Source: Escherichia phage LHE83
Sequence record: OQ561750
Strand: one strand, 5' to 3'
Length of the DNA: 64,000 nt
Shown: positions 1 to 64,000 of the stretch, piece after piece
Position numbering within the stretch: the first letter of the stretch is position 1
Layout of the letters: each line of letters opens with the position of its first letter
Translations under genes and position numbers: made by a program
The notes under the pieces: generated by a model
What the model was told of the DNA's origin: nothing
Database searches by the model: none
Seen by the model: only the letters and a program-made list of their open reading frames with translations

Positions 1-1076
1 ATGGTCCCGGCTGCCGGAGATACTTCACTACCTAAACGGCGGTTGATATCAGTAACTTGGAAACGTAAGCCATCACTTGAACTAACACCTACTATGGTTT
101 TAAGGTCATTTACATCAGTACGAAGACCGCTTAAACGTCCATTAATAGAAGTAGGAGTTGATTCAGAACCTATTTGGGTTTCAATTGATGTTACACGAGG
201 TTTTAAATCAACGTTGACTGAATTTTCTAGGGTAAGAGTTTTGCTTTCTAAAGTAGTTACTCGGTCCTTTATAGGCATACCGGAGAAATCAATATCAGCC
301 TTAATTTCGTCGATAGATGTATTAAAATTAATTGCAGCCGTTTCTAATACAGAAATTCGGGTATAAGCCTGTTGTTTACCTACCGTATCGGAATGAGGAC
401 CTAATTCAGCACGAATTTCATTTAATTTAATACCTAGTTGCCCGACGTCAGAATCTTCATAATTCCTTTCAAGGGTATCAATGCGAAGACGATGGTCGAC
501 CAATTGAGTGGTATTATCAATGATGCGACGTTTCATACCAGTGGCTTCGCTGGTTTCACCAGGAGGCAATGGATTGCCATTTATATCCTGGTTTTCATAA
601 TGACCTATTTCGGTTTTAAGAAGAACAATATTTTCACGTAAAGTTAAATATGGGCCGTCTTGTAAAGGGTCATGGTAACCAACGTCTTCTTTTAGGTGGT
701 CTAAATTTATGGTTAAATTGTTTAGCCCAGTAGTGGTTTCGCCTTCTACTCTCTTAAGCTCTACGATATCAACACGGTTTTTCTCAATTTGTTGGATGAC
801 GGAAATATCCGTAGCCATTTCTAAGGCATCATTGATATTATTAACGTTTTCTACCAGTTCGTTAACTTTATCTGCGGTTTTCAAATCATTCGCATCAAGA
901 GCTTCAACGTTTTTCTGAACTCCTAAAGCAGCAGCGTTCAAATTACCTTCATTGCCGTATTTTGTTTTTGCTGCAGACATACAATCACCCTCGCGTATCC
1001 ATTGGATACGCTTTTGAGGAGCATCAGGTACGCCGTCAACAAATGGTAACTCACTAAGTTCCAATTTGTTAATCAT
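1..1076 (-). CDS. wac: Fibritin (whisker antigen control), N-terminal part; gene continues beyond window start
   Basis: ATG at 1076 (minus) 10 nt after gp12 stop; N-terminus MINKLELSELPFVDGVPDAPQKRIQW read from reverse complement, with GQDINGNPL and SGMKRRIIDNT segments resembling T4 fibritin; frame appears open to window edge; absent from ORF track because no stop in window. Confidence 0.7.
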   Translation of the reverse strand, partial: MINKLELSELPFVDGVPDAPQKRIQWIREGDCMSAAKTKYGNEGNLNAAALGVQKNVEALDANDLKTADKVNELVENVNNINDALEMATDISVIQQIEKNRVDIVELKRVEGETTTGLNNLTINLDHLKEDVGYHDPLQDGPYLTLRENIVLLKTEIGHYENQDINGNPLPPGETSEATGMKRRIIDNTTQLVDHRLRIDTLERNYEDSDVGQLGIKLNEIRAELGPHSDTVGKQQAYTRISVLETAAINFNTSIDEIKADIDFSGMPIKDRVTTLESKTLTLENSVNVDLKPRVTSIETQIGSESTPTSINGRLSGLRTDVNDLKTIVGVSSSDGLRFQVTDINRRLGSEVSPAAGT

Positions 1077-1085
1077 TTTTTACCC

Positions 1086-2612
1086 TTATTCTACTTTAAT
1101 AATAAAAAGAACGGACATTGTCCATGGACGTGTTTCGTTGGCAATAAGACCTTCACTATTCAATGTGGTATGTCCATCACGGTTCCAAGGATCGGTGGTC
1201 TCAAAACCTTCGTTGGTATAATAACTACGGTTATCCCAGTCAAGGCCTTTACGAGTACCAACATATCCGGAGTTAGCGGTGTTACCAAAAGCGCCATAGT
1301 TATCATGTTCACCAAAACCACCAGCATGTTTATGATAACGTAATGCTTGGGCTTGAACGGAAGATTGCGGGAAAGAACCAACACCATTACCTAAACGGGC
1401 TTTACCTTTACCGTCTTCTCCTCGGTTACCGGCAATATGCGGGTTAACTTCGCCTTCAGAATATCCACCGACCATGTTAGCGCCACGAGGATATAATCCA
1501 CGGAAATCTGGAATAGCACCCCACCATCCCCAACGCCCACCAACAGCATTTAAATATGCACCACCAGTGTAAGTCCCACCTACACAAGCACGCCATTTAC
1601 CAGGTATATTACCTTCATTGCCACCCCACATGCAAATAGTACCCACCGGAACGCTATCTGATAATTGGTCATGGGTAACAACATCAACACCATTACGACG
1701 TAATGCTCCATTAACGTTTAAAGTACCCCATATTTCGCCGCCTGAAGTAGAAATAACGTTAGCATTATAAGCCAGCGCCGTATTACCATCGCCTTGGCCT
1801 ACAGTAGTAGATAAACGAACCAACCCAATACGTCCAGTATTACCTGTACGAGCTAACAAAGAAGCCGGTGTAACTGCGGCGGTATGGTCGGTACCATTAG
1901 ATACCATATCCCAACCTGCGAGTTTAATAATACCGCTTCGTTCTTCGGTGGAAGTTAATGTGGCTAATCCTGCCGGAGAAATAGCGATACCTACAGAAAG
2001 ATTTCCATTACCAACTTCAGCATTAGTCGCTAAACGAACTAAACCTTCATTTGTAGTCGTTGCCGTAGAATAAACCGGTAAAGCTGCTGTCGCTGCACCA
2101 ATTGCTTGCGATACTTTAAGTGGGGACATCGCTGTGGTATCATCGGTACCAGCTAATGCAGCAGGTGTAGTTGAAATCTTGATAACGCCTGTGGCGTTCT
2201 CTGTTGATAAACGGTTCTCAAATGTATAATCCATTACCGCTTTCAAAGAGGTTGCTACGATTGCGGCCTGGGGCTCTGTGCCTGCTATAGCTTCAGCGTT
2301 AGTAGCGTAACGGGTGATACCTACATAAGTTTCTGTTGCCTGAGTAGGAATATCTAAACGGGCTTTTAAAGTTGCTGGGGTCACTGCACTATAAGCATCC
2401 AATCCATCCATTACTTCTTGTGTTGTGGCCAGACGAATAATACCTTGGGATGTTTCTGTGGCTGAAGGAACATTACCTGTGACACCGATTAATGAAATAG
2501 TTGCCAATGCTTCTTGAACATTAGTAATATCAGGCGGGAAATTCGACCCAGTAGGGTCGAATGATTTGAATTCCGATTTATCACTAATGTGTTTTAGTGT
2601 GTTTGTTGACAT
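1086..2612 (-). CDS. 12: Short tail fibre protein gp12
   Basis: 508 aa; position after gp11 in conserved order; His-rich HKHAGGFGEHDNYG segment near C-terminus consistent with gp12 metal-binding receptor domain. Confidence 0.75.
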   Translation of the reverse strand: MSTNTLKHISDKSEFKSFDPTGSNFPPDITNVQEALATISLIGVTGNVPSATETSQGIIRLATTQEVMDGLDAYSAVTPATLKARLDIPTQATETYVGITRYATNAEAIAGTEPQAAIVATSLKAVMDYTFENRLSTENATGVIKISTTPAALAGTDDTTAMSPLKVSQAIGAATAALPVYSTATTTNEGLVRLATNAEVGNGNLSVGIAISPAGLATLTSTEERSGIIKLAGWDMVSNGTDHTAAVTPASLLARTGNTGRIGLVRLSTTVGQGDGNTALAYNANVISTSGGEIWGTLNVNGALRRNGVDVVTHDQLSDSVPVGTICMWGGNEGNIPGKWRACVGGTYTGGAYLNAVGGRWGWWGAIPDFRGLYPRGANMVGGYSEGEVNPHIAGNRGEDGKGKARLGNGVGSFPQSSVQAQALRYHKHAGGFGEHDNYGAFGNTANSGYVGTRKGLDWDNRSYYTNEGFETTDPWNRDGHTTLNSEGLIANETRPWTMSVLFIIKVE

Positions 2613-3277
2613 TAATATAATCTCTTATAGTAATATAAAGGAATCGTGCCGTTAACTGTACCACCTGCTAACGATTGGGTAGAGTTACCTAAGTATTCCC
2701 ACTTACCGTATCCAGCCCTTGGCTGTTGGACTATAGTATGGGAAATTGTACAACCCGATTGTTTATATGGTGAAAAAATATGATTCTGATAGTCATTGTA
2801 TTTAATATTCAAGGTAGATTGGTCTAAGGCATCAATAGCAGTTTCGGCCAAAATATAGCTATTAGCAATAGCGTCTAAAAACACATCATTTACTTTAGAT
2901 GCAACCAATACAGATGAATCGCCAACTAAGACCTCTACAGGAAGCCCAAACACTTTAATAATAACCGGGTCGCCAAGTTCACCGCCCGAAGAAATAGAAC
3001 CGGTAAATGTAATTTTATCAGATTGTTGGATAAATCCAGGTGCTCTGTTTTCTGTGGTAATAATAACAGAGTTCACAGGAAGCTCTGTTCTAAATGCAAT
3101 ATCATCTATTGCACTTTGGACCGTAGGAAAATAAACACCCTTCTGGGTTTGGTTTGCAGAAGGGCCACCAATAGGTCGTTGGTCAGCGACAGCAGTAGGC
3201 TTGTCACTGGTATAAGATAATTCCAAATAATCAGCTAAGCGGGATTTTAACCCGCTTTTCATTTCAGTTAAAGTCAT
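2612..3277 (-). CDS. 11: Baseplate wedge protein gp11
   Basis: 221 aa (T4 gp11 219 aa); start/stop overlap with gp10 and gp12; synteny. Confidence 0.7.
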   Translation of the reverse strand: MTLTEMKSGLKSRLADYLELSYTSDKPTAVADQRPIGGPSANQTQKGVYFPTVQSAIDDIAFRTELPVNSVIITTENRAPGFIQQSDKITFTGSISSGGELGDPVIIKVFGLPVEVLVGDSSVLVASKVNDVFLDAIANSYILAETAIDALDQSTLNIKYNDYQNHIFSPYKQSGCTISHTIVQQPRAGYGKWEYLGNSTQSLAGGTVNGTIPLYYYKRLY

Positions 3278-5088
3278 TATGCAATCCTCATCCAGCGATG
3301 AACAGTTAAGTATGGTGGTAGAGTATTAACCGGGATAGGAGTGGTTCCTTGAGCCTTATTAATACCGGCTTTATCTTCACGATATTTTGTATAAGCTGGT
3401 CCTTGTGAATCAGGGTCAACTAAACATCCACCTACAAAAATAGGGCCATCGTTATCAGCAATAAGGACTTTATCATCGGTATTAAGTTCAGGGATATTCT
3501 CATATTTCAAATTAGCCACATGAGCACCACCAGTACCACCGGCAGTTGACTGTGGAATACCAGCAGAATCCAGATCGTTATTATTTGCATTAAACAAAGA
3601 AGCCGCGTCTGGAGACCAACCTACCAAGAACACATCAGATAAACGCTTCCATGAACCAAAGCCCATATAAGTTTTAGGGTTATTAGGGTTCACCGTGTTC
3701 TCATAGATAGTTCCTATAGGGTAAATTAAATCAAAAAATGTTGCTGCTGTGTCTATTGTAATATTAGACGAGGCAACCGGCTCAACGTTAGGTGCAAAAG
3801 GATTATCTACATCAGTAATACGAACCTGGCCTGTTATATTAATAGATGGGCCTTTAGAAATATAGATGTTGTTGGTGTAATCCAAAATCTCATCAATTTC
3901 CATGGTAGTACCGATATCATTATTGTACCAAATTACTGTAAGAATATCACCATGTTCAAAGTTACGTCCAAATTCGATGGATTCAATCTTGTCTTCAGGA
4001 GTCAAATTAAAAATATAGTCTGATTTAGATTGGGTCCATTGACCACCTGCATTAAAACACTCGGTAGCAGTACGACCATCAGCACCTTCACAATAAAACG
4101 AAGGAAGTCCTGCCGTACCAGCTTGATGAAGTAATGTGCTATTCAGCATAACTTGGCAAGCATTTGGGTTGATAGGACTATTAACAGAAATATTCAAATC
4201 TGCGGCCGATATAACATGCGAAGTATTCAAATCAGCCACGAAAGAAGAACCAGGAACAGAAACGTTTTTAGTCAATTCTGAACTTTGGATTGTTATATCA
4301 CGGCGGTTATAAGAACTGCGCCATTGAGCAAGCCCGTCATTATATGATTTGATAATAACAGTATCACCTGCTTCACAAGGATATTTTAAACGGATGTCTT
4401 TACCATTCAAGGCAACCAATTCACCTGGTTGAGCACCCGGAGAACCGAACTCTGCAGTAGCCGCATCAAAAATATCATCAACACCGTAGAACAAATTGTT
4501 ACCACGTTGCGAAACGCTTAAACTTGCTACGTTATAAGAAAGCCCTGGGAAAATGTCTAGAAAATCTGTTTGGCCTTCAGTGGCAATAAACTGCTTAGTT
4601 GCTACAGTAGCGAGGTCGTTATTTGGAATACGGTTTACTTGCTTATTTTCAACGTATTCCCATCGTCCTGGGGCACAATAAACTAATTCAAGGTCCGAGA
4701 AGTTGCGAGCAATTTCTACTTGAGTAGCTGAACCCTTAATGGTATCACCCGTGGCAGGGATTAGGGTTACAGGGTTAGCTTGCCATGAGGAATACACGTC
4801 ACGTACACGGATAACAAAGTTATATTCTTCAGGAGAGCCTTTAGGAAGCTGAACGTTAATACGCCCACCTTGAGTATTAAGGGTATAGCTATGACCCATT
4901 ACGGCGTTCAACAAAGCACCATCTTCAGTAGAATGTTGTTTCCAAGCACCTGCTGCATGTGGGTTATTGCCATCGCCTAATTGGTAATAAAGCTCATTGA
5001 AGTTGTTATTAATTTTAAGACCACCTGCGCGCAGGTAATCACCGGACCCGTCATCAACAGCGGAACCTACTTTTAAGTCTTGTTTCAT
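3277..5088 (-). CDS. 10: Baseplate wedge protein gp10
   Basis: 603 aa (T4 gp10 602 aa); synteny, translational coupling to gp9 and gp11. Confidence 0.7.
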   Translation of the reverse strand: MKQDLKVGSAVDDGSGDYLRAGGLKINNNFNELYYQLGDGNNPHAAGAWKQHSTEDGALLNAVMGHSYTLNTQGGRINVQLPKGSPEEYNFVIRVRDVYSSWQANPVTLIPATGDTIKGSATQVEIARNFSDLELVYCAPGRWEYVENKQVNRIPNNDLATVATKQFIATEGQTDFLDIFPGLSYNVASLSVSQRGNNLFYGVDDIFDAATAEFGSPGAQPGELVALNGKDIRLKYPCEAGDTVIIKSYNDGLAQWRSSYNRRDITIQSSELTKNVSVPGSSFVADLNTSHVISAADLNISVNSPINPNACQVMLNSTLLHQAGTAGLPSFYCEGADGRTATECFNAGGQWTQSKSDYIFNLTPEDKIESIEFGRNFEHGDILTVIWYNNDIGTTMEIDEILDYTNNIYISKGPSINITGQVRITDVDNPFAPNVEPVASSNITIDTAATFFDLIYPIGTIYENTVNPNNPKTYMGFGSWKRLSDVFLVGWSPDAASLFNANNNDLDSAGIPQSTAGGTGGAHVANLKYENIPELNTDDKVLIADNDGPIFVGGCLVDPDSQGPAYTKYREDKAGINKAQGTTPIPVNTLPPYLTVHRWMRIA

Positions 5089-5948
5089 TATACTGGAACT
5101 CCAATAGTTTGGGTTTCTACGACCTTAATTGCAAGCCTCATAGGGTTGACAGAAGAAGCGGTCGCGATAATATAGTTTGATGTATCGAATTTAAAATCTA
5201 GAGAATAAATTTCGTCATCATCTGAAGTTTGTCCACGTTTAATAACACCGTATTCAGTGGAATAAATCTTTTTAGCTTGGTTGTCGATAAACACAAGATA
5301 TTCTGAAGCTTTGTAAATGGTTTCATTAGCATTCACTGCCGTAACTAAAAGTTTGAGCAATGAGTACTGGCCGGAATAAACCACCGGGATATCACGAGCG
5401 ACAGAAGATATATTATATGTCTTATTTAATGGAACTCGTTTATCGCCAAACATACTTTCAATTGAATAATCCCATACCGCAACGCCGTTTGTATCCGATA
5501 CACACCATAAAAGAACTCGTGTATAAGGTGTTACGATGCGCAAAGTCGAAGTTGAATGGCTTGCAAAAGTATCCAATATACGGATTTCAAGATAATTAGT
5601 GGAAGAAATACTTCCATTAGAGTTGATAATCTCGATTCCTTCACCGACTGCACCTTTTACAGTGGTTAATACGATAGAACCGGTAGAAGCATCGATATCT
5701 ACCAAGGAGCCTAAATCAACTGAACTTGCTTGGTCGGTATCACCAAATTTTTGATAGTAGCCTGTAGCGTGTAATTTCTGACCTGTTAATTCGCCGGTTA
5801 AAGCAGTTTTACGTTGGTCGCCAAAAGTATTATAGATGTTGTTTAAGTCAGTGTTCAGTTTAACACCGCCGTCATAAAGAATGTCGCCGGTGCTGGCATT
5901 ACCAATTTCACCGACGTCAATTAGTTCTTTACCAGTTTGCTTAATCAT
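5088..5948 (-). CDS. 9: Baseplate wedge / long-tail-fibre attachment protein gp9
   Basis: 286 aa (T4 gp9 288 aa); synteny. Confidence 0.7.
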   Translation of the reverse strand: MIKQTGKELIDVGEIGNASTGDILYDGGVKLNTDLNNIYNTFGDQRKTALTGELTGQKLHATGYYQKFGDTDQASSVDLGSLVDIDASTGSIVLTTVKGAVGEGIEIINSNGSISSTNYLEIRILDTFASHSTSTLRIVTPYTRVLLWCVSDTNGVAVWDYSIESMFGDKRVPLNKTYNISSVARDIPVVYSGQYSLLKLLVTAVNANETIYKASEYLVFIDNQAKKIYSTEYGVIKRGQTSDDDEIYSLDFKFDTSNYIIATASSVNPMRLAIKVVETQTIGVPV

Positions 5949-5993
5949 AGGTATGCCTCATTATTGATATACTGTATTTATTAAACCCCGAAA

Positions 5994-6007
5994 GGGCCTT
6001 GCGGCCC
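5994..6007 (-). terminator. GC hairpin (GGGCC-N4-GGCCC) followed by U-rich tract between gp8 and gp9; possible attenuator/terminator or RNA-stabilising stem
   Basis: Perfect 5-bp GC stem seen directly after gp8 stop on the minus strand; U-run is interrupted so termination efficiency is uncertain. Confidence 0.35.
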
Positions 6008-6010
6008 TTA

Positions 6011-7015
6011 TTAGAATTCGAAGATAATGTTAATTTCTTCTGTTTGGTCCATGGAACGAATAACCGGAGGACGGTTTTCCATATAAATCATTTCACCTGA
6101 ATGGCGGGAGAGGTCTATAACATCATAGTACTCTTTTTCGGCTTTAATGATCGGATCGGATGGGTGAGCTTTAGCTTCTAATGGATTAGAAATTATCGAA
6201 AGCTGTCTAAATCCTTTGTTACCAGGAAGACTAAATTCAGGGAAGTAAACTGAATCTAAGAATGCTTTAAAACGAATGGTATTGCCTTTAATACGATAAA
6301 TCAATCCATAATCGTCTTGCTGCCAAGTAAGATTATTCTCGTATCCCCAACGTTCTGGGTCTTCAGCAATTTCTTCTGGCCATGGAACCACAATATATTC
6401 ATTAGTGCAACGGTTGATACTTACATCAGGTGGAATCTCATACAAATATTCCCAGAGATAACCATCTCCTGTATCAACCATACCTTCCGTATCGCCTTGT
6501 CCTGCAGGGGCTTTAACCGACTGTACATTTGAAGTCCATTTACCACCAAGTTTAATACACTCGGTTTTATTATCAAGGGATAAAATAGAACATGTACCTG
6601 ATTCAGGAATATCTACACAACGATAAACCATCCATCCGGCGCCGACATCAGTACGGTTTTGCGGCTGGCTGTTCGCCACTACAATTTCACCAATCTGGAA
6701 AGTAAACGGGTTAGGATAAGAGGTGTCACCCCAGTCTTTGCGAGGGACAACACAATCCAGCATACTCTTATAAACCTTAACACAACCCATCATGTTGGTC
6801 CAGACGTCTTCTACGCCTTCAGAATCATCTACAGGATATGGTGGTGCAAAACCTGGGTCATTTTCGTTATCGGCCCATGGTCGGGCCCTTCCGAAAGATA
6901 CATACATAGTGTTCTGGTCTTCACCATCACCTATTGTTCTGTAAAAGTTGTACATTTTTTCCGTTCTAAATTTTGAAGTAACAATAGAACGGTAAACTAC
7001 TGTAGAATTAATCAT
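6011..7015 (-). CDS. 8: Baseplate wedge protein gp8
   Basis: 334 aa, identical in length to T4 gp8; synteny. Confidence 0.75.
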   Translation of the reverse strand: MINSTVVYRSIVTSKFRTEKMYNFYRTIGDGEDQNTMYVSFGRARPWADNENDPGFAPPYPVDDSEGVEDVWTNMMGCVKVYKSMLDCVVPRKDWGDTSYPNPFTFQIGEIVVANSQPQNRTDVGAGWMVYRCVDIPESGTCSILSLDNKTECIKLGGKWTSNVQSVKAPAGQGDTEGMVDTGDGYLWEYLYEIPPDVSINRCTNEYIVVPWPEEIAEDPERWGYENNLTWQQDDYGLIYRIKGNTIRFKAFLDSVYFPEFSLPGNKGFRQLSIISNPLEAKAHPSDPIIKAEKEYYDVIDLSRHSGEMIYMENRPPVIRSMDQTEEINIIFEF

Positions 7016-10000
7016 TAATTTTTACCTGAGTTGGAACTTTAGGGTCTCTAGGATTTCCAATATCGTCTTTAAGACGTTTATCAACCAGTGCACGCCAATT
7101 GGCAAAGGTCACAGCACTTTGGTCAAACAATGGACTATGCTTTTTAATACGTTCGTGTGGTAATTGACCTTGGAATACAGAGAAATCGTTTTCTGCATCA
7201 TAATCGGCAGGAATATCAAACGGTTCACCTGCTTTAGGGCCGACGTTGTACATCGGAGCACCTGTACGAGGGTCTCGTTCTATATTACCATCAAAACCTA
7301 TTACAGCAACTCTATCATACCATTCAGATGGCAAACCAGAGTCCCATTTGTAGTTCTTAAGGACATTAATAATAGTTTCTGTATGTTTTAGCGTTAAACC
7401 AACGTTAACAAACATAGAAAGCAAAGTTATACCTACAAAGCCGAAACCTACCGGATGGACAAATCTCAAAACATCGTTGCGATAACGAGAGGTAGGGAGA
7501 TTAGACTTAATAGTCATCACATAATAAGAACGGTTACGGTTGATATAGTCGATATTGTTACTCAAAAGCTCTTTACCACGTACGCCCTGAACAATCATAC
7601 CCTTGAACGAAGTACGTTCAGATTTAATTTCCTGTCCAACTATAAAACGACCTAAAAGATTATGAATGGTTAAACGCCATTGCAGTTTACCATCTTTATA
7701 ATTTCGTTCTATATAAGTAACATTACTACGACCCGTAGGAGTATAAATCGTTTGGCCTACGATATCTTCACTGATATTATCGGATTCTACGATGATATCA
7801 TATTCGATAGAGTTCTTGGACTCGATATCAATTTCGACATCTTCGTTGTAAAGCAATTTAAACAGGAATTTATATGAAGCTTCGGTACCTTTTGTAGACC
7901 AAAAATCGGTTTGGCGCGCCTGGAAAAAACGAACTACTTCGTCGCGTTTTTCTTTCGACAAATAGATATTACGCTTATAGATTTCCGACCACAAATATTC
8001 CCATGAATCTTCTTCACGTGGGTATTGGTTACGAATAAGATTCAACAAATTATTATAGTGTGTACCTGAGCCATCACTAATAAATTGGAGATAGTATTCG
8101 CAGAATTTTTCAAAGTTGCTATCTTGAAGCAAATAACTATCTGGAATCATTTTAACCAGTAAAGGCTGGAGGTCCGGGTCTTGCTCACCAACTTCCTCTT
8201 TGGGTTTCCACGGGATTTCATGTTCTTGGTTTTGCAATTCAGCCGTAAACATAATTTCTTTAGGCTTCCAAATAACACGGACTTCATCGCGTACACGATA
8301 GTCGAATTCAAAATATCCAACCAATTCACCTGTAGATTTGTGAATCATCATTCCGGAAGAATATTTCTTAAAGCCGTTGAACTCTATATTAGGAGATGTG
8401 ACTTTACAAAAACCTTTATTCCAAATCTCATGAACAATACGTTCAGGTGAAGAACCACTGTTCAGGTCGATAATTTTCTGGTATAAAGCATCATTATAAA
8501 CAACCATCGCATGGTCGCTAGTAGTAATCCACGAACGGGTTCCATCGCGTCGAGACCAACTAAAAAATGGTTCGGCATAATAAGCCATACGCCCAGGTTT
8601 AAATTCTTTGAAATCGGATTTAGAGTTAGACCTAAAACTCATCATCAAATAATGTTTATCGTGAATCCATTGTTCATCTTTAACATATTTAACGGCGGAG
8701 GTGACAATTTCAGGGTATTCCAAAGGAAGCTCAGAATCAACCTCTACTTCATATCTAAAGTTGCTTGAACTGAAAAATAATTCCTCTCCATCAGTAGACA
8801 TGCTGGTATATCCATGCTCTATACGACGACGTTCTTCTTCAGTGTTTCCAAATACACGGGTCCATGTATCAGTTGAAGTGTCTAACCAATAAACACCTTT
8901 GGATTCAGAATCAACCACATTGGATTCGACCGTAGGGTCCATTTTTTCTTCTTTAACTTCACCTGTAATTAAAGCAAATGTATGGCCTTGGATAGAATCT
9001 AATTTATAACAAACTGCTTTAGGGTTCCCTGTGATAGTCGAATATCCGCTTTCAAATATCTTCTCTCCATAAGTCGGAGAACTAGGGTCGGTGTCTATAG
9101 GTGCCTCAGATGTTTTTGCTTTATAAACTCTGTCTCTACCTGCAACATAAATGAAATCATCAGAAGCGCATATAGCTTCAGCAATAGTGGAAATAGGCAA
9201 AGGAAGTTTTGCATATGACCCAAATATCTCGATTTCAAATGGAAGGTCGATATCACTACCTATTTTAGCAAATGTTATATCTTGGGAGCTAAAACGGACA
9301 TCATCAGCAGACCAACGAATATCACTTGATTTACGTCCGTAAAATATTTGGTCATAACCTAGAACATACGTAGTAGTTTCAGTTTGGTAATGTGCTGTAC
9401 GCGAAACAGGGTTACCTACTCGGTCATTAAACAAACGGATATAATGCCAGTTCTGCCCTTTATCATTAGAAACCTTAGCAGTACTTTGGAATCTTTCTAA
9501 AAGGTAAAGTACACCACCAAGTTCCATTAAAATAGAACGTTTAGGGTCTTTACAAACCGCTTGGATGCTTCCTTGGATTTCATGGAAACGGTCGGCTTTT
9601 AAAACATAATTTGATATAGATGACAAATGCGAATACGCTGGCGTAAAGTTAAAATCTTCCGTCATTAAGGAAGCCATAATGGCATCGGTATTAAAGTTCA
9701 CATAATTCTGATTATTTTTTGTGAATTTTTCTTCAATAAATTTATTAGACAAAGTGAATTCGCGCATATGCTCAAATGTATATGCGTTGGTAGAGAAAGT
9801 TTCAAATTCTTCAGTGTAAACCCATTCGGACTGCTCAAACCCCTGGGCGGCCACCGCAACTCGCATTTTATAAAATGAATTAGGAGAAATGAATGCCTCT
9901 TCAAACCATTCGTTATTAGGGGTGTAACCTAAATTTCTCCAAAATAATCTATCGTCGGGAATTTCTACACCCGCATCCTTCGTTTGGGCCAGTTCTACGA

Positions 10001-10103
10001 AATAATAGAAGTTGGCGCCTACGTCATCCCAAAGAATGCTCACATGGTTAGCCGAGAGTTTATCAATTCTCAGACTAGTAACATAAGGCGCTTGTACAGA
10101 CAT
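7008..10103 (-). CDS. 7: Baseplate wedge protein gp7
   Basis: 1031 aa (T4 gp7 1032 aa); synteny. Confidence 0.75.
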   Translation of the reverse strand: MSVQAPYVTSLRIDKLSANHVSILWDDVGANFYYFVELAQTKDAGVEIPDDRLFWRNLGYTPNNEWFEEAFISPNSFYKMRVAVAAQGFEQSEWVYTEEFETFSTNAYTFEHMREFTLSNKFIEEKFTKNNQNYVNFNTDAIMASLMTEDFNFTPAYSHLSSISNYVLKADRFHEIQGSIQAVCKDPKRSILMELGGVLYLLERFQSTAKVSNDKGQNWHYIRLFNDRVGNPVSRTAHYQTETTTYVLGYDQIFYGRKSSDIRWSADDVRFSSQDITFAKIGSDIDLPFEIEIFGSYAKLPLPISTIAEAICASDDFIYVAGRDRVYKAKTSEAPIDTDPSSPTYGEKIFESGYSTITGNPKAVCYKLDSIQGHTFALITGEVKEEKMDPTVESNVVDSESKGVYWLDTSTDTWTRVFGNTEEERRRIEHGYTSMSTDGEELFFSSSNFRYEVEVDSELPLEYPEIVTSAVKYVKDEQWIHDKHYLMMSFRSNSKSDFKEFKPGRMAYYAEPFFSWSRRDGTRSWITTSDHAMVVYNDALYQKIIDLNSGSSPERIVHEIWNKGFCKVTSPNIEFNGFKKYSSGMMIHKSTGELVGYFEFDYRVRDEVRVIWKPKEIMFTAELQNQEHEIPWKPKEEVGEQDPDLQPLLVKMIPDSYLLQDSNFEKFCEYYLQFISDGSGTHYNNLLNLIRNQYPREEDSWEYLWSEIYKRNIYLSKEKRDEVVRFFQARQTDFWSTKGTEASYKFLFKLLYNEDVEIDIESKNSIEYDIIVESDNISEDIVGQTIYTPTGRSNVTYIERNYKDGKLQWRLTIHNLLGRFIVGQEIKSERTSFKGMIVQGVRGKELLSNNIDYINRNRSYYVMTIKSNLPTSRYRNDVLRFVHPVGFGFVGITLLSMFVNVGLTLKHTETIINVLKNYKWDSGLPSEWYDRVAVIGFDGNIERDPRTGAPMYNVGPKAGEPFDIPADYDAENDFSVFQGQLPHERIKKHSPLFDQSAVTFANWRALVDKRLKDDIGNPRDPKVPTQVKIND

Positions 10104-10130
10104 TAAATCTCCTTAAACCTCCGAAGAGGT

Positions 10131-12089
10131 TTATATTGTAATTGGTTCCAACTCTATAGTTGTGTACTGAGGACGAAGGTCATCTTCAAATACGATTAAA
10201 GAACCGTCTTTGGTAAAGATGTTGTCTTGGTCTGGCCCTGCATAAAGTTCAATAGACTGGACTTCAAAACGGTCGGAAGTAAGGCCTATTGCGGCGATAT
10301 CCCAGAAAATAAAGTCCGAGTAATAATCAATTTCGCCAATAACATAGTAGACCGATTGGTCTGCAGGCGCTGCCATTTTATCGAAGTCATCTCCGGTGTA
10401 AGGTTGGATGTATTGGTTTTCAATTACATCGCCAGGTCGGAAAGGACCTATAACCATTTTACCATCGCCTCGTTCGTCTTTATCTGTGGCAACAATACGT
10501 ACGTTGTAAGATTTAACAACATCAGATACGTTTGTTGGGACGAACTCAAATTCACTAGAAGTTACAGAACGGTTGGTGTATTGATTATAGTATTTAATAC
10601 CTGCTTCAGGTGTTTTGAAGAAGTTTAATACCTCGCGAACCATTGTTACCGTAGCCGAAGAGCCAAGGATACTGTGGTCTGCATTATCAATATAAGTCAG
10701 CATTTTAGACTTGGCAAATCCGTGGTTGAATATTTCAACTTCGTTAATATAATAACGGTCTATTTGGGAAAGGATTTGAGCCGTTAACCATTGTTCGGAT
10801 TCCTGTAATTTGTTCAGTGCATATGAAACCTTAATTTTATGCTTCAAGAACAAGTAGTCAGGAGAAATAACCGAAGGGGTAATAGGTGCCAAGTTAAATT
10901 CTGAAAGATAATTTTGGATATCTTCGCGTTGAACCGCAGTCAAATACAATCCTGATTTAGGTTTAATGGTAACAAAGGCGTAACCCGGTTTATTTGGGTC
11001 TGTAAAGGTTTGTACTGCTTGTACAATAGAACCAAATCGCTCCGAAACGAATGTATCGTAATCTGTACCAGTTACAGCACGCATCTGGGCTTCACGTTTA
11101 ACTACAGCCAATTCACGAATACGTTCAATATCTTCAGGGTCACCACCACCATCAGCACCTACATAATCCGGGTTTTCATCGTAGTTTTCTGTAATTTTTT
11201 CAACTGTAATATACGCCAAAGAATCCGCATAACTAAAGTCCACTGCCCCGTTAGCAACTTCACCATCTGTACGAAGGTATTCTATAACAATGGTAGCATC
11301 TTTAACAGGTTTTAAACCACCAATATAATTAGCTTCTAATACCCCACCTGCAACTGATTTTTCAGCAACACCTTCACCAAAGAAGAATTCAGTATTACCA
11401 TCTACGGTTTCACGCATATAGTAAATTGTTGATGTACTACCAGCATGAACCATGGATTTATTAGTCCAGTTAGTCCATTCTGCGCCATCGACATAAAGTT
11501 TAACTTCCTGTCTATCAATATCCGGGTCACGAATAAGAATAGGAGTTTTAGGGTCATACTTAAGTTCAGTACGGATAATACGACCTTGTGCTAAAGATAC
11601 GATAGGAAGATATTGGTTATTAACATCACGTACGGCAATAACGTTTTCCGTGGTAACAAAAGCATACGGGTCTGCTGAAGTATCACGGGCATAGGCCAAG
11701 AATTTAGTACCACGTGGGATACGAATATTCTTTTCATTCAGGGCTTGGGTACAGGTCAACATGATACTTGTTTTGGCTGCTGATTTAGAACTTGGCAAAT
11801 AGCCGTTATCCTGTGCAGCCTGGACGACGGAGGAACGCAAGTTAGCAGTACCGATGAAAGATTCATATACCGCGGTATTAGCAAACTGCTGCATATACAG
11901 GGTGTTGTAAGCTAACATGTCAATCAGGATATTCATTCGCGAACCAACGAAATCGTAATCCTTAAATTCGTCCTGGCTAGAAAGCCAATCGATAATATTC
12001 TTTTTAATCTCTTCAAACGTAGCTCCCACAAATACTTTTGGGATAGCGTTAACGGTTCTTGTTAATTGGTAATTCGTAGGAGTAGCCAT
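10131..12089 (-). CDS. 6: Baseplate wedge protein gp6
   Basis: 652 aa (T4 gp6 660 aa); synteny. Confidence 0.7.
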   Translation of the reverse strand: MATPTNYQLTRTVNAIPKVFVGATFEEIKKNIIDWLSSQDEFKDYDFVGSRMNILIDMLAYNTLYMQQFANTAVYESFIGTANLRSSVVQAAQDNGYLPSSKSAAKTSIMLTCTQALNEKNIRIPRGTKFLAYARDTSADPYAFVTTENVIAVRDVNNQYLPIVSLAQGRIIRTELKYDPKTPILIRDPDIDRQEVKLYVDGAEWTNWTNKSMVHAGSTSTIYYMRETVDGNTEFFFGEGVAEKSVAGGVLEANYIGGLKPVKDATIVIEYLRTDGEVANGAVDFSYADSLAYITVEKITENYDENPDYVGADGGGDPEDIERIRELAVVKREAQMRAVTGTDYDTFVSERFGSIVQAVQTFTDPNKPGYAFVTIKPKSGLYLTAVQREDIQNYLSEFNLAPITPSVISPDYLFLKHKIKVSYALNKLQESEQWLTAQILSQIDRYYINEVEIFNHGFAKSKMLTYIDNADHSILGSSATVTMVREVLNFFKTPEAGIKYYNQYTNRSVTSSEFEFVPTNVSDVVKSYNVRIVATDKDERGDGKMVIGPFRPGDVIENQYIQPYTGDDFDKMAAPADQSVYYVIGEIDYYSDFIFWDIAAIGLTSDRFEVQSIELYAGPDQDNIFTKDGSLIVFEDDLRPQYTTIELEPITI

Positions 12090-12090
12090 T

Positions 12091-14178
12091 TTAATTCCTA
12101 GTAGGAGATTCTAAACAAGGTATGCAAATGGAAAGGGATGGAAATGCAATCGTTAAACCGAATATTCCCAGCATCTTATTAATCCATTGTACCACCTTAC
12201 TTAAGGATAATGTTGATATTTGGTTATACATTGATTTGCACAAGTCTTTCATTGACCTGGAACCATCAGTAAATTCGTGATATAAAGATTTTGCTTTAGT
12301 TACTGAGTTCTCGTATATAACCATGATATCATCTACAGTAGCTCCGAGCATACCGAGAAGTTCTTCCATTTGAGCCACAATAGGAAGTTTTTTGAATTCT
12401 TCTAAAGCCATATCTAATACATCAGAAACGGAGGTTTGACTTTCGGTAATAGAGTTCTTAATCTGATTATATTTATTCTTTAAAAGTTCGAGTGCAGCTT
12501 CAGCTTGTGCTAATGCGGCTTCCTTCTGAGCAGTTAGCTCGTCTGTAACTTTTTCGTACATTCCTGAAAGATATTGTTTAAATTCAATAGCTTGTTTTTG
12601 TACTTCTTGCTTTTTGAGCTTAATCTCATTCCACAGATTGAGTGCCTGGGTTTTAAGAGCCTCAATCATTGCATAAGCTTCGTCTATTTTCTGGTCTACC
12701 TTTTCCATAACCATTTGATAAACATCTGATGCTGTGAATCCTGGAAAGTTACCGCTCATTATCATGTCCAGTGGTTTAACTTGCTTCATCATTTCCTTGA
12801 CCGCAGTAATAACGCTCCAAACTGGGTTCGGAACTATAGGAGGCATACTCCATATTTGAGCGAGGTCTACACACAGTTTTGATAATGCAACCCCAGCCAT
12901 AAGCAATTGAGACCAGGCCCAGTCATACAAGTCTGTAATTGCATCAATAAGGTCACGCGAATACATCTTGACGCGTTCAACCGAATAATCGTATGCAGAC
13001 CCAATGGCAGAATAAATCGATTGGATGGTTTCTTCTAAATTAAAGTTTTTCCATGCTTCTTTTAATTTCTGTACACCATCACCTGAAGTGCAGAGGTCTT
13101 CTAGGTCAATAGTCATGCCCATAATAGTAATCGAGGGTAAAAAGCTTTTAAGTAAGTCCCACCCACCGCCAACAATATTCAAGACCTGTGATATGGCATC
13201 TTTAAATGCAAGAAAAGCCATTTGCTGAACATATTGACACATAGCAACAGCCGAGTTGCCTAGCTCTTCCATTGCGACCGATAGCTTACTATAACCAGAA
13301 TCGAAGAATTTTTCCCAATCGGTTCCACCAGATGATGGCCATCCAGGGAGCATATCCCAATATAATTTGAATGAATTCCTAGATGTATTCCATGAAGCCA
13401 TAATCGCATTGGTCAATCCGTTGTAAGGGAATTCCGCTGTAAAAGGAACACAGCTTATTGCCCTGGCTCGCCCGGTTATTTCTGGCGGTAAAGACCCGAT
13501 GGATACCGGTCCCGGAATCGGAGTTCCTGGGATACTCATATCAACATCTAGATTTAATACCAGTCCAACATAAGTACAAGGTTTTGTCTCATAGTACTTC
13601 AAATAAGCCCTGCGGGAGTCACCAAGGCCGTTAAAGTTGACATACATATGATAATCAGCCGTAACTGCAATCATCGTCCTGGGGTCCATTCTGGGGCCTT
13701 GTGATGTCCATACACCACCACAGTTTTCGATGCGATACATATCATATTCAATAGATGTTTTATACAATACAGATTTTGATAAATCAGCACCGTACCAATC
13801 ATTACCGGGCAAAAGAGTTGCACCAATCGATTCTACATAATTTTCTAAATCCAATTGCGTAATAAAGAATATTCCGAGTTTAGCACACCAGATACCTTGA
13901 CTTGTTCCATCTTCCGGCGGGGGAGGTGCAGGAAAAGTTTCGGACTTATTACCAAATGGATTTTGTGTGTATAAATGTGTAGCTAGTGGAATAATCTCGG
14001 TATCCCATTCAACGCCATTCCCAGGTTGAATAAAAGCACCTGTTGGGTTATATAATTCCCATTTAACCCGGCGATATTCACCGGGTCCTACTGCGTCATC
14101 ACAGGGACTTGTTACAGTCCCTACCACTTCATCAACTTTATCGTAGTAATTCATATTAACCGACCTGTACGTTGCCAC
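12091..14178 (-). CDS. Large hypothetical protein in baseplate operon (695 aa) occupying the position of T4 genes 5.1-5.4
   Basis: Uninterrupted ORF abutting gp6 start and overlapping gp5 stop; GTG at 14178 or ATG at 14154 one nt after gp5 TAA; long coiled-coil-like C-terminal half and hydrophobic C-terminal tail; no homolog recognised. Confidence 0.65.
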   Translation of the reverse strand: MATYRSVNMNYYDKVDEVVGTVTSPCDDAVGPGEYRRVKWELYNPTGAFIQPGNGVEWDTEIIPLATHLYTQNPFGNKSETFPAPPPPEDGTSQGIWCAKLGIFFITQLDLENYVESIGATLLPGNDWYGADLSKSVLYKTSIEYDMYRIENCGGVWTSQGPRMDPRTMIAVTADYHMYVNFNGLGDSRRAYLKYYETKPCTYVGLVLNLDVDMSIPGTPIPGPVSIGSLPPEITGRARAISCVPFTAEFPYNGLTNAIMASWNTSRNSFKLYWDMLPGWPSSGGTDWEKFFDSGYSKLSVAMEELGNSAVAMCQYVQQMAFLAFKDAISQVLNIVGGGWDLLKSFLPSITIMGMTIDLEDLCTSGDGVQKLKEAWKNFNLEETIQSIYSAIGSAYDYSVERVKMYSRDLIDAITDLYDWAWSQLLMAGVALSKLCVDLAQIWSMPPIVPNPVWSVITAVKEMMKQVKPLDMIMSGNFPGFTASDVYQMVMEKVDQKIDEAYAMIEALKTQALNLWNEIKLKKQEVQKQAIEFKQYLSGMYEKVTDELTAQKEAALAQAEAALELLKNKYNQIKNSITESQTSVSDVLDMALEEFKKLPIVAQMEELLGMLGATVDDIMVIYENSVTKAKSLYHEFTDGSRSMKDLCKSMYNQISTLSLSKVVQWINKMLGIFGLTIAFPSLSICIPCLESPTRN

Positions 14179-15943
14179 CAGATACTTTAGCTAATGAACC
14201 GCCATCCATATGCACAGTATTTGATGCGTTTAAATTAATGTTCGTCGCTGCAAAATTTAAATCTTGTTCGACATTTACATCCATATTTTGAGCATTGATT
14301 GTGGCCTTTTGTTTAACGCTTATATCTGCATTCTGGTTGACATTAACTGTTGTATCTTTTTCAACCGTAATATATGCTTCTTGTTCAACAGTTATATCAG
14401 CAGTACCCATAATAACTATTTTAACGTTTCCTTTAACAAGCAGAGTTCCATTACCTTCTACAGTTTTGGTTTCATTCCCTCGAATATGAATGCTTTCAGA
14501 CCCATCAGTTTGACGGCGCACGTTTGCCATATTATAATAGGTTTCATCGCCACCAACGTTGACTTTATTATTACCACCAACATAAGTATTTGAATCGCCT
14601 TGGGTCATATAATAACCATCGGCTACCGTCTTAGAAGTTTTACGTCCATCAGGAGCAACTTCTTCATAACTACCGGTAGGATGGATTAAACGGTATCGTT
14701 CTTGCCCTGGGGTATTATCGAATTCTTGGATATGCCCGCCTTCAGTTTGCATGGTTTGGACATATGGATATTCGCCTTTATAACTAGAATCAGGTTCTTT
14801 AAAAAGAATCCTTGTGTCTTCTGGAGTCCACGGGTCGGCAGGGTCTGAATTTGTAGGGGCCACAAAGGTTTGAATCATTCTATACGAACGGCCATTAAAT
14901 GACCTTTCTTTAGGGGCCATAATACCATATGATTCCATGTTACCTGTGAGGATAATCATTGACACCCTTGATGCGCGACCTTTAGTTTGGTTAAACCATA
15001 CTGAATTACGAGCTTCCTCAAATGCCTTTTTATAATCGCCTATTAGCATTGCACTAAGCATTCCACGGAATTTAGCAAGCCCGCCTAACCCCATTTGGAA
15101 AGCCATGTTTTCAAGAGCCATTTGTCTTGAACGGTTTTCTTTATTGTAAACAGGACCCACAACACTATGCCGGCCTATATCATTTTGGACTTTTTTAAGG
15201 TCTTCTTGGAATAACTTAGAAGCCTCGTCCATTGATATTGCACCAGGGTTACCTTTAACTTCTCGTCCTACCTGATTAGATAATATTTTGTTTATTTGAT
15301 TCATATCTCTAATAGGTTGTGGTGTAATAAGGTGACCTATACCGATAGTAGGGTATCCTTCGGTGTCCCAATATACCTTCAGTCGAAGCCCTTCATCACG
15401 GTGAAGCATGTTTTCTATTGTGAAATTAGGATTATCATCAGGCTTAACCTGGCTCAAATCTAAACCGTCCGGATTAATACCTACATCAGTGTTTGCATCT
15501 TGTATTACGTTGGAAGTGGCATCATATCCAACTTCACCACCTCGGTTTAAAGCCGCGGCATCATTACCTAAATAAAGTGGGTATTGACCTGTCGGGTCGC
15601 TAAAACCTTCATTAGGATTAGCCTTTTGTCTTGAAGCGGAACCGTATGTACCAAGGACAAGTCCGTTTAATTTCCACTTATCAAGAAAGTGACCATAAAC
15701 TTGTGTACCGGGGACCATACCAGTCATAGCGGTTTGGATACCTGAAACAGAGGCAGAAGATGTAGGCATTAATACCGACATCCATGGTAAATCTTCTGTA
15801 CGAAGGCCTTTTACAGGGCCTTGTACTTTTTCATATGGATGCATACCCCATACGCGCACGCGTACTCGGCCTTGTTGGAGTGGGTCCATTCGGTCTTCAA
15901 CTACACCGACGAACCAACTTACATTATCAGACATGTTAATCAT
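14156..15943 (-). CDS. 5: Baseplate central hub / cell-puncturing protein gp5 with lysozyme domain
   Basis: 595 aa; N-terminus MSDNVSWFVGVVEDRMDPLQ; internal lysozyme domain DEGLRLKVYWDTEGYPTIGIGHLI matching T4 lysozyme catalytic region; C-terminal V/N-rich beta-helix repeats. Confidence 0.85.
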   Translation of the reverse strand: MINMSDNVSWFVGVVEDRMDPLQQGRVRVRVWGMHPYEKVQGPVKGLRTEDLPWMSVLMPTSSASVSGIQTAMTGMVPGTQVYGHFLDKWKLNGLVLGTYGSASRQKANPNEGFSDPTGQYPLYLGNDAAALNRGGEVGYDATSNVIQDANTDVGINPDGLDLSQVKPDDNPNFTIENMLHRDEGLRLKVYWDTEGYPTIGIGHLITPQPIRDMNQINKILSNQVGREVKGNPGAISMDEASKLFQEDLKKVQNDIGRHSVVGPVYNKENRSRQMALENMAFQMGLGGLAKFRGMLSAMLIGDYKKAFEEARNSVWFNQTKGRASRVSMIILTGNMESYGIMAPKERSFNGRSYRMIQTFVAPTNSDPADPWTPEDTRILFKEPDSSYKGEYPYVQTMQTEGGHIQEFDNTPGQERYRLIHPTGSYEEVAPDGRKTSKTVADGYYMTQGDSNTYVGGNNKVNVGGDETYYNMANVRRQTDGSESIHIRGNETKTVEGNGTLLVKGNVKIVIMGTADITVEQEAYITVEKDTTVNVNQNADISVKQKATINAQNMDVNVEQDLNFAATNINLNASNTVHMDGGSLAKVSGGNVQVG

Positions 15944-16545
15944 TAGAGGGCTTTCTCCATTTCTCTAATTAAAGCGGAAACAAAGGACTCGATGTCATTA
16001 GGGTCTATAATCTTTATTTCGCGCTTATATTCATTTTTACGAATGGCGTCCTCGTAAATATCTACTGCAGCCAAAGGACCTTCATATTGAGGATAACGTT
16101 TTTCTGTATCACCTTTATCGTACCAAGTATAAGGATTTTCCGGAGTATTTACTAGATTCCAGAATTTCTCACCCTTTTCATTGACATGATAAAGGACTTG
16201 GTTTCCGCCTGCAGTAGCATAACGTTGAATAGCTGCTTGATACGCAGATTCTTGGCCTGTAATCCAGCCGTAATAAGGGTCATAGATATTGTTACACATT
16301 AAAAGGACCCAATATAATTGCACGTTACCATAAAGTTGATGGGCTAATTCTTCTGGACGAGGGGCCCCACTGATATAATATGTTTTAAGTGTATAATTTT
16401 TAGCCACTTTATCAAAATATTCTTTATAGTTTCTAAATATATCAGTCATCGGTACGCTCAGTACATCGGCATCAGTTAATGAGCCGGAATCTGGCTTGAC
16501 TGTTTTTGATTCGTAATTTATAGGATCGAAAAATGAGAAGAGCAT
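15943..16545 (-). CDS. 53: Baseplate wedge protein gp53
   Basis: 200 aa (T4 gp53 196 aa); immediately upstream of gp5 with ATGA overlap; late promoter upstream. Confidence 0.65.
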   Translation of the reverse strand: MLFSFFDPINYESKTVKPDSGSLTDADVLSVPMTDIFRNYKEYFDKVAKNYTLKTYYISGAPRPEELAHQLYGNVQLYWVLLMCNNIYDPYYGWITGQESAYQAAIQRYATAGGNQVLYHVNEKGEKFWNLVNTPENPYTWYDKGDTEKRYPQYEGPLAAVDIYEDAIRKNEYKREIKIIDPNDIESFVSALIREMEKAL

Positions 16546-16557
16546 AGTGCCTCCGAG

Positions 16558-16565
16558 TATAAATA
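16558..16565 (+). promoter_or_regulatory. T4-type late promoter (TATAAATA) for gp4
   Basis: Exact TATAAATA 25 nt upstream of gp4 ATG, followed by AGGAGG SD. Confidence 0.6.
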
Positions 16566-16572
16566 ATATTAA

Positions 16573-16580
16573 TATTTATA
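16573..16580 (-). promoter_or_regulatory. T4-type late promoter (TATAAATA on minus strand) for gp53-wac operon
   Basis: Reverse complement reads TATAAATA about 28 nt upstream of gp53 start; divergent with the gp4 promoter. Confidence 0.6.
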
Positions 16581-16590
16581 AGGAGGCACT

Positions 16591-17040
16591 ATGGCCTACT
16601 CAGGGAAATTTAAACCTACAAACTTACAAAAATATAAAGGTGATTGGAAGAAAATCCAATATCGTTCCTCTTGGGAAGCATGGCTTATGCGTTGGCTTGA
16701 CAACCATCCTAATGTCGTCCAGTGGAACTCGGAAGAGGTTGTGATTCCATATTTTAGTAACGCTGATGGAAAGAAACGTCGGTATTTTATGGACTTCTGG
16801 GTGAAGTTCGACAATGGTCAACAATTCTTTTTCGAAGTCAAACCTTTTAAAGAGACCCATCCTCCAGCGGCGCCTGCTAAAATGACTACAGCTGCTAAAA
16901 AGAGATATATCAACGAACATTATACATGGAGTGTAAATAAAGATAAATGGAAAGCTGCTAAAGCTACAGCAGATAAAATGGGAATTAATTTCAGATTGAT
17001 TACCGAAAACTCACTGAAAAAATTAGGATGGAAAGGATGA
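16591..17040 (+). CDS. 4: Head completion protein gp4
   Basis: 149 aa (T4 gp4 150 aa); divergent from gp53 as in T4; strong SD. Confidence 0.65.
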
Positions 17041-17864
17041 GTATATTTTCTTACATCAACGAGGCTACTGAAACTACAAAAGGTTCCAAGCCTACTCGTT
17101 CAGAACAACAATGGATAACTTTAGGCGTTGAATATGCCAACGCTAAGGCTAAAGGTGTTTCGGCTAAGAAATTCGCTGAAGATAAAGGCATCAAGTATTC
17201 TAGCTTTACATCTGCGATGTCTCGATACTCGAGTCGAATTAAAACTGCTGTACAGGTTGAAAAACTTCAGAAGAAACCTGGCAATAAATTAACCAAAGCC
17301 GAACGTCAATTAATTTTGGTGAATAGTTTTAGAAAGAGTATTCGCGATAAGATTGCTAACGAAGGCGCTGCCGTAAACAATAAATCAGCTAAATGGTTTA
17401 CAGAAACATTAAAGAAAGGAATTCGTGGACACCAGGTATCTAAACCGTCTCCTGGTAAGCTTTATGCTTATATCTATGATGCCAAACATAAGGATACCCT
17501 ACCATACTGGGACAAATATCCTTTAATAATTTATCTTGGGTTAGGTAAGCATAATTTAATGTACGGACTGAACTTACACTATATTCCACCTAAAGCACGT
17601 CAGCAATTTCTGGAAGAATTGCTGAAGCAATACGCGAGTACGCCTACCATTACGAACTCGACTAAATTAAAAATCGATTGGAGTAAGGTAAAAGGATTCG
17701 CTGGCGCCGACGTGATGATTAAGGCTTATATCCCTGGAAATATTAAGGGACCTTTAGTAGAGATAAAACCGTCTGATTGGGCTAATGTAATAGGATTACC
17801 ACTCCAGCAATTTGTATCGAAAGGTAAGCGTTATTCAGCTCAGAAAGTATGGAAGAATTCATAA
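17028..17864 (+). CDS. 2: DNA end protector protein gp2
   Basis: 278 aa (T4 gp2 274 aa); synteny 4-2-3-1; alternative start at 17037 (ATGA overlap with gp4 stop). Confidence 0.65.
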
Positions 17865-17946
17865 TCTATTATCCCAGCCAGTTATTGAATGGAACAGACC
17901 TAGGACCATTATACACTGTCTGGGACTTAAGCAATATAGGAACCCT

Positions 17947-18537
17947 ATGAACGGTTTATTTAACCAAACTAACACTACTAACTTTATCTTAGAGGTTAGT
18001 GACGCAGGAATGACACAGGCATTCAAATTGAACGTACAAGATGTAACACTACCGGGTATCCATATTCCGGTCTCAGACGTCCCAGGATCGACCCAGGGCA
18101 TACATCGTGCTAAGCTGCCAGGTTCTACTGTAGAATTCGACCCATTGATTGTGAACTTTCTTGTGGACCGTGAATTGAAATCGTGGCTTGACGTTTATAA
18201 GTGGATGTTGTCATTAAACAACTATGTAACCCATGATTCAGAAGCCTGGCATCCTAAAGGTCAACCGGAAGCTATCACCCTCCACATCCTTGATAACAAC
18301 AAACAGAAAATCGTAATGAGCATTCATTATTACGGTGGTTGGCCATCCGACCTCTCGGAAATCCAGTATTCGTATAAAGAAGATTCTGACCCTGCGATAA
18401 TCGCTACAGCAACATTCAACTTCAAATCGTTTGCTGTAGAAATAGATGGTACAATAGTTACAGGTCGTCCACAAATTGATTCGTATGCCGAACAACGAGT
18501 GGCTCGTATGTCTATGCATCCATCTATGAGAAAATAA
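17947..18537 (+). CDS. 3: Tail completion / sheath stabiliser protein gp3
   Basis: Internal ATG with AGGAA SD chosen (196 aa; T4 gp3 176 aa); synteny. Confidence 0.55.
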   Translation: MNGLFNQTNTTNFILEVSDAGMTQAFKLNVQDVTLPGIHIPVSDVPGSTQGIHRAKLPGSTVEFDPLIVNFLVDRELKSWLDVYKWMLSLNNYVTHDSEAWHPKGQPEAITLHILDNNKQKIVMSIHYYGGWPSDLSEIQYSYKEDSDPAIIATATFNFKSFAVEIDGTIVTGRPQIDSYAEQRVARMSMHPSMRK

Positions 18538-19290
18538 TGAAACTAATATCAATTGTAGGAATCAAACGTAGCGGTAAGGATACCGTTGCTAACTATGTAA
18601 TCGAAAATATGGATTCGGTAAAATTTCAGCTCGCAGGTCCTATTAAAAAGTATCTGGCTGAAGCCTATGAATACATCTCTGATGACCCTGTATTCGACCG
18701 TAGTTACATGCCTAAACTAGATTTTAACTGTTTTGAAGGTATCGGTTACGACCGTGAAGAAATCATTCCTTTAAAACCATATGATGTGATTGATATCTTT
18801 GAAAATGCTATTGTCAAACTGAATAATATCCTTCCTATTCCAGGAATGGATGTTCGTACCGCATATCATTATGGTCTTACCCCAGTCCAGTATCTGTCTG
18901 AAGAAACAAAAGACCAACTGTTTGAAGTAATAAATAAAAATAACAATTGGTCAGTACGTCGTCTCATGCAGACCCTTGGGACTGATATTATTGTTAACCA
19001 ATTTGATAAGATGTATTGGGTTAAGTTGTTCGCTTTAGACTATTTTGATAAAATATACTCTGATGCGAAATACTATGTCGTACCTGATGTTCGTCAAACA
19101 CACGAAATTGATTCGCTCAGAGCGATGGGTGCTACGATTATTCATGTAGTTCGCGCTGAAACCGGTCAAGTACAAGACTCGCACATCACTGAAGCGGGTC
19201 TACCAATTTTACCTGGTGACGTTGTTGTTGAAAATAACGGCACTCTTTCTGAACTATACACCACTATTGATAAATTATTAGGAAATAAAA

Positions 19291-19298
<8 letters not shown>
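18537..19298 (+). CDS. 1: Deoxynucleoside monophosphate kinase gp1
   Basis: 253 aa; N-terminal P-loop GIKRSGKDT; synteny after gp3. Confidence 0.75.
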
Positions 19299-19991
<693 letters not shown>

Positions 19992-20002
19992 TTTAAAAAG
20001 GT

Positions 20003-20031
20003 GTTTACAAGGTCTATAGGCATGATACTAT
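20003..20031 (+). promoter_or_regulatory. Early promoter (GTTTAC-N17-TACTAT) with conserved TATAGACCTATCAA box
   Basis: -35 GTTTAC and -10-like TACTAT at 17-nt spacing, 37 nt upstream of ATG 20069. Confidence 0.55.
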
Positions 20032-20068
20032 AGACCTATCAAAACAAACTAACCAAACGGAAATCAAA

Positions 20069-20293
20069 ATGAAAACTTATCAAGAATTTATTACCGAAGC
20101 TAAAAGACATGAAGATGAACTGCCAATTGTTACAAAAACCTTTGATGGCACACTGGCTGATTTTAAAAAAGTCCCTAGTGATAAGCTTGCTAAATTGACT
20201 GGCTCTATCAATGAAAAAGATGGCAAGGTCACGTTTTCTGCTGGCGGCATAGCCAATCTTAAAAAACTTTTGAAAGCCGCTGGCGCTGAATAA
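20069..20293 (+). CDS. Internal-protein-like capsid protein (ipI locus), N-terminal capsid-targeting sequence MKTYQEFITEA
   Basis: 74 aa; N-terminus matches T4 internal protein CTS (MKTYQEFIAE); located next to 57B like T4 ipI. Confidence 0.6.
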   Translation: MKTYQEFITEAKRHEDELPIVTKTFDGTLADFKKVPSDKLAKLTGSINEKDGKVTFSAGGIANLKKLLKAAGAE

Positions 20294-20294
20294 A

Positions 20295-20567
20295 ATGAAA
20301 TCATACCAAGAATTTATCGCTGAATCTATTCTTAATGAAGAAGTAAAAATTAACAAATCTGTTAAGACCATGATTGATAATATAAATCATCTCTATAACA
20401 TCGATTTGACTAATCACGTAACTTTAGGCAATAAGCGAAACTTTTTTGTTTTTGATACTTCAGAACTCGACCAGAATCAAATTAACAATATTGAACGTTT
20501 TGCTAATGAAAAAGGGCTGCGCCACGAGACGGCTGGTTATAAAAAATATGCAATTTATTTAAAATAA
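20295..20567 (+). CDS. Second internal-protein-like gene (CTS MKSYQEFIAES)
   Basis: 90 aa; same CTS-like N-terminus, divergent body; 1-nt spacing after previous gene. Confidence 0.55.
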   Translation: MKSYQEFIAESILNEEVKINKSVKTMIDNINHLYNIDLTNHVTLGNKRNFFVFDTSELDQNQINNIERFANEKGLRHETAGYKKYAIYLK

Positions 20568-20569
20568 TT

Positions 20570-20599
20570 GTTTACAACGGGCTTTAGTGATGGTACTAT
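20570..20599 (+). promoter_or_regulatory. Early promoter (GTTTAC-N18-TACTAT)
   Basis: Motifs upstream of ATG 20636 with conserved CTATCAAAACAA box and GGAGAATAAA SD. Confidence 0.5.
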
Positions 20600-20635
20600 A
20601 GCCCTATCAAAACAAATGAGTGATTGGAGAATAAA

Positions 20636-20821
20636 ATGAAACGTTGTGAATTAATTAGAAATGCTACTGCACTGGCCGCTGTTACTGCTTTTGGCTTTAG
20701 TATGTTTGCAGGATTCATGCTCGATATGCTTTCAACTTCCGAGAATATAATCTCTTTAGTAGTGGCATTCTTAATTGGTTCAATTTCTTTCGTTATGGAT
20801 AAAATCTCTAAAGGTGAATAA
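20636..20821 (+). CDS. Small membrane protein (61 aa)
   Basis: Internal ATG after SD GGAGAA; hydrophobic TM-like segments. Confidence 0.45.
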   Translation: MKRCELIRNATALAAVTAFGFSMFAGFMLDMLSTSENIISLVVAFLIGSISFVMDKISKGE

Positions 20822-21228
20822 TGAACATTGAATATTATGTATATGCGGATTATGAAAATAATCCGTCTAAAGATGAAGATAACCGTTTAGGTGTAGATGC
20901 TTTTGAATCCCCTGCTGCAGCTTGGCAATGGGTTGAAAGTACCGATATTCCTTACCGTTATATTGAAGTGGTAGACCAAGCAGGAAACAAGTATCCTAAG
21001 GAAGCATATGTTCCTTCTGGTAAAGTAAATTTCCTTCTGTTCGCAGGTGATAACTATTATCCACGTGGCGGCTATACCGATTTAATCGCTAAAGCATTTT
21101 CTGAAGACGAACTACGTGATATTATTAACGAAAATGAGAAAAAGCCTCGTTACGGTTCTAATCGTTTTGACTGTGACTGGTGGCAGATTGTTAATGCTAA
21201 TACCCATACTATTGTAGACGAGGGTTAA
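20821..21228 (+). CDS. Hypothetical protein (135 aa)
   Basis: ORF with TAATG overlap to upstream gene; no recognised motif. Confidence 0.45.
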   Translation: MNIEYYVYADYENNPSKDEDNRLGVDAFESPAAAWQWVESTDIPYRYIEVVDQAGNKYPKEAYVPSGKVNFLLFAGDNYYPRGGYTDLIAKAFSEDELRDIINENEKKPRYGSNRFDCDWWQIVNANTHTIVDEG

Positions 21229-21519
21229 ATGCTATACGTTAAGGTTACTAATCCAGAGAATGGCTATAATTCAGACCAGGTTGCAGCAGAGCTACTGATT
21301 CGCAACTTTGGCAAAGGTGCTGTGCTTGATGTCCAACAGGTTAATATTGGTCGTAGTTCAAGCGACGTTAAACTAAAAGTTAATGGTCGCCGTTATAATT
21401 CTGTTAACTTTACTTTCTACACCGCAACTGAAAACAGATTGATCGAATACGACATCTTTAAAAATCCTTTGAAGATTGCTTCTATTAAACTTGATTACAT
21501 TAATATGTGGCCACAATGA
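21229..21519 (+). CDS. Hypothetical protein (96 aa)
   Basis: ORF immediately after previous stop (TAAATG). Confidence 0.45.
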   Translation: MLYVKVTNPENGYNSDQVAAELLIRNFGKGAVLDVQQVNIGRSSSDVKLKVNGRRYNSVNFTFYTATENRLIEYDIFKNPLKIASIKLDYINMWPQ

Positions 21520-21693
21520 ATCAAATTTGACCAGACTATTCCTAAAAATAGTAATATGCTTTAAGAGTAATGTGTTATTATTACTCTATCATTAATACCC
21601 TCTATTACCAAAGGTTCTTCCCTCAAAGAACCTTTCATAATAGACAAGGTCTATTAATCAAACTTACTTTACTTAATTTTATTTGAGGTGTTT

Positions 21694-21960
21694 ATGTTAG
21701 TATTAAAATTAGCTTTTTATGACCCGGCAACCAAGACAACCACTACCAAACGTTGTTCTATTTCGTATGAATGTCAATTTGGTGAAGTTGAGACCGACGG
21801 CGAGCCCTTTATGGCAATTGCCGATAGCACATTCGCTAAACCAAAAATAATTCCACTAGTTAACGCTGCGGCTTATCTGGTTGCTCCTGAAGAAATGACT
21901 TATCATACAATTCAGCACATGGCTAAAGATGATAATGCTCCTGCTGGATTTGTAGTTTGA
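21694..21960 (+). CDS. Hypothetical protein (88 aa)
   Basis: ATG after GAGG SD; ends 5 nt before tRNA. Confidence 0.4.
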   Translation: MLVLKLAFYDPATKTTTTKRCSISYECQFGEVETDGEPFMAIADSTFAKPKIIPLVNAAAYLVAPEEMTYHTIQHMAKDDNAPAGFVV

Positions 21961-21965
21961 TTTAA

Positions 21966-22039
21966 GGCCCTGTAGCTCAATGGTTAGCAGCAGTCCCCTC
22001 ATAAGGGAAAGGTTACCGGTTCAAATCCGGTCTGGGCCA
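21966..22039 (+). tRNA. tRNA with anticodon CAU (Met, or Ile2-type reading AUA as in the T4 tRNA-Ile)
   Basis: 74-nt cloverleaf: 7-bp acceptor stem (one U-U mismatch), anticodon loop CUCAUAA, T-arm ACCGG-TTCAAAT-CCGGT; position matches T4 tRNA cluster. Confidence 0.65.
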
Positions 22040-22080
22040 TATTTTAAGAACATAAATACTCTTAGAAATAGGAGATATTT

Positions 22081-22746
22081 ATGTTCCATTACACTTATAA
22101 AATAACAAACAAAATTAATAATAAAATCTATATAGGCGCCCATTCAACCGAAAATTTGAATGATGCATATTTTGGTTCTGGTAAACTCTTAAAAAGGGCC
22201 CAGGCCAAATACGGTATAGAAAATTTCTCTAAAGAAATATTAGAGTTCTTTGACGATAAAACCTCTATGTTTGAGTCAGAAAAGAATATTGTGACTAAAG
22301 AGTTTTTAAAGCGCCCCGATGTTTATAATTTGAAATTAGGTGGTGAAGGTGGTTGGGACCATTTAAACACTGAAGAATATTTAGATAAAAAGAAAGAAGC
22401 TTCCTTAAAAGGAGTTGCCGCTTTTAAAACCAGATTTGAGAACGACCCAGACCTTAAAGAAAAATATCGTAAAATGGGTTCAGAAAAGTTTAAACAACTT
22501 TGGGATAATCCTAAGTATAGAGAGAAATTTTCAAATACTAAATCTTTCTTGGGTAAGACCCATTCAGATGAAACCAAAAATAAAATGAAAGAATCTCACG
22601 CCAGAAATAAACATCAACAAGGTGAAAATAATTCCGGATACGGAAAAATGTGGATTCATTCTTTAGAAGAAAAAGTTTCTAAACGTATTAACAAAACGGA
22701 TATTATTCCTGAAGGTTGGAATAAAGGTCGTAAAATAAAATTTTGA
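22081..22746 (+). CDS. segB: GIY-YIG homing endonuclease, SegB-like, inserted in tRNA cluster
   Basis: 221 aa; N-terminal HYTYKITN...NKIYIGAHS...YFGSGK GIY-YIG pattern; basic NUMOD-like C-terminal repeats; same location as T4 segB. Confidence 0.6.
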   Translation: MFHYTYKITNKINNKIYIGAHSTENLNDAYFGSGKLLKRAQAKYGIENFSKEILEFFDDKTSMFESEKNIVTKEFLKRPDVYNLKLGGEGGWDHLNTEEYLDKKKEASLKGVAAFKTRFENDPDLKEKYRKMGSEKFKQLWDNPKYREKFSNTKSFLGKTHSDETKNKMKESHARNKHQQGENNSGYGKMWIHSLEEKVSKRINKTDIIPEGWNKGRKIKF

Positions 22747-22751
22747 ATTAC

Positions 22752-22826
22752 GTCCCGCTGGTGTAATGGATAGCATACGATCCTTCTAAGTTTGCGGTCC
22801 TGGTTCGATCCCAGGGCGGGATACCA
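22752..22826 (+). tRNA. tRNA-Arg (anticodon UCU), CCA encoded
   Basis: 75 nt; 7-bp acceptor stem, anticodon loop CUUCUAA, T-arm CCTGG-TTCGATC-CCAGG, 3-prime ACCA. Confidence 0.7.
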
Positions 22827-23205
22827 AATGAAGACTATTATATAGTCAAGCCGTCGTATGAAGACTGATTACCAGCATTCACCGGCGCAACAAACAAGAA
22901 ACCGGGTCGCTACCGGTAAGTCGTCGGACTGATGTTCCCTGTTTAAGGACCGGCATTAATAAATCTTTACGATTCGTTAATGTCCCCTTACATCACAACA
23001 GAAACGGCGCACAGAATTATCGATTCGAGGAAATATCTTTGCCGTAAGCCGAGTAGCGTTTTTGACGGAACGTTCGGATATGGTCGAGATATGGCCTTTT
23101 AAAAATATTGAGCGGCGTCAACTACTTAATAACCGGGTTCGAATCCCGGCGTTTCGTACAAACACTTGCCTAGCAGGTGGAACCCCGACAAGGTTACCCT
23201 AGGTT
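22827..23205 (+). ncRNA. ORF-free structured region after tRNA-Arg; candidate small stable RNA(s) analogous to T4 RNA C / RNA D
   Basis: About 380 nt with no ORF, higher GC than surroundings, tRNA-like T-arm element (CCGGG-TTCGAAT-CCCGG) near 23137-23155, ends at intrinsic terminator. Confidence 0.4.
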
Positions 23206-23206
23206 A

Positions 23207-23236
23207 AAGGCCCTTCCGAAAGGTTGGGCCTTTTTT
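23207..23236 (+). terminator. Intrinsic terminator (GGCCC...GGGCC + T6)
   Basis: GC hairpin followed by TTTTTT; identical copy at 23832. Confidence 0.65.
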
Positions 23237-23237
23237 G

Positions 23238-23245
23238 TATAAATA
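23238..23245 (+). promoter_or_regulatory. T4-type late promoter TATAAATA
   Basis: Exact TATAAATA 28 nt upstream of ATG 23274. Confidence 0.5.
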
Positions 23246-23273
23246 TGTAAGTTAAACTAACCTAGGAAATAAT

Positions 23274-23828
23274 ATGAAACTTTTAAAATATTTTAGTTGG
23301 GTTCTGTTGGTCCCACTAGATTTTATCTCTATGGTTCTGGCTGTTATCCTTGCACCATTTGTGGTTCCTTTCCACAATAAAAAGACAGGTAAATTACCGT
23401 ACGGCTTTGATTGGATGATGACATACGATAATCCAATTGACGGTGATAAAGGTCATATTAAACGTTGGGCTAACATCAGGAAAATGCCTGGTGGTGTTTA
23501 TCTCCAGAGGGTAGCTTGGCTATGGCGAAATAAAGCTTATAACTTTGCTTACCATAAACTTGGACGCGATTGTAGCTCAGAATTCCATTATCGTGGTAAT
23601 CCTGACGTTGAATCCGGTTCTCCTGATAAAGCTCATCATGGATGGTTATGGATGTGGAATGACGAAGCATGGGGAGTCTTTGCTTCAGTTCCGTATCTTA
23701 AAGTAGGTGGGATTACCTTTTACCTTCGTGTATACTGTGGTTGGAAACTTAAGAGTCTTTTGTCTCGTAAAATCCCTAAGGCTATGTTAGCCTTCCACAT
23801 AAACCCATTCCGGTTCTACAAGAACTGA
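23274..23828 (+). CDS. Membrane protein (184 aa), late-promoter driven, flanked by identical terminators
   Basis: N-terminal hydrophobic helix (WVLLVPLDFISMVLAVILAPFVVPF); Trp/His-rich body. Confidence 0.55.
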   Translation: MKLLKYFSWVLLVPLDFISMVLAVILAPFVVPFHNKKTGKLPYGFDWMMTYDNPIDGDKGHIKRWANIRKMPGGVYLQRVAWLWRNKAYNFAYHKLGRDCSSEFHYRGNPDVESGSPDKAHHGWLWMWNDEAWGVFASVPYLKVGGITFYLRVYCGWKLKSLLSRKIPKAMLAFHINPFRFYKN

Positions 23829-23831
23829 TTC

Positions 23832-23861
23832 TAGGCCCTTCCGAAAGGTTGGGCCTTTTTT
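23832..23861 (+). terminator. Intrinsic terminator, duplicate of the 23207 terminator
   Basis: Same GGCCCTTCCGAAAGGTTGGGCC + T-run sequence directly after stop codon. Confidence 0.65.
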
Positions 23862-23886
23862 GTTTCTAAAAAGTTTAAAAAAAGAT

Positions 23887-23915
23887 GTTTACTCTTTCGT
23901 AGAACATGATACTAT
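23887..23915 (+). promoter_or_regulatory. Early promoter (GTTTAC-N17-TACTAT) with TATAGACCTATCAA box
   Basis: Motifs upstream of ATG 23951. Confidence 0.55.
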
Positions 23916-23950
23916 AGACCTATCAAAACCACAGTGTGAAGGAGAGTAAA

Positions 23951-24214
23951 ATGGATAATTATGGTGAAGTGTTTAATTTCTTTATGAAATGCGTTCCTGA
24001 AGAATTTGGTGCTACTGTTAACGATATTAAAGTTATCGGTCCTGAACACCCGGTGTATGAAACCTATGCAGTAATGGGTAATGAAGATGGACAGTGGTAT
24101 ACAATTAAAGTTGTGATTAATATGTTCTCAGCTGAAGGTTACGCCAAATCGTCTACCAAAGTTTACCATGGTAATGATTTTGATGCAGAAAATTATTTCA
24201 ATAATATGAAATAA
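23951..24214 (+). CDS. Hypothetical protein (87 aa)
   Basis: ATG after GAAGGAGAG SD. Confidence 0.45.
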   Translation: MDNYGEVFNFFMKCVPEEFGATVNDIKVIGPEHPVYETYAVMGNEDGQWYTIKVVINMFSAEGYAKSSTKVYHGNDFDAENYFNNMK

Positions 24215-24217
24215 AAC

Positions 24218-24248
24218 GTTTACATGGGCTCATGATTAAGATATTATG
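24218..24248 (+). promoter_or_regulatory. Early promoter candidate (GTTTAC ... TATTAT) overlapping inverted repeat GGGCTCAT/ATGAGCCC
   Basis: -35 GTTTAC seen; -10 assignment uncertain (spacing about 19). Confidence 0.4.
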
Positions 24249-24272
24249 AGCCCATAATTTGAGGAGAACATA

Positions 24273-24671
24273 ATGAATATCGAAGATAAAGAAATGCAAG
24301 AGTTGTATAATTCATTAACACCTGAACAACAAAAATATGCCAAAGAACTAGAGAAAGCTCTTACTTTCAACTTGGCAAAAACTGATTGGGCCGCGATGTA
24401 TGAAGAAAAAACTAGATTAGAAATTGAAGCTGCTGAGAGAAATGAATGGGTTGTCGAAACCAAGATTTCTGATGGTGGTTGCTCTGTTGAGGTGTCAGCT
24501 GTAGTTAAAGGTACTCATGGCGAAAAATCATGGGGCTGGCATAATGAAGCAAACAAATGTATTGTTCTCTCAACGTCAAAAACTTATGGCCAAAGGGCTC
24601 CTGTATCCAAAGCTATTATTAAGCAAGCTCAATGGGAAGCCAATGAAATCTGCCTCGCAAAAATGAAATAA
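24273..24671 (+). CDS. Hypothetical protein (132 aa)
   Basis: ORF with GAGGAGAA SD. Confidence 0.45.
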
Positions 24672-24674
24672 AAT

Positions 24675-24704
24675 GTTTACAAACCTCAGAGGACAGGGTA
24701 TAAT
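24675..24704 (+). promoter_or_regulatory. Early promoter (GTTTAC-N18-TATAAT), -10 embedded in GGACA/TGTCC inverted repeat
   Basis: Consensus hexamers seen. Confidence 0.55.
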
Positions 24705-24747
24705 GTCCTCATGGATTACAAAATATCAACCAACTGAAGGAAATACT

Positions 24748-25341
24748 ATGAACACTTTAAAGAAAATCGTTGAATTCATTCGTTCTAAACTGGGCACCGC
24801 AATGGCTCAGAACCTGTCAATCGAAGACCAATACACCAAAGCTGCTTCTACTCTGATTGATAAAATCACTGAACTCCAGACTGCTCATGTTAAGTCTGTG
24901 AATGAAGAAAAACGTATTCGTGCATTGGCTAATGAAAAAGACCAGCTCGCTGCTTCTAAAGAACGTGAAATTCGTAAACTGATTGCCGAAGGCGCTGATG
25001 TCCAGGTACATGCTAAACTTGGCCTCCTTTATCGTCGTACAGCTACCCAGCTTCGTAAGAAAGCCGATGATTATATCGAAATGCGTAATGAAATTAAACT
25101 GAAGGTTAAGGAACTTGATGACTCTCGTCAGGAACTGGCTGTTAAGCTCGAGTACATCCGTGAAACTCGTAATATGGCTGCCCTTGGTATTGCTACTGCC
25201 GACGATGTTGTTGAAATTGCTGCACTGACCAAGATTGATATCGAAGACACCCTGATGCGCGTAGAAACGTTTAAAGGCCCGCAAGTTGGAATGGATACGA
25301 CTTCTGCTGATATCGAAGACTACATTAATTCACTTAAGTAA
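24748..25341 (+). CDS. Coiled-coil protein (197 aa)
   Basis: Internal ATG with AAGGAAA SD downstream of promoter; heptad-rich helical sequence. Confidence 0.45.
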
Positions 25342-25348
25342 TGTTACC

Positions 25349-25371
25349 GGGAGACTTCGGTCTCCCTATTT
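25349..25371 (+). terminator. Intrinsic terminator (GGGAGAC-TTCG-GTCTCCC + TATTT)
   Basis: 7-bp GC stem with TTCG tetraloop right after stop. Confidence 0.55.
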
Positions 25372-25389
25372 GGAGGAGAGGAGAATATT

Positions 25390-25926
25390 ATGAGTTTATA
25401 TGACGACCTGATATCAAATATTGATTGGTTTAAAAATAGTGGTCTTTCCCATGAAACCAATTCAGTTCTTTATAGAATTCGCCAAGACCTAGGCTATTCA
25501 AACGATTTCTTAAGCAGAACATCTAGCCGTGGCGATACTACCAAATTACCTTTTATTTTTGCTTTAGCTGAAGACCTTTCTTTTGAAGATGCTTTGGAAA
25601 TTATTGACGTAAATCTGGCTATTCAACGAGTGGAATTCGCTGGGCTACGCTATTCAGTATACTCTTTAAATGAACCAAGCGATTATAAACAGCTTGTTGA
25701 TGCCGACGATGATTACCATTTAGTATGCTATTTGATGTTAGAAAATGGTGACCACTTTGGTATGGTCGACCGCCGCCCGAGTTATTCGGATATTAAAAAT
25801 TACGATAAAGATGAGCTTATTATTTTAGCCAATGAGTATACATCAGAGATTCGTAAACAACAACGTAAACTTAATCGTTTTATTACTGAATGTCGCGAAT
25901 ACGCTAAAGAGGTTCAAAATGCATAA
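25390..25926 (+). CDS. Hypothetical protein (178 aa), C-terminus FITECREYAKE
   Basis: ORF with GGAGGAGAGG SD. Confidence 0.45.
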   Translation: MSLYDDLISNIDWFKNSGLSHETNSVLYRIRQDLGYSNDFLSRTSSRGDTTKLPFIFALAEDLSFEDALEIIDVNLAIQRVEFAGLRYSVYSLNEPSDYKQLVDADDDYHLVCYLMLENGDHFGMVDRRPSYSDIKNYDKDELIILANEYTSEIRKQQRKLNRFITECREYAKEVQNA

Positions 25927-26272
25927 GCCTAGTAAAACCGACCCTGGTTACGCATTAGCAGATTATGATATAGCTATTTCCTTATTCCTCGGCATTGCTA
26001 CTAGTATGACTGCAGGGATAATTGGATTTCTTGTCGGTGGGATTATTAATGGTATGCCTCGCCATCCGTTTGAAGATATGAGCCTTGCATGGATTTGGGT
26101 TCCGGCTTTAATAGGATTTTTTATCCCATGGGTCTTTGATATTGCCCAAACTAATAAAATAAACAAGCCACGTAAAAAGAGATATGCTTTAGCTATGGCT
26201 AATTATAATGAGTATGTAAAACAAACTAAACGTAATGACCTTGAAACCTTTATTAAGGAATGTAAATCATGA
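25919..26272 (+). CDS. Membrane protein (117 aa) with C-terminal FIKECKS motif
   Basis: Two hydrophobic helices; internal ATG overlapping upstream stop. Confidence 0.45.
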   Translation: MHKPSKTDPGYALADYDIAISLFLGIATSMTAGIIGFLVGGIINGMPRHPFEDMSLAWIWVPALIGFFIPWVFDIAQTNKINKPRKKRYALAMANYNEYVKQTKRNDLETFIKECKS

Positions 26273-26559
26273 ATAAAATTGAAATCGAAATCCCGGAACA
26301 CAATGACGAGAAATCTGCAGAAAAGGCTATCTATGCTCTTCTGAATAAAGCGAATACCATCGAACATGAATGTGAAGCTATTGCCGATAAGTATGGTATC
26401 CAATTCGGTACCGGTGATTATGGTTCAGGACGTACATATTATCCTATCGGCTATGAATGCTCCCAGTGGTTTAAAGATGAAATTGAAAACAACGGCGGTG
26501 AAGTTGAAAACGGCGTCGTTACAGTTGGTGCTTGGGTCTCCTCTTCAGCAATGTGCTAA
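26269..26559 (+). CDS. Small protein, tandem paralog 1 (96 aa), C-terminus AWVSSSAMC
   Basis: ATGA overlap with upstream gene; shares IADKY and G-x-G-D-Y motifs with paralog 2. Confidence 0.5.
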   Translation: MNKIEIEIPEHNDEKSAEKAIYALLNKANTIEHECEAIADKYGIQFGTGDYGSGRTYYPIGYECSQWFKDEIENNGGEVENGVVTVGAWVSSSAMC

Positions 26560-26568
26560 GGAAACGCT

Positions 26569-26850
26569 ATGATGAATGATTGCCGTAAAAATAAAGAGCT
26601 GGCTGACGCAGTAAATGATATCCACAAAGCTATTCGTCGTGCTGAGGAAATTGCTGACAAATATGAGACTCATTTTAATATATACCCTGCTCGCGGTATG
26701 GGCGGTGACTATTATTCTCCTGGCGCCTTGAAAGCCGACCTTGCCCACTGGGAAGAATACGGTGAAGCCCAGTACGCTATTGTAAACCAGCATGATTACA
26801 CCACCAGCCTAGAAAATGGCGGTTGGGTGTCCTCTTCTTCTGAATGTTAA
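26569..26850 (+). CDS. Small protein, tandem paralog 2 (93 aa), C-terminus GWVSSSSEC
   Basis: TAAGGAAA SD; motif EEIADKYETHF...GMGGDYYSPG parallels paralog 1. Confidence 0.5.
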   Translation: MMNDCRKNKELADAVNDIHKAIRRAEEIADKYETHFNIYPARGMGGDYYSPGALKADLAHWEEYGEAQYAIVNQHDYTTSLENGGWVSSSSEC

Positions 26851-26859
26851 GGAAATAAA

Positions 26860-27072
26860 ATGACTATTGATGAAATTGAAAAACAAATCCGCGAATTAGT
26901 ACGTAAAGGCCAGGCCGTGGCTGACGAAACGGGTGAAGAGTTCCGTGTTTCTGGTCGTGGAGAATACATTTCTCCAAAGAACCCGGAATATGATGATTAC
27001 GAATGGGTCCGTGATGACTACGGTATTCCGGAAGGTGAAGGTTTCTGGTTTACATCCTCTATGTCTTGCTAA
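26860..27072 (+). CDS. Small protein, tandem paralog 3 (70 aa), C-terminus FWFTSSMSC
   Basis: TAAGGAAA SD; GRGEYISP motif. Confidence 0.5.
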   Translation: MTIDEIEKQIRELVRKGQAVADETGEEFRVSGRGEYISPKNPEYDDYEWVRDDYGIPEGEGFWFTSSMSC

Positions 27073-27083
27073 GGTGATAAAAA

Positions 27084-27308
27084 ATGTCTGATATTAATGA
27101 ATTAGAAAAAGCTGCACTTGAACTGGCTGCACTGTATAAGAAAGTAAAAGATATGGCTTCTGCTCAAAGTTTTGGTGTTGAGCTCGACGATTATGACGGT
27201 GAAGTTCGTCTCGAAGATTGGCTGAATAGCTCGTGTTATGGCGAAGAAGCTGGACGCACCTTCGTTGCTCAGGCCGATGGTAAAATCTGGTATCCGAGCT
27301 CATGCTAA
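27084..27308 (+). CDS. Small protein, tandem paralog 4 (74 aa), C-terminus IWYPSSC
   Basis: TAAGGTGA SD; divergent body, same C-terminal W-x-SS-C tail. Confidence 0.45.
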   Translation: MSDINELEKAALELAALYKKVKDMASAQSFGVELDDYDGEVRLEDWLNSSCYGEEAGRTFVAQADGKIWYPSSC

Positions 27309-27529
27309 AATTAAAGAAAAGATACATTCGTAAAATAAATGGTCTTCTCGATTATGCCAAAGGTTGGCCGTTAAGTATTATTATGGCTGATAGACACCCG
27401 CGTTATAATACTGAGATGACTTATTACAAAAAGTACGATTCATATTGTCGGTCTAAAGCAGGTCGTTTAGATGGTTCTTATGAAGACTATTTCGGTAAAA
27501 AACCTACTCGTATTTCGTTAGGAAAATAA
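27302..27529 (+). CDS. Hypothetical basic protein (75 aa)
   Basis: ORF overlapping previous stop. Confidence 0.4.
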   Translation: MLKLKKRYIRKINGLLDYAKGWPLSIIMADRHPRYNTEMTYYKKYDSYCRSKAGRLDGSYEDYFGKKPTRISLGK

Positions 27530-27559
27530 TTTAACCACATGGATGTGGTAGGAGGACTT

Positions 27560-27889
27560 ATGCATAAAGATTCAGTATTCAAATATCTTTTGAAAACAAA
27601 TAAAGAATTCTATATGAATGGACAGGCCTTCTTGTTCGTTCGTGGTAAACGTGAGATGTTTTACAAATGCGACCTCTCAATGCACCATCATATGTATCAC
27701 ACCCATGGTGAGCCTATACTGGGATTCTCTGGTGACGAGACTAGACACATAGCTATGTACTACGACCATTTTAAGCTCAATGATTGCGGTGACAACGCTC
27801 TGGTCTGGAATCCATCTTGGCGTCGTTGGGATACAGTAGACAACGATAAATTATTTTTAGAATATTGCAGAAGTGATGTACAACTCTAA
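27560..27889 (+). CDS. Hypothetical protein (109 aa) with His-rich segment HHHMYHTHGE
   Basis: Internal ATG after AGGAGG SD. Confidence 0.45.
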   Translation: MHKDSVFKYLLKTNKEFYMNGQAFLFVRGKREMFYKCDLSMHHHMYHTHGEPILGFSGDETRHIAMYYDHFKLNDCGDNALVWNPSWRRWDTVDNDKLFLEYCRSDVQL

Positions 27890-27932
27890 AAATACGTGTT
27901 ACTATTACCTTACACAAACATGAGGAGTACAT

Positions 27933-28172
27933 ATGTGGTATTACGCCCCGATGTCCGATAAGTCTAATGAACCGGTACGCATTACTCGTGCCAAGTTTAA
28001 AAAGATTTATGGCTTCTCTTATAAGAAGTCTGATTACGGTGTTCGTTTTGAAGATGCCCACTGTATCAATGACCCTTATGCTGAAGAAATCTCTAATGAG
28101 ATAATTCCTATCATTAAGAATAATTCTGATGATATGTGGGAATTGCATAACGATTACGTTGCTGAAATTTAA
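27933..28172 (+). CDS. Hypothetical protein (79 aa)
   Basis: ORF with GAGGAG SD. Confidence 0.45.
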   Translation: MWYYAPMSDKSNEPVRITRAKFKKIYGFSYKKSDYGVRFEDAHCINDPYAEEISNEIIPIIKNNSDDMWELHNDYVAEI

Positions 28173-28193
28173 GTTTACTCTGAGGAAAATATT

Positions 28194-29153
28194 ATGATGT
28201 TAGTTATTGGTTCTCGTGCACTGCACCACGCTGGTCTGATTGAAAGTAAGCATATCGAAAATTCTGATTGGGATTTCATTGCCGACCAAGGCTCATGGAA
28301 TCACTTTAAAGCTCGGATGTTTGGTGCCCATGTTCCTGTGGATAACCCTGATGTCCAGGCTTTTAAATGCATGTACAATGGTAAAGAAACCTATTTTGAA
28401 GCTTATATCGTTCGTGCCCTGACTAACGTACGAGAAATTACCGGTGAGCTTCAAGACGAAGATTTCACCTCAAGTTATCGTCTCCTGAAATATGCCGAAA
28501 ATCATATTAAAAAGGACCGTCTTACAGGTTTCTATTGGGCCACGCCTGATATCTGTCTGGCTATCAAAACCTCTCATCGTTTCCTGAAGAATAATCCGTT
28601 CTTCTTGAAAACTATGTCCCACATCAAATACCTTCGTAATAAAGGTATCACCCTGAACGAAGAACTCCAGGAAATTATGCTGCAACGTCAAAAAGAAACG
28701 TTGAGCTATTCCCACCCTAAATTGGATGTAAACAAATCATCGTTCTTTAATGATACCATTTATACCCTAGACCACGACTCTATCCATGAAGCAGTGGCAT
28801 TGGCAGGGCGCCCTGCATATACCTTTTATATGAAGGAAGGTTCTGAAGTCATGACCTCTCGTGAGAAGTTCGAGGCTTTGCCTGAAGCTATTAAACTGGC
28901 TGGTGTGTATGAAGAAACTTGTGTCCTGGCACTAGAACGTTCACAGGTTCCTAATGACTTCAATATTTCACCATCATTAAGTTTCTATATGGCCCTTGAG
29001 AAAGTGTGCACCTCAATCACTTCAGGTTGGTTCCGCACTTATGCATGGGAAAACTACCAAGCTGTGGTTAATATGTACAAGACTTTAGGTGAAAACGACT
29101 ACATTGAACGGTTTAAGCGTAACCAACATTTAATTCGTCCTTTCGAAAAATAA
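28194..29153 (+). CDS. Hypothetical protein (319 aa)
   Basis: Long ORF with GAGGAAAA SD; no recognised motif. Confidence 0.5.
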   Translation: MMLVIGSRALHHAGLIESKHIENSDWDFIADQGSWNHFKARMFGAHVPVDNPDVQAFKCMYNGKETYFEAYIVRALTNVREITGELQDEDFTSSYRLLKYAENHIKKDRLTGFYWATPDICLAIKTSHRFLKNNPFFLKTMSHIKYLRNKGITLNEELQEIMLQRQKETLSYSHPKLDVNKSSFFNDTIYTLDHDSIHEAVALAGRPAYTFYMKEGSEVMTSREKFEALPEAIKLAGVYEETCVLALERSQVPNDFNISPSLSFYMALEKVCTSITSGWFRTYAWENYQAVVNMYKTLGENDYIERFKRNQHLIRPFEK

Positions 29154-29165
29154 TTGCACAAAACA

Positions 29166-29194
29166 GTGTACAAGGTCTATAGGTGTGATACTAT
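29166..29194 (+). promoter_or_regulatory. Early promoter (GTGTAC-N17-TACTAT) with TATAGACCTATCAA box
   Basis: Variant -35; same cassette as at 20003 and 23887. Confidence 0.5.
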
Positions 29195-29231
29195 AGACCT
29201 ATCAAAACAACAGAGTGAAATGGAGAATAAA

Positions 29232-29444
29232 ATGAAACTTTCTAACCAAGCAATCAACATGTTAAACGAAGTTCGTGCAGCTGGTGCTAAATGCCTGATG
29301 GTTAACACTCGTGACGGTGACCTTCGTCAAGCATTTGGTGAATTGAAATCTGCTGACCTGGTTAAATGTTCAGTTGGTATTGGTAACGCACTTCGTGTAT
29401 CCTTATCCCCTAAAGGTAAAATGTACTTTTTCAACAAAAAGTAA
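29232..29444 (+). CDS. Hypothetical protein (70 aa)
   Basis: ATG after GGAGAATAAA SD. Confidence 0.45.
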   Translation: MKLSNQAINMLNEVRAAGAKCLMVNTRDGDLRQAFGELKSADLVKCSVGIGNALRVSLSPKGKMYFFNKK

Positions 29445-29458
29445 GTGAGGAAAATATT

Positions 29459-30148
29459 ATGAACGGTCCAAAAATTTTTAATTCTAAAGCTCGTGCAGTA
29501 GGTGGTTTTGCTCAAGATATCAGTAATGATATGATTAAAAATGAGCCTATGTTCTTTAATTGCGATGCTTATTTTGCTCATAAACATGGCGGTCCTATTA
29601 CTCGTAGCTTTATTGAAAACCTGCCTGAAGATTGGCAATGTGGCCCTGATATTGTATTTGATTCCCGTGTACACATGTTAATGCCTGGCTGGTACCCTGC
29701 AATCCCAGGCTTCCACCATGATGATGTACCACGTCCGGATATTCCGGTTGGCCAACACTTTATTACCGCAGGGCAACCTGATTATGATAATCCTCGATAC
29801 CATTCTGAACATATTCTTGGTCTTGTTAACGCTGATGTGTGTCCTACTCATTTTGCAACCGGAACTGCACAGTTCAGTCAGATTCCTGAAGGCGAACTTA
29901 TCTATCGCCAGTGGCATAAAGAAGTTCTGGAAAAAATTGAGTCCAATGAATTAACCAAGTGGGATGCTCCTGACCGCACGTTGCTCCAGTTTGATTGGCA
30001 GACATGGCATACAGGTTCTCGTGCAGTAAGTAATGGGTGGCGCTGGTTTGGTCGGGTGTCTCGTAATACAGACCGTGTTAAAAAGATTACAAATGAAATC
30101 CGCGTTAATGCTCAAGTATATCTGGAATTCCCTATGGAGGGCTGGTAA
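29459..30148 (+). CDS. Hypothetical protein (229 aa) with possible metal-binding HHDD ... H arrangement
   Basis: PGFHHDDVPRPD and TWHTGSRA segments seen; fold assignment unverified. Confidence 0.45.
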   Translation: MNGPKIFNSKARAVGGFAQDISNDMIKNEPMFFNCDAYFAHKHGGPITRSFIENLPEDWQCGPDIVFDSRVHMLMPGWYPAIPGFHHDDVPRPDIPVGQHFITAGQPDYDNPRYHSEHILGLVNADVCPTHFATGTAQFSQIPEGELIYRQWHKEVLEKIESNELTKWDAPDRTLLQFDWQTWHTGSRAVSNGWRWFGRVSRNTDRVKKITNEIRVNAQVYLEFPMEGW

Positions 30149-30735
30149 TGGCCCTTTATGAACCTGGTTGTATGGGTATTGATACAAACTTCATCCGTCG
30201 GTCGGAAAATGCTGGAATTATTATCCCAAGTGGTGAGAATACGATTATTAAAAAGTCCTGGCGAAATATCGATGACTGCGATGAAGGAATTTCAGCCAGT
30301 ACAATAGATTGGTCAGGTTGTACTGCCGAAATGAAACAGCTTTTAATTGAGGAATATAAAATGGGCTATATTGTAAACGGCTGGCAAGCGGAACCACATA
30401 AAGAACAGACTCCAGACCCATTGATTTGTTATAGCAAAAAATACGGCTTCCGTGCCTGGAGTGATGAATACGACAAATTGGTGAGTTCTAGATTCTATGT
30501 TTGGATGGGTATATTATTTTTCCCACTCCTAGGGTTTTTCCTGACAACAGATAATGACCTGCCTATTTGTGTATTCGCTTCAGCGATGTCTGCTGCTATC
30601 TTAGGTCTTATCGCATCATTTTTATGGACCTCTGTTATCGAAGTACCTTTTCGTATTTCTAAAGTTAAAAAGGTATATGACGATATCACTAAGAAAAATA
30701 CATTAAACTCTTTTATTAAGGAATGCCGTAAATGA
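30148..30735 (+). CDS. Membrane protein (195 aa) with C-terminal FIKECRK motif
   Basis: Two C-terminal TM helices; C-terminal tail paralogous to 25919 gene. Confidence 0.5.
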   Translation: MALYEPGCMGIDTNFIRRSENAGIIIPSGENTIIKKSWRNIDDCDEGISASTIDWSGCTAEMKQLLIEEYKMGYIVNGWQAEPHKEQTPDPLICYSKKYGFRAWSDEYDKLVSSRFYVWMGILFFPLLGFFLTTDNDLPICVFASAMSAAILGLIASFLWTSVIEVPFRISKVKKVYDDITKKNTLNSFIKECRK

Positions 30736-30968
30736 GCATTGCAATTTATATTAAATCTGAGTCATGTGATTCTTATCTGTATTCCTATGATACCGGAACA
30801 TCAGAAGAGAAAATTAAAGAAGACTTAGAAAGCGATATGGATATGTTCTGTCCTATTGGTGACTATATGCTTCAAGTGTCTGATAGTGAAAGTCCATCAT
30901 CAGAAAATAGACTTCAAATTATTATGCAAGATATTTTTAAACAATCATGGGAACGAGACGATGAGTAA
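30732..30968 (+). CDS. Hypothetical acidic protein (78 aa)
   Basis: ATGA overlap with upstream gene. Confidence 0.4.
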   Translation: MSIAIYIKSESCDSYLYSYDTGTSEEKIKEDLESDMDMFCPIGDYMLQVSDSESPSSENRLQIIMQDIFKQSWERDDE

Positions 30969-31410
30969 GAAAGCTAAGGAATTATCGGCAGGTATTTTGT
31001 TCATGACCGTTGATAAAGAACTAGTTATGGGTCGTGTAACAGGCTCTCGTAATCCAGAGAACATGCGTCATAAATGGGACATTCCTAAAGGTCATGTCGA
31101 ACCAGGCGAAGAGCCTATTCAAGCGGCAATGCGCGAAACCGAAGAAGAGATTGGATTCACAGCATACGATCCTGCATTCCTGAAAGACCTAGGTGAGTTC
31201 AAATATTCAAGCAATAAGAATCTACATCTGTTCTTATATACAGTGCCTGTGGAACACGAGCAGTTCAAGGATTGCAAATGTACGGCTTACCATACGTTCC
31301 CTGATGGTCGTACTATTCCTGAATTCGATGCGTTCGCCTTGATTAAACGTCCGCAATGGGAATATGTCATGGGTAAGTCGATGTTTAAGGTTTTAGATTC
31401 GCTCTTTTGA
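30961..31410 (+). CDS. nudE: Nudix hydrolase (T4 e.1 / NudE-like)
   Basis: Nudix box GHVEPGEEPIQAAMRETEEEIG; adjacent to e as in T4. Confidence 0.7.
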   Translation: MSKKAKELSAGILFMTVDKELVMGRVTGSRNPENMRHKWDIPKGHVEPGEEPIQAAMRETEEEIGFTAYDPAFLKDLGEFKYSSNKNLHLFLYTVPVEHEQFKDCKCTAYHTFPDGRTIPEFDAFALIKRPQWEYVMGKSMFKVLDSLF

Positions 31411-31418
31411 TATAAATA
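31411..31418 (+). promoter_or_regulatory. T4-type late promoter TATAAATA for e, abutting SD-sequestering hairpin CCTCC/GGAGG
   Basis: Exact TATAAATA 22 nt upstream of e ATG; 5-prime arm CCTCC (31419-31423) pairs with SD GGAGG (31432-31436). Confidence 0.6.
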
Positions 31419-31440
31419 CCTCCTATACTCAGGAGGTATT

Positions 31441-31929
31441 ATGGATATTTTTGATATGTTACGTCAAGACGAAGGTCTTGATTTAAATCTTTATAAAGAC
31501 ACTGAAGGTTATTGGACTATTGGTATTGGCCAGTTAGTTACCAAGAACCCATCTAAAGACGTTGCTCGCGCTGAACTTGATAAGCTTATGGGTCGAGTTT
31601 GCAACGGTCGTATTACTATGGCTGAAGCTGAGCAACTCTTTAACCGATCGGTTGAAAATGCTCGTAGAGCTATTCTGCGTAATCCTAAATTGAAACCTGT
31701 TTATGATGTATTAGACGAAGTTCGTCGTTGTGCTTTAATTAACATGGTCTTCCAAATGGGTGAAGCAGGTGTAGCAGGGTTCACTAACTCTTTACGTATG
31801 CTCCAACAGAAACGTTGGGACGATGCGGCAGTTAACCTGGCTCAATCCCGTTGGTATAAACAAACTCCAAATCGTGCTAAGCGCGTGATTTCAACATTTA
31901 AAACCGGCACATGGGCTGCTTATAGATAA
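31441..31929 (+). CDS. e: Endolysin (T4 lysozyme, gene e)
   Basis: 162 aa; [30 protein letters not shown] with catalytic Glu11/Asp20/Thr26 equivalents; high similarity to T4 lysozyme along full length. Confidence 0.9.
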
Positions 31930-31934
31930 AAGCA

Positions 31935-31963
31935 GTTTACATCTCCTAGAATTGTGATAGTAT
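31935..31963 (+). promoter_or_regulatory. Early promoter (GTTTAC-N17-TAGTAT)
   Basis: Motifs upstream of ATG 32017. Confidence 0.5.
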
Positions 31964-32016
31964 ATCTACAGTTACTTGAACAGACCAATTAAAATATTTA
32001 CCTTTAAGGAATCCGT

Positions 32017-32613
32017 ATGAAAACGTATAAAGAATTTATCGCCGAAGCTTCTGTAGGAAAGGTCCAAGGCATTAATAAAGATGAGTGGACTTACAAAGGA
32101 AACGGCGTTGACAACCCAGGAAACGGTTTTGACGCTAAAACAGCTCCTATTGAACGGTATTTAGCTACAAAGGCTTCTGATTTTAAAGCTTTCGCCTGGG
32201 AAGGACTTCGCTGGCGTAACGACCTAAATATTGAAGCTGATGGACTTAAATTTGCCCATATCCAAGATGTTGTTGCTAGTAACTTGGACGCAGCTTTTGT
32301 TAAAGCTGACGGTGACCTTCGTCGCTGGAATTTAAAACTGTTCTCTAAACAGAAAGGTCCTGTATTTGTACCTAAAGCAGGTAAATGGACTATTGATAAT
32401 AAATTGGCTAAGGCGGTCAACTTCGCCGGTCTTGAATTTGCCAAGCACAAATCAGCATGGAAAGGTCTCGATGCAATGACTTTCCGTAAAGAATTTGCCG
32501 ATGTTATGGCTAAAGGCGGCTTTAAGGCAGAAATAGATACCTCTAAAGGTACGTTTAAAGACGCTAATATTCAGTACGCTTACGCCGTTGCTAATGCTGC
32601 CCGTGGTAATTAA
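32017..32613 (+). CDS. ipIII: Internal protein III-like (CTS MKTYKEFIAEA)
   Basis: 198 aa (T4 IPIII 194 aa); CTS N-terminus; position e-ipIII-ipII-denV as in T4. Confidence 0.6.
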   Translation: MKTYKEFIAEASVGKVQGINKDEWTYKGNGVDNPGNGFDAKTAPIERYLATKASDFKAFAWEGLRWRNDLNIEADGLKFAHIQDVVASNLDAAFVKADGDLRRWNLKLFSKQKGPVFVPKAGKWTIDNKLAKAVNFAGLEFAKHKSAWKGLDAMTFRKEFADVMAKGGFKAEIDTSKGTFKDANIQYAYAVANAARGN

Positions 32614-32654
32614 TAAAGCGAATACTCGGACCTATTTACATTTAAAGGAAACAT

Positions 32655-32957
32655 ATGAAAACCTATCAAGAATTTATCACCGAAGCGCGAGTAAGTGCGG
32701 GTAAATTAGAAGCCGCCGTAAATAAAAAGGCCCATTCATTTCATGATTTGCCCGATAAAGACCGTAAGAAACTTGTAAGCCTTTATATTGACAAAGAGCG
32801 TATTCTCGCTCTCCCAGGCGCTAATGAAGGTAAACAGGCCAAGCCTTTGAATTCTGTCGAAAAGAAAATTGATAACTTTGCTTCTAAGTTCGGTATGTCT
32901 ATGGATGACCTTCAGCAAGCGGCTACCGAAGCAGCTAAAGCAATTAAAGGTAAATAA
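32655..32957 (+). CDS. ipII: Internal protein II-like (CTS MKTYQEFITEA)
   Basis: 100 aa (T4 IPII 100 aa); CTS N-terminus; synteny. Confidence 0.6.
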   Translation: MKTYQEFITEARVSAGKLEAAVNKKAHSFHDLPDKDRKKLVSLYIDKERILALPGANEGKQAKPLNSVEKKIDNFASKFGMSMDDLQQAATEAAKAIKGK

Positions 32958-33017
32958 CGGTTTATTTTTACGATAGTTGTGATATAGTGTTCTCATACAA
33001 ACATGGAGAACACTAAA

Positions 33018-33425
33018 ATGACTCGTATCAACCTTACCTTAGTATCTGAATTGGCTGACCAACACTTAATGGCTGAATATCGTGAATTACCACGTGTTTT
33101 CGGTGCAGTTCGTGAACGTATTGCCAAAGGGCAAGGCTTCTCTGATATCCCTAAAGACTTCCGCCTTGGTTCAGGGCACGTCAAGTTCTTTTATGACAAA
33201 ATTGGTTTTTTGTTCTTGCGACAAAATGCAATAATTGAGGAACTTCTGAAGCGTGGTTACCAGATTCAAAATACCCATGTAGACGTAGCGGATATTCCAT
33301 TACGGCTTATGAACGATTTCACTCCAACCGAAGCTGATATAGCTTTAAGCCAAGCTCGTCTGGACGAAAAAATTGCACAGCGTCCTACCTGGTACAAACA
33401 TTATGGCAAGGCTATTTACGCTTAA
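33018..33425 (+). CDS. denV: Endonuclease V (pyrimidine dimer DNA glycosylase)
   Basis: Starts [31 protein letters not shown] and ends [15 protein letters not shown], closely matching T4 DenV; 135 aa from internal ATG. Confidence 0.85.
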
Positions 33426-33468
33426 TTAAATCCGTGATAGAATACTTCTATCAACTTAAGGAATAACA

Positions 33469-33768
33469 ATGAAAACTTATCAAGAATTTATCACAGAAGC
33501 CAAAGCTCCTAAAGCATTTCAAATTGGAGTTCAAGGCAATTTAGACCAAGAATATGTTGATGCTATTGTAGCAAGCCTCGGTAAACAGGGCGTACAAGTC
33601 GATTTTGTTGATTTTACCAAAGGTAATACTTTTAATATTGTTACATCTAAAGGTTCTTTAGCTAAAGTTAAAAAGGCCTTTGGCGTAGCACAAGCATATG
33701 AAATCGACCACTCCGAATTAGAAAATAAAGGTCGCCAGAACACAATTAGAGGTTCTGGTTCTTTCTAA
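33469..33768 (+). CDS. Additional internal-protein-like gene (CTS MKTYQEFITEA)
   Basis: 99 aa; identical CTS-type N-terminus, unrelated body; downstream of denV. Confidence 0.55.
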   Translation: MKTYQEFITEAKAPKAFQIGVQGNLDQEYVDAIVASLGKQGVQVDFVDFTKGNTFNIVTSKGSLAKVKKAFGVAQAYEIDHSELENKGRQNTIRGSGSF

Positions 33769-33864
33769 TAAAGGCAAGCCGGCCCTCTCCTCATGAACGT
33801 CGCGTCCTCTGAGTGATGGACCTTTCCCTACCTGTAATAAGGTCGAGCCCAAGTGCGGTAAAGG

Positions 33865-33893
33865 GTTTACATACGGATACATGGATGAATTAT
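33865..33893 (+). promoter_or_regulatory. Early promoter candidate (GTTTAC-N17-AATTAT) inside GC-rich spacer
   Basis: -35 GTTTAC seen; -10 weak. Confidence 0.35.
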
Positions 33894-33929
33894 GTGCCAA
33901 GGAACGGCCCCACCAACTAAGAGACAATT

Positions 33930-34457
33930 ATGAAATTTTTAACTCCCATTTATCTAACCTTAATGCACGCCTTCGCTGAACGCGCCATTGAACGTTTAGA
34001 CTCAGACCAATACACCTGGTATGAACCCGCTTCAAGAATGCAAGAGTTTGGTACTCTGAGACTTGACGGTGGGCGACAAACAGGTAAAACAAGTGCCATT
34101 GCGCAGTTTGCTGCGGATTGGGTTTCCAAGGGTAATGATGTGATTGTTATGTCGAGTTCTTCGCATCGCTCGCGAGAAATTTGTAATGTAATAAAACAGG
34201 TTTCTAAGGCACACCCACATCTCCAAGTCGAAGGTCCTGGTTTTGTTGTCTATGATACTGTGCGCAGTTTCCTTGATGAAGACAATTTCCATAAGTATCG
34301 TGGACTATCTGTTACTCGATTATTGATTATTATCGAAGAGCCAATGCGCCTTCCAGCGATGGATAAGTTCTATGAAGCTTACCAGGTAATGATTAATAAA
34401 TTTATGTGCCAAGGCGACAAGCCTTTGCCTCTGTTCTTTGTGATAGGAATGCAATGA
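33930..34457 (+). CDS. Small P-loop NTPase-like protein (175 aa)
   Basis: Walker A-like GGRQTGKTS and Walker B-like LLIIIEEP. Confidence 0.45.
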   Translation: MKFLTPIYLTLMHAFAERAIERLDSDQYTWYEPASRMQEFGTLRLDGGRQTGKTSAIAQFAADWVSKGNDVIVMSSSSHRSREICNVIKQVSKAHPHLQVEGPGFVVYDTVRSFLDEDNFHKYRGLSVTRLLIIIEEPMRLPAMDKFYEAYQVMINKFMCQGDKPLPLFFVIGMQ

Positions 34458-34750
34458 TGACTGATGAAGAACTTTTTGAGTTCTGTTATTTCTCACGTAA
34501 GGTTCGAAGAGAGGACCTTACTGCAAATTTCGAGTATGCTTATTTCTATCCATTAGAATATGTATTCATGACAGGGCCCTTTAAGGGCTCTCGTTTTAGA
34601 TGTCATGCCCCAAGCATCCGATTAATGAAACAGGTTCCTTACTTCACCCTCGAGTTCATCTCAGGGCCTTGTAAGGGTATTATAACTCGTAGTCTCTTGA
34701 CATATGACCAAGAGATTCATATGATTTCTGACTGGAAAAAATATGTCTAA
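34454..34750 (+). CDS. Hypothetical protein (98 aa)
   Basis: ATGATGA start/stop overlap with upstream gene. Confidence 0.4.
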   Translation: MMTDEELFEFCYFSRKVRREDLTANFEYAYFYPLEYVFMTGPFKGSRFRCHAPSIRLMKQVPYFTLEFISGPCKGIITRSLLTYDQEIHMISDWKKYV

Positions 34751-34961
34751 ATTGTCAATTGAAGGCTCTGATGAAGCTCTGAAGATGTTTGTTGATTGGT
34801 TCCACGAACAGGGCGAACAAGGCTTTTTGGAATGTTGGAATGGTGGACAATGGAACGGTAAAGAAACCGTTTATCCGAGCACATATATCTCTGTTCGTGG
34901 CGGACCCAACGGCCTTCGTTTAGTGGAATACGATATCGCAACTGGTGAGGAAGTAAAATGA
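34743..34961 (+). CDS. Hypothetical protein (72 aa)
   Basis: Overlapping start; compact array. Confidence 0.4.
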   Translation: MSKLSIEGSDEALKMFVDWFHEQGEQGFLECWNGGQWNGKETVYPSTYISVRGGPNGLRLVEYDIATGEEVK

Positions 34962-35236
34962 TTGAAGATATCAAGGGTTACAAACCACATACCGACGATA
35001 AAATCGGTAAAGTGAATGCTATTAAAGATGCCGAAATTCGGTTAGGGCTGATGTTTAAAGCTCTAGAAGAAGAACATGTTACCTATTATATGAACTTAGA
35101 TACCGAAGAGGTTTCTGAACAAGAACTAGACCAGGCTCATGAACGCATTACCCAGATTCGTAATGCAATTGACCGTCTTAAAGAAGCTAGTATGTGGGCT
35201 TGTCGCTCTGTGTTCCAACCAGAAGAAAAGTACTAA
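34958..35236 (+). CDS. Small helical acidic protein (92 aa)
   Basis: ATGA overlap; predicted helical by composition. Confidence 0.4.
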   Translation: MIEDIKGYKPHTDDKIGKVNAIKDAEIRLGLMFKALEEEHVTYYMNLDTEEVSEQELDQAHERITQIRNAIDRLKEASMWACRSVFQPEEKY

Positions 35237-35240
35237 AGCA

Positions 35241-35269
35241 GTTTACATCTCCTGTAGGTATGATACTAT
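35241..35269 (+). promoter_or_regulatory. Early promoter (GTTTAC-N17-TACTAT) inside 10-bp inverted repeat TCTCCTGTAG/CTACAGGAGA
   Basis: Hexamers plus conserved ACCTATCAA box; 3-prime arm carries SD of regB. Confidence 0.55.
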
Positions 35270-35297
35270 AAACCTATCAACTACAGGAGATTACAAA

Positions 35298-35756
35298 ATG
35301 TCAGAAATTAATTCAGAAGTATTCATCCGCCGCAATAAATTACGTCGTCAGTTCGAAACCGAATTCCGCGAACTGAATGCGTCCATCAAAAAAGCCGCCA
35401 TTAAGAGCGGAGTCCCAGCCTTCTTTATTAAGTACTCTAATCACTTGTTGGACCGTGCTATCCAACGTGAAATCGACGAAAAATACGTTTTTGCTTTATT
35501 CAAGCAACTCCATAACCATGTTAAAGAAATTCATGAATTTTTAATCCAGGAACCTCTGCCTGATGTAGAAGCCGAAATCATTCCTGGTAAAGTGTATCGC
35601 CCATTGCGTCTCGAAATTACCGATAAAACCTTATGGCTAGGTATGACTGTAGATCGTAAACATCCTGATAAAGGATACTCGTTAAAATGTCGTATGGCAT
35701 TTGTTAACTCTAAACGTTTAGAAGGTAAAACCAGCACGAAAGTAATCTATCTTTAA
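35298..35756 (+). CDS. regB: Sequence-specific endoribonuclease RegB
   Basis: 152 aa; EVFIRRNKLRR...HLLDRAIQREIDE...RLEITD...CRMA segments align with T4 RegB. Confidence 0.8.
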   Translation: MSEINSEVFIRRNKLRRQFETEFRELNASIKKAAIKSGVPAFFIKYSNHLLDRAIQREIDEKYVFALFKQLHNHVKEIHEFLIQEPLPDVEAEIIPGKVYRPLRLEITDKTLWLGMTVDRKHPDKGYSLKCRMAFVNSKRLEGKTSTKVIYL

Positions 35757-35768
35757 TAATGAGGTCTC

Positions 35769-36308
35769 ATGAAAAAAGTATTAGCCACTTTACTATTGAC
35801 AGTTAGTATGTCTGCCCATAGCGTAGAGCCTACTTTCAGTAATGAACAACTCGATAATTTACATTATGCGTATGCTTTCGGTGAACAATACCAAAAGTCG
35901 GGAAAGTTCAAAGAAACCCCTAATCAAAAAGGATTAGGATATATCATGGCCGGATTACTATGGCAGGAATCATCCGCCGGAATTAATCAAGGTTTAAATA
36001 AAGATAAGCACCATGCTTATGGCATGTTCCAAAATTACTTGCCTACGTTAAGAAGTCGTGTTCAACAGGTAGGTTGGAAGATGTCTGACAAAGAAATAAT
36101 TCGTATGGTCCAAAAACGACAGAACAGTGCCTCTTGGGCCTACATTGAACTGTCTTATTGGATTGATGTTCACAAAGGTGACCTGAGAAAAGCGATTGCT
36201 TCTTATAATGCGGGCTGGAACGCCAAAGCAGGCAGTAAATATGCTTCTGAAGTTCTAGAAAAGGCCAATTACCTAAAATCTAAAAAGATGTTTGAGGCGG
36301 TGTATTAA
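35769..36308 (+). CDS. Secreted lytic-transglycosylase-like protein (SLT-like motifs)
   Basis: Signal peptide MKKVLATLLLTVSMSAHS; motifs WQESSAG, GMFQ, SYNAGW resembling SLT family 1. Confidence 0.5.
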   Translation: MKKVLATLLLTVSMSAHSVEPTFSNEQLDNLHYAYAFGEQYQKSGKFKETPNQKGLGYIMAGLLWQESSAGINQGLNKDKHHAYGMFQNYLPTLRSRVQQVGWKMSDKEIIRMVQKRQNSASWAYIELSYWIDVHKGDLRKAIASYNAGWNAKAGSKYASEVLEKANYLKSKKMFEAVY

Positions 36309-36665
36309 ATGATTAAGCAGATGACTATAGCGCTTATGTTGATTGCTCCGGGAGTATTAGCGTCACAAGTTGATGATAGTAATAATTCAATTGTCGAGTA
36401 TGCTACCCGTACAGCAAAAGATTATTGTCATCCGAGTAATACTGAATGCATTATCGAATTCAGTTCAAAAATCACAGCTGCTTTTAAAGATGGCCAGAAC
36501 GACGTAGAGCATCGCCGAATGAAAGAGAAAACTCTTTCTAAAAGATACGAGCAACGTCTAAACGTTACTGAATGTATTCCATCTGATAAAAAGTACAAAG
36601 AAATGTGCGCGTCTATGGTAGACAGACTCGTTGATTCATACAACCGAGGATTAAACTCTAAATGA
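36309..36665 (+). CDS. Secreted small protein with signal peptide (118 aa)
   Basis: N-terminus MIKQMTIALMLIAPGVLASQ; TAAATG junction. Confidence 0.45.
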   Translation: MIKQMTIALMLIAPGVLASQVDDSNNSIVEYATRTAKDYCHPSNTECIIEFSSKITAAFKDGQNDVEHRRMKEKTLSKRYEQRLNVTECIPSDKKYKEMCASMVDRLVDSYNRGLNSK

Positions 36666-37129
36666 TTATTGATTATATTAAGGGCGATATCGTCGCCCTG
36701 TTTCTTCAAGGTAATAATGTTGCACACGGGTGCAACTGTTTCCACACAATGGGTTCAGGTGTAGCTGGGCAATTGGCTAAGGCTTATCCGCCTATTCTCG
36801 CTATCGATAAAACTACTTATTTAGGCAATTTGGCAAAACTTGGCACGTTTACTCAAGCTACAGGTAATAATGGCCAAATTTGCTATAATTTATATACCCA
36901 ATACGAACCAGGCCCTAATCTTGATTATGGTGCTTTAGTAAACTGTATGATAGAATTAAACCGTACCGCAAAAGGTCTTTTGTTTAAACCAAGAATTTAT
37001 ATTCCTCGCATTGGTTGTGGTATTGCTGGTGGTGATTGGGACAAGGTTTACCAATTGATTAATTTGTTTACTCCTGATATTAATTTAGTGGTGGTAGATT
37101 ATGAAAGCCCATTACCCGCATCCGTTTGA
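36662..37129 (+). CDS. Macro-domain protein (ADP-ribose binding/processing fold)
   Basis: 155 aa; GDI...NVAHGCNCFHTMGSGVAGQLAKAYP and PRIGCGIAGGDW parallel the GDIT...NAAN...GGGVDGAIHRAAGP and AFPAISTGVYGYP macro motifs (e.g. E. coli YmdB). Confidence 0.55.
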   Translation: MIIDYIKGDIVALFLQGNNVAHGCNCFHTMGSGVAGQLAKAYPPILAIDKTTYLGNLAKLGTFTQATGNNGQICYNLYTQYEPGPNLDYGALVNCMIELNRTAKGLLFKPRIYIPRIGCGIAGGDWDKVYQLINLFTPDINLVVVDYESPLPASV

Positions 37130-37313
37130 CCCTAAAAACAAAGCGGAAATTATTCGACGCTGGACCGAAACACGAGTAACTAAATGCCCTATAAAAAGTC
37201 AACACAACACCGATAAATGGTATATTGGTGAATATGTTGAATATACTTTTATAGATAAAAATAAACGTAAACAGCATGTAGAAGAATATTGCTTAAAGGT
37301 GCAATGGTTATGA
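37101..37313 (+). CDS. Hypothetical basic protein (70 aa)
   Basis: ORF overlapping macro gene 3-prime end in another frame. Confidence 0.35.
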   Translation: MKAHYPHPFDPKNKAEIIRRWTETRVTKCPIKSQHNTDKWYIGEYVEYTFIDKNKRKQHVEEYCLKVQWL

Positions 37314-37483
37314 GTCTGAGTAAAGAACAGAAAGATAAATTGTTTGAGCTTATCCATGAGCTTATGGAACTCAACATAGAATGTGAATTTGATAACTCTC
37401 TGGATTGGGATTGGAGAGGTGGTGAAGAGGATGAGTTTTCTAAAAAGGAAAATGAATTAATTGCTTATGTAAATAGTCTTTAA
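37310..37483 (+). CDS. Hypothetical acidic protein (57 aa)
   Basis: ATGA overlap start. Confidence 0.35.
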   Translation: MSLSKEQKDKLFELIHELMELNIECEFDNSLDWDWRGGEEDEFSKKENELIAYVNSL

Positions 37484-37492
37484 GAAGGTAAT

Positions 37493-38065
37493 ATGGCTCA
37501 ACTTTATTTTCATTATGCGGCGATGAATTCCGGGAAAACCGCTTCATTGCTAACGGCAGCTCATAACTACAAAGAACGTGGTATGGGCGTACTCCTTTTA
37601 AAGCCTGCGATAGACAATAGAGAATCAAGCCATAGCATTTCGTCTCGTATAGGGATTAGTCAAGAGGCTAATGCCGTGACTCCGGATATGGACCTATACG
37701 AGTTCTATCGTTGGGCTGAATCTCAAAAAGATATCCACTGCGTATTTGTGGATGAAGCACAGTTCTTAGAACCTGCACAGATAAAACAACTGGCAAAGAT
37801 AGTAGACAATTATAATGTTCCGGTTATGTGCTATGGGCTAAGAACTGATTTTCAGGGTAAACTGTTTCCTGGCTCTGCTGAATTACTCGCTACGGCAGAT
37901 AAACTCGTTGAGTACAAAGGTGTGTGCCATTGCGGCCGTAAAGCTACTATGACGGCTCGTATCCAAGATGGTATCGCAATTAAGGACGGAGCCCAAGTTT
38001 CTATAGGTGGCAACGATTCTTACGTGTCATTGTGCAGGAAGCACTGGATAGAAATAACGAGTTGA
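37493..38065 (+). CDS. tk: Thymidine kinase
   Basis: 190 aa; P-loop AMNSGKT, VDEAQF, C-terminal zinc ribbon CHCG...C..H. Confidence 0.85.
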   Translation: MAQLYFHYAAMNSGKTASLLTAAHNYKERGMGVLLLKPAIDNRESSHSISSRIGISQEANAVTPDMDLYEFYRWAESQKDIHCVFVDEAQFLEPAQIKQLAKIVDNYNVPVMCYGLRTDFQGKLFPGSAELLATADKLVEYKGVCHCGRKATMTARIQDGIAIKDGAQVSIGGNDSYVSLCRKHWIEITS

Positions 38066-38072
38066 GGGTACT

Positions 38073-38351
38073 ATGGACCTAAATTCAAAGATTTTAATTC
38101 TAGCGTTCGCTGTGGCTATTTCTTATATTGTTCTTTCGCCTATCATGGATGATGTGGCTTACAAAAGAGAGATAGAGGTTGTAGCAGCGACGTATAATGC
38201 TAATAATAAAGAGTGTCCTAATAAAAATGGGATGGATTTAATTAAAGCGCATTATATGCTTTCCATTACCTCGCCTATACAGAGGAATTGGGTTGAATAT
38301 AATTTTAACGACGTGTTCTATTCTTATTGTCGTAAGCTTAAAAAGCTATAA
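38073..38351 (+). CDS. Small membrane protein (92 aa)
   Basis: N-terminal TM helix ILILAFAVAISYIVLSPI. Confidence 0.45.
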   Translation: MDLNSKILILAFAVAISYIVLSPIMDDVAYKREIEVVAATYNANNKECPNKNGMDLIKAHYMLSITSPIQRNWVEYNFNDVFYSYCRKLKKL

Positions 38352-38354
38352 ATA
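38347..38354 (+). promoter_or_regulatory. Possible late promoter TATAAATA
   Basis: Exact octamer overlapping stop of 38073 gene, about 90 nt upstream of 38444; function uncertain. Confidence 0.3.
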
Positions 38355-38443
38355 ATAATACTAACCGTAGAGCTTTAGCTTTTGGTAATCGCTATCGGTT
38401 AAGGCCGAAAGGCAAATAGTATAAAACAACAAAGGACTTTTGT

Positions 38444-38737
38444 ATGGATATTTTCCGTACAGCGGCTTGTATCCTTATGGCGGGATGTTTAAGCCCTACA
38501 GTTTCACTAGCAAATGACACCAACGATAAATTGATGGATGCATTTGCTAGTAGTGCGATGCCTGTTTATGCGCAAATGAGTAGACCTAGCATAAAGGCCT
38601 CCGAAGACTATTGGGCCTACCTTAATGCTTCTTGGAAGGTATCAAGTTGTCAGACTATAGAAGCGTGCTCAATTGAAGGTCGTGCCATCGGAGAGCGTTA
38701 TGCAAAACTAATGAAGGTGGAAGATGAAGTTCAATGA
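38444..38737 (+). CDS. Putative lipoprotein (97 aa)
   Basis: Signal peptide with lipobox-like LMAGC. Confidence 0.45.
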   Translation: MDIFRTAACILMAGCLSPTVSLANDTNDKLMDAFASSAMPVYAQMSRPSIKASEDYWAYLNASWKVSSCQTIEACSIEGRAIGERYAKLMKVEDEVQ

Positions 38738-39107
38738 TTTCGTACCCGGTCGAGGGTCTGAAGTGGATTCTTATATTGGTTGGCTACTGGTTTCTTTAGC
38801 CTATTTTAAGTCAGCCCATTTAGAAACCAAAAGCTATGCAAGACACAAAGCATATGACTTCTATTATGTAGAAGTTCAAGGACCACTGGACCAATTTAGT
38901 GAGCAATATCTTGGATTCAGTGGCAAAGAATATAAAGCATCATTACCGTCTGCTTCAGACTTGCCTAAGGACCCGGTAGATTTTCTTGACGAGCTTCTTA
39001 AAGCATCTGATAAAATCTATGATACACTTCCTAAGGCCATCCAGTCGACTTTGGACGATATCACTGGTGTCTTTTACCAGACTAAGTATTTGTTGACGTT
39101 AGAATAA
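38724..39107 (+). CDS. Hypothetical protein (127 aa)
   Basis: ORF overlapping upstream stop; followed by terminator. Confidence 0.45.
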   Translation: MKFNDFVPGRGSEVDSYIGWLLVSLAYFKSAHLETKSYARHKAYDFYYVEVQGPLDQFSEQYLGFSGKEYKASLPSASDLPKDPVDFLDELLKASDKIYDTLPKAIQSTLDDITGVFYQTKYLLTLE

Positions 39108-39112
39108 TCAAA

Positions 39113-39138
39113 GGTCTCACTTCGGTGGGACCTTTTTT
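39113..39138 (+). terminator. Intrinsic terminator (GGTCTCAC-TTCG-GTGGGACC + T6)
   Basis: 8-bp stem, TTCG tetraloop, T-run. Confidence 0.7.
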
Positions 39139-39147
39139 CGTTTAGGT

Positions 39148-39176
39148 GTTTACATCCTCTAGGAACATGATACTAT
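39148..39176 (+). promoter_or_regulatory. Early promoter (GTTTAC-N17-TACTAT) with TATAGACCTATCAA box
   Basis: Same cassette as 20003/23887/29166. Confidence 0.55.
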
Positions 39177-39204
39177 AGACCTATCAACTAATGAGGAGAA
39201 CAGT

Positions 39205-39441
39205 ATGAAACTTACAAGTACTACGGTTTCATTAGAATATGAAATCAACGGTCGTATCCTTGAGATTAAGATATTCGACGACCGAAGTATCTTCGCTGAT
39301 TATCGAGGATACAGAATTCGTCTAGAAAAGGACGAGCTCAAGGAACCGTGGCTCCTTAAAGACACATTAAAGGGTTGTGGATGTAAACTGAAGACTACCC
39401 AAGCCCAAGAATTAATTTCTACTATCAACAAATACTGGTGA
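39205..39441 (+). CDS. Hypothetical protein (78 aa)
   Basis: ATG after GAGGAGAA SD. Confidence 0.45.
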   Translation: MKLTSTTVSLEYEINGRILEIKIFDDRSIFADYRGYRIRLEKDELKEPWLLKDTLKGCGCKLKTTQAQELISTINKYW

Positions 39442-39445
39442 TATT

Positions 39446-39628
39446 ATGTTAACTACTGAACAGATTGAACAAATCCTTAAACTAGCTACTGCTATTGAAC
39501 GTGATTCTTATGATAGTGCAGTAGAACATTGCGAAGGCTATTCATATTCCGGAATAGAGCAGTGTAAACGAGATTTGGCTAATTCTAAAGCGGCCTTGGT
39601 TGAGTATCTTAATGAGTTGAAAGCATAA
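39446..39628 (+). CDS. Hypothetical protein (60 aa)
   Basis: ORF 4 nt after previous stop. Confidence 0.4.
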   Translation: MLTTEQIEQILKLATAIERDSYDSAVEHCEGYSYSGIEQCKRDLANSKAALVEYLNELKA

Positions 39629-39653
39629 TGGCTGATGGCACAGGAGCCTGAAG

Positions 39654-39749
39654 ATGATTTATTACTTAGAACCCTGGGCTTGGTCAACAATGATTATAGG
39701 CCCTATTTTAATCGGTTTATTCTTTTCATGGTTAGCGAGGAAATTGTAA
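39654..39749 (+). CDS. Unannotated hydrophobic micro-ORF (31 aa, MIYYLEPWAWSTMIIGPILIGLFFSWLARKL)
   Basis: Below ORF-track cutoff; GGAG SD 8 nt upstream; stop TAA overlaps next ATG (TAAATG). Confidence 0.35.
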   Translation: MIYYLEPWAWSTMIIGPILIGLFFSWLARKL

Positions 39750-39947
39750 ATGTTATACGATCCAAATGGTTGTTCTGAAGATGGTGTGATTGCCCTTTTA
39801 GCAGATGTTGAAGAATCTGACGATGACGTCTTTGTTAAAGATTGGGAAGAAAAAGGTGGAATTACGCTCCAACAAGAAAATGATATGATTTGTCTGAATG
39901 CAGACCAAGTCGAAGAGCTTTATAGTATTTTAAAACATAACCGTTGA
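39750..39947 (+). CDS. Hypothetical acidic protein (65 aa)
   Basis: ORF in compact array. Confidence 0.4.
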   Translation: MLYDPNGCSEDGVIALLADVEESDDDVFVKDWEEKGGITLQQENDMICLNADQVEELYSILKHNR

Positions 39948-39957
39948 GGAATAGAAA

Positions 39958-40518
39958 ATGATTATTGAAACAACTGAATTGTTTGGCGAACTGTCCGCTG
40001 AAGTAGTTAATAACGCAATTGAGCTTTCACAAGAAGACGATAAAATCGTACTGACTATCGCTGATATTAAACCGCTTTATGATTTAATGGTTTTAGATAG
40101 ACACGATTATCTTAACGGTCGACATAGCGCTCCTATCGATATCAATGATGGTGTGTTTGCCTATATCTATAAAAATGAAACTGGGTTTAATCTGGAAAAT
40201 GGTATTGAATGTCTGAGCATCAGCGATTCTGATAAATTCTTTGATTGTATTTTCAAACTGTTCCAGGAAGAATGCAAGCCAGAAGTTGAATGGAAAGTCC
40301 CAGGTCAAGATGCACTGATTCGTTCTAGTGAAACGTTTGAAGGCGATGAAGAGGAATTAGATTATAATACTGAACTGACTGTGCTTCAACATCAGGGTCG
40401 TGATTTGCTATCCTTGACCCAAAGACACGATGGTGAAAGTGAAGTGGTATTTACTAAGGATGAGCTCAAAGCTTTAGTCTCTTATCTGAACTCTGTTATC
40501 CCAACTATGAACTCTTAA
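39958..40518 (+). CDS. Hypothetical acidic protein (186 aa)
   Basis: ORF with GAGGAA SD. Confidence 0.45.
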   Translation: MIIETTELFGELSAEVVNNAIELSQEDDKIVLTIADIKPLYDLMVLDRHDYLNGRHSAPIDINDGVFAYIYKNETGFNLENGIECLSISDSDKFFDCIFKLFQEECKPEVEWKVPGQDALIRSSETFEGDEEELDYNTELTVLQHQGRDLLSLTQRHDGESEVVFTKDELKALVSYLNSVIPTMNS

Positions 40519-40528
40519 GGAAAATATT

Positions 40529-40981
40529 ATGATTATCAATGCAAACTCTTGGCACGTTAAATTACACGACCGTTTTTATGACCGTCATTCTCGACCACAC
40601 TCTTTGTGTGCTTACTTCTGGAAAATGGTTTGGGCTTGTTTTGCTTGTGCTGTTGTTGCAGGTAGTACGCTTTTTGGATTAACTGTTGCAGGTGTTGGTG
40701 TATTAGAGCATTTCTTTGTATTAAGTACCCCTGTTCTGTTGAGTCTAGGGTTTGTTTTAGGATTGGTTGCAATAGCTCTTATTATTGCGCTATCCATTGG
40801 TTTGGCATTCGGTGTGATGAATTTACACTCATGGTATGATTTACGTAAAGAAGAAAAGGAATGGCAACTAATTAAAGCTAAACGTGAAGGAAAGGAAATT
40901 AAAGAAAACATTGTTATCCAATATATCAAAGCTCGTAAATCTAAGGTCTGTCCGGTAATCCACTTCGAGGACAAAGAATGA
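40529..40981 (+). CDS. Membrane protein (150 aa)
   Basis: Two or three TM helices (FACAVVAGSTLFGLTVAGVGVL; LLSLGFVLGLVAIALIIALSIGLAFGV). Confidence 0.5.
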   Translation: MIINANSWHVKLHDRFYDRHSRPHSLCAYFWKMVWACFACAVVAGSTLFGLTVAGVGVLEHFFVLSTPVLLSLGFVLGLVAIALIIALSIGLAFGVMNLHSWYDLRKEEKEWQLIKAKREGKEIKENIVIQYIKARKSKVCPVIHFEDKE

Positions 40982-41988
40982 GAACAGTTATGAAAGGCTA
41001 CTTCGGTAGCCACCTTTATGGAACAAGTACTCCAGAATCTGATGTCGATTTTAAAGAAATCTTTGTTCCACATCCGCGTGATATTCTGTTAGGTACGGCT
41101 ATGAACCATACCAACCTGAACACGAATAACACTGCTTCCAAAAACACCAAAGATGATGTAGACCATGAGCTTTACAGTCTGAAATATTTCTTTAAACTAG
41201 CGGCTGAAGGTGAAACCGTTGCTCTGGATATGCTTCACACTCCACCTGAACTAGTGGTTAAATCTGATTTACCTGATGTATGGAAATTTATCCAAGACAA
41301 CCGTTCTCGGTTCTATACAACCAACATGAAAGCCTATTTAGGGTACGTCCGTAAGCAAGCTTCTAAATATGGTGTTAAAGGTTCTCGTCTGGCTGCTCTG
41401 CGTGGTGTACTGGCAATCGTTAACCAGATTCCTGAACAGTGGATTGATTACCAAGAAGATGGTTCTACTAAACAACGTCGCACTAAGGTAGAAGATATCA
41501 AACATCGACTCCCTGAAAATGAGTTCTGTGAATGGGCATTCCATAACCATGAGAAAACAGGTCCTCAAACGTTCTATACTGTTCTCGGACGTAAATACCA
41601 AACCACTCTGTCATTAATCGAGCTCAAGCAATCTCTGAATAAGCTTGATGCCGAATATGGTGAACGTGCTCGTAAGGCTGAAGCTAACGAAGGTATTGAC
41701 TGGAAAGCTCTGAGCCATGCTTATCGTGCTGGTTATCAGTTGAAGGAAATCTATCAAACTGGTGACCTTCAATATCCTTTACGTACAGCGCCGTTTATCC
41801 TTGAAATCAAACAAGGGCTTCATGCTTTTAAAGATGTACAGGCCGAACTTGAAGCTATCGTTGATGAAGTCGAAACTAATGCTATCTGGGCCGCTAAGAA
41901 CGGTATGCCTGAGAAGGTAGACATGAAGTTCTGGGACAAGTTCGTTGAGCAGGTTTACCTAGAAAACCATAACTCGTATTATAAATGA
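40978..41988 (+). CDS. Pol-beta-superfamily nucleotidyltransferase-like protein (336 aa)
   Basis: N-terminal signature FGS-x10-DVD-F (GSHLYGTSTPESDVDF) = hG[GS]x9-13Dh[DE]h; ATGA overlap with upstream gene. Confidence 0.55.
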   Translation: MRTVMKGYFGSHLYGTSTPESDVDFKEIFVPHPRDILLGTAMNHTNLNTNNTASKNTKDDVDHELYSLKYFFKLAAEGETVALDMLHTPPELVVKSDLPDVWKFIQDNRSRFYTTNMKAYLGYVRKQASKYGVKGSRLAALRGVLAIVNQIPEQWIDYQEDGSTKQRRTKVEDIKHRLPENEFCEWAFHNHEKTGPQTFYTVLGRKYQTTLSLIELKQSLNKLDAEYGERARKAEANEGIDWKALSHAYRAGYQLKEIYQTGDLQYPLRTAPFILEIKQGLHAFKDVQAELEAIVDEVETNAIWAAKNGMPEKVDMKFWDKFVEQVYLENHNSYYK

Positions 41989-41992
41989 TAAA

Positions 41993-42010
41993 GGCCTTCG
42001 GGCCTTTTTT
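41993..42010 (+). terminator. Intrinsic terminator (AGGCC-TTCG-GGCCT + T6)
   Basis: Hairpin and T-run immediately after stop. Confidence 0.6.
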
Positions 42011-42029
42011 GGGTTTAGTGCAAAAAAGA

Positions 42030-42058
42030 GTTTACACTCTCGTAGAGCATGTTATTAT
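42030..42058 (+). promoter_or_regulatory. Early promoter (GTTTAC-N17-TATTAT)
   Basis: Hexamers plus GGACCTATCAA box. Confidence 0.5.
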
Positions 42059-42095
42059 GGACCTATCAAATCTACTGAGTGAAATGGAGAATATA

Positions 42096-43076
42096 ATGTT
42101 AACTATCAAAATCAACAAAGGTATCTATCGCGGTAATGTAATCTCTGGTACGTTCATGAGTTCAGGTAAAACCTGGTTCCCTAATAAAATTCATGAATCA
42201 GAAGCTCACCTCGGTGACGGCAAGGTATTCGTACAGATTGATGGTGTTGAACGTGGTGTATGGGTGTTCAAATGTGACGTTGAAATGGAAGGTGCTGAAG
42301 CTCCTGCAGTTGTTACTGAATCCGCTGAAGAAATGAAACATCGCATTAACAAACGTTTTAAAGTAATGAACATGATGACCAACGGAATCATCGATGGTAA
42401 AATTCGTTCCCTTATCATCTCTGGTGCCGCAGGTATTGGTAAAACGTATTCTTTGGATAAAGCATTACAAAATGCCCACGAAAATGAAACTATCGAATAT
42501 AAATCAATCAACGGAAAGATTAGTGGAATCGGTCTTTACGAGCAGCTTTGGAATAACCGCGGCCCTAATAGTGTTCTTCTTATTGATGATGTTGATGTAT
42601 TCTCTGATATGGATATCCTGAACCTGTTAAAAGCAGCATTGGATACCGGTGAAAAACGTAAGGTGTGCTGGAGCACTTCAAGTTCTTACCTCGATGATAA
42701 AAACATCGATAAAGAATTCGAATACGAAGGCACCATCGTGTTCATCACCAACGTTGATATCGACCGTGAATTAGAGCGTGGAACTAAACTTGCTCCACAC
42801 CTCCAGGCTTTAGTATCTCGTTCAGTTTACTTAGACCTCGGAGTTCACTCTAACGAAGAGATTATGGTCCGTGTTGAAGACGTTATCCTGTCCACTGATA
42901 TGATGCAAAACCGTGGTCTGACTGATGCCGAGACTTATCAAGCACTGTCCTGGATGAAGGCTAATGTATCTCGTCTTCGTAACGTATCATTACGTACAGC
43001 TCTTTATCTGGCGGACTTCATTGCCACCGATAAAAATGACTGGAGCGAAATCGCTGAAGTTACACTTCTGAAATAA
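42096..43076 (+). CDS. AAA/P-loop ATPase-like protein (326 aa)
   Basis: Walker A GAAGIGKT and Walker B VLLIDDVD; ATG after GGAGAATATA SD. Confidence 0.55.
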   Translation: MLTIKINKGIYRGNVISGTFMSSGKTWFPNKIHESEAHLGDGKVFVQIDGVERGVWVFKCDVEMEGAEAPAVVTESAEEMKHRINKRFKVMNMMTNGIIDGKIRSLIISGAAGIGKTYSLDKALQNAHENETIEYKSINGKISGIGLYEQLWNNRGPNSVLLIDDVDVFSDMDILNLLKAALDTGEKRKVCWSTSSSYLDDKNIDKEFEYEGTIVFITNVDIDRELERGTKLAPHLQALVSRSVYLDLGVHSNEEIMVRVEDVILSTDMMQNRGLTDAETYQALSWMKANVSRLRNVSLRTALYLADFIATDKNDWSEIAEVTLLK

Positions 43077-43086
43077 AGGTGAAATT

Positions 43087-43428
43087 ATGTTCGAACAATT
43101 TATTTACAATCTTTATAACGCAGGTCAGACTTTTTCCAAAGCCATGAAACAGTCTGTTGAAGACTATATTAATGAATGTAGTACTAAGTTTTCTGAGAAA
43201 TTCTATAAAAATCCGTGTAGTGGAGGAGACTTCAGGAGACTGCGCTTGGCCGTTAACACCCGGGCCTTAATAAATCTAGACCGCAAGCAGGTAAAGTTGG
43301 CAGGCGACTTCCGAGATGAACTCTGCGCCATCAGGAATGAATATCGCATTCGTATTGAACACCAACGGAAAGAGAACACTCAATCCGCATGGTTTAGTGG
43401 TCAAGCCGGTGAAAAAAGTTTCTATTAG
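43087..43428 (+). CDS. Hypothetical protein (113 aa)
   Basis: ORF with AGGTGA SD. Confidence 0.45.
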   Translation: MFEQFIYNLYNAGQTFSKAMKQSVEDYINECSTKFSEKFYKNPCSGGDFRRLRLAVNTRALINLDRKQVKLAGDFRDELCAIRNEYRIRIEHQRKENTQSAWFSGQAGEKSFY

Positions 43429-43430
43429 TT

Positions 43431-43459
43431 GTTTACATCTCCAGTAGAAATGATACTAT
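43431..43459 (+). promoter_or_regulatory. Early promoter (GTTTAC-N17-TACTAT) inside inverted repeat CTCCAGTAG/CTACTGGAG
   Basis: Same cassette architecture as 35241. Confidence 0.55.
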
Positions 43460-43485
43460 AGACCTATCAACTACTGGAGGTTATC

Positions 43486-44010
43486 ATGAACGCTAAAGAT
43501 ATTTTTTCACTGATTAATTTCAACAACGGTAATTTCAAATCTGAAAAACAAAGCAAGTTCTTTAATGATGTTGCTTGTGGTAATGAGATTACCGTATCTG
43601 GAGGAGAGATTTACAAAAGCCGTTGGAACTGGATTGTTATCATCGATTCAGTTGGTATTGTAGAGCTCTATAAAAACACTAACAAAAAACGTACTCTTCA
43701 CTGGAGTCGTGAAACCAATCAAGCTTATCAAGCTGAACGTAACAAACGTTTAATGCCTACCGAATCCGACCTGGCAAACGTTAAATCTGATATCGCTTAT
43801 TTCGATAATCTGATTGCAGAGGAACAAGCGGTTATTGATAAGTTTGACGAAATCAAAGCTTGTAAAGAGATTCCTGAATTTATGCGGGAATCAGTAAATG
43901 AACAGTACGCCCTCACTTCAGGTCGTATCGAGCAGTACAAATCGCAACGAGCTGAACGCCAAGCTCTGCTTCAGAAATTTGAAGAGCGTTTAAAGACGGT
44001 TCTCGCATAA
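43486..44010 (+). CDS. Hypothetical protein (174 aa)
   Basis: ORF downstream of promoter. Confidence 0.45.
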   Translation: MNAKDIFSLINFNNGNFKSEKQSKFFNDVACGNEITVSGGEIYKSRWNWIVIIDSVGIVELYKNTNKKRTLHWSRETNQAYQAERNKRLMPTESDLANVKSDIAYFDNLIAEEQAVIDKFDEIKACKEIPEFMRESVNEQYALTSGRIEQYKSQRAERQALLQKFEERLKTVLA

Positions 44011-44073
44011 ACGCTTTATACCAAGGATGGTATAATGGTTTTAGGTTCTTAATTACTTACTGAGGAAATTATT

Positions 44074-44916
44074 ATGTCACAGGCAATTAATCAAATTCGT
44101 TCTGAAGTTAAAAAAGTTGTTAAATTTGGTCGTATTCCGAGTTCTAAAGAAGTGGTTGAAAAGGTTCTATATATGATGTGGGACAAGTTCAATGTTTGTA
44201 CTGTTAAAGATGACTTCACTAAAATCTTTGATAAGACCAGGTCGTTTACCTTAGAAGACCGGGTCATGAAAACTCTTCGTAAAACAGGTATGTTGTCTCG
44301 TGCTAATGCCAAAATTATTCTTAAAAATTATAACAAAGGCTACGACCTCTATGGTCGTTTAATCCCGGCGATGTCATTTGACGAAGTGGTTCAAGACCTT
44401 CATGCCAACCAACGACGTCTACTAGCACTAGGTGCTCGCCTTGCAAAAGGTCAAGATAAACAAATGACCTTTAAGACTAATGGTTCAGGTGATTGGATTA
44501 TCTTTAGTATTGTTAACCACCCCAGAAATGAAAATGAGTATACCATTTCAACTTTTAGTGGTTGTCAATATGACAACTGGAAGTTCCATCTCCGATTAGC
44601 CTTGTCCGAATTAGAACAGCACGGTGTTCTTGGTTTTGGTGATGCCGAAACTGGGGTGGGTCAGCGTATTAAACTTTATAAAATTAAAGACCTGGCTGAA
44701 GAGCATTCAGAACAAGCTCCTAAACCGGAACCTGTGCCAGTGCGCAGCAATGAGAAGCATCAAGCCCAGATTGAGTATTTTAGCAATTTGCTTACTTGCT
44801 TGAATGTTACAATTCAACAACAAGATGATGAGATTTTCCGACTCTCTGGTCTGAATGCTAAAGCCAAGGCTGAACGTCAAAAATATATCGATATCCTAAA
44901 TCTTCTTAAGGATTAA
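44074..44916 (+). CDS. Hypothetical protein (280 aa), N-terminus MSQAINQ
   Basis: Leader ACTGAGGAAATTATTATGTCACA shared with gene at 51269. Confidence 0.5.
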   Translation: MSQAINQIRSEVKKVVKFGRIPSSKEVVEKVLYMMWDKFNVCTVKDDFTKIFDKTRSFTLEDRVMKTLRKTGMLSRANAKIILKNYNKGYDLYGRLIPAMSFDEVVQDLHANQRRLLALGARLAKGQDKQMTFKTNGSGDWIIFSIVNHPRNENEYTISTFSGCQYDNWKFHLRLALSELEQHGVLGFGDAETGVGQRIKLYKIKDLAEEHSEQAPKPEPVPVRSNEKHQAQIEYFSNLLTCLNVTIQQQDDEIFRLSGLNAKAKAERQKYIDILNLLKD

Positions 44917-44918
44917 TT

Positions 44919-45134
44919 ATGGAAATTATTGGTTTTATTCTTGCTTATCTTGTGATAGGATTTATTACTGCTTTGATTGCGCATAAAACAGGCGCGTGGA
45001 ACCCGGTTAAAATTGAATCAAGCTATGATGCGGTATTCATTACATTTGTATGGCCAGTATTTTGCTTTGCCTGGTTATGTATGCTAATTCTGTGGCCTAT
45101 CGCTAAACTCTATGAAAAATTATTTGGACTCTGA
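44919..45134 (+). CDS. Small membrane protein (71 aa)
   Basis: Two TM helices. Confidence 0.45.
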   Translation: MEIIGFILAYLVIGFITALIAHKTGAWNPVKIESSYDAVFITFVWPVFCFAWLCMLILWPIAKLYEKLFGL

Positions 45135-45135
45135 T

Positions 45136-46005
45136 ATGAACATTAAAACACGTAAAGAATATTCCATCTATGACCATGACACGACTCGTCGTATCGCTAT
45201 CGATCGGCTGGCAGACTTTGGCCATATTTGTAATGGTAATTATACTTATGGTGTAGGTCGTAAAGGGACTTATATTAGTTCTTTGAACGATTATTGCCGT
45301 TGCCCTGCTCATTTATTTGGTGCAACACTGCGAGCTAATATCAAAGACCTCTTGGCTACCGCAGGACGTATTTCTACGGTTCCTGTCAATATCAAGAATA
45401 TTAATTTTACGGCTCGTAACCTAGTCATTAATATTCTGCCTGACGGTATTCAAGTTCGTTTCCGTCCCACCTCAAAAGGCAATAAGGCTCTTCGTGAAGC
45501 ATTCGAAACCTTATTCAGGGAAGCAATGACTCGTATTAAGGCAGTAGAATCATATAAAGTTACAACCGATGAATATGCTGATTGTTTTGAGCGGGCTGAT
45601 GCAGTTTATTTTAATATTAAACTAACTCGTGAATATCTTTTGTCTTATGCCCCTTATCAATCCCAACAAAAGGAACCACAAATGGAACGTCGTATCTCTG
45701 CAGTATCATGTGACAGCGTAGGCCAGTATGCAGCCTATGACAAATTCAAAACCACTGCTGTACCAAGCCCATTCAATTCCGAACCGTATCATTGGAAAAT
45801 TAAACCTGATAATTCTTTGGTTATTACTAACCCTACGATGAAACCTATCGAGAAGTATCATGAGGACCACCTCCAGGAATCAATCCACCGTTTAAACGGC
45901 CAGATCGAAGATGAGAAAAAGAGTATTCAAGACGTATTGATTCGCATCAAGAACATGGAACTCCAGCGTGACAAGCTCCGCGCGGCAGTATTAGCTCTAA
46001 AATAA
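45136..46005 (+). CDS. Hypothetical protein (289 aa)
   Basis: Internal ATG 1 nt after upstream stop. Confidence 0.45.
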   Translation: MNIKTRKEYSIYDHDTTRRIAIDRLADFGHICNGNYTYGVGRKGTYISSLNDYCRCPAHLFGATLRANIKDLLATAGRISTVPVNIKNINFTARNLVINILPDGIQVRFRPTSKGNKALREAFETLFREAMTRIKAVESYKVTTDEYADCFERADAVYFNIKLTREYLLSYAPYQSQQKEPQMERRISAVSCDSVGQYAAYDKFKTTAVPSPFNSEPYHWKIKPDNSLVITNPTMKPIEKYHEDHLQESIHRLNGQIEDEKKSIQDVLIRIKNMELQRDKLRAAVLALK

Positions 46006-46006
46006 T

Positions 46007-46036
46007 GTTTACATCCAAGGACGGATGGAGTATAAT
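46007..46036 (+). promoter_or_regulatory. Early promoter (GTTTAC-N18-TATAAT)
   Basis: Consensus hexamers seen. Confidence 0.55.
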
Positions 46037-46063
46037 CTTTTTAAATCTACTGAGGAGAATATC

Positions 46064-47074
46064 ATGACTCGTACTGAATACATTAATGCCTTTACTACGT
46101 ATATCACTGCCAACACCCCTCCGTTAACCCCATACGAGGTAATAGTTTCTAATATCAATAAATGGGTCGACCAAATTGATGATGCATTATCGCGCTGTTT
46201 CAAAGCTGAAATCGAAAAGATTGCAGGCCGTTTGTGCATTCATGATATCATTAAAACATTTAAAGGTTCTCGACTGCTTTCGCGCCTGGTCAATAAGGAC
46301 ATCCTTTCTGAGTTCGGTAAAGAGAAATATCCAGGTTCCAACCGTGTTGTTAGCTACAAATGGTTTGGTGATACCATAAAAGGTTATATCAAAATTAAAG
46401 GTATGGACCCTAATAGTTTATTTCCGCAACGTTGGGTTAGCGAATTCAAGGCTAACTCTGCATTAATTCTCAAAGCGGCCTCTAAAACTATAGTTTCCGG
46501 TGATTGTCGTACTATTCACCCGATGGCTAATTGCATGATTAAAACAAATAGTTATAAAGGAAAAGCTATTATTTCTGTTATTTGGTCACCTAATAGGAAA
46601 CCTAAAGATGATGCGGAAGTTGTAAAGTATCAAGATATTGCTTACGATACCTTGAATACTATCGAACAAGCTTTAGCTCTGATGGATACCGTAGAGAAAT
46701 ATGAGACCCAAGAAGTTAAACACCACTTAGGCTGGAAAGGATATGAGGTCTTAGTAACAGTCCGTGAAATCAAATGTACCGTTCCAAAAACTGATGCTGA
46801 AATTTACAAAGAAAAATGTGAGGAAATTGTGAACACTGATAAAGAGCCTGCTACATTAGAAGATTTGATTAACGACTTGAACAGCCCTATCATGGCCCCT
46901 ACACCAATTACTAAATCCAAGTTACCGGAAGTCGTTGCCTTGGAAAAAGCGTATAAAGACGCCCTTGCTATCAACAAAAAACTGACTGGCCAATATACTG
47001 CTGCCAAGAAACTTTGGGAAGAGTCTACCAATCGTTTAGACCGTCTTGAACAGGCTCTGGAGCTGCTGAAATGA
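46064..47074 (+). CDS. Hypothetical protein (336 aa)
   Basis: ATG after GAGGAGAA SD; C-terminal coiled coil. Confidence 0.5.
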   Translation: MTRTEYINAFTTYITANTPPLTPYEVIVSNINKWVDQIDDALSRCFKAEIEKIAGRLCIHDIIKTFKGSRLLSRLVNKDILSEFGKEKYPGSNRVVSYKWFGDTIKGYIKIKGMDPNSLFPQRWVSEFKANSALILKAASKTIVSGDCRTIHPMANCMIKTNSYKGKAIISVIWSPNRKPKDDAEVVKYQDIAYDTLNTIEQALALMDTVEKYETQEVKHHLGWKGYEVLVTVREIKCTVPKTDAEIYKEKCEEIVNTDKEPATLEDLINDLNSPIMAPTPITKSKLPEVVALEKAYKDALAINKKLTGQYTAAKKLWEESTNRLDRLEQALELLK

Positions 47075-47382
47075 AACAACGTTTAGCTGAAGATATTGCT
47101 TCAGCATCTAATACTGGTTTATTGAAATTTATTAAAGCCGCGGATGTTGAAGTTGAATTGGTTGGTAAAATTCATGGTTGTGATGATTATGATGATGCCG
47201 TTAATTGGGATGCTGTAATGGCTATGGTCGCACGACGAGAACAAGCTTCTAAGAATGTTCCTAACTGTCCTAAGTGCGGCACAGAACAGGTTCAATTGGT
47301 CCATTGGCAGACTAGTAATCTTCGTTACAAATGCCGCCATTGTAAACATAAATTTGAGCGAGAAGAAAATGGCAAAGCGTAA
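47071..47382 (+). CDS. Small zinc-ribbon protein (103 aa)
   Basis: CPKCG ... CRHCKH four-Cys pattern. Confidence 0.45.
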
Positions 47383-47605
47383 AGAATATGTAGAGGCTGC
47401 CGATAAGGCAGTCCGCGAACTTACTTTAGCTTATTATAAAGAGCATGGTAAATTTCCGGACAGTTATTCAGTATTGAAATCTGCTTTAACTCGCTCGTAT
47501 AATAATATACTATCTGATGTGTATAATTTAAAATATGAGCACATGGAAAAATATGGAACAGAACTTGACCGTTCTGAAGCATTCAAACAAATATTAGGAA
47601 TTTAA
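47369..47605 (+). CDS. Hypothetical protein (78 aa)
   Basis: Internal ATG overlapping upstream stop. Confidence 0.4.
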
Positions 47606-47606
47606 A

Positions 47607-47870
47607 ATGTTTAAAGTTTATGGTTATGATTCAAATATTCACCGTTGTGTTTTCTGTGATAATGCCAAACGTCTGCTTGATGTTAAGAAACAACCTTACG
47701 AATTCATTAACGTGATGCCGGAAAAAGGCGTATTTGATGATGAGAAGATTGCTCAACTCCTGGCTGCGCTTGGTCGCGAATCTCAAATCGGTTTGACCAT
47801 GCCGCAAGTATTTGCCCCTGATGGAAGTCATATCGGTGGCTTTGACCAACTGCGAGCGTATTTCAAATGA
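47607..47870 (+). CDS. nrdC: Thioredoxin/glutaredoxin NrdC
   Basis: 87 aa; MFKVYGYDSNIHRCVFCDNAKRLL...TMPQVFAPDGSHIGGFDQL, near-identical pattern to T4 NrdC with CxxC active site. Confidence 0.85.
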   Translation: MFKVYGYDSNIHRCVFCDNAKRLLDVKKQPYEFINVMPEKGVFDDEKIAQLLAALGRESQIGLTMPQVFAPDGSHIGGFDQLRAYFK

Positions 47871-48028
47871 TTGAATTAATGTTGGTTGTTTTGTATCTTA
47901 TCATCGGTATTGGTTATGCTAAGACCCTAGCTAAATTAGATGATTCAGGTGACTTTTGTTGGTGGTTGACGTCTATGATTTGTTGGCCTTTATTTCTGGT
48001 TGGTGCTTCATTCTGGAACTTCAAATGA
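47867..48028 (+). CDS. Unannotated small membrane protein (53 aa, MIELMLVVLYLIIGIGYAK...)
   Basis: Below ORF-track cutoff; ATGA overlaps nrdC stop and next gene start; hydrophobic. Confidence 0.4.
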   Translation: MIELMLVVLYLIIGIGYAKTLAKLDDSGDFCWWLTSMICWPLFLVGASFWNFK

Positions 48029-48333
48029 TTGAATTAAACGAACAAACCATTTTTCTAGGTGATGGTACCGAAGATGACCTGGAATATAAACTATACGAAT
48101 ATATGGTTTGGTTGGCTAAAGCAGAAGGTATAGACTTTGCTGTAGCCCATCCATATGGCGAGAACACTGTTGTAATCGGCGGCACCGCTTACGAAGTCCA
48201 ATGGCAATACGTTGGCCTTGAATCTGAAGAATTTGAAGAAGATGAACACGGTGATTGGCATCCAGTCGGTCCTTGGTACTGGGAACACGGTGAACCTGAT
48301 TTTGAAGTAAGTAGTTGGTGGTGTGACCGTTAA
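48025..48333 (+). CDS. Hypothetical acidic protein (102 aa)
   Basis: Starts MIELNEQ, same 16-nt start sequence as 47867 ORF. Confidence 0.45.
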   Translation: MIELNEQTIFLGDGTEDDLEYKLYEYMVWLAKAEGIDFAVAHPYGENTVVIGGTAYEVQWQYVGLESEEFEEDEHGDWHPVGPWYWEHGEPDFEVSSWWCDR

Positions 48334-48440
48334 GCCATGGTATGTCGCTCGGTGGGATACGATAGAACCTACCGAGCCAGAGGAACCCGTTTACAACGAT
48401 TCCGAAATAGAGTATAATGAACCTTCAAACAATGATTTAA

Positions 48441-48650
48441 TTGATATGGAATATGGGTTTTACTATGAAAACTGAACTGATTTATACTGAAAAGTTAAAT
48501 GGCGGTAAAGTCTGGAAACTTCTTATTAAAGGAAGTCCTACTGATCAGTTTATGGCCACTTGTGTAGGGTTATACACCCGTCCTACTAAAAAGATGATTC
48601 GTCAATTTAAACGGTTGCATCGCTCGTTTTATAGTACATTTGAAAAATAA
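48441..48650 (+). CDS. Hypothetical basic protein (69 aa)
   Basis: ORF only; start uncertain. Confidence 0.3.
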   Translation: MIWNMGFTMKTELIYTEKLNGGKVWKLLIKGSPTDQFMATCVGLYTRPTKKMIRQFKRLHRSFYSTFEK

Positions 48651-48685
48651 TAAATACCCTTATCTAATAATGGTAAGGGTTTATT

Positions 48686-49159
48686 ATGTTGTTGACCGGC
48701 AAATTATACAAAGAAGAAAAACAAAAACTTTATGATGCACAATGTGGTAAGTGTTTGATTTGTAAACGTGAATTAAACCCTGATGTTCAAAGTAACCACC
48801 TTGACCACGACCATGAATTGAACGGGCCAAAAGCCGGTAAGGTTCGTGGTTTACTATGTAATCTGTGCAATGCTGCAGAAGGACAAATGAAGCATAAGTT
48901 CAACCGTTCTGGTCTTAAAGGTCAAAACGTTGACTACCTCGAATGGTTAGAGAATTTGCTGGTCTATCTGAAAGCTGATTATACTGAAAACAATATCCAT
49001 CCTAATTTCGTTCCTGATAAAACCAAAGAGTTCAGCAGGTTAGGTAAGGAAGAAATGATTGCTGAAATGCTTTCACATGGAATGACTTATAATGAATCTG
49101 ACACTAAGAAACAAATGGTCGATTCATTTAAAAAACAACTGAGGAAATCGCTTAAATGA
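48686..49159 (+). CDS. 49: Recombination endonuclease VII (Holliday junction resolvase)
   Basis: 157 aa (same as T4 gp49); CGKCLIC zinc motif and HLDHDHELNG catalytic H-N-H-like segment. Confidence 0.85.
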   Translation: MLLTGKLYKEEKQKLYDAQCGKCLICKRELNPDVQSNHLDHDHELNGPKAGKVRGLLCNLCNAAEGQMKHKFNRSGLKGQNVDYLEWLENLLVYLKADYTENNIHPNFVPDKTKEFSRLGKEEMIAEMLSHGMTYNESDTKKQMVDSFKKQLRKSLK

Positions 49160-49253
49160 TTAATTTTTATGCCTTAACCGAATCCATGAATGATATTATC
49201 CGGCGCATGGGTGTTGAGTATCCTGCTCAATGGTTATTTGTTGTAACTAATAC

Positions 49254-49481
49254 GTGGACTATCGTATGAACAAATTTCGTAATGCTGTCTCTGATATCCT
49301 GGCCAATATTACATTTGTCTTGTTTATCGTGTGCCTTTTAATCCTGGTCGTCCCATTTGGATTGCTGTTTATGATTATTGGTGCCCTGAGTACTGAAAAA
49401 GGTCTTGAAGGGTCTGAGTTCGAAAAACGAATCCAGTCTGTCCATGGTGTTATTTCTAAAATGATGAAGGTGAAAGAATGA
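49254..49481 (+). CDS. Small membrane protein (75 aa)
   Basis: TM helix ITFVLFIVCLLILVVPFGLLFMIIGAL. Confidence 0.4.
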   Translation: MDYRMNKFRNAVSDILANITFVLFIVCLLILVVPFGLLFMIIGALSTEKGLEGSEFEKRIQSVHGVISKMMKVKE

Positions 49482-49774
49482 AACGTTTTGAAGAATATGT
49501 AGCTACTAATTGGACCGCATGGGACAAATTCGGTGATGATTGGTACTTCCATGACTGTGACCTGAACCCGGAATTCTTTAAAGATAAGGAAGAAGACCTT
49601 AAAGACATCTATGTCCTGTCAGAGATTCATGGTATTAAACCGACTGTCTACTTCTCTTTTGATGACACCGGGTTCCTTATCCAGATTTACGTCCCGTATG
49701 GAACTAATGAGGACGAAGTTCTAAAAACCTGGGACTACCAAGGAGTTATTTCCTGTGGACCAAAAGTTAACTAA
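49478..49774 (+). CDS. Hypothetical acidic protein (98 aa)
   Basis: ATGA overlap. Confidence 0.4.
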   Translation: MKRFEEYVATNWTAWDKFGDDWYFHDCDLNPEFFKDKEEDLKDIYVLSEIHGIKPTVYFSFDDTGFLIQIYVPYGTNEDEVLKTWDYQGVISCGPKVN

Positions 49775-50072
49775 AATTGAGATTTACGGTATCCCTGAGA
49801 CAGTCATGCGCTGTCCAGGGTGCATTGCTGTTCTATCGCTCCTAAATTCCCTTTCTATCCCACATACTTTCTATCCTGTGATTAATCAGACGCCGTCAGG
49901 CGCAGTATATGACAAGCCTCTTATAGTATCATTGGCCAAACGTGCAGGCTTCAAGAGCTTAGCGATACGCTATCCTGTCATATTTGTCGATAATAAGAAA
50001 ATAGAAAATATTCCTGCCTTCAAATCGCTTTTGATTGAACTTGGTTATGACCGAGATTTAATTGAAGATTAG
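49755..50072 (+). CDS. Glutaredoxin/NrdH-like redoxin (CPGC motif)
   Basis: IEIYGIPETVMRCPGC thioredoxin-fold start. Confidence 0.45.
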   Translation: MDQKLTKIEIYGIPETVMRCPGCIAVLSLLNSLSIPHTFYPVINQTPSGAVYDKPLIVSLAKRAGFKSLAIRYPVIFVDNKKIENIPAFKSLLIELGYDRDLIED

Positions 50073-50073
50073 T

Positions 50074-50102
50074 ATTTACTTCCTCTCCTCACGTGTTATA
50101 GT
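50074..50102 (+). promoter_or_regulatory. Early promoter candidate (ATTTAC-N17-TATAGT) within inverted repeat CTCACGTGTT/AACACATGAG
   Basis: Hexamers and hairpin whose 3-prime arm carries SD GAGGAG. Confidence 0.45.
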
Positions 50103-50131
50103 CTATCCTATCAACACATGAGGAGAACATT

Positions 50132-50314
50132 ATGACTATCCAAGATAAAGAAATTAAAGCCGACCAGTATTATTCAGTAAATGGCTACCCTGTTCAAATA
50201 ACAAAGGTAACAAATCTCGATGTATGGTATCAACCTTTGACTCACCCTGATGCTCCATTGATGGTGTGCGACCGTCCTTTATTTTGTTCAGTAGCTAAGG
50301 AAATTAAATCATGA
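50132..50314 (+). CDS. Hypothetical protein (60 aa)
   Basis: ORF with GAGGAGAA SD. Confidence 0.4.
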   Translation: MTIQDKEIKADQYYSVNGYPVQITKVTNLDVWYQPLTHPDAPLMVCDRPLFCSVAKEIKS

Positions 50315-50565
50315 GCCTGAAATTACATTCAATGAAAAATGTCGTCACCCTTAATCTGGATGATGAGCGCCTGATTTTTCTCACCGTCACTGATAAGAAT
50401 ATTGAAATCGCCAACGGCCCGAAAACTTATTGCTGTCCTGTTAAGAATTGGAAACGTGTATCATTTCTTACTCTGACCGAACGCCTGAAAGATATTAAGT
50501 TAGATTTGGATGTCAAAGATGTCCAATACATTAAAAATCTTATTGGATACAAACTGCTGAGGTAA
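50311..50565 (+). CDS. Hypothetical protein (84 aa)
   Basis: ATGA overlap. Confidence 0.4.
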   Translation: MSLKLHSMKNVVTLNLDDERLIFLTVTDKNIEIANGPKTYCCPVKNWKRVSFLTLTERLKDIKLDLDVKDVQYIKNLIGYKLLR

Positions 50566-50567
50566 CT

Positions 50568-50861
50568 ATGGGTAAAACTATTCGTCGTAAAGAATTGTCT
50601 GTAAAAGATTTTTATTATTCCGGACGTCGTAAAGCACCGGACGGCGTAAGTCAGGAACTGGTTGAAGAAAATATCTTCCGTTCTGACAAGTGGAAACGTA
50701 TGCGCGGTGTTGATTCTGAAGTTAAGAACGAAATGAACCGCCAGCTTCGTAAAGAAGTGAGAAAGCTGAAAAAAGATGTTTACAATGACGATGAACCTGA
50801 TTACAATACTTCTCATCGAGTTGCAAAACGTAAATCAAACGAATGTTATCGTTATAGCTGA
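50568..50861 (+). CDS. Hypothetical basic protein (97 aa)
   Basis: Lys/Arg-rich ORF. Confidence 0.4.
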   Translation: MGKTIRRKELSVKDFYYSGRRKAPDGVSQELVEENIFRSDKWKRMRGVDSEVKNEMNRQLRKEVRKLKKDVYNDDEPDYNTSHRVAKRKSNECYRYS

Positions 50862-50868
50862 GGAAAAT

Positions 50869-51000
50869 ATGAATATCAAACGAATGCTTTTTAAGCAAGG
50901 ACTATACACTTTAAATGTTAGTCCAAAGGGCGATACAACCACGTGGTCAGTAAATGACTGGATTAAATTCATTGATAAACACGGAAACTGGAAAATTTAA
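50869..51000 (+). CDS. Hypothetical small protein (43 aa)
   Basis: Internal ATG with GAGGAAAA SD; the longer upstream reading would overlap previous gene. Confidence 0.35.
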   Translation: MNIKRMLFKQGLYTLNVSPKGDTTTWSVNDWIKFIDKHGNWKI

Positions 51001-51201
51001 ATGAATCCTGAATCTAAATTATCACAGCGAATTGCTGAAGCTCGTCGTCAGTTCTTTGAAAATATGATAGCCCAAGGTATTGATGACGAAGTTTTTCTGA
51101 ACTGGTTTTGGAACCACAAATATTCAAGTTGTTCAGGCGCTTTATTAATTTCAGCTGCATCTATGTACGAAGGCTGGAAAGGTGCAATGAGTCAAAAATA
51201 G
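51001..51201 (+). CDS. Hypothetical protein (66 aa)
   Basis: TAAATG junction. Confidence 0.4.
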   Translation: MNPESKLSQRIAEARRQFFENMIAQGIDDEVFLNWFWNHKYSSCSGALLISAASMYEGWKGAMSQK

Positions 51202-51230
51202 TTTACAAACTCTTGGGACCAGAGTATAAT
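51201..51230 (+). promoter_or_regulatory. Early promoter (GTTTAC-N18-TATAAT), -10 inside GGGACC/GGTCC inverted repeat
   Basis: Consensus hexamers seen. Confidence 0.55.
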
Positions 51231-51268
51231 GGTCCTACGGATTATAAATTTTAACTGAGGAAATTATT

Positions 51269-51598
51269 ATGTCACAAGCTATTAAAAACGTACTGAACTC
51301 TTTCGCTTTCGATAAAGTAAACGAACTGATGAAAACTGGTTTTGTAACTCCTCAGGTTCTTGACCAATGGGTTGCTGAACTGTTACCTATCATGCACTCT
51401 AAAGACCAGAAAATTGGTAAGAATGGTATTCGTGAAATCCTGGTTCAATATATCCTTGATGAATTCGATGTCGCTGCCTTTGGTGTCGAATCCAAAGCTT
51501 GGCACCCAGGTGAAATCACGGATAAAACTATCCGTCGTATGAAAAACCAACGTAAGAAAAAATTCGTTGACCTGAAAATTGTTAAGGCAGCGAAATGA
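51269..51598 (+). CDS. Hypothetical protein (109 aa), N-terminus MSQAIKN
   Basis: Shares leader and first codons with gene at 44074. Confidence 0.45.
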   Translation: MSQAIKNVLNSFAFDKVNELMKTGFVTPQVLDQWVAELLPIMHSKDQKIGKNGIREILVQYILDEFDVAAFGVESKAWHPGEITDKTIRRMKNQRKKKFVDLKIVKAAK

Positions 51599-51861
51599 TT
51601 AAAATAAAACTCTCTAATTACGATAAAAACTTGGAAATGATTGCTATGAAAGAAGAACTCTTGAATGATGTCCGCTTTACAGGTTATGCAGTTCAATTTA
51701 ATGGTGATGGGACTCTCCAGATTGAGGGTGACCACTTTATCATCGAATACGAATTTAAACAGTATTGGCTGTATGCAAAAGATGAGGTTGGCGGTGTTGA
51801 TTACGTCGACGAGTTCGATAACCTAGATGACGCATTGGAAGGAGCTCGATTCCTACAATGA
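51595..51861 (+). CDS. Hypothetical acidic protein (88 aa)
   Basis: ATGA overlap. Confidence 0.4.
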   Translation: MIKIKLSNYDKNLEMIAMKEELLNDVRFTGYAVQFNGDGTLQIEGDHFIIEYEFKQYWLYAKDEVGGVDYVDEFDNLDDALEGARFLQ

Positions 51862-52121
51862 AACCCATATCCACCACCCTCGCCTACGAAGGTCTCGGAT
51901 TTTTCTTAATAGATAACCGTATGGATGTTGAGTTTGTTTGTGGTGAGACTTCTTTAGTATGGAAGTCTCATATTTCCAAATACAACCATCGCGAATATCC
52001 AGGTCTTTTTAAAGAATTTTGTGGATATATGTCTGAACATGGATGTACTGATACAATTTCTTATTCCGAGTTCACACAAATCCTTGAAACCGTATTTCAG
52101 GCTTATTGCTTACTCCGTTGA
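51858..52121 (+). CDS. Hypothetical protein (87 aa)
   Basis: ATGA overlap. Confidence 0.4.
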   Translation: MKPISTTLAYEGLGFFLIDNRMDVEFVCGETSLVWKSHISKYNHREYPGLFKEFCGYMSEHGCTDTISYSEFTQILETVFQAYCLLR

Positions 52122-52178
52122 TGCTTTAAGCCAATTGGTATATAATAGATTCATTATTTAAATTAAAGATTAATCATT

Positions 52179-52874
52179 ATGCACTATTGTTATATGACCA
52201 CTATAAAATCCGAAAATGATACTTATTACTATTTCGGTAAACACACCGGATTTATAGATGACGGGTATGTCGGTAGTGGCAAATTCGTAGAAGATGCTAA
52301 GGCCTCAGGGAAATGCTCTTTTAATATAGAGGCCTTATGTTATTTTGAGACAAGTGAGCTTGCTTTTGAATTTGAAGAGCTTTTGGTAGAAAATGCCATG
52401 TCCGAAATAACTAACTGCGTCAATATGAAACCTGGTGGTATAGGTGGTTATGCTCCTCCGACACCGGAAAGACTTGAAGAACAGTCTAAAGAAGTTACCG
52501 AACGCTGGCAGGACCCTGAATATAAAGAGCGGGTTTCCAACTCTATTAAAAAGTCTTGGGAAAATGAAGAGCATCGAGAAATGATGCGTCGAATCCATAA
52601 AGAGTATAATGCTAATCCTGAAGTTAGAGAGGCCAAAAGTAAAAAGAACAAAGAATATTACTCTATAGAGAATTATTCCAAGTTTGCTAAAAATCCAACA
52701 TATGTATTATATGATGAGTTCCATGAACTTTGGATTAAGGAAGGACGCCCTAGTTATTCTAAATTCTGGCGCAAATGCTGTGAACTATGTTATCCATATA
52801 CGATAAATAATTTTAGACCACTAGTTGATAGGTTTAAGAGGGCTTATGAATCAGGTGAAGTTAACAAAAAATAA
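52179..52874 (+). CDS. GIY-YIG-type homing endonuclease-like protein (Seg-like), paralog of the 22081 gene
   Basis: HYCYMTT...YYYFGKH...YVGSGK...NMKPGGIGG parallels HYTYKITN...IYIGAHS...YFGSGK...NLKLGGEGG of the segB-like gene; basic C-terminus; 3-prime end overlaps gp55 start. Confidence 0.5.
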
Positions 52875-53403
52875 TTATGTAAATAACAAGGAGCTTCTTA
52901 AAGCTATTACAAGTTGGAAGCAGGAATTATATGCTAACACCGACCCTAATAAAATCATTAGACAAAATGATACTATAGGATTGGCTATTATGCTTATAGC
53001 AGAAGGCCTCAGCAAGCGTTTCAACTTCTCAGGATATACCCAATCTTGGCGGCAGGAAATGATAGCTGATGGAATCGAAGCTTCGATTAAAGGTCTTCAC
53101 AATTTCGACGAAACAAAATACGACAACCCACATGCATATATCACTATGGCTTGTTTTAATGCCTTCGTTCAGCGTATCAAAAAAGAACGTAAAGAAATGG
53201 CAAAGAAATATAGCTACTTCGTCCATAATGTCTATGACAGTAATGATGACGACATGGTAGGTATTGCAGATGAAACCTTTATCCAAGATATCTACGACAA
53301 AATGACTCAGTATGAAACCTCTTTAACTAAAGCACCAGGGTCTGATAAGAGTGCCGAACCTAAAGTTGGTGAACTGGATTTTTTATATGGAACATCAGAT
53401 TAA
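52846..53403 (+). CDS. 55: Late-transcription sigma factor gp55
   Basis: 185 aa from internal ATG; [12 protein letters not shown]...[30 protein letters not shown]...[10 protein letters not shown] closely matches T4 gp55. Confidence 0.85.
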
Positions 53404-53617
53404 TATCACTCCACTTTTAGATGGAATGGAAGACTTCGAAGCACTCCCTTATTTTATTAAATTGATATTACGGGATGTTAAAGGTCTTCCTATTGATATT
53501 GACCCACTTAACGTCAGGAATATTGAATTCACTTCTCCTGACAATAACGTAGATTATCGTTATCATGTTGAGAACGCTAATTTCTACTTCACTATTGAAT
53601 TGACTCCAAAGGATTAA
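53387..53617 (+). CDS. Hypothetical protein (76 aa)
   Basis: Internal ATG overlapping gp55 3-prime end. Confidence 0.35.
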
Positions 53618-53618
53618 T

Positions 53619-53930
53619 ATGCAAAGCCATGACATTTCTCAATTGACTGATGAGCAAATTGAAGAAGCCCAGCAACGTTTAGAAGAGCACAATATTAAAG
53701 AAGCTAATTCTCAAGCGGCTAAGATTCTTAAGAAAAATGCTCGTGAAATCCGTCGTTTAAATCTCCATGCCCAAGGCGCTGTACTTGAAAACAACTTTGA
53801 AGCATATAAGTACGCTTTAATTAAATTACGTGGTATTTACCGTCAACCTGTTACTGATGAACTTGTTCAATTGATGTGGAAATCTACCCGCAAACAAATT
53901 TGGGAAATCGTCAATGGCCCTAGTAAATAA
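53619..53930 (+). CDS. Hypothetical protein (103 aa)
   Basis: ORF 1 nt after previous stop. Confidence 0.4.
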   Translation: MQSHDISQLTDEQIEEAQQRLEEHNIKEANSQAAKILKKNAREIRRLNLHAQGAVLENNFEAYKYALIKLRGIYRQPVTDELVQLMWKSTRKQIWEIVNGPSK

Positions 53931-54114
53931 ACCCTTTAAACGGCTTCTTATTGGAGCCGCCTTTAGACTTCGCTCATACGGTAATATCTGTATTAAGCAG
54001 TCCGAAACCGAATATAAAATGGTCGGCCAGTATTCCGATGGAATTTTTCGGATTGAGCCCGTAGCCAAGGTTTGGGTAGATTCTCATCAACTTAAGAAAT
54101 GGTGGCAACGATGA
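53914..54114 (+). CDS. Hypothetical basic protein (66 aa)
   Basis: Overlapping ORF; weak support. Confidence 0.3.
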   Translation: MALVNKPFKRLLIGAAFRLRSYGNICIKQSETEYKMVGQYSDGIFRIEPVAKVWVDSHQLKKWWQR

Positions 54115-54172
54115 TAACGTGGACAGGCGGCTAATGAAAGACGAATACGAAAAAGTTTAAGAGGTTGTATGA

Positions 54173-54346
54173 ATGACGAATTCGATGGATTTTGATAAGA
54201 TTAAATCTGACAAAAATGAGATGATACTTCAATTTGAAGCCGCTCGTATTAAAGCAGAAAATGAAGGTACTATTACCTATAAGCCTATCAAGTTCAGGTC
54301 TTCTCACGAACCTCTGTACGGTGTATTGGTTGGTAAAGGAGCTTAG
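54173..54346 (+). CDS. Unannotated small protein (57 aa, MTNSMDFDKIKSDKNEMILQF...)
   Basis: Below ORF-track cutoff; AGAGG SD; stop codon embedded in terminator hairpin. Confidence 0.35.
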   Translation: MTNSMDFDKIKSDKNEMILQFEAARIKAENEGTITYKPIKFRSSHEPLYGVLVGKGA

Positions 54347-54357
54347 GCTCCTTTTTT
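54338..54357 (+). terminator. Intrinsic terminator (GGAGC-TTAG-GCTCC + T6)
   Basis: Hairpin plus T-run upstream of gp47. Confidence 0.6.
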
Positions 54358-54540
54358 GCTTTATATTTGGATGATAAAATGAACCAACTGAGGAGAACAT
54401 ATGGAACTACTTTTAGGATATGTCGTGTTATTCATGGCATTCTACACATTCACACGAGCTTGTTGGATAGGATTCTTTTCCACTCCTGACGGGTTCATTT
54501 CAATAATTTTATTTTGCATTGCAATAACGGCGCTTGGCTT

Positions 54541-55563
54541 ATGAAAATATTAAACACAGGTGACTGGCACCTTGGAGTGAAGGCCGATGATGTGTGGGTA
54601 CAAAATATCCAACGTCAAGGTATCCAAGACGCTATTAATTATTCTAAAGCAAATGGCATTACTGTATGGATTCAATACGGTGATATCTTTGACGTTCGTA
54701 AAGCAATTACCCATAAGTGTATGGAATTCGCTCGCGAAATCTCCGATTTGCTTAAAGCCAACGGCATTACCATGTATACGGTCGTTGGTAACCATGATAT
54801 GCACTACAAAAACACATTGACTCCGAACGCTGCTTCTGAAGTTCTGGGTAAATACGACCATATCAAGGTTATTGAGAAACCTACTACGGTTAATTTTGAT
54901 GGTACAGAAATTGATTTGATTCCATGGATGTGTGAAGAAAACACGACCGATATCATGGACCATATCAAAAATACTACTGCCGATTTCTGTATTGGCCACT
55001 GGGAATTAAATGGTTTCTATTTCTATAAAGGAATGAAATCACATGGTTTAGAACCTGATTTCCTTAAGAAGTATAAGCAAGTATGGTCTGGTCACTTCCA
55101 CACCATTTCTGATGCAGCAAACGTCAAGTATATTGGTACGCCATGGACCCTGACTGCAGGTGATGAGAACGACCCTCGCGGCTTCTGGATTTTCGATACA
55201 GAAACCCATAAGATGGATTTCATCATCAATGAAACCTGTTGGCACCGTAAGATTCATTATCCAAATGCGACTATCGATTACAAAGATTTTACAAATATCG
55301 CAGTTCGTGTTATAGTCGATAAAATTGATGACGGCCTTACTAAGTTTGAATCAGAGCTTGAAAAGGTCGTCCATTCTTTACGTATTGTGTCTAAGGTAGA
55401 TAACAGTGTTGATATCGATGATTCTGAAGAGGAAGATGAAGTCAAGTCCCTCTTGGATATGATGTATGATTATATCGATGCTCTTCCTGATGGCCACACT
55501 GAAGACGATGTTAAAGCCCTTAAGACTATGGCTGCACAACTTTATAATGAGGTTACACGATGA
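54541..55563 (+). CDS. 47: Recombination endonuclease subunit gp47 (Mre11-like)
   Basis: 340 aa from internal ATG (T4 gp47 339 aa); phosphoesterase motifs LNTGDWHLG, GDIFD, GNHD. Confidence 0.85.
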   Translation: MKILNTGDWHLGVKADDVWVQNIQRQGIQDAINYSKANGITVWIQYGDIFDVRKAITHKCMEFAREISDLLKANGITMYTVVGNHDMHYKNTLTPNAASEVLGKYDHIKVIEKPTTVNFDGTEIDLIPWMCEENTTDIMDHIKNTTADFCIGHWELNGFYFYKGMKSHGLEPDFLKKYKQVWSGHFHTISDAANVKYIGTPWTLTAGDENDPRGFWIFDTETHKMDFIINETCWHRKIHYPNATIDYKDFTNIAVRVIVDKIDDGLTKFESELEKVVHSLRIVSKVDNSVDIDDSEEEDEVKSLLDMMYDYIDALPDGHTEDDVKALKTMAAQLYNEVTR

Positions 55564-55823
55564 CTTTAGATGAATTCAAAAAATCAGGACTTGAACTGGA
55601 GCATGACTGCACAGTTATTGATGACGATAACCAAACGAATATCATTAAGTTCTGGTTTGAAGCCGTGAGCACTCGCGATACCAACGAGCTTATTAAAGTT
55701 TATGTTGCTACTGATTGGGCTGTGGAATTTAGCTTTAATGTAATGGTAGATGATACTCCAGAAACATTAATTCATATGGCTGAATCATGCATCAAGGATG
55801 CTTATAACGATGAAGACTTTTAA
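55560..55823 (+). CDS. Hypothetical protein between 47 and 46 (T4 46.1-like position)
   Basis: 87 aa, ATGA overlap with gp47 stop. Confidence 0.4.
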   Translation: MTLDEFKKSGLELEHDCTVIDDDNQTNIIKFWFEAVSTRDTNELIKVYVATDWAVEFSFNVMVDDTPETLIHMAESCIKDAYNDEDF

Positions 55824-57492
55824 GTTAAAGAAAGTAACGTATAAAAATATTATGTCGGTAGGCCAGCAACCTATTACAATCCAACTTGACAAGGTCCAAA
55901 AGACCTTAGTCACCGGTAAAAATGGTGCTGGGAAATCTACGTTCCTTGAAGCCGTTACATTTGCTCTGTTCGGTAAGCCTTTTCGTGATGTTAAGAAAGG
56001 GCAGTTGATTAACTCAAGTAATAAGAAAGACCTTTTGGTCGAACTGTGGATGGAATATGATGGCAAAGAATACTATATCAAGCGCGGGCAAAAACCCAAT
56101 ATTTTTGAAATCTCTTGTGGCGGTGAACGTCTTGATGAATCTGCCAGCAGTAAAGACTTCCAAGCAGAATTTGAACAGCTTATCGGAATGTCATATACCA
56201 GTTTCAAACAGATTGTCGTACTTGGTACAGCAGGGTATACCCCTTTCATGGGTTTGTCGACCCCTGCGCGCCGAAAGCTTGTGGAAGACCTCTTAGAGGT
56301 TTCTGTATTAGCGGATATGGACAAGTTGAACAAATCTTTGATTCGTGAGACTAATAGCCAAATCCAAGTAATCGACGTTAAACAGGATTCTATTATCCAG
56401 CAAATTAAAATTTATAATGACAACGAAGAACGTCAGCGTAAATTATCAGGTGAGAACGCAGCACGTCTACAAACAATGTACGATGAGCTCGTTAAAGAAG
56501 CCAGGACTGCGAAGGGCAATATAGAAAAACTGACTGATGAATTACTCAATGTCATCGTCGATGATGACCCTAGCAACTCTATGAGTGACCTGAGCAATAA
56601 AGGATTTGCAATCAAGAATGATATGGCAACCTTTACTAAGGTCGTGAAATTATACGAAACAGGCGGCAGCTGTCCTACGTGTATGCAAGGATTGGAAGAG
56701 CATGGAAACATCCTTACTAAAATTAAGGATAAGAACTTTGAGCTTCAAAAATCTTTGGATAAGATTAATGAGCAGTACCAAGAACTCAAGCTCATTAAGG
56801 ACCAAGTAACCGAACAACGTAATAAAGCGCTGGCTATTAAATCTCAGATAGCTACTCATAAGCAACAGGCCATTACTGCTGTAGAGAAAGCTAAAAAAGT
56901 TAAAGTATTAATTGACCAAGCAGCTGCTGAGTTCGTAAGTAATGCCGAAGAGATTGCCGCGCTTCAAGCAGAGCTTGATAAAATCGTCTCTACCAAATCG
57001 TCCTTGGTAATGGAAAAATACCATCGTGGAATTCTGACAGAAATGTTGAAGGATACAGGTATTAAAGGTTCCATTATTAAGAAATACATTCCTATCTTTA
57101 ATAAGCAGATAAATTCTTATTTGAAGATTATGGAAGCCGACTACGTCTTTACCCTAGACGAAGAATTCAATGAGACGATTAAATCACGTGGACGTGAAGA
57201 CTTTAGTTATGCTTCATTTTCACAGGGTGAGAAAGCACGTATTGATATCGCACTACTTTTTACATGGCGCGATATTGCTTCTAAGGTATCAGGTGTTAAT
57301 ATCAGCACGTTAATTCTTGATGAGGTATTTGACAGTGCTACTGACGCTGAAGGCGTTAAGACCATTGCAACCATCTTGAATAGCCTTGAGGATACGAACG
57401 TGTTCATTATCTCTCACCGAGACCATGACCCACAAGCTTATGGCCAACATCTTCAAATGAAGAAAGTTGGACGATTCACGGTGATGGAATGA
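55810..57492 (+). CDS. 46: Recombination endonuclease subunit gp46 (Rad50/SbcC-like ATPase)
   Basis: 560 aa from internal ATG (T4 gp46 560 aa); Walker A GKNGAGKST, long coiled coil with CPTC zinc hook, C-terminal signature/Walker B LILDEVFD. Confidence 0.85.
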   Translation: MKTFKLKKVTYKNIMSVGQQPITIQLDKVQKTLVTGKNGAGKSTFLEAVTFALFGKPFRDVKKGQLINSSNKKDLLVELWMEYDGKEYYIKRGQKPNIFEISCGGERLDESASSKDFQAEFEQLIGMSYTSFKQIVVLGTAGYTPFMGLSTPARRKLVEDLLEVSVLADMDKLNKSLIRETNSQIQVIDVKQDSIIQQIKIYNDNEERQRKLSGENAARLQTMYDELVKEARTAKGNIEKLTDELLNVIVDDDPSNSMSDLSNKGFAIKNDMATFTKVVKLYETGGSCPTCMQGLEEHGNILTKIKDKNFELQKSLDKINEQYQELKLIKDQVTEQRNKALAIKSQIATHKQQAITAVEKAKKVKVLIDQAAAEFVSNAEEIAALQAELDKIVSTKSSLVMEKYHRGILTEMLKDTGIKGSIIKKYIPIFNKQINSYLKIMEADYVFTLDEEFNETIKSRGREDFSYASFSQGEKARIDIALLFTWRDIASKVSGVNISTLILDEVFDSATDAEGVKTIATILNSLEDTNVFIISHRDHDPQAYGQHLQMKKVGRFTVME

Positions 57493-57680
57493 GTGATTTT
57501 ATAACAGGCCAGCATTTGTTGGCCGTTCCTGAACTAAAGCGGTATGTTTTAGTTAATAACTTCTCTGGAGACGAACATCTTGTTACTGAAGATTATCTCC
57601 GAAATGCTTTTAAGTCGGAGTATGATAGAATCATGTCGAACAGGAATCCTGCCTGGTTCGTTTATGAATACTTTGATTAA
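57489..57680 (+). CDS. Hypothetical small protein (T4 45.2-like position)
   Basis: 63 aa; ATGA overlap with gp46. Confidence 0.4.
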   Translation: MSDFITGQHLLAVPELKRYVLVNNFSGDEHLVTEDYLRNAFKSEYDRIMSNRNPAWFVYEYFD

Positions 57681-57740
57681 ATTAAGTGCTTTAAAATATT
57701 GATTTATAATACATCTACCAACCAAATGAGAGAAAATATT

Positions 57741-58154
57741 ATGTTTGCTAACGCTATTACTGTTAAAGATATCCAAGTTAAAACCATTCGTACTGATTCC
57801 AACCCACATAATCAAAACCGTATCCGTAAATCATGGGTACTGAATATTGATACCGACTCTGCACGTCGTCTGCAGTCTCTTCCACAAGAAACTAAGTTCA
57901 TGCTCTACGGTATCATTGATAACGACGTATCCGATAAGTGGGTAGAAATTATGCGTCGCCACTATAATGATTCACTGGCCGCAGGTGCTAAACTGGTTAT
58001 CGACCGTGATGGTTCTGAACGTCTCGAAGATGATTATTGTGTAGATTTTGACGAACAACTGCTTGAAGCTGGTGCTATTGTTGCTTCCCAGATTCCAGAG
58101 TATATTGAATCTCTGCCTGAATCCATTCGTAAACAAATGATCGTTATTGCTTAA
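57741..58154 (+). CDS. rpbA: RNA polymerase-binding protein RpbA-like (by position between 46 and 45)
   Basis: 137 aa from internal ATG with GAGAGAAAA SD; assignment by synteny only. Confidence 0.4.
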   Translation: MFANAITVKDIQVKTIRTDSNPHNQNRIRKSWVLNIDTDSARRLQSLPQETKFMLYGIIDNDVSDKWVEIMRRHYNDSLAAGAKLVIDRDGSERLEDDYCVDFDEQLLEAGAIVASQIPEYIESLPESIRKQMIVIA

Positions 58155-58182
58155 TTAATTTTTGACTTGATAAGGAAACATT

Positions 58183-58881
58183 ATGAAATTCTCTAAAGAA
58201 ACTCTGAACATTCTGAAAAACTTCTCCAGTATTAACCCAGGTATCATGCTTAAGCCTGGTAACACTATTCTAACTCGTTCAGTAACGGGTGCAAGTTATG
58301 GTGAAGCTACTGTAAATGACACCTTTGATATCGAAGCCGCAATCTACGACCTGAACGGCTTCTTAAGTATTCTGTCATTGGTATCTGAAAGTGCTGAAGT
58401 TTCGGTAAGTGAAGACCAAACCACTCTAATTATTAAAGACCAACGTTCAACTATTAAGTGGCCTATTGCCGACCCAAGCACAATTGCATTCCCAAGCAAA
58501 GCTATTCCATTCCCGGTGGCTGAAGTTATTTTTGACCTTAAAGCCGAAGATTACCAGCAGTTGATGCGTGTGTCCTCTGGACTGAGTATTGATACATTTG
58601 CTATTACTGTAGACAATGGTAAAATTGTAATCAATGGCTACAAACAAGTTGATGATAAGGACCTGGCCCGTCCATTGTATTCCTTAGTGGTTGCAGACCA
58701 TGATGGCCCTGAATTCAAATTCATTATCAACAAAACTAATATGAAAATGATGCCTGCCGATTACCATGTATTGTTATGGGCCCGTGGTGAAGGCCAGGAC
58801 GCTCGTTTCGCAGCCAAGTTTGAAGGTTCACAAGCTTCTTATGTATTGGCTATGGAAGCAGGCTCAAGCCACTCGTTCTAA
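58183..58881 (+). CDS. 45: DNA polymerase sliding clamp gp45
   Basis: 232 aa (T4 gp45 228 aa); LKNFSSINPGIMLK...VAIYDLNGFLSILSLV...QPGNYKLLLWA-type segments align with T4 gp45 throughout. Confidence 0.85.
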   Translation: MKFSKETLNILKNFSSINPGIMLKPGNTILTRSVTGASYGEATVNDTFDIEAAIYDLNGFLSILSLVSESAEVSVSEDQTTLIIKDQRSTIKWPIADPSTIAFPSKAIPFPVAEVIFDLKAEDYQQLMRVSSGLSIDTFAITVDNGKIVINGYKQVDDKDLARPLYSLVVADHDGPEFKFIINKTNMKMMPADYHVLLWARGEGQDARFAAKFEGSQASYVLAMEAGSSHSF

Positions 58882-58887
58882 AGCATA

Positions 58888-58916
58888 GGGAGGAAATTCC
58901 TCCCTTGGAGTATAAT
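58888..58916 (+). promoter_or_regulatory. Hairpin (GGGAGG-AAATT-CCTCCC) followed by -10-like TATAAT upstream of gene 44
   Basis: Perfect 6-bp stem and TGGAGTATAATG element; no GTTTAC -35, so possibly middle-type promoter or RNA processing/stability element. Confidence 0.35.
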
Positions 58917-58942
58917 GTAAAAACAAACCTGAGGAAATTAAT

Positions 58943-59902
58943 ATGCTTACAGTAAACAATAATGAATTCATGTGGGAACAGAAATATCGTCCAGGTACTT
59001 TATCTGAGTGTATTCTGCCTGCGCATGATAAAGAAACCCTCCAAGCCATTGTTAATAAGGGCCTAATCCCTAACATTATCCTAGTCTCTGCTTCACCAGG
59101 CACAGGTAAAACTACCGTAGCTAAAGCATTGTGTGCTGATACAAATTCAGACATGTTGTTTGTTAACGGTTCTGACTGCCGTATTGATTTCGTTCGTAAT
59201 GAACTTACTCGTTTTGCATCTTCCAAATCTATCGAAGGTAAGCGTAAGGTAATTGTTATCGACGAATTCGACCGCGCCGGTGTTGCTGAAGCTCAACGTC
59301 ACCTTCGTTCGTTCTTAGAAGCCTATTCCTCAAACTGTTCTGTAATTATTACAGCAAACAATATTGATGGTATTATCGGCCCACTTCAATCCCGTTGTCG
59401 TGTTATTAAATTTGGTGAAGCCACTCCAGCTGACCAAACATCCATGATGAAAGAAATGATTCATCGTGCTGTAGCGATCTGTAAAAACGAAAATATCGAA
59501 GTCGAAGACCTTAAAGTTATTGCTGCTTTAGTTAAACAAAACTTTCCTGACTTCCGTAAAACAGTTAACCAACTGGACCGTTACTCATCCAGTGGTAAAA
59601 TCGATACAGGCATTTTGAGTATTGTAATGAATACCAATTCGCCTATCGATGAAGTAGTGGCTGCACTTAAAGATAAAAACTTTAAAGAACTCCGTGCATT
59701 AGCTCCACGTCATGTCAACGATTATTCCAACTTTATTATGTCGCTGGCTAACGAACTCTATGGTAAATTGCCTGGGCCAAGCATTGTTAGAATGTACGAA
59801 ATTGTCGGTGAAAATAACCAATACCACGGTATTGCGGCTAACCCAGAAATTCACATGACTTATCTGTTCATCCAACTTGCTCTGGAGCTCCAATGGCTAT
59901 AA
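58943..59902 (+). CDS. 44: Clamp loader large subunit gp44
   Basis: 319 aa (same as T4 gp44); Walker A SPGTGKTT, Walker B VIDEFD, sensor SRC. Confidence 0.85.
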   Translation: MLTVNNNEFMWEQKYRPGTLSECILPAHDKETLQAIVNKGLIPNIILVSASPGTGKTTVAKALCADTNSDMLFVNGSDCRIDFVRNELTRFASSKSIEGKRKVIVIDEFDRAGVAEAQRHLRSFLEAYSSNCSVIITANNIDGIIGPLQSRCRVIKFGEATPADQTSMMKEMIHRAVAICKNENIEVEDLKVIAALVKQNFPDFRKTVNQLDRYSSSGKIDTGILSIVMNTNSPIDEVVAALKDKNFKELRALAPRHVNDYSNFIMSLANELYGKLPGPSIVRMYEIVGENNQYHGIAANPEIHMTYLFIQLALELQWL

Positions 59903-60465
59903 GTCTTTTTGATGATGACGTTGAACTGAACGAACATGAAGTTGCTTGGAAATCACGTAACGACGCTGCAATTCAAGCCTTGGCCGATTCATTTAAAGAA
60001 AAGGCTGAAAACGAACTGTTCGCCATTATGAACGATATCACATATGGTAAGAACCAACGTAACTTGGCTCAGTCGGAAAACTACAATCAATTTTGGCTCG
60101 ATAATAGTTTGAGCCAACATGTGGATTGTATTATGCAGGCTGCAATGGTTAACTGTCTGAAACTTGATGACCAAAGTCATTTCAACTATCTTTTACACGC
60201 TGTTCCTAAGGGTAAGAGGTTTGGTAAATGGGCTAAGGCCCATGATGATGAAGTTAGTGTAGTTTTTATTACTCGTTTATTGATGAAATACCATTCAATT
60301 AATAATGATGACGCTTATCGTTATCTCGAGACTTATAAAATTAAAGGCCATCTTCCGGCAGTGCTTAAGAAGATGAAAGGGTTGGTTACGGACGAATTCC
60401 TGAAATCCGTAACTAAAAATGTTAAAGAACAAAAAGACTTGAAAAAGAAAGCATTGGAATGGTAA
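59893..60465 (+). CDS. 62: Clamp loader small subunit gp62
   Basis: 190 aa (T4 gp62 187 aa); overlaps gp44 end; synteny. Confidence 0.7.
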   Translation: MAISLFDDDVELNEHEVAWKSRNDAAIQALADSFKEKAENELFAIMNDITYGKNQRNLAQSENYNQFWLDNSLSQHVDCIMQAAMVNCLKLDDQSHFNYLLHAVPKGKRFGKWAKAHDDEVSVVFITRLLMKYHSINNDDAYRYLETYKIKGHLPAVLKKMKGLVTDEFLKSVTKNVKEQKDLKKKALEW

Positions 60466-60471
60466 ATTAAA

Positions 60472-60834
60472 ATGATTGAAATTACTCTGAAACAACCTGA
60501 AGACTTCTTGAAAGTTAAAGAGACCCTAACTCGTATGGGTATCGCTAATAATAAAGAAAAGAAACTATATCAATCCTGTCACATTCTGCAAAAGCAAGGG
60601 CTATACTATATCGTCCACTTTAAAGAGATGTTGCGTATGGATGGCCGCCAAGTTGATATCGATGGTGAAGACTATCAACGTCGAGATTCAATTGCCCAGC
60701 TTCTTAAGGAGTGGGGACTGATTGATATCGTAGACGACTCTGAGCTGTTCGAAATCACTAATAATTTCCGTGTCATTTCCTTTAAGCAGAAAAATGACTG
60801 GGAACTACTGTCTAAGTATACCATCGGTAATTAA
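60472..60834 (+). CDS. regA: Translational repressor RegA
   Basis: 120 aa; MIEITLKQPEDFLKVKETLTRMGIANNKEKKLYQSCHILQKQGLYYIVHFKEMLRMDGRQV nearly identical pattern to T4 RegA. Confidence 0.85.
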   Translation: MIEITLKQPEDFLKVKETLTRMGIANNKEKKLYQSCHILQKQGLYYIVHFKEMLRMDGRQVDIDGEDYQRRDSIAQLLKEWGLIDIVDDSELFEITNNFRVISFKQKNDWELLSKYTIGN

Positions 60835-60835
60835 T

Positions 60836-61051
60836 ATGATTCTTGAAATTGAAATGTGTGAACGTCTTAAAGAGGTATACGGACTTTCCCCAACTCAAAC
60901 TGTTTTTGACCTTTCCGAAGAGCTCCAAATAGAATTTCAAAAAGAACTCCATAAGTTGCTACATCCGGGTCAGAAAGTCTTCCAGGCTATGATTAAAACT
61001 AAAGACGAAGATGGTAATTCAACCATTAAACGTCAAACAATAGAAATTTAA
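60836..61051 (+). CDS. Hypothetical protein (71 aa) between regA and 43
   Basis: Internal ATG 1 nt after regA stop. Confidence 0.4.
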   Translation: MILEIEMCERLKEVYGLSPTQTVFDLSEELQIEFQKELHKLLHPGQKVFQAMIKTKDEDGNSTIKRQTIEI

Positions 61052-61056
61052 GCAAA

Positions 61057-61075
61057 GGGACTTCGGTCCCTTTTT
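61057..61075 (+). terminator. Hairpin terminator (GGGAC-TTCG-GTCCC + T5) followed by TATAAT
   Basis: Stem-loop plus T-run directly after stop; -10-like TATAAT at 61080-61085. Confidence 0.5.
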
Positions 61076-61133
61076 GGAGTATAATGATTCATCAACAAAC
61101 AAAAGACAATCACTCGTCTATAAAGGAAATGAA

Positions 61134-63845
61134 ATGCAAGAATTCTATTTGACAGTCGAACAAATCGGTGATAATATTCTCGAACGTTACATCGATAAAA
61201 ATGGTAACGAACGTAGTCGTGAAGTTCCATACAAGCCTACAATGTTTATGCATGCTAATCCAGAGCAAGCCGTAAAATACATTGATATCTATGGTAAGGG
61301 TTGTGTTAAGAAAGAATTCGATTCTATGCGTGATGCATCCCAATGGATGAAACGTATGGATGATATGGGTCTCGAAGCCCTGGGTATGGACGACTATAAA
61401 TTAGCCTATTTGTCTGATACCTATCGTAAAGAAATCAAATATGATTCTTCTAAGATTCGTATTGCTAACTTCGACATCGAGGTAACATCTCCTGATGGAT
61501 TCCCTGAACCAGCTCAGGCTAAACATCCTATCGATGCCATTACCCACTACGACTCGATTGACGATAAATTCTATGTATTCGACCTTTTAGTTTCGCCTTA
61601 TGGTACTGTCGAAGAGTGGTCGATTAAAATCGCTGAGAAACTCCAAGACGAAGGCGGTGACGAAGTTCCACAAGAAATCATTGACAAAATCGTTTATCTT
61701 CCGTTTAATTCTGAAGAAGAAATGATGCTTGAGTACTTGAATTTCTGGCAACAGAAAACTCCTGTGATTTTGACTGGATGGAACGTTGAGTCGTTTGACG
61801 TACCATACGTTTATAACCGTCTGAAAAATCTGTTCGGTGAGAACACTGCTAAGCGATTAAGCCCACATCGTAAAACTCGTGTTAAAGTTATCGAGAACAT
61901 GTACGGTGCTCGTGAAATCATTACATTGTTCGGTATCTCTGTTCTGGATTATATCGACCTGTATAAAAAATTCAGCTTTACCAACCAGCCTTCTTATTCT
62001 CTGGATTATGTTTCTGAATATGAATTGAAAGTAGGTAAGTTGAAATATGATGGCCCAATCTCCAAGTTACGTGAGACGAACCACCAACGATATATTTCCT
62101 ATAACATTATCGACGTATATCGTGTAGTGCAGATTGATATGAAGCGTCAGTTCATTCTTCTGAGTTTGGACATGGGTTATTATGCCAAGATGCAGATTCA
62201 GTCGGTGTTCAGCCCAATTAAGACTTGGGACGCTATTATCTTTAATAGCCTTAAAGAACAAGGCAAGGTAATTCCACAAGCTCGCTCACACGTGGTCCAA
62301 CCTTATCCTGGTGCTTTCGTTAAGGAACCGATTCCTAACGCTTACAAATATGTAATGAGTTTCGACCTTACATCTCTGTACCCGAGTATCATTCGACAAG
62401 TGAATATAAGCCCAGAGACCATCGCAGGGACATTCGCTAACGCACCGATACATGAATATATTGCCGGAACTGCTCAGCGTCCTAGCGACACCTACAGTTG
62501 CTCTCCTAACGGCATGATGTACTATAAAGACCGTGAAGGTGTGATTCCGACAGAAATCACCAAGGTATTCTTGCAGCGTAAAGAACATAAAGGTTACATG
62601 CTTGCAGCTCAACGTAATGGTGAGTTAATTAAAGAAGCATTGGAAAATCCTAATCTCTCAGTTGATAGTCCACTGGATATCGATTATCGTTTTGACTTCT
62701 CTGACGAAATCAAAGCCCAGATTAAAGCACTGTCAGCGCCTTCTTTAAGAGAAATGTTGAAGAAAGCCGAGCTCACTGAAGTTGCAGGTAACACTGCTCA
62801 GATTAACCGTAAGTTGCTTATCAACTCCCTTTATGGTGCACTTGGTAACGTATGGTTCCGTTACTATGACCTCAGGAACGCAACTGCAATCACATTGTTT
62901 GGTCAAATGGCCCTCCAATGGATTGAACGTAAGGTTAACGAATATCTGAATAGCGTGTGTAAGACTGAAAACCAGAAGTTCGTGCTCTACGGTGATACTG
63001 ACTCCATTTATGTTAAGGCAGATGCAATCATCAATAAAGTAGGCGAAGATAAATTCCGTGATACTAACCACTGGGTCGACTTCTTAGATAAATTTGCACG
63101 TGAACGTATGGAACCAGCTATTGATGCAGGCTTCCGTGAGATGTGCGAATACATGAACAACAAACAACACTTGATGTTCATGGACCGAGAAGCTATCGCA
63201 GGTCCTCCACTTGGTTCTAAAGGCCTTGGTGGATTCTGGACAGGCAAGAAACGTTATGCACTTAACGTTTGGGACATGGAAGGTACTCGTTATGCTGAAC
63301 CACACTTGAAAATCATGGGTCTCGAAACTCAGAAATCAAGTACACCTAAAGCAGTTCAGAAAGCTCTGAAGGAATGTATCCGTCGTATGCTTCAGGAAGG
63401 CGAGGCATCTTTGCAAGAATATTTCAAACAGTTTAATAAGGAATTTAACGAACTCGATTATGTAAGCATTGCAGCAGTATCCAGTGCTAACAACATCGAG
63501 AAATATAATGAAGGTGGATTCCCGGGTTCTAAATGTCCATACCACATCAAAGGTTGCTTAGCTTACATGCGTGCTTCTGCAGGTGATTTGACTATGCCTC
63601 GTATCGTTGATGGTGAAAAGGTATATGTACTGCCACTTAAAGAAGGCAACCCGTTTGGTGAAGCTTGTATGGCATGGCCGTCAGGTATTGAACTTCCGGT
63701 TCAGATTCGTGACCAAGTCCTCCGTTGGATGGACTACAACGTACTGTTCCAAAAGACCTTTATCAAACCTCTGACCGGTTTTACTGAGTCTGCTAAAATC
63801 GACTACGAGAAAAAAGCAACATTATTTGATATGTTCGACTTTTAA
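61134..63845 (+). CDS. 43: DNA polymerase gp43 (family B)
   Basis: 903 aa from internal ATG with AAGGAAA SD; N-terminus MQEFYLTVEQIGDNILERYID; exo motif NFDIEV; polymerase motifs DLTSLYPSI and LYGDTDSIYV; colinear with T4 gp43. Confidence 0.9.
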   Translation: MQEFYLTVEQIGDNILERYIDKNGNERSREVPYKPTMFMHANPEQAVKYIDIYGKGCVKKEFDSMRDASQWMKRMDDMGLEALGMDDYKLAYLSDTYRKEIKYDSSKIRIANFDIEVTSPDGFPEPAQAKHPIDAITHYDSIDDKFYVFDLLVSPYGTVEEWSIKIAEKLQDEGGDEVPQEIIDKIVYLPFNSEEEMMLEYLNFWQQKTPVILTGWNVESFDVPYVYNRLKNLFGENTAKRLSPHRKTRVKVIENMYGAREIITLFGISVLDYIDLYKKFSFTNQPSYSLDYVSEYELKVGKLKYDGPISKLRETNHQRYISYNIIDVYRVVQIDMKRQFILLSLDMGYYAKMQIQSVFSPIKTWDAIIFNSLKEQGKVIPQARSHVVQPYPGAFVKEPIPNAYKYVMSFDLTSLYPSIIRQVNISPETIAGTFANAPIHEYIAGTAQRPSDTYSCSPNGMMYYKDREGVIPTEITKVFLQRKEHKGYMLAAQRNGELIKEALENPNLSVDSPLDIDYRFDFSDEIKAQIKALSAPSLREMLKKAELTEVAGNTAQINRKLLINSLYGALGNVWFRYYDLRNATAITLFGQMALQWIERKVNEYLNSVCKTENQKFVLYGDTDSIYVKADAIINKVGEDKFRDTNHWVDFLDKFARERMEPAIDAGFREMCEYMNNKQHLMFMDREAIAGPPLGSKGLGGFWTGKKRYALNVWDMEGTRYAEPHLKIMGLETQKSSTPKAVQKALKECIRRMLQEGEASLQEYFKQFNKEFNELDYVSIAAVSSANNIEKYNEGGFPGSKCPYHIKGCLAYMRASAGDLTMPRIVDGEKVYVLPLKEGNPFGEACMAWPSGIELPVQIRDQVLRWMDYNVLFQKTFIKPLTGFTESAKIDYEKKATLFDMFDF

Positions 63846-63847
63846 GT

Positions 63848-63877
63848 GTTTACATACCACAAGGAACGTGGTAGTAT
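63848..63877 (+). promoter_or_regulatory. Early promoter (GTTTAC-N18-TAGTAT) within inverted repeat CCACAAGGAACGTGG
   Basis: Hexamers seen upstream of ATG 63908. Confidence 0.45.
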
Positions 63878-63907
63878 CCTTCCTATCAACTACATGAGGA
63901 AATTACA

Positions 63908-64000
63908 ATGGAAGCTTTAATCGTTAGTGCTGGTGTTTTAGGATTCGGTTCTCTGGTTATTATGTTCATCGGTTACTTTTTACCATGGATTCTGGCTCTT
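63908..64000 (+). CDS. Small membrane protein, 5-prime part only (runs off window); position of T4 imm
   Basis: ATG after GAGGAAA SD; N-terminus MEALIVSAGVLGFGSLVIMFIGYFLPWILAL is a TM helix; imm assignment by synteny only. Confidence 0.4.
   Translation, partial: MEALIVSAGVLGFGSLVIMFIGYFLPWILAL

What the first reader, a model, noticed from the sequence alone, without database searches (positions are those of the whole stretch)
12091..14178. Unrecognised 695-aa ORF wedged between baseplate hub gp5 and gp6, where T4 carries 5.1-5.4 including the PAAR spike tip
The gp53-gp5-gp6-...-wac order is otherwise T4-like with near-identical protein lengths, but the slot after gp5 holds one long ORF that overlaps the gp5 stop and abuts the gp6 start, implying co-translation with baseplate proteins. 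No small Cys/His-rich PAAR-like ORF is visible anywhere between gp5 and gp6. The protein has an N-terminal Gly/Pro-rich half, a long coiled-coil segment (roughly residues 470-600) and a hydrophobic C-terminal tail. It could be a replacement spike-tip or hub-associated protein, or an ejected/virion-associated effector.
Basis: partly seen in the sequence, partly recalled or inferred. Interest (0 to 1): 0.75.

Follow-up and report, generated by a model that had tools for sequence, protein, structure and literature searches.

The report
Non-PAAR spike-tip protein of T4-like phage
This 687-residue late gene just after the tail-spike gene 5 is the ortholog of phage RB43 orf205w, a large protein of unknown fold that a 2025 preprint proposed as a replacement for the small PAAR tip (gp5.4) on the T4 cell-puncturing spike, and here it proves to be swapped together with the last ~75 residues of the spike itself.

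Summary
The ORF is real. It lies on the minus strand in the late operon 53-5-X-6-7. Its likely start is the ATG at 14154, giving 687 aa and 76.7 kDa, not the 695 aa read from the GTG.

The window is a Dhakavirus of the Bp7/WG01 type. No gp5.4/PAAR gene exists in the window or anywhere in the WG01 genome.

The protein is 43% identical over its full length to RB43 orf205w. Mattenberger et al. (bioRxiv 2025, PMC12407873) proposed orf205w as a novel spike tip, based on a 17.7 Å cryo-EM map showing a larger tip.

New evidence found here:
- Among 50,697 phage records, 215 carry X and 1,375 carry gp5.4, with no overlap.
- Near-identical genome pairs differ only by a cassette made of the gp5 C-terminal 75-90 codons plus X, in place of the gp5 C-terminus plus 5.1 and 5.4. 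The pairs are window/IME08 (91.6% nt upstream, 85% downstream of the cassette) and G8/T4 (98%/97%).
- gp5 tips come in two types that co-segregate with the tip gene.
- X stays next to gp5 even where gp6 does not follow.
- AF2 models are confident, yet neither the whole protein nor its N-terminal domain matches any PDB fold, PAAR included.

Attachment, copy number and function remain unproven.

The parts
12091..14154 (-). X: 687-aa (76.7 kDa, pI 4.7) orf205w-family protein, putative non-PAAR spike tip (stop codon 12091-12093 included)
   Evidence: ORF. Full-length match to phrog_5296, unknown function. 100% identical to Bp7, WG01 and E33 'hypothetical protein'. 43% identical to RB43 orf205w. 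AF2 pLDDT 87, pTM 0.78.
14176..14178 (-). Upstream in-frame GTG that produces the mechanical 695-aa ORF; probably not the real start
   Evidence: Sequence. Homolog alignment begins at the ATG Met. Of the 15 listed cluster members, 14 are 687 aa and one is 695 aa.
13285..14154 (-). X residues 1-290: Gly/Pro-rich mixed alpha/beta N-terminal domain with no known fold
12178..13284 (-). X residues 291-659: all-helical region, including a long hairpin (H475-529, H538-575) and the most conserved segments (321-340, 461-480, 641-660)
12115..12177 (-). X residues 660-680: conserved hydrophobic C-terminal tail (MLGIFGLTIAFPSLSICIPC), modelled partly as a beta strand
   Evidence: Family-mean Kyte-Doolittle (19-residue window) peaks at 1.77, the only strongly hydrophobic stretch. 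C677 and P679 are nearly invariant. E673-682 in the model.
14156..15943 (-). Gene 5: baseplate hub / tail lysozyme / beta-helical spike (595 aa)
   Evidence: Pfam Gp5_OB 3e-61, Phage_lysozyme, Gp5_C. 64% identical to T4 gp5.
14159..14383 (-). gp5 residues 521-595: 'X-type' spike tip module, ending ...GGSLAKVSGGNVQVG, co-inherited with X
   Evidence: Window gp5 residues 1-520 are 96.9% identical to IME08 gp5, but the last 75 aa only 26.7%. The terminal motif is shared with RB43, Lw1, S13, Pm5461, G8, KM16, KP15 and a metagenomic relative. tblastn of the last 114 aa reaches the C-terminus only in X-carrying phages.
12101..14383 (-). The exchanged cassette (gp5 tip module plus X), 2,283 bp with no DNA similarity to the congeneric phage IME08, which carries gp5 tip + 5.1 + 5.4 (about 1 kb) there
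   Evidence: blastn of window against IME08: 91.6% identity for 17100..14384, nothing for 14383..12101, 85% from 12100 onward. The same boundaries appear in G8 against T4.
10131..12089 (-). Gene 6: baseplate wedge subunit, starting 1 nt after the X stop
   Evidence: Five gp6 Pfam domains. Junction sequence.
15943..16545 (-). Gene 53: baseplate wedge subunit, first gene of the late operon
   Evidence: ORF. WG01 annotation.
16573..16580 (-). T4-type late promoter TATAAATA upstream of gene 53. No other copy lies between here and gene 6, so X is read as a late gene on the 53-5-X-6 transcript
   Evidence: Pattern search. Equivalent divergent promoters are annotated in Pm5461. The five matches in the window are no more than chance, so the assignment rests on position, not on enrichment.

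Best explanation
X is a virion protein that caps the distal end of the gp5 beta-helical spike. It takes the place that the 97-aa PAAR protein gp5.4 occupies in T4.

It is made late, from the 53-5-X-6 transcript, immediately after gp5. It most likely docks on a matching 'X-type' gp5 C-terminal platform (...GSLxKxxGGxVQVG), which differs from the gp5.4-binding platform (...SGQYTxDGSRIDIG). On sheath contraction it would be the first part of the tail driven through the outer membrane into the periplasm.

Shown here:
- position in a late operon;
- orthology to RB43 orf205w;
- absence of any PAAR gene in the genome;
- strict mutual exclusion with gp5.4;
- co-transfer with the gp5 tip as one recombination cassette;
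- conserved adjacency to gp5 in three different downstream contexts;
- no resemblance to PAAR, gp5.1 or any solved fold.

Taken from the literature: RB43 virions carry a larger density at the spike tip, into which an orf205w model can be fitted.

Inferred, not shown:
- physical binding to gp5, and the copy number (1 or 3);
- which part of X binds. My guess is the hydrophobic elements 342-349 and 660-682, by analogy with the hydrophobic gp5-gp5.4 interface;
- that the roughly 370-residue helical region acts on the envelope or on periplasmic partners after penetration.
For: Orthology: 43% identity over 682 aa to RB43 orf205w, E = 0. In Lw1 and RB43 the gene sits between gp5 and gp6.

Literature: RB43, RB16 and Lw1 lack gene 5.4. 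orf205w fills the 5.1-5.4 locus. [quoted passage not shown]

No PAAR gene: the gp5.4 HMM and tblastn are negative over the whole WG01 genome, while the T4 control scores E = 4e-56.

Mutual exclusion: 215 records carry X and 1,375 carry gp5.4. A composite query gives 1,502 records and 1,506 places, and the 4 extra places are gp5.4 duplicates. Per-genus counts are exactly additive: Klebsiella 113+161=274, Escherichia 26+578=604, Enterobacter 20+36=56, Shigella 3+80=83.

Cassette swap: in window versus IME08 (same genus) and in G8 versus T4 (same genus, 98%/97% nt identity in the flanks), similarity is lost from gp5 codon ~502-520 to ~10 nt before the gp6 ATG.

Two gp5 tip types co-segregate with the tip gene.

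Linkage to gp5 rather than gp6: in Cronobacter phage S13, opposite-strand genes follow X. In a 31%-identical metagenomic relative, gp25 follows X, and the upstream ORF ends ...GSELAVFTGGTVSVG.

Late promoter upstream of gene 53 only, and 1-nt intergenic gaps.

Purifying selection: pN 0.19 against pS 0.76.
Against: - No direct evidence that the protein is in virions of any phage. I found no proteomics that detected it. In the Morganella MP1 virion MS table no protein is listed between gp141 and gp147, the stretch where gp5 and any X homolog would lie, so that study is uninformative, and I did not check that MP1 carries X.
- The preprint authors could not produce an orf205w-gp5beta complex. Their AlphaFold model was of low confidence, and the map is 17.7 Å with C6 symmetry imposed, so assigning the density to orf205w is tentative.
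- At 77 kDa the protein is about 8 times larger than any PAAR tip.
- It shows no internal three-fold repeat that would match the trimeric spike.
- I could not model the complex: the prediction tool takes single chains and reports no interface metrics.
Confidence: 0.75

Rival explanations
1. X is a non-virion assembly factor or chaperone specific to the X-type gp5 tip, for example one that folds or caps the beta-helix during hub assembly and then leaves. The enlarged RB43 tip density would then come from something else.
For: Co-inheritance with the gp5 tip fits a dedicated chaperone as well as a structural partner. T4 has precedents for late, non-structural baseplate and fibre chaperones (gp51, gp57A, gp38; established T4 knowledge). 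No proteomic detection was found.
Against: The RB43 map differs from T4 only at the spike tip, and nothing else in the locus could supply the extra mass. X is perfectly complementary to a structural protein, gp5.4, not to a chaperone. A 77-kDa, strongly conserved protein is large for a chaperone of a 75-residue beta-helix end.
Confidence: 0.08
2. X is mainly an ejected, membrane-active cargo: a tape-measure-like or pore-forming helical protein carried in or on the hub. It would insert into the host envelope to form or prime the DNA conduit, and capping the tip would be incidental.
Confidence: 0.12
3. X is a selfish or accessory insert in a recombination hot spot (the T4 5.1-5.4 region also hosts the segC homing endonuclease). 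It would have a function unrelated to the tail, such as superinfection exclusion or host takeover.
For: The region is plastic, and in T4 it carries a homing endonuclease. The cassette moves between genera.
Against: The gene lies in a late structural operon with 1-nt junctions. It has no nuclease or other enzymatic signature. It always travels with a changed gp5 tip, which an unrelated passenger gene would not require. It never co-occurs with gp5.4, which an unrelated accessory gene would be free to do.
Confidence: 0.03

Closest known systems
RB43 orf205w (also RB16 and Lw1 gp195), the putative RB43 spike tip protein of Mattenberger et al., bioRxiv 2025 (PMC12407873)
   Same: Same family: 43% identity over the full length. 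Same length (687 vs 690 aa). Same locus directly after gene 5. Same architecture, with an N-terminal alpha/beta part followed by an all-helical rest. The partner gp5 has the same type of C-terminus (...GGxVQVG). The genome has no gene 5.4.
   Different: The host genome here is a Tevenvirinae Dhakavirus, much closer to T4 than RB43 is. The gene arrived as a cassette in a genome whose congener IME08 keeps 5.1+5.4. The AF2 model here is confident (pLDDT 87), whereas the preprint reports low confidence. Neither protein has been shown biochemically to bind gp5.
T4 gp5.4 / PAAR-repeat spike tips (Pfam PF05488; PDB 4KU0; T6SS PAAR proteins)
   Same: Same genomic slot (between genes 5 and 6, late). 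Proposed same position on the blunt end of a trimeric beta-helical spike. Strictly alternative to it in phage genomes.
Fused apex tips of P2 gpV / phi92 gp138-type spikes (HxH iron-binding apex)
   Same: Another non-PAAR way to finish a contractile-tail spike. It shows that tip solutions are interchangeable (the preprint introduction).
   Different: Those tips are small C-terminal domains of the spike protein itself and carry HxH motifs. X is a separate, large gene product, and the X-type gp5 ends without an HxH motif.
T6SS 'evolved' PAAR and VgrG proteins carrying large C-terminal effector or transmembrane domains
   Same: The concept of a large extra mass, possibly membrane-active, riding on the spike tip into the target cell envelope.
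   Different: Those proteins attach through a PAAR or VgrG domain, and X has none. No toxin or enzymatic domain is detectable in X. This is an analogy from general knowledge only.
Phage tail tape-measure proteins (phrog_305, phrog_8462; PF10145-containing proteins)
   Same: Long helical, Ala/Gln/Glu/Lys-rich region giving weak HMM matches, E 4e-4 to 1e-8, over residues ~360-660 only.
   Different: No PhageMin_Tail or other tape-measure signature domain. The genome keeps its own gp29 tape measure. X has a globular N-terminal domain and is modelled as a compact protein (pTM 0.78).

Membership tests
orf205w family (RB43-type putative spike tip; phrog_5296) | Full-length sequence homology to RB43 orf205w | tested here: met
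   BLASTP 43% identity, residues 1-682 against 3-689, E = 0. phrog_5296 matched over 1-682 of 685 positions, 1195 bits.
orf205w family (RB43-type putative spike tip; phrog_5296) | Gene lies directly downstream of gene 5, in place of 5.1-5.4, in a genome without gene 5.4 | tested here: met
   The same layout is seen in Lw1, RB43, Pm5461, KP15, G8 and KM16.
orf205w family (RB43-type putative spike tip; phrog_5296) | About 690 aa, with an N-terminal alpha/beta part and an all-helical remainder | tested here: met
   AF2 secondary structure: mixed alpha/beta to about residue 290, helices from 294 to 664.
orf205w family (RB43-type putative spike tip; phrog_5296) | Physical presence at the tip of the gp5 spike in the virion | not testable with these tools
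   The only evidence is the published 17.7 Å RB43 map and the cassette co-inheritance found here.
PAAR / gp5.4 (PF05488) | Match to the PAAR Pfam model or to a gp5.4 profile | tested here: not met
   No PF05488 hit at E<=1. hhalign of the gp5.4 profile against the X profile gives probability 0.2%.
PAAR / gp5.4 (PF05488) | Small (~95-aa) conical beta fold | tested here: not met
PAAR / gp5.4 (PF05488) | Conserved His/His/His/Cys set (H14, H46, H56, C83 are invariant in gp5.4 homologs) | tested here: not met
   The invariant gp5.4 columns are listed. X has no invariant His at all and only 3 His in 687 aa.
T4 gp5.1 | Sequence or profile similarity to gp5.1 | tested here: not met
   tblastn negative. 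hhalign probability 0.1%.
Tail tape-measure protein | Tape-measure signature domain, and being the genome's only tape measure | tested here: not met
ClyA-type alpha-pore-forming toxins / T3SS translocators | Significant structural or sequence match to the family | tested here: not met

The most novel reading that the evidence does not exclude
X is a new class of spike tip for contractile injection systems. It would be a 77-kDa protein of novel fold that both caps the spike and, once driven into the periplasm, uses its helical domain and hydrophobic tail to engage the inner membrane or periplasmic partners. This would change which host envelope factors (LPS core, PpiD-like chaperones) the phage needs for DNA delivery. 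The 'gp5 tip + X' cassette would be a horizontally mobile penetration module that T4-like phages trade for the PAAR module.
Probability: 0.25. Interest if true: 0.75.

Novelty: new member of a known kind. Interest (0 to 1): 0.5.

Why it matters
PAAR tips are among the most conserved parts of contractile injection systems. The 2025 preprint showed that T4 gp5.4 matters for DNA delivery into deep-rough LPS mutants.

A family of 215 sequenced T4-like phages has replaced it with an unrelated protein eight times larger and with no known fold. Many of these are Klebsiella, Enterobacter and Cronobacter phages considered for therapy.

This analysis adds a practical handle. Phage G8 is essentially T4 (98%/97% nt identity on either side) carrying the gp5-tip + X cassette, and Bp7/WG01 against IME08 is a second such pair. 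These natural near-isogenic pairs make two questions directly testable with T4 genetics: what the tip does, and why two types exist. The finding also gives a name to a gene that every database record lists as 'hypothetical protein'.

Tried and rejected
- A missed PAAR gene elsewhere: rejected for gp5.4-type proteins by tblastn and HMM over the whole WG01 genome. ORF198, a 96-aa ORF after gene 54, was inspected and is not PAAR-like. A very divergent PAAR was not excluded with the general Pfam model on every small ORF.
- Relation to gp5.1: rejected. The apparent tblastn extension of X 438-480 into the gp5.1 C-terminus in PG7 and KAW1E185 is an artefact of the composite query reading through an in-frame stop.
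- Second tape measure: rejected.
- Pore-forming toxin similarity: too weak to use.
- Internal three-fold repeat: none found.
- Virion proteomics in the literature: the Morganella MP1 table lists no protein where gp5 and any X homolog would lie, and I did not check that MP1 has X. The ValerieMcCarty phages are jiaodaviruses with gp5.4. The KP15/KP27 and phiEap-3 papers and the slopekvirus preprint contain no virion proteomics. The JS98 and CfP1 papers are not held.
- A linker-fused gp5(3)+X AlphaFold run was considered and dropped.
- NCBIfam: no hit.
Full report
OBSERVATION

The window carries a minus-strand ORF at 12091..14178, 695 aa from a GTG.

The sequence shows the gp5 stop TAA at 14158-14156, one spacer base, then an ATG at 14154. 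All 61 aligned homologs begin at that Met. Of the 15 listed members of the 34-member 90% cluster, 14 are 687 aa and one is 695 aa. The real product is therefore most likely 687 aa, 76.7 kDa, pI 4.7.

The stop codon TAA (12093-12091) is followed by one base and then the gp6 ATG.

The flanking genes are gp53, gp5 (Pfam Gp5_OB 3e-61, lysozyme, Gp5_C), gp6 (five gp6 domains) and gp7.

The only T4-type late promoter sequence in this stretch, TATAAATA, lies just upstream of gene 53 at 16573-16580. It is paired with a divergent copy for gene 4. X is therefore read as a late gene of the 53-5-X-6 transcript.

- the N-terminal 290 aa are 18% Gly+Pro;
- residues 475-575 are long helices;
- residues 660-680 form the only strongly hydrophobic stretch.

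IDENTITY OF THE PHAGE AND THE PROTEIN

The protein is 100% identical to 'hypothetical protein' of Escherichia phages Bp7, WG01 and vB_EcoM-E33, genus Dhakavirus. It matches phrog_5296 (unknown function) end to end. It has no Pfam or NCBIfam family.

By tblastn, 215 phage records carry it, and 213 of them match over at least 80% of its length. They include phages of Klebsiella (113), Escherichia (26), Enterobacter (20), Cronobacter (18), Citrobacter (13) and Proteus (7).

The family is narrow. A profile search of 1.84 billion representative proteins found only about eight full-length clusters. The remaining hits were fragments, or weak matches restricted to the helical region of tape-measure-like proteins.

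IS THERE A PAAR GENE?

T4 has 5.1, segC, 5.3 and 5.4 (PAAR) between genes 5 and 6. gp5.4 homologs are very conserved, at 57-91% identity, and nearly all listed carry PF05488.

Neither tblastn nor an HMM built from 25 gp5.4 homologs finds anything in the window or in the remainder of the WG01 genome. The best E-value was 3.4, against 4e-56 for the T4 control.

Profile-profile comparison of gp5.4 with X gives a probability of 0.2%, and of gp5.1 with X 0.1%. X is therefore neither a PAAR protein nor a fusion of the T4 genes it displaces.

LITERATURE

[quoted passage not shown] It reports the following:
- RB43, RB16 and Lw1 have no gene 5.4.
- The 5.1-5.4 locus holds orf205w, about 690 aa. Residues 1-220 are mixed alpha/beta and the rest is helical.
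- Co-expression with a gp5 beta-helix fragment failed.
- A 17.7 Å map of the RB43 baseplate differs from T4 only in a larger spike-tip density, into which a low-confidence AlphaFold model 'can fit'.

The window protein is 43% identical to RB43 orf205w over its full length, E = 0. It is 43.8% identical to Lw1 gp195.

NEW COMPARATIVE EVIDENCE

(1) Mutual exclusion.
- An X fragment alone hits 215 records.
- gp5.4 alone hits 1,375 records in 1,379 places, meaning four records carry a duplicated gp5.4.
- A composite X+gp5.4 query hits 1,502 records in 1,506 places, and none has both parts joined.
- Per-genus counts are exactly additive: Klebsiella 113+161=274, Escherichia 26+578=604, Enterobacter 20+36=56, Shigella 3+80=83.
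- No sequenced phage has both genes.

(2) Cassette exchange inside genera.
- IME08, also a Dhakavirus, has 5.1+5.4.
- Window and IME08 DNA are 91.6% identical from 17100 down to 14384, which is gp5 codon 520. They are unrelated from 14383 to 12101. They are 85% identical again from 12100, which is 11 nt before the gp6 ATG.
- Phage vB_EcoM_G8 is classified in Tequatrovirus, T4's own genus, and it carries X (72% identical to the window protein).
- G8 is 98.3% identical to T4 up to gp5 codon ~502, and 97% identical again from 10 nt before gene 6.

(3) Two gp5 tip types.
- In all X carriers examined, gp5 ends ...G(S/A/T/V)LxK(I/V)(T/S)G(G/A)(T/N)VQVG. These are the window, G8, KM16, KP15, RB43, Lw1, S13 and Pm5461.
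- In gp5.4 carriers (T4, KAW1E185, IME08, PG7), gp5 ends ...SGQYT(I/V)DGSRIDIG.
- Window gp5 is 96.9% identical to IME08 gp5 over residues 1-520, but only 26.7% over the last 75. It is 47% and 39% identical to RB43 gp5 over the same two parts.
- tblastn with the last 114 aa reaches the C-terminus only in X carriers.

(4) Linkage is to gp5, not gp6.
- In Cronobacter phage S13 the order is gp48-gp53-tail protein-gp5-X, followed by opposite-strand genes.
- In a 31%-identical metagenomic relative, X is followed by gp25. It is preceded by a beta-helix ORF ending ...GSELAVFTGGTVSVG.

(5) Carriers span Dhakavirus, Tequatrovirus, Moonvirus, Bragavirus, Slopekvirus and Pseudotevenvirus.

(6) The gene is under purifying selection: pN 0.19 against a saturated pS of 0.76, window versus G8.

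STRUCTURE

With 61 homologs, AF2 gives a confident monomer model: pLDDT 87, pTM 0.78. It has a mixed alpha/beta N-terminal part to about residue 290, long helices from 294 to 664, and a terminal strand at 673-682.

- Foldseek against the PDB returns nothing with E<0.1.

Neither the N-terminal domain nor the whole protein has a recognisable relative among solved structures. In particular, there is no relative among PAAR or other spike-tip structures. No internal repeat matches the three-fold spike.

MECHANISM

The best-supported reading has four parts:
- X is made with gp5 from the late transcript.
- X binds the X-type gp5 platform.
- X forms the distal end of the puncturing device.
- X enters the envelope first on contraction.

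The genetic coupling to the gp5 tip is shown here. The enlarged tip is shown in RB43 by others.

Binding, stoichiometry and function after penetration are inferred. By analogy with the hydrophobic gp5-gp5.4 interface described in the preprint, I suggest a candidate docking surface: the two most hydrophobic conserved elements, 342-349 and 660-682, both modelled as strands. This is a guess. I could not inspect coordinates.

The helical region may act on the membrane or on periplasmic partners. The T4 tip complex is reported to contact PpiD (PMC7600766, abstract seen), and gp5.4 is needed on deep-rough LPS hosts. A different tip could therefore change those host dependencies.

RIVALS

- A tip-specific assembly chaperone.
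- A primarily membrane-active ejected cargo, which is compatible with the tip model.
- An unrelated passenger gene.

The strict complementarity with a structural protein, the co-swapped gp5 terminus and the RB43 map argue against the first and third.

NOVELTY AND SCORE

The family and its proposed role are already in a 2025 preprint. The finding is therefore a further member of a described, still putative, kind.

The following appear to go beyond what I read there and give direct experimental handles:
- the exclusivity statistics;
- the within-genus cassette boundaries;
- the two gp5 tip classes;
- the T4-like carrier G8;
- the confident no-known-fold model.

Interest 0.5.

Noticed in passing
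L002 (T4 NC_000866 74000-84000) positions 5356 and 5466; L013 (phage G8): The left boundary of the G8/T4 cassette lies about 110 bp downstream of the annotated T4 replication origin oriE inside gene 5. T4 homology ends at locus position 5466. The replaced T4 segment contains the segC homing endonuclease. An origin or a homing endonuclease could promote exchange of this cassette, but this was not tested.
   Followed up: no
L007 (Cronobacter phage S13 NC_028773) 1-6055: S13 has a rearranged hub cluster: gp48, gp53, a 385-aa 'tail protein', gp5, then X. A block of small opposite-strand hypothetical genes follows instead of gp6.
   Followed up: partly
L011 (IME08 NC_014260) 4766-5625: The IME08 record annotates genes 5.1, 5.4 and 6 with starts that overlap the preceding genes by 35-100 nt. 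The 5.1 product has an N-terminal extension not seen in T4. These are probably mis-called start codons.
   Followed up: no
window 21966-22039 and 22752-22826 (+): Two tRNA genes, tRNA-Met (CAT) and tRNA-Arg (TCT), lie in the region WG01 annotates as Trna.2-Trna.4 ORFs.
   Followed up: no
window 31441-31923 (+): A second T4-lysozyme-like sequence, 43% identical to the gp5 lysozyme domain (E 6e-31). It is presumably the gene e endolysin.
   Followed up: no
WG01 NC_031928 121345-127457 (outside the window; L004 29946-36058): Three tandem Alt-like ADP-ribosyltransferase paralogs of 631-707 aa follow the hub gene cluster.
   Followed up: no
phage collection: Many database records and UniRef name gp5.4 homologs 'phospholipase' or 'PAAR motif of membrane proteins'. 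Four records carry two gp5.4 places. One Klebsiella phage record (PP355766, 288,685 bp) is far larger than its relatives and may be a co-assembly.
   Followed up: no

Follow-up and report, generated by a model that had tools for sequence, protein, structure and literature searches.

Early Promoter Cassettes of the Window

The window (the whole stretch of 64,000 nt that was analysed) is 92–96% identical to the Dhakaviruses QL01, WG01, MX01 and JS10, its gene order is that of the T4 early region, and the DNA comes from a Dhakavirus that resembles JS98, JS10 and QL01. About 20 T4-type early promoters lie on the + strand of the window, composed of an AT-rich upstream region, GTTTAC, a spacer of 17–18 nt and TAYTAT, usually with TGn, at 25–55 nt upstream of a gene start. 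As start signals for early genes, the repeats are standard for a T4-like coliphage: a promoter of the host type is followed by a short leader and a ribosome-binding site, and a hairpin often encloses them. The genes downstream of the cassettes are small and variable, in a plastic early region. Promoter activity and start sites (+1) are predicted from knowledge of T4 and sigma-70. Two stem registers occur, the spacer pairing either with the -10/discriminator (class I) or with the SD (class II). The features are as follows (z, z-score of the cassette fold).

20003–20071, + strand: cassette upstream of an internal-protein (Ip8-like) gene; -35 at 20003–08, -10 at 20026–31, box at 20032–42, predicted +1 at A20038; class I hairpin, 20010–19 with 20028–37; z = -5.7
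20570–20638, + strand: cassette upstream of trna.4; spacer GGGCTTTAG matches box variant AGCCCTATCAA, a compensatory variant of the class I stem; SD, GGAGAATAAAA, a perfect RegB consensus; z = -2.0
23833–23863, + strand: canonical intrinsic terminator (GC stem and T-tract) directly 5' of cassette 23887, identical to a copy at 23208–23238
23887–23953, + strand: cassette of an e.8-like gene; exact box, weak hairpin; z = -0.4
24218–24275, + strand: cassette without box; 13-bp stem ATGGGCTCAT.. / ..ATGAGCCCAT around the -10 TATTAT; z = -5.5
24675–24750, + strand: e.6 cassette; stem GAGGAC/GTCCTC either side of the -10 TATAAT; z = -0.8
27876–27935, + strand: weaker promoter (-35 ATGTAC), leader and GAGGAG SD; promoter conserved in JS10, QL01 and MX01; z = -2.1
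29166–29234, + strand: cassette with -35 GTGTAC and exact box; class I stem shared with 20003; SD a perfect RegB consensus; z = -2.8
31935–32019, + strand: ipIII promoter without box, left edge of several indels; hairpin not significant, z = +1.0
32960–33020, + strand: denV promoter, GTTTAT-N17-TATAGT; 3' half of the -10 through discriminator (AGTGTTCTC) pairs with the SD region (GGAGAACACT), the 5' arm stopping just before +1; z = -2.6
33414–33471, + strand: promoter of an internal head protein gene (ATTTAC); box variant CTTCTATCAAC; z = -2.0
35241–35300, + strand: regB cassette; class II hairpin, 35248–57 with the SD at 35281–90, loop holding the -10 and box; z = -4.8
39110–39135, + strand: canonical intrinsic terminator immediately 5' of cassette 39148
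39148–39207, + strand: cassette of a 78-aa ORF; exact box, weak interrupted spacer/SD stem; z = -0.1
41990–42007, + strand: canonical intrinsic terminator 5' of cassette 42030
42030–42098, + strand: nrdC.10 cassette; box GGACCTATCAA
43431–43488, + strand: nrdC.8 cassette; class II hairpin, 43438–48 with 43470–80, predicted to sequester the SD; z = -3.6
46007–46066, + strand: nrdC.4 promoter (TATAAT) without box; SD predicted to be masked in read-through RNA; z = -1.0
48389–48455, + strand: promoter within a coding region, without box; conserved with the T4 promoter upstream of pin
50074–50134, + strand: 55.6 cassette (ATTTAC); strong stem, spacer (CTCCTCA..) with SD (..TGAGGAG); z = -5.7
50778–50871, + strand: promoter within a coding region, 5' of 55.4; conserved with T4
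51201–51271, + strand: 55.2 promoter; stem GGGACC/GGTCC either side of the -10; z = -1.5
63848–63910, + strand: cassette directly downstream of where gene 43 is inferred to end; box variant CCTTCCTATCAA; z = -1.3

The nine promoter-hairpin-RBS sites listed in an earlier, sequence-only reading were all found at their positions on the + strand, and the architecture which it had described as shared (GTTTAC, 17-nt spacer, TACTAT) is borne out by the strict motif GTTTAC-N15-19-TACTAT, found 6 times in the window against 0.05 expected. The looser [GA]TTTAC-N17/18-TAnnnT had 18 matches on the + strand and 1 on the - strand, and copies beyond the earlier list lie at 24218, 24675, 27876, 31935, 32960, 33414, 46007, 48389, 50778, 51201 and 63848. 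TGn is present in 14 of the 20 sites, the predicted +1 is an A in 16 of them, and the 25 nt upstream of the promoters are 69% AT (window, 61%). Nineteen sites fall within 20–51.3 kb and one more at 63.8 kb; the motif scan of the window found none in the late genes (1–20 kb) nor in the replication-gene block (51.3–63.8 kb). An independent repeat search also recovered the cassette family (D1–D3, 4–7 copies, 53–72 nt, 60–89% identity).

Such elements are already known in T4-type phages as PeSLs, a term used in both descriptions of their architecture (Arbiol 2010, PMC2839356; Comeau 2014, PMC4122927), and the finding is real and mostly ordinary. The cassettes resemble PeSLs in their AT-rich upstream region, sigma-70-type early promoter, stem-loop, SD and ATG. 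T4 early promoters are of the UP/-35/TGn/-10 type (PMC2988021), and the PST/T4 PeSL promoter consensus is TTTACW-N17-TAYWAT (PMC4122927). T-even early-promoter elements had been termed PeSL analogues, and PeSL-like sequences were mentioned close to g43 of JS98 (PMC2839356); the position of the 63848 cassette corresponds to this "g43 locus".

Conserved Box and Ribosome-Binding Site

The box CCTATCAA is found in ten cassettes, where it runs from -6 to +5, across the predicted start site. Exact copies of AGACCTATCAA lie at 20032, 23916, 29195, 39177 and 43460 of the window, and one-mismatch copies at 20600, 35270 and 42059. The repeats previously reported as a conserved box are real, and the -10 adjoins every copy, but they do not form a separate element: the box is the discriminator, the predicted start site and the first leader bases. 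Searched for alone with 2 mismatches, it was not above chance in the window (31 found, 20.9 expected). An exact 19-mer has 8–12 copies per Dhakavirus genome and only 1–2 in other contigs.

The RegB cleavage consensus GGAGRAYARAA (PMC3014915, which also reports the protective effect of RNA structure) was matched with at most 2 mismatches in 10/20 cassette genes versus 1/71 other genes, and GGAG occurred within the SD of 11/17 cassette genes versus 9/74 others.

Hairpins and Their Conservation

Hairpins were clearly significant (z ≤ -2.6, down to -5.7) in 7 of the 18 folded cassettes and near -2 in 3 more; in 8 of the 18 they were no better than shuffled controls. Two stems proposed from the sequence are real: at 35247–35290, TCTCCTGTAG (35248–35257) pairs with CTACAGGAGA (35281–35290), with a z of -4.8 for the read-through fold, and at 43438–43477, about 2 nt off, CTCCAGTAG (43439–43447) pairs with CTACTGGAG (43471–43479), the read-through fold having z = -3.6. 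The -10 and box lie in the hairpin loop, as had been claimed, in the class II hairpin of regB; class II loops measure 21–23 nt. In class I, the spacer has the discriminator together with the 3' half of the -10 as its partner, and the hairpin lies entirely upstream of +1 and leaves the SD untouched.

Spacer pairing is specific to each cassette, cognate spacer/downstream duplexes having a mean of -11.5 kcal/mol versus -7.3 kcal/mol for non-cognate ones (permutation p < 1e-5), and it recurs with unrelated stem sequences in T4, CC31-like and other T-even genomes. In T4, the same cognate-pairing test gave p < 2e-5, five of six other T-even genomes had p ≤ 0.005, and the T4 regB, denV, ipII, mobD.2 and ipI hairpins had z-scores of -4.1 to -5.9. 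In five clades the regB promoter retains a stem between spacer and SD or between spacer and discriminator, the stem sequences themselves being unrelated; the paralogous regB and nrdC.8 cassettes differ by a compensatory U-A to A-U change, and co-variants of box and spacer still pair (AGACCT/AGGTCT, AGCCC/GGGCT, TACCCTATC/GATAGGGTA). In the stems, G.U and A.C appositions were equally frequent (6 versus 6), and the +/- strand folding asymmetry of cassettes was that of random coding segments.

Read-Through RNA and Upstream Terminators

The 5' arm of the hairpin is untranscribed spacer, upstream of the predicted start site, and the hairpin is therefore possible only in read-through RNA from upstream. 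The suggestion that hairpins may regulate translation can consequently be retained for read-through RNA, but not for the cassette's own transcript, from which the 5' arm is missing. In own transcripts, the SD core was unpaired with a probability of 0.50, falling to 0.32 in read-through RNA, versus 0.45 and 0.42 in controls (p = 0.015), with masking (SD unpaired ≤ 0.22) predicted in only about 7 of 17 cassettes. Over the broader region from SD through AUG (17 nt), the accessibility of cassette genes was no different from that of control genes.

Where a canonical terminator lay at most 70 nt upstream, the internal structure of cassettes averaged -7.3 kcal/mol, versus -13.2 kcal/mol for cassettes with none (264 unique cassettes; p = 3e-10), and this association was kept when the cassettes were grouped at 75% identity into 94 clusters (p = 0.002). 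Weak hairpins near upstream terminators suggest an insulator role of the hairpins.

Recombination at Cassettes

Among indels and replacements distinguishing the window from JS10, QL01, MX01 and other Dhakaviruses, several crossovers fall within cassettes. JS10 lacks window positions 23957–24262, the junction lying in an SD/ATG stretch that is homologous between two cassettes. In JS10, L008 and L004, an insertion of 291–312 bp at the nrdC.10 cassette (42030–42098) adds an ORF with a copy of a 38-nt cassette on either side (42048–42068); the downstream copy is chimeric and has lost its spacer/leader complementarity. The T4 denV cassette is identical to the regB cassette of the window at 49 of 50 nt, while the window's own denV has a different cassette. 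A 399-nt gene lies 5' of the ipIII cassette in QL01/MX01 and 5' of the denV cassette in JS10. The proposal of cassettes driving modular shuffling is borne out by these individual events, and cassettes are present at some gene-content breakpoints between related phages (e.g., JS10, the 42048–42068 insertion), but it does not extend to a significant enrichment, indels being found at 9/16 cassette-bearing junctions versus 30/81 others (odds ratio 2.2, Fisher p = 0.12).

Discussion

From a mechanistic point of view, the hairpins could be transcription terminators or attenuators stopping upstream transcription, as proposed for RB49/phi1 PeSL stem-loops, rather than translational devices. The reduction of downstream lacZ expression by one PeSL stem-loop is close to that by rrnB T1 (PMC2839356), the inverse association with upstream canonical terminators is expected if both are functionally interchangeable, and the position of class I hairpins fits this reading as well. 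We nevertheless consider it unlikely: no T-tract follows any of the seven strong window hairpins (1–3 T in the next 8 nt), the leader 3' of class I stems is ATCAAAACAAAC, the large class II loops are unlike those of intrinsic terminators, and T-tract terminators exist separately (23833–63, 39110–35, 41990–42007). A somewhat lower probability is given to inverted repeats acting as DNA, whether as cruciforms or single-strand hairpins for recombination or template switching, or as dimeric-protein operators overlapping the -10, e.g., for early-promoter shut-off, a process whose unknown mechanism (PMC3014915) leaves a place for such an operator. The equal G.U and A.C counts and the background-level strand asymmetry tie nothing in the stems to + sense RNA, and a DNA-binding recombination factor has been speculated upon, GGGC/GCCC inverted repeats being cited at T4 deletion endpoints (PMC2839356). 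Complementarity kept while stem sequences wholly differ among cassettes and clades argues against a sequence-specific protein site, however, and a DNA-level role predicts neither the coincidence of the SD with the 3' arm nor weak hairpins at sites shielded from incoming transcription by an upstream terminator.

That the hairpins are functionless, arising from quasi-palindrome templated mutation, gene conversion and shared descent, in strong promoters whose similarity is imposed by RNA polymerase, seems just as improbable as a role in DNA. The cassettes devoid of significant structure fit such a view, stems shared by descent among paralogous cassettes (20003/29166; regB/denV/nrdC.8) inflate apparent recurrence, and the genus-specific discriminator consensus, with its 19-mer, fits concerted evolution. 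Yet in Dhakavirus, T4, CC31-like and other clades, independent stems of unrelated sequence occupy one and the same place in the promoter, and the terminator association surviving clustering and the SD-masking difference from control genes both speak against functionless hairpins. The least probable reading makes the cassettes autonomous mobile elements with a dedicated mechanism (site-specific recombination or mini-circles) instead of passive homology patches. Mini-circles between PeSLs were detected in RB49/phi1 (PMC2839356), and the cassette-flanked ORF of JS10 and the different genes downstream of the same cassette in different genera are compatible with mobility; against it, crossover points are variable (upstream edge, -10/box, SD/ATG, internal-protein leader codons), and the majority of the region's indels are at cassette-free junctions or involve homing endonucleases.

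We thus favor, with good confidence, immediate-early cassettes whose spacer hairpins act as insulators in read-through RNA and which occasionally serve as recombination substrates. Each cassette would be an immediate-early expression unit with a T4-type promoter for host sigma-70 RNA polymerase (AT-rich UP region, -35 GTTTAC, 17–18 nt spacer usually with terminal TGn, -10 TAYTAT), fused to a standard discriminator/start (AGACCT|A+1 TCAA) and a short C/A-rich leader, and its SD/spacer block GGAGAAYAWAAUG would also serve RegB endoribonuclease as a target. The spacer is otherwise unconstrained, and in about half of the cassettes it has evolved complementarity to downstream sequence of its own cassette. 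Transcription from the cassette's own promoter would begin 3' of the 5' arm, and the hairpin would form only in read-through RNA, as an insulator between transcription units. We infer that it acts at the level of RNA and affects translation: with SD and RegB site masked in read-through RNA, translation of the gene would be confined to its own early transcript, as an "early-only" variant of the logic of T4 gene e, and the hairpin may also supply the upstream message with a stable 3' structure. The cassettes have 30–50 nt of near-identical sequence in common, as direct repeats every 0.5–5 kb, and would therefore be occasional substrates for homologous recombination, which, as in the PeSL model, may delete, insert or swap the small genes in between.

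Cassette anatomy and genomic context

The 10-kb core region of the cassettes (repeated units of early promoter, leader and SD, named here by the coordinate at which the -35 element starts) is 92-96% identical to Escherichia phages QL01, WG01, MX01, JS10, IME08 and relatives, all placed by the taxonomy of the matched records in the T-even genus Dhakavirus. Gene order in the window, mapped from JS10, QL01 and MX01, is collinear with T4 40-76 kb: gp5/53 (late, - strand), 4, 2, 3, 1, 57A/B, the internal-protein locus, tRNAs, the e.x genes, e and ipIII are followed by denV, vs, regB, tk, rI, mobD, nrdC.x, 49, 55.x, 55, 47, 46, 45, 44, 62, regA and 43. Early transcription follows the + strand, and an Rfam search returned two tRNAs and no other match. 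The cassette-driven genes include:

35298-35756, regB

A sequence-only reading had named nine sites between 20003 and 50102 as repeated promoter cassettes; all were present on inspection of the window, and their repeat family was recovered independently by a repeat search. The strict motif GTTTAC-N15-19-TACTAT occurs six times on the + strand (0.05 expected), and the relaxed form [GA]TTTAC-N17/18-TAnnnT 18 times on the + strand vs once on the - strand. Allowing the -35 variants of relatives ([GA]T[TG]TAC or GTTTAT, 17-18 nt spacer, TAnnnT) brings the total to about 20, every one of them with an SD and with an ATG 25-61 nt downstream. Their spread is uneven, with none in the late genes (1-20 kb), 19 of the 20 in 20.0-51.3 kb, none in the replication-gene block (51.3-63.8 kb) and one directly after gene 43. 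TGn directly precedes the -10 in 14/20, the 25 nt upstream of the -35 are on average 69% AT (61% for the window), and an A lies 7 nt past the -10 in 16/20. A further match, GTTTAC-N18-TATTAT at 41953-41982, was rejected as a cassette: it falls within nrdC.11, at the gene's 3' end and directly before a terminator (41990-42007), and no start codon follows it. It is conserved in JS10, and is probably not functional as a cassette.

The 11-mer box AGACCTATCAA is present in five exact copies and in one-mismatch copies at 20600, 35270 and 42059, all of which abut a -10 hexamer; with two mismatches, the number of matches in the window was not above chance. Since the A found in 16/20 cassettes falls at the predicted +1, the box (AGACCT, then ATCAA) spans -6 to +5. 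The conserved box noted previously thus exists, but judged by its position it covers the discriminator, the predicted +1 and the beginning of the leader, and is no separate element. No curated promoter or start-site annotation was found for T4 in the copies of NC_000866 and AF158101 examined.

The 3' conserved block of the cassettes is the ribosome site. GGAG followed by RAYARAA (at most two mismatches) was found in 10/20 cassette genes, for example as GGAGAATAAAATG, vs 1/71 other genes of the window. Strong RegB/S1 cleavage sites of T4 early mRNAs have the consensus GG*AGRAYARAA (PMC3014915), and GGAGAATAAAATG and its variants match it, like the published sites, at the SD of early genes, regB included. 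The sites described here are putative, and several of them are predicted to be base-paired in read-through RNA, which would protect them by the published rule that RNA structure shields GGAG from RegB (PMC3014915). Read-through RNA would consequently be both untranslated and uncut at paired sites. Taken together, the cassettes are units of T4-type early promoter, leader and RegB site, with cassette-specific hairpins.

Internal hairpins and their conservation

Each of 18 cassettes was folded from the -35 to the ATG and compared with shuffles. Seven reached z <= -2.6, namely 20003 (-5.7), 24218 (-5.5), 29166 (-2.8), denV at 32960 (-2.6), 35241 (-4.8), 43431 (-3.6) and 50074 (-5.7); three more were near -2, and eight were no better than shuffles. 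A canonical terminator stands just upstream of three others, and about five have neither hairpin nor terminator.

Two hairpin registers were distinguished. In class I, the spacer between -35 and -10 pairs with the 3' half of the -10 and the discriminator (AGGTCTATAG/CTATAGACCT at 20003 and 29166, ATGGGCTCAT/ATGAGCCCAT at 24218), and the stem does not touch the SD. In class II, the partner of the SD is the part of the spacer next to the -35, and a loop of 21-23 nt holds the -10 and the box; 35241, 43431 and 50074 are of this kind, with weaker examples at 39148 and 23887. The 3' arm of 42030 is located immediately upstream of the SD. The spacer/SD hairpins of the sequence-only reading are therefore borne out for class II, most clearly at 35241, 43431 and 50074, but not for class I, and folding as a whole favors structure in 7/18 cassettes and gives nothing beyond shuffles in 8/18.

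The cassettes do not share one stem register, and a mix-and-match permutation was therefore used in place of a common consensus structure or covariance model; in it, every spacer was paired with the downstream segment of every cassette. Cognate pairs averaged -11.5 kcal/mol vs -7.3 kcal/mol for non-cognate pairs, and none of 100,000 permutations reached the cognate mean. The same test was significant in T4 (17 promoters, p<2e-5) and in five of six other T-even genomes recovered via regB from IMG/VR, one of which is CC31. Highly significant internal stems were found in the T4 promoters of regB, denV, ipII, mobD.2 and ipI.

The regB promoter illustrates this conservation across clades. In Dhakaviruses, TCTCCTGTAG pairs with CTACAGGAGA; in T4, a 15-nt spacer segment pairs with CAGTTAAGAGGAGAA (z = -5.9); in another clade, TTTCTCCTCTTTAT pairs with ATAAAGAGGAGAAA; and in CC31-like phages, TCTCC/GGAGA is nested around AGGGCTAT/ATAGCCCT. 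The stem sequences are unrelated among clades, and pairing is preserved. Box and spacer also co-vary within the window and its relatives (AGACCT with AGGTCT, AGCCC with GGGCT, and TACCCTATC with GATAGGGTA in MX01), and between the paralogous cassettes of regB and nrdC.8 one U-A pair has become A-U through a double change, for which MX01 has a G.U intermediate. The formal pair count, confined to the regB/denV/nrdC.8 subfamily, gave one compensatory pair. As judged from these alignments, the complementarity of the spacer to its own SD or discriminator is cassette-specific and conserved by compensation across genera.

Read-through RNA and the possible role of the hairpins

The 5' arm of the hairpin sits between -35 and -10, and a transcript from the cassette's own promoter therefore lacks it. 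Given the predicted start sites, the hairpin can only form in RNA coming from upstream, or in single-stranded DNA. The balance of G.U and A.C appositions in the stems, which bears on the choice between RNA and DNA, was 6:6 and favors neither. Asymmetry of folding energy between the + and - strands was dropped as a sign of selection at the RNA level, since that of the cassettes equals that of random coding segments.

The suggestion that the hairpins may regulate translation is thus impossible for the cassette's own transcript, but retains support in read-through RNA, where masking of the SD core is predicted. The SD core had a predicted unpaired probability of 0.50 on own transcripts and 0.32 on read-through RNA, the corresponding values for control genes being 0.45 and 0.42 (p = 0.015), and the SD was at most 0.22 unpaired in read-through RNA in 7/17 cassettes (35241, 43431, 46007, 50074, 39148, 63848 and 27876). 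Masking in long transcripts is also predicted for T4 regB and denV. Over 17 nt from the SD through the AUG, accessibility did not differ between cassette and control genes; as class I stems moreover lie off the SD, SD masking can be only part of the explanation.

No T-tract was found after the internal stems. The genuine terminators are separate from them and lie directly upstream of three cassettes (23887, 39148 and 42030), which are those with the weakest internal structure. The inverse relation also holds for cassettes pooled from all genomes compared: among 264 unique cassettes, mean folding energy was -7.3 kcal/mol with a canonical terminator at most 70 nt upstream and -13.2 kcal/mol without one (p = 3e-10), and the difference persisted after clustering at 75% identity (94 clusters, p = 0.002). 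The hairpin being weak where incoming transcription has already been stopped, the simplest reading is that of an insulator: most probably, each hairpin shields its unit from read-through RNA.

A general mechanism may be sketched, in which the otherwise unconstrained immediate-early promoter spacers of many T-even genes, including those of T4, would encode an arm complementary to the SD or to the discriminator. Under this scheme, translation of an early gene and its exposure to RegB would be limited to the transcript from the gene's own promoter, with the gene silent and RegB-resistant on read-through or middle-mode polycistronic RNA. That such an "early-only" translational insulator, interchangeable with an upstream intrinsic terminator, operates generally across T-even phages is a tentative proposal, which we regard as less likely than not.

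Recombination at cassettes and neighboring loci

The cassettes had also been proposed to drive the shuffling of gene modules. In a survey of indels between the window and nine Dhakavirus loci, crossovers were located inside cassettes at 23957/24262, 42048-68, 20616, 29149-69, 31914-34 and 35234. JS10 lacks 23957-24262, its junction falling within SD/ATG homology, so that the promoter and leader of cassette 23887 are joined to the gene of cassette 24218. At 42048-42068, an additional ORF of 73 codons is present in JS10 and in the Dhakavirus loci L008 and L004, with a copy of a 38-nt cassette core on either side; in the downstream copy, the inserted module's spacer is joined to the nrdC.10 leader, and complementarity is thereby lost. 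In QL01-type genomes, additional genes sit precisely at the upstream edge of cassettes 31935 and 35241. Each genome has its own version of the internal-protein locus downstream of 57B, the breakpoints falling in cassettes or in conserved leader codons of the internal proteins. A 399-nt gene precedes the ipIII cassette in QL01/MX01 and the denV cassette in JS10.

The T4 denV cassette is identical to the regB cassette of the window at 49/50 positions, and denV of the window carries a different cassette, common to MX01. Across the IMG/VR loci L023-L084, the exact 19-mer GATACTATAGACCTATCAA has 8-12 copies in each Dhakavirus genome, all on the same strand, and one or two in each other matching contig; T4 (L022) discriminators are mostly ACAACTATCAAC or TACCCTATCAAC. 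This genus-specific homogenization suggests that cassettes exchange sequence among themselves. The genus-specific discriminator and leader suggest either concerted evolution within a lineage or co-evolution with a lineage-specific factor.

Enrichment of indels at cassettes was not significant: 9/16 cassette junctions vs 30/81 other gene junctions (odds ratio 2.2, p = 0.12), and many events lay at cassette-free junctions or were associated with homing endonucleases. Comparison with related genomes thus places the repeats at several breakpoints and leaves many others cassette-free, so that individual crossovers inside cassettes stand but a general driving role does not follow from the junction counts. 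The cassettes appear to serve occasionally as recombination substrates. In L017 (IMGVR_UViG_2974741249_000001), about ten stretches of ~100 nt of the window are missing, with 0-2 nt in their place; these gaps look like an assembly or masking artifact and were left out of the indel analysis.

Coding sequences show local repeats as well. MK(T/S)Y(Q/K)EFI is the common N-terminal leader (repeat family D4) of the five internal-protein genes at 20069, 20295, 32017, 32655 and 33469, and its codons AAAACYTATCAAGAATTT are similar to the promoter box AAACCTATCAA. In at least two indels between relatives, one edge falls at 20091, 22 nt inside the leader codons of the first internal-protein gene, so that the homology available for recombination includes the coding leader as well. 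Two pairs of segments are alike from the SD into the initial 8-9 codons: 24260-24300 and 50119-50159 with 88% identity (ORFs from 24273 and 50132, the latter 55.6), and 44050-44090 and 51245-51285 with 85% identity (nrdC.6 and 55.2). The genes of each pair differ in length and position, and this similarity may reflect paralogy or a recombination footprint.

Three other loci of the window differ among relatives. Within 21966-22823, a 221-aa GIY-YIG/NUMOD3 homing-endonuclease ORF (22081-22746) lies between tRNA genes 21966-22039 and 22752-22823; the ~712-nt segment is absent from QL01 and MX01, JS10 is arranged differently with three tRNAs, and the locus resembles segB of the T4 tRNA cluster. 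Two 100% identical 31-nt intrinsic terminators (AGGCCCTTCCGAAAGGTTGGGCCTTTTTTGT, at 23208-23238 and 23833-23863) flank one DUF7338 gene (23274-23828), in a region where QL01 has an extra 500 bp at 23279; 23208-23863 looks like a terminator-flanked gene module. Finally, a 737-nt segment (52129-52867) just upstream of gene 55, with a 231-aa ORF (52179-52874) that has no Pfam match, is replaced by ~79 nt in JS10, QL01 and MX01; no cassette is nearby.

Comparison with known systems

The likeness to PeSLs (promoter-early stem-loops, described in T4-type phages) proposed from sequence holds for the layout of the elements, for their location and for their link to variable genes (PMC2839356, PMC4122927). 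The PeSLs of RB49/phi1 (Arbiol et al., 2010, PMC2839356) combine the same elements, namely an AT-rich upstream region, an early sigma-70-type promoter, an SD with its ATG and a stem-loop, the last clear in 7/18 cassettes here; their stem-loops commonly lie between -35 and -10 or over the -10, as in class I, and they are likewise concentrated in hyperplastic regions upstream of small genes and found at some indel and replacement junctions. By contrast, RB49 PeSLs have near-perfect TTGACA/TATAAT elements and Gn-loop-Cn stems shown to attenuate expression (PMC2839356), whereas the present cassettes have T-even type GTTTAC/TAYTAT with TGn and heterogeneous stems without T-tracts. Arbiol et al. considered T-even elements as analogs, not homologs, of PeSLs, and noted PeSL-like sequences flanking g43 of JS98 (PMC2839356). 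According to the same authors, the T-even internal-protein-locus elements of Repoila et al. (1994) are PeSL analogs on T4 early promoters, with weaker and AT-richer stem-loops (PMC2839356).

The PeSLs of PST and T4 (Comeau et al., 2014, PMC4122927) share the promoter consensus TTTACW-N17-TAYWAT and, together with the internal-protein-locus repeats (Repoila et al., 1994, as cited in PMC2839356), the same regions, including two internal-protein loci. In PST, a terminator stem-loop lies just upstream, as at cassettes 23887, 39148 and 42030. Stem-loops were placed upstream of the promoter in PST/T4 (PMC4122927), whereas those described here are internal to it, also in T4 itself. Internal spacer/discriminator and spacer/SD stems are not mentioned in PMC4122927 or in the account of Repoila et al. 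(1994) given in PMC2839356, the spacer-SD geometry of several cassettes is not described in the PeSL papers (PMC2839356, PMC4122927), and the PeSL literature examined yielded no catalog of Dhakavirus cassettes.

T4 early promoters (Pe) are "uber" UP/-35/TGn/-10 promoters (Hinton, 2010, PMC2988021), and all four recognition elements are present here too, with TGn in 14/20. Orthologous genes with a promoter in both phages are regB, denV, ipIII, nrdC.8, nrdC.10, nrdC.4, 55.6, 55.4, e.6, e.8 and trna.4. The discriminator/leader is AGACCTATCAA here, and more often ACAACTATCAAC or TACCCTATCAAC in T4.

Among characterized systems, T4 genes e, soc, 49 and I-TevI come closest: the 5' arm of their hairpin contains a late promoter, so that the SD is free on late transcripts only (PMC3014915). 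There, as predicted here, long transcripts sequester the SD and the 5' arm contains or adjoins the promoter, but those promoters are late and translation is late-only, whereas the cassettes have an early promoter and a predicted early-only translation. In the literature examined, we found no description of SD-sequestering hairpins at early promoters, of the spacer-to-SD geometry, of a 5' arm untranscribed from its own promoter or of the inverse relation with upstream terminators, and the older T4 literature may cover each of these points. T4 early promoter regions were reportedly described by Liebig and Rueger in 1989.

Significance

Extension of the published PeSL and T-even early cassette concept to a Dhakavirus is unsurprising, and is useful both to annotation and to an account of the shuffling of accessory early genes in therapeutic coliphages. 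The potentially weightier part is the cassette-specific complementarity of a promoter spacer to its own SD or discriminator. If it acts as proposed, it would provide a simple and testable rule for T4 gene regulation, namely translation only from the proximal early promoter. It would bear on the incompletely understood shut-off of early expression and help explain the sharp loss of proteins such as RegB, and this early-only insulator would mirror the late-only hairpins of e, soc, 49 and I-TevI.

Follow-up and report, generated by a model that had tools for sequence, protein, structure and literature searches.

The closest described counterparts of the locus studied here are the internal proteins of T4 and other T-even phages. 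The injected T4 protein IPI* blocks GmrS/GmrD of E. coli CT596 (PMC3012670). The T4 leader is sufficient to pack foreign proteins into T4 heads, and the internal proteins have nothing else in common (PMC3012670). According to Silas et al. 2025, Ip2 (ECOR21) and Ip3 (ECOR17) each inhibit a different GmrSD and Ip1-3 confer no cross-protection; the authors suggested GmrSD variants as the targets of all proteins encoded at the two Ip loci (PMC12373910). When ip4-10 were assayed against representatives of 15 GmrSD groups on the glucosyl-hmC phages T2, T4 and T6, no reproducible inhibition was obtained, and an apparent interaction of ip8 with the CLS_018/019 system failed to repeat (PMC12373910).

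We analysed a 64,000-nt stretch of Escherichia phage LHE83 (sequence record OQ561750; referred to as the window), which carries two adjacent genes of this kind, ip8 and ip9. Both are already known, having been named, annotated and made part of a recent functional screen. Taken as a whole, the locus is probably best explained as a pair of exchangeable, packaged and injected internal proteins aimed at host defence.

ip8 and ip9 in the ipI slot

The source phage is a Dhakavirus (a JS98-like T-even phage). Its 651-bp locus is 99.4% identical to that of phage QL01, and the identity to QL01 is 99.5% over the surrounding 3.5 kb. The gene order is the same as in T4, namely 2, 3, 1, 57A (PF17594), 57B, ip8, ip9, trna.4, trna.3, trna.2 and the tRNA genes. 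Hence ip8 and ip9 occupy the T4 ipI slot, and the ipI-type locus named in the original prediction was indeed found between 57B and trna.4. The conserved left anchor 57B (19536-19991, + strand) is annotated as similar to T4 gp57B in VR5, IME08 and QL01. It is labeled 'RNA ligase' in RefSeq relatives, yet it strongly matched the anti-CBASS phosphodiesterase/nuclease family Acb1 (Pfam PF23474, E=8.4e-59). Thus a known counter-defence gene directly adjoins the internal-protein cassette. The conserved right anchor, a trna.4 homologue (20636-20821, + strand), encodes a 61-aa predicted membrane protein (phrog_1692, E=4.9e-32) and is annotated as trna.4 in the relatives QL01, VR5 and IME08. Further downstream, between tRNA-Met (21966-22039) and tRNA-Arg (22752-22826), the tRNA cluster contains an inserted GIY-YIG/NUMOD3 homing endonuclease gene (22081-22746, + strand; PF01541, E=1.6e-5), comparable to segB in T4. 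The VR5 and IME08 loci have no homing endonuclease gene annotated between their tRNA genes.

The first gene, ip8 (20069-20293, + strand), encodes a 74-aa internal virion protein precursor (MKTYQEFITEAKRHEDEL / MKTYQEFITEAKRHEDELPIV...), and the second, ip9 (20295-20567, + strand), a 90-aa internal head protein precursor (MKSYQEFIAESILNEE / MKSYQEFIAESILNEEVKINK...). A single base separates the ip8 stop from the ip9 start (TAA-A-ATG). Each ORF opens with the T4 capsid-targeting sequence, as had been predicted. In full-length BLASTP comparisons, Ip8 was 83.8% identical to RB15 Ip8 CAA84465 over 74 aa (E=4e-45) and Ip9 was 76.7% identical to RB15 Ip9 CAA84463 over 90 aa (E=8e-53). The PHROGs assignments agreed, with ip8 falling in phrog_8765 'internal virion protein' (E=4.7e-27) and ip9 in phrog_7673 'internal head protein' (E=6.5e-56). 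RefSeq labels the orthologues as Ip8 in QL01 and VR5 ("similar to Ip8 of RB15") and as Ip9 in QL01, VR5 and IME08 ("similar to RB15 and K3 Ip9"). As a side observation, IME08 (L002, NC_014260) also has an ip8 orthologue at about 3077-3301 (89% by tblastn), which is absent from its GenBank/RefSeq annotation, where only Ip9 is annotated. By tblastn, the Ip8 body matched 107 phage records and the Ip9 body 199, and because the bodies recur to this extent both ORFs are real genes. Both proteins also occur in Tequatroviruses, e.g. RB15 and RB33. The two ORFs are almost certainly orthologues of RB15 Ip8 and Ip9 and members of the T-even internal protein class. The Ip8 and Ip9 groups were reportedly named in 1994 by Repoila et al.

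Compared with RB15, the proteins are full-length orthologues with the same leader in the same slot between 57B and trna.4. However, the order in RB15 is ip5-ip9-ip7-ip8, whereas LHE83 has ip8-ip9 alone in the slot and an Ip7-like gene elsewhere (33469). The resemblance to T4 IPI comprises the approximate size, the genomic slot, the promoter/hairpin flanks on both sides and a leader that terminates in a site of the ITE|A type. When aligned with T4 IPI, IPII and IPIII, the leaders of Ip8 and Ip9 matched and the bodies were unrelated (local alignment, z -1.5 to 0.4 vs shuffles); among the other proteins of the internal-protein locus, RB15 Ip8 and Ip9 proved orthologous. Local alignment from residue 12 onward likewise bore out the proposed lack of relationship between the Ip8 and Ip9 bodies themselves (z -1.5 to 0.4 vs shuffles). 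No likeness to IPI*, in sequence or in fold, was found for the mature body of either protein.

Three further internal-protein genes were seen in the window, all on the + strand. An IPIII orthologue of 198 aa (32017-32613) aligned with T4 IPIII at a local-alignment score of 850 (z = 126), and an IPII orthologue of 100 aa (32655-32957) aligned with T4 IPII at a score of 420 (z = 60). Ip8 and Ip9 share with T4 IPII and IPIII a near-identical leader and the proposed delivery mode, but they differ in having unrelated bodies and another locus, and LHE83 has its own orthologues of both at 32655 and 32017. The third gene (33469-33768) encodes a 99-aa protein 50% identical to RB15 Ip7. Upstream of it lies a 140-aa ORF (33003-33425) that was taken as a denV homologue by position and size only. 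The Ip7-like gene stands outside the ipI locus, where RB15 keeps Ip7; LHE83 thus has five internal-protein genes at three sites.

Conserved leaders, exchanged bodies and flanking elements

A six-frame scan of the 64 kb returned five occurrences of the motif MK.Y.[ED]F. Each of them opened an ORF on the + strand, namely ip8, ip9, the IPIII orthologue (32017), the IPII orthologue (32655) and the Ip7-like gene (33469), and this distribution is not due to chance. Measured against the MKTYQEFIAEA of T4 IPII/IPIII, the Ip8 leader (MKTYQEFITEA) agreed at 10 of 11 residues and the Ip9 leader (MKSYQEFIAES) at 9 of 11. The DNA coding for the two leaders forms a 50-nt direct repeat that is 74% identical. 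A leader consensus, M-K-T/S-Y/F-x-E-F-I/L-x-E-A/S, was derived from 54 leader-bearing ORFs (51 unique) at 36 IMG/VR loci encoding a 57B relative. Across the 51 unique ORFs, positions 1, 2 and 7 (M, K and F) were invariant, position 6 was E in 50 and position 10 was E in 48, while position 8 was I or L and position 11 was A or S in 44 each. Ip8 and Ip9 agreed with the consensus at every conserved position.

The leader also carries the putative processing site. The gp21 motif (L/I)-x-E falls at residues 8-10 of both proteins, and cleavage is predicted after Glu10, at ITE|A for the ip8 leader-coding segment (20069-20098, + strand; MKTYQEFITE) and at IAE|S for that of ip9 (20295-20324, + strand; MKSYQEFIAE). 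The first (L/I)-x-E ended at residue 10 in 43 of the 51 unique ORFs. Mature Ip8 would consist of residues 11-74 (64 aa, 6.8 kDa, pI 9.35) with Ala11 at its N-terminus (AKRHEDELPIVTK), and mature Ip9 of residues 11-90 (80 aa, 9.4 kDa, pI 8.0) with Ser11 at its N-terminus (SILNEEVK). Ip9 has a second, non-conserved candidate site, LNE, at residues 13-15. An internal INE at residues 47-49 of Ip8 (window 20207-20215) fits the gp21 rule as well, and its E49 is nearly invariant in the family alignment.

Between 57B and trna.4, the 36 loci linked to 57B contained 0-3 leader-bearing ORFs belonging to at least 18 unrelated body clusters, counts that are lower bounds because the survey scanned for ATG starts only and missed the GTG-started ORF of the genome L008. 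In at least 18 unrelated body families the leader is kept nearly unchanged although the bodies have diverged fully, which implies that selection acts on the leader itself. The genome L008 (JS98-like, 170,523 bp) gave a direct view of the exchange. Its 57B protein is identical to that of LHE83 and the DNA upstream of the slot is 96% identical. The homology extends through the upstream element and 23 bases into ip8, breaks off at 20091 among the leader codons and is regained at 20561, a few bases short of the ip9 stop, at the downstream element. The L008 slot is filled instead by a GTG-initiated leader-bearing ORF right after 57B and by an unrelated 97-aa internal protein. Judged from the junctions at 20091 and 20561, the exchanged unit is therefore the body of the internal protein. 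The GTG-initiated ORF itself (L008:3453-3662; VKSYKEFLTEAMESASS...) has a start codon that overlaps the 57B stop and belongs to cluster 1, the commonest body cluster of the survey.

An obligate Ip8/Ip9 pair was considered and rejected, each protein being found alone in many phages and with other partners. Ip9 occurred without Ip8 in loci L015, L019, L026 and L031, and an Ip8-like gene without Ip9 in L033; in the Klebsiella phage F48, Ip8 stands beside another, unrelated internal protein. Thus Ip8 and Ip9 are independent modules. The 'ip7 protein' of the Mosigvirus OLB35 (L007:1558-1791; P0061) is Ip7-like in its N-terminal part, and its last ~30 residues are near-identical to the Ip9 C-terminus (FNNIQRFANDKGLRHEPGGYKKYAIYLK); its annotated start (GTG/Val) has no leader and may be wrong. 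This mosaic suggests that recombination may take place within the bodies too. Sequence comparison hence shows that the ip genes behave as exchangeable cassettes, the bodies of which appear to be swapped, added and reordered between phages. Such body exchange would be brought about by recombination between the leader-coding DNA, which is conserved, and the promoter/hairpin elements at the flanks.

These flanking elements were found on both sides of the two genes. The upstream PeSL-like element (20001-20048, + strand) has a -35 box TTTACA at 20004-20009, a TG-extended -10 box TACTAT at 20026-20031 and a 10-nt perfect inverted repeat (20010-20019 / 20028-20037), and its RNA folds at -17.9 kcal/mol (z = -4.3 vs shuffled sequence). 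The downstream PeSL-like element (20567-20616, + strand), which is the trna.4 promoter, has TTTACA at 20571-20576, a TG-extended TACTAT at 20594-20599 and a stem at 20579-20589 / 20594-20604 folding at -16 kcal/mol (z = -2.7). Over 38 nt (20579-20616 of the downstream copy) the upstream and downstream elements share 84% identity; their spacers are 16 or 17 nt, and in both of them the inverted repeat overlaps the -10 box. Both borders of the variable ORFs thus carry an early sigma-70-like promoter associated with a stem-loop. The PST/T4-type PeSL consensus is TTTACW-N17-TAYWAT (PMC4122927), and the present elements resemble the described ones in TTTACA-N16/17-TACTAT, in the embedded hairpin and in the two copies around variable ORFs (PMC2839356, PMC4122927). 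The difference is that here one recombination boundary appears to lie in leader-coding DNA rather than in a PeSL element.

The promoter scan revealed only an early-type promoter directly upstream of ip8/ip9. The late promoter TATAAATA was not adjacent to either gene, the nearest + strand match in the window being at 16558, so late expression must be assumed to occur via read-through, as for T4 ipI. No intrinsic-terminator-like site was detected in 19400-21600; the hairpins are therefore not canonical terminators, and this function was ruled out for them.

The Ip9 core outside T-even phages

Neither protein matched a Pfam family above threshold. A weak DUF7412 match (E=0.035) was confined to the N-terminal residues 1-35 and was discarded. 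Among PDB sequence profiles none fell below E=0.3, and neither protein resembles a solved structure. Both bodies are nonetheless predicted to form compact domains, with mean AlphaFold2 pLDDT values of 86.8 for Ip9 and 75.3 for Ip8. In the family alignment of Ip8 (15 sequences), 40 of the 74 columns were invariant. The Ip9 core domain (20358-20564, + strand) comprises 69 residues, 22-90 (core start 19/22), and its predicted fold is helix-strand-strand-helix-strand-strand.

When the mature Ip9 body was searched by tblastn, homologues of this core were found in siphophages. One is gp64 of the Kagunavirus JSSK01 (L005:3007-3225), with 72 aa, 53% identity and E=2e-29; another is an unannotated ORF of the Seuratvirus ECP2304 (L006:~2492-2716), with 44% identity and E=1e-20. 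In the multiple alignment, these siphophage homologues are leaderless proteins of 72-74 aa, the first residue of which corresponds to Ip9 residue 22, just past the leader and an 11-residue linker. They share with Ip9 the 69-residue core and its invariant motifs (G-N-K-R..F.F, R-F-A, L-R.E and G.K); 20 positions are invariant between Ip9 and homologues that are only ~50% identical. Unlike Ip9, they have neither leader nor linker, lie in siphophage genomes at a putative early-operon position and are annotated as 'hypothetical' at most. In all four Kagunavirus-sized contigs inspected (L046-L049:4001-4219), the homologue is the first gene of an operon diverging from HTH/primase-helicase genes, and variable small ORFs come after it.

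When 1.84 billion representative proteins were searched with a profile, only 27 relatives of the Ip9 core reached E<=0.001, including leader-bearing proteins of other T4-like phages, leaderless proteins of 67-79 aa, and cores embedded in 237-aa leader-bearing and 861-aa proteins. The latter, P0070 (861 aa, L044:8001-10586), comes from a metagenomic contig with a phage-like but uninformative context and has its Ip9-core-like domain at residues 660-735 (E=6e-6). In BFVD, a 535-aa viral protein contained the Ip9-core fold (E=2.4e-6). The 776-aa LysM-repeat protein P0069 was rejected as a relative, its score being an artefact of seven summed repeats.

Ip9 would thus consist of a leader, a linker and a portable domain, the last of which other phages appear to employ by itself as an ordinary and probably early protein of the cytoplasm. 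Because siphophages use the core without a leader, a host-directed rather than a structural role is supported, and its presence there weakens the assumption of a target specific to glucosyl-hmC DNA. Siphophages with the Ip9 core are not expected to carry glucosyl-hmC DNA, and a leaderless core in them fits poorly with a target that recognises nothing but the DNA modification of T-even phages. No description of the link between the Ip9 core and siphophages was found in the part of the literature that was accessible, and this one lead may be new.

Delivery, targets and alternative readings

By analogy with T4 IPI/II/III, the N-terminal ten-residue capsid-targeting sequence would direct the Ip8 and Ip9 precursors into the prohead scaffolding core, the prohead protease gp21 would cut them behind Glu10, at ITE|A in Ip8 and at IAE|S in Ip9, and the small, mildly basic mature proteins would remain with the DNA inside the head and pass into the cell alongside it. 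Injection with the DNA would make them present before any phage gene is expressed. This analogy makes it highly likely that Ip8 and Ip9 are packaged and injected. From T4 Ip1-3, each of them would then most likely bind and block one specific host defence protein, and the leading candidates would be modification-dependent (type IV) restriction enzymes, namely variants of the GmrSD family. On the same analogy, an anti-defence role is reasonably probable, and a GmrSD-type target in particular falls somewhat short of an even prospect. Against the GmrSD reading stands the observation that neither body is like IPI* or any solved structure. Literature searches returned nothing relevant on virion proteomics of Ip8/Ip9 and only unrelated papers for the two proteins by name.

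The original prediction had described the two proteins as candidate injected anti-restriction effectors, which is the standard hypothesis of the field. Class membership and delivery are well supported, whereas the restriction part fared less well, GmrSD inhibition being not reproducible for ip4-10 (PMC12373910). Dhakaviruses are inferred by synteny to carry an arabinosyl-5-hydroxycytosine pathway (2026, PMC13326640). As the assays employed T2, T4 and T6, enzymes relevant to LHE83 DNA may therefore be unsampled; the occurrence of Ip8 and Ip9 in the Tequatroviruses RB15 and RB33 counts against this caveat.

It is also conceivable, if rather unlikely, that Ip9 and possibly Ip8 are injected antagonists of a host defence or process unrelated to type IV restriction dependent on glycosylated hmC. 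The leaderless homologues in JSSK01 and ECP2304 speak for it, as do the constant position of the homologue at the head of the operon in the four Kagunavirus-sized contigs and the recovery of the domain with a leader, without one and embedded in larger proteins. Seuratviruses carry modified guanines, and the title of PMC13390438 describes some GmrSD-family enzymes as promiscuous with regard to DNA modification; the siphophage homologues may thus have a type IV target all the same. In addition, ip9 showed no GmrSD phenotype in the published screen, but all three characterised T4 internal proteins target GmrSD enzymes (PMC12373910).

Another explanation would regard Ip8 and Ip9 as non-specific head components, charge-neutralising or core-filling, with no dedicated host target and with a diversity arising from relaxed constraint. 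The small and mildly basic mature forms (pI 9.35 and 8.0) are compatible with it, as are the ~1000 molecules of internal proteins that T4 heads hold embedded in their DNA (PMC3012670), the non-essential nature of the ip genes and the failure of the 2025 screen to yield a target (PMC12373910). However, the body families are well conserved (40 of 74 columns in Ip8, 20 positions in the Ip9 core), both proteins are predicted to fold compactly, the Ip9 core is present without a leader in phages that lack a T4-type head, and all three T4 internal proteins proved to have specific targets. We consequently regard this explanation as improbable. Vestigial leaders, with both proteins made early and remaining unpackaged in the cytoplasm of the producing cell, are very improbable: the sole promoter directly upstream is sigma-70-like and early with no TATAAATA nearby, and the Ip9 core does without a leader in other phages, but the leader is nearly constant at each residue in at least 18 unrelated body families, and IPI* is packaged and injected (PMC3012670) although the early promoter of T4 ipI is arranged in the same manner.

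Packaged and injected internal proteins directed at host defence thus remain the preferred reading. The finding of ip8 and ip9 as such adds nothing to annotated or published knowledge; its residual value lies in their targets and in the lead from the Ip9 core to siphophages. One tentative extension of that lead, which we consider rather doubtful, would make the Ip9 core of 69 residues a portable anti-host module, independent of T4-type heads and fused in T-even phages to a packaging leader. If this is true, its target would be a host factor relevant to phages of quite different DNA chemistry, and leader capture would be a general T-even route by which an early counter-defence protein becomes an injected one.

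Host defences encounter injected internal proteins before any other phage product, and those of T4 account for its resistance to particular type IV restriction enzymes. Ip8 and Ip9 have a wide distribution, which takes in Klebsiella, Salmonella and Shigella phages that are of interest for therapy. Once identified, their targets would add to the map of inhibitor-defence pairs and help host-range prediction. The siphophage link offers simpler experimental systems and argues for considering targets other than the GmrSD enzymes active on glucosyl-hmC DNA.
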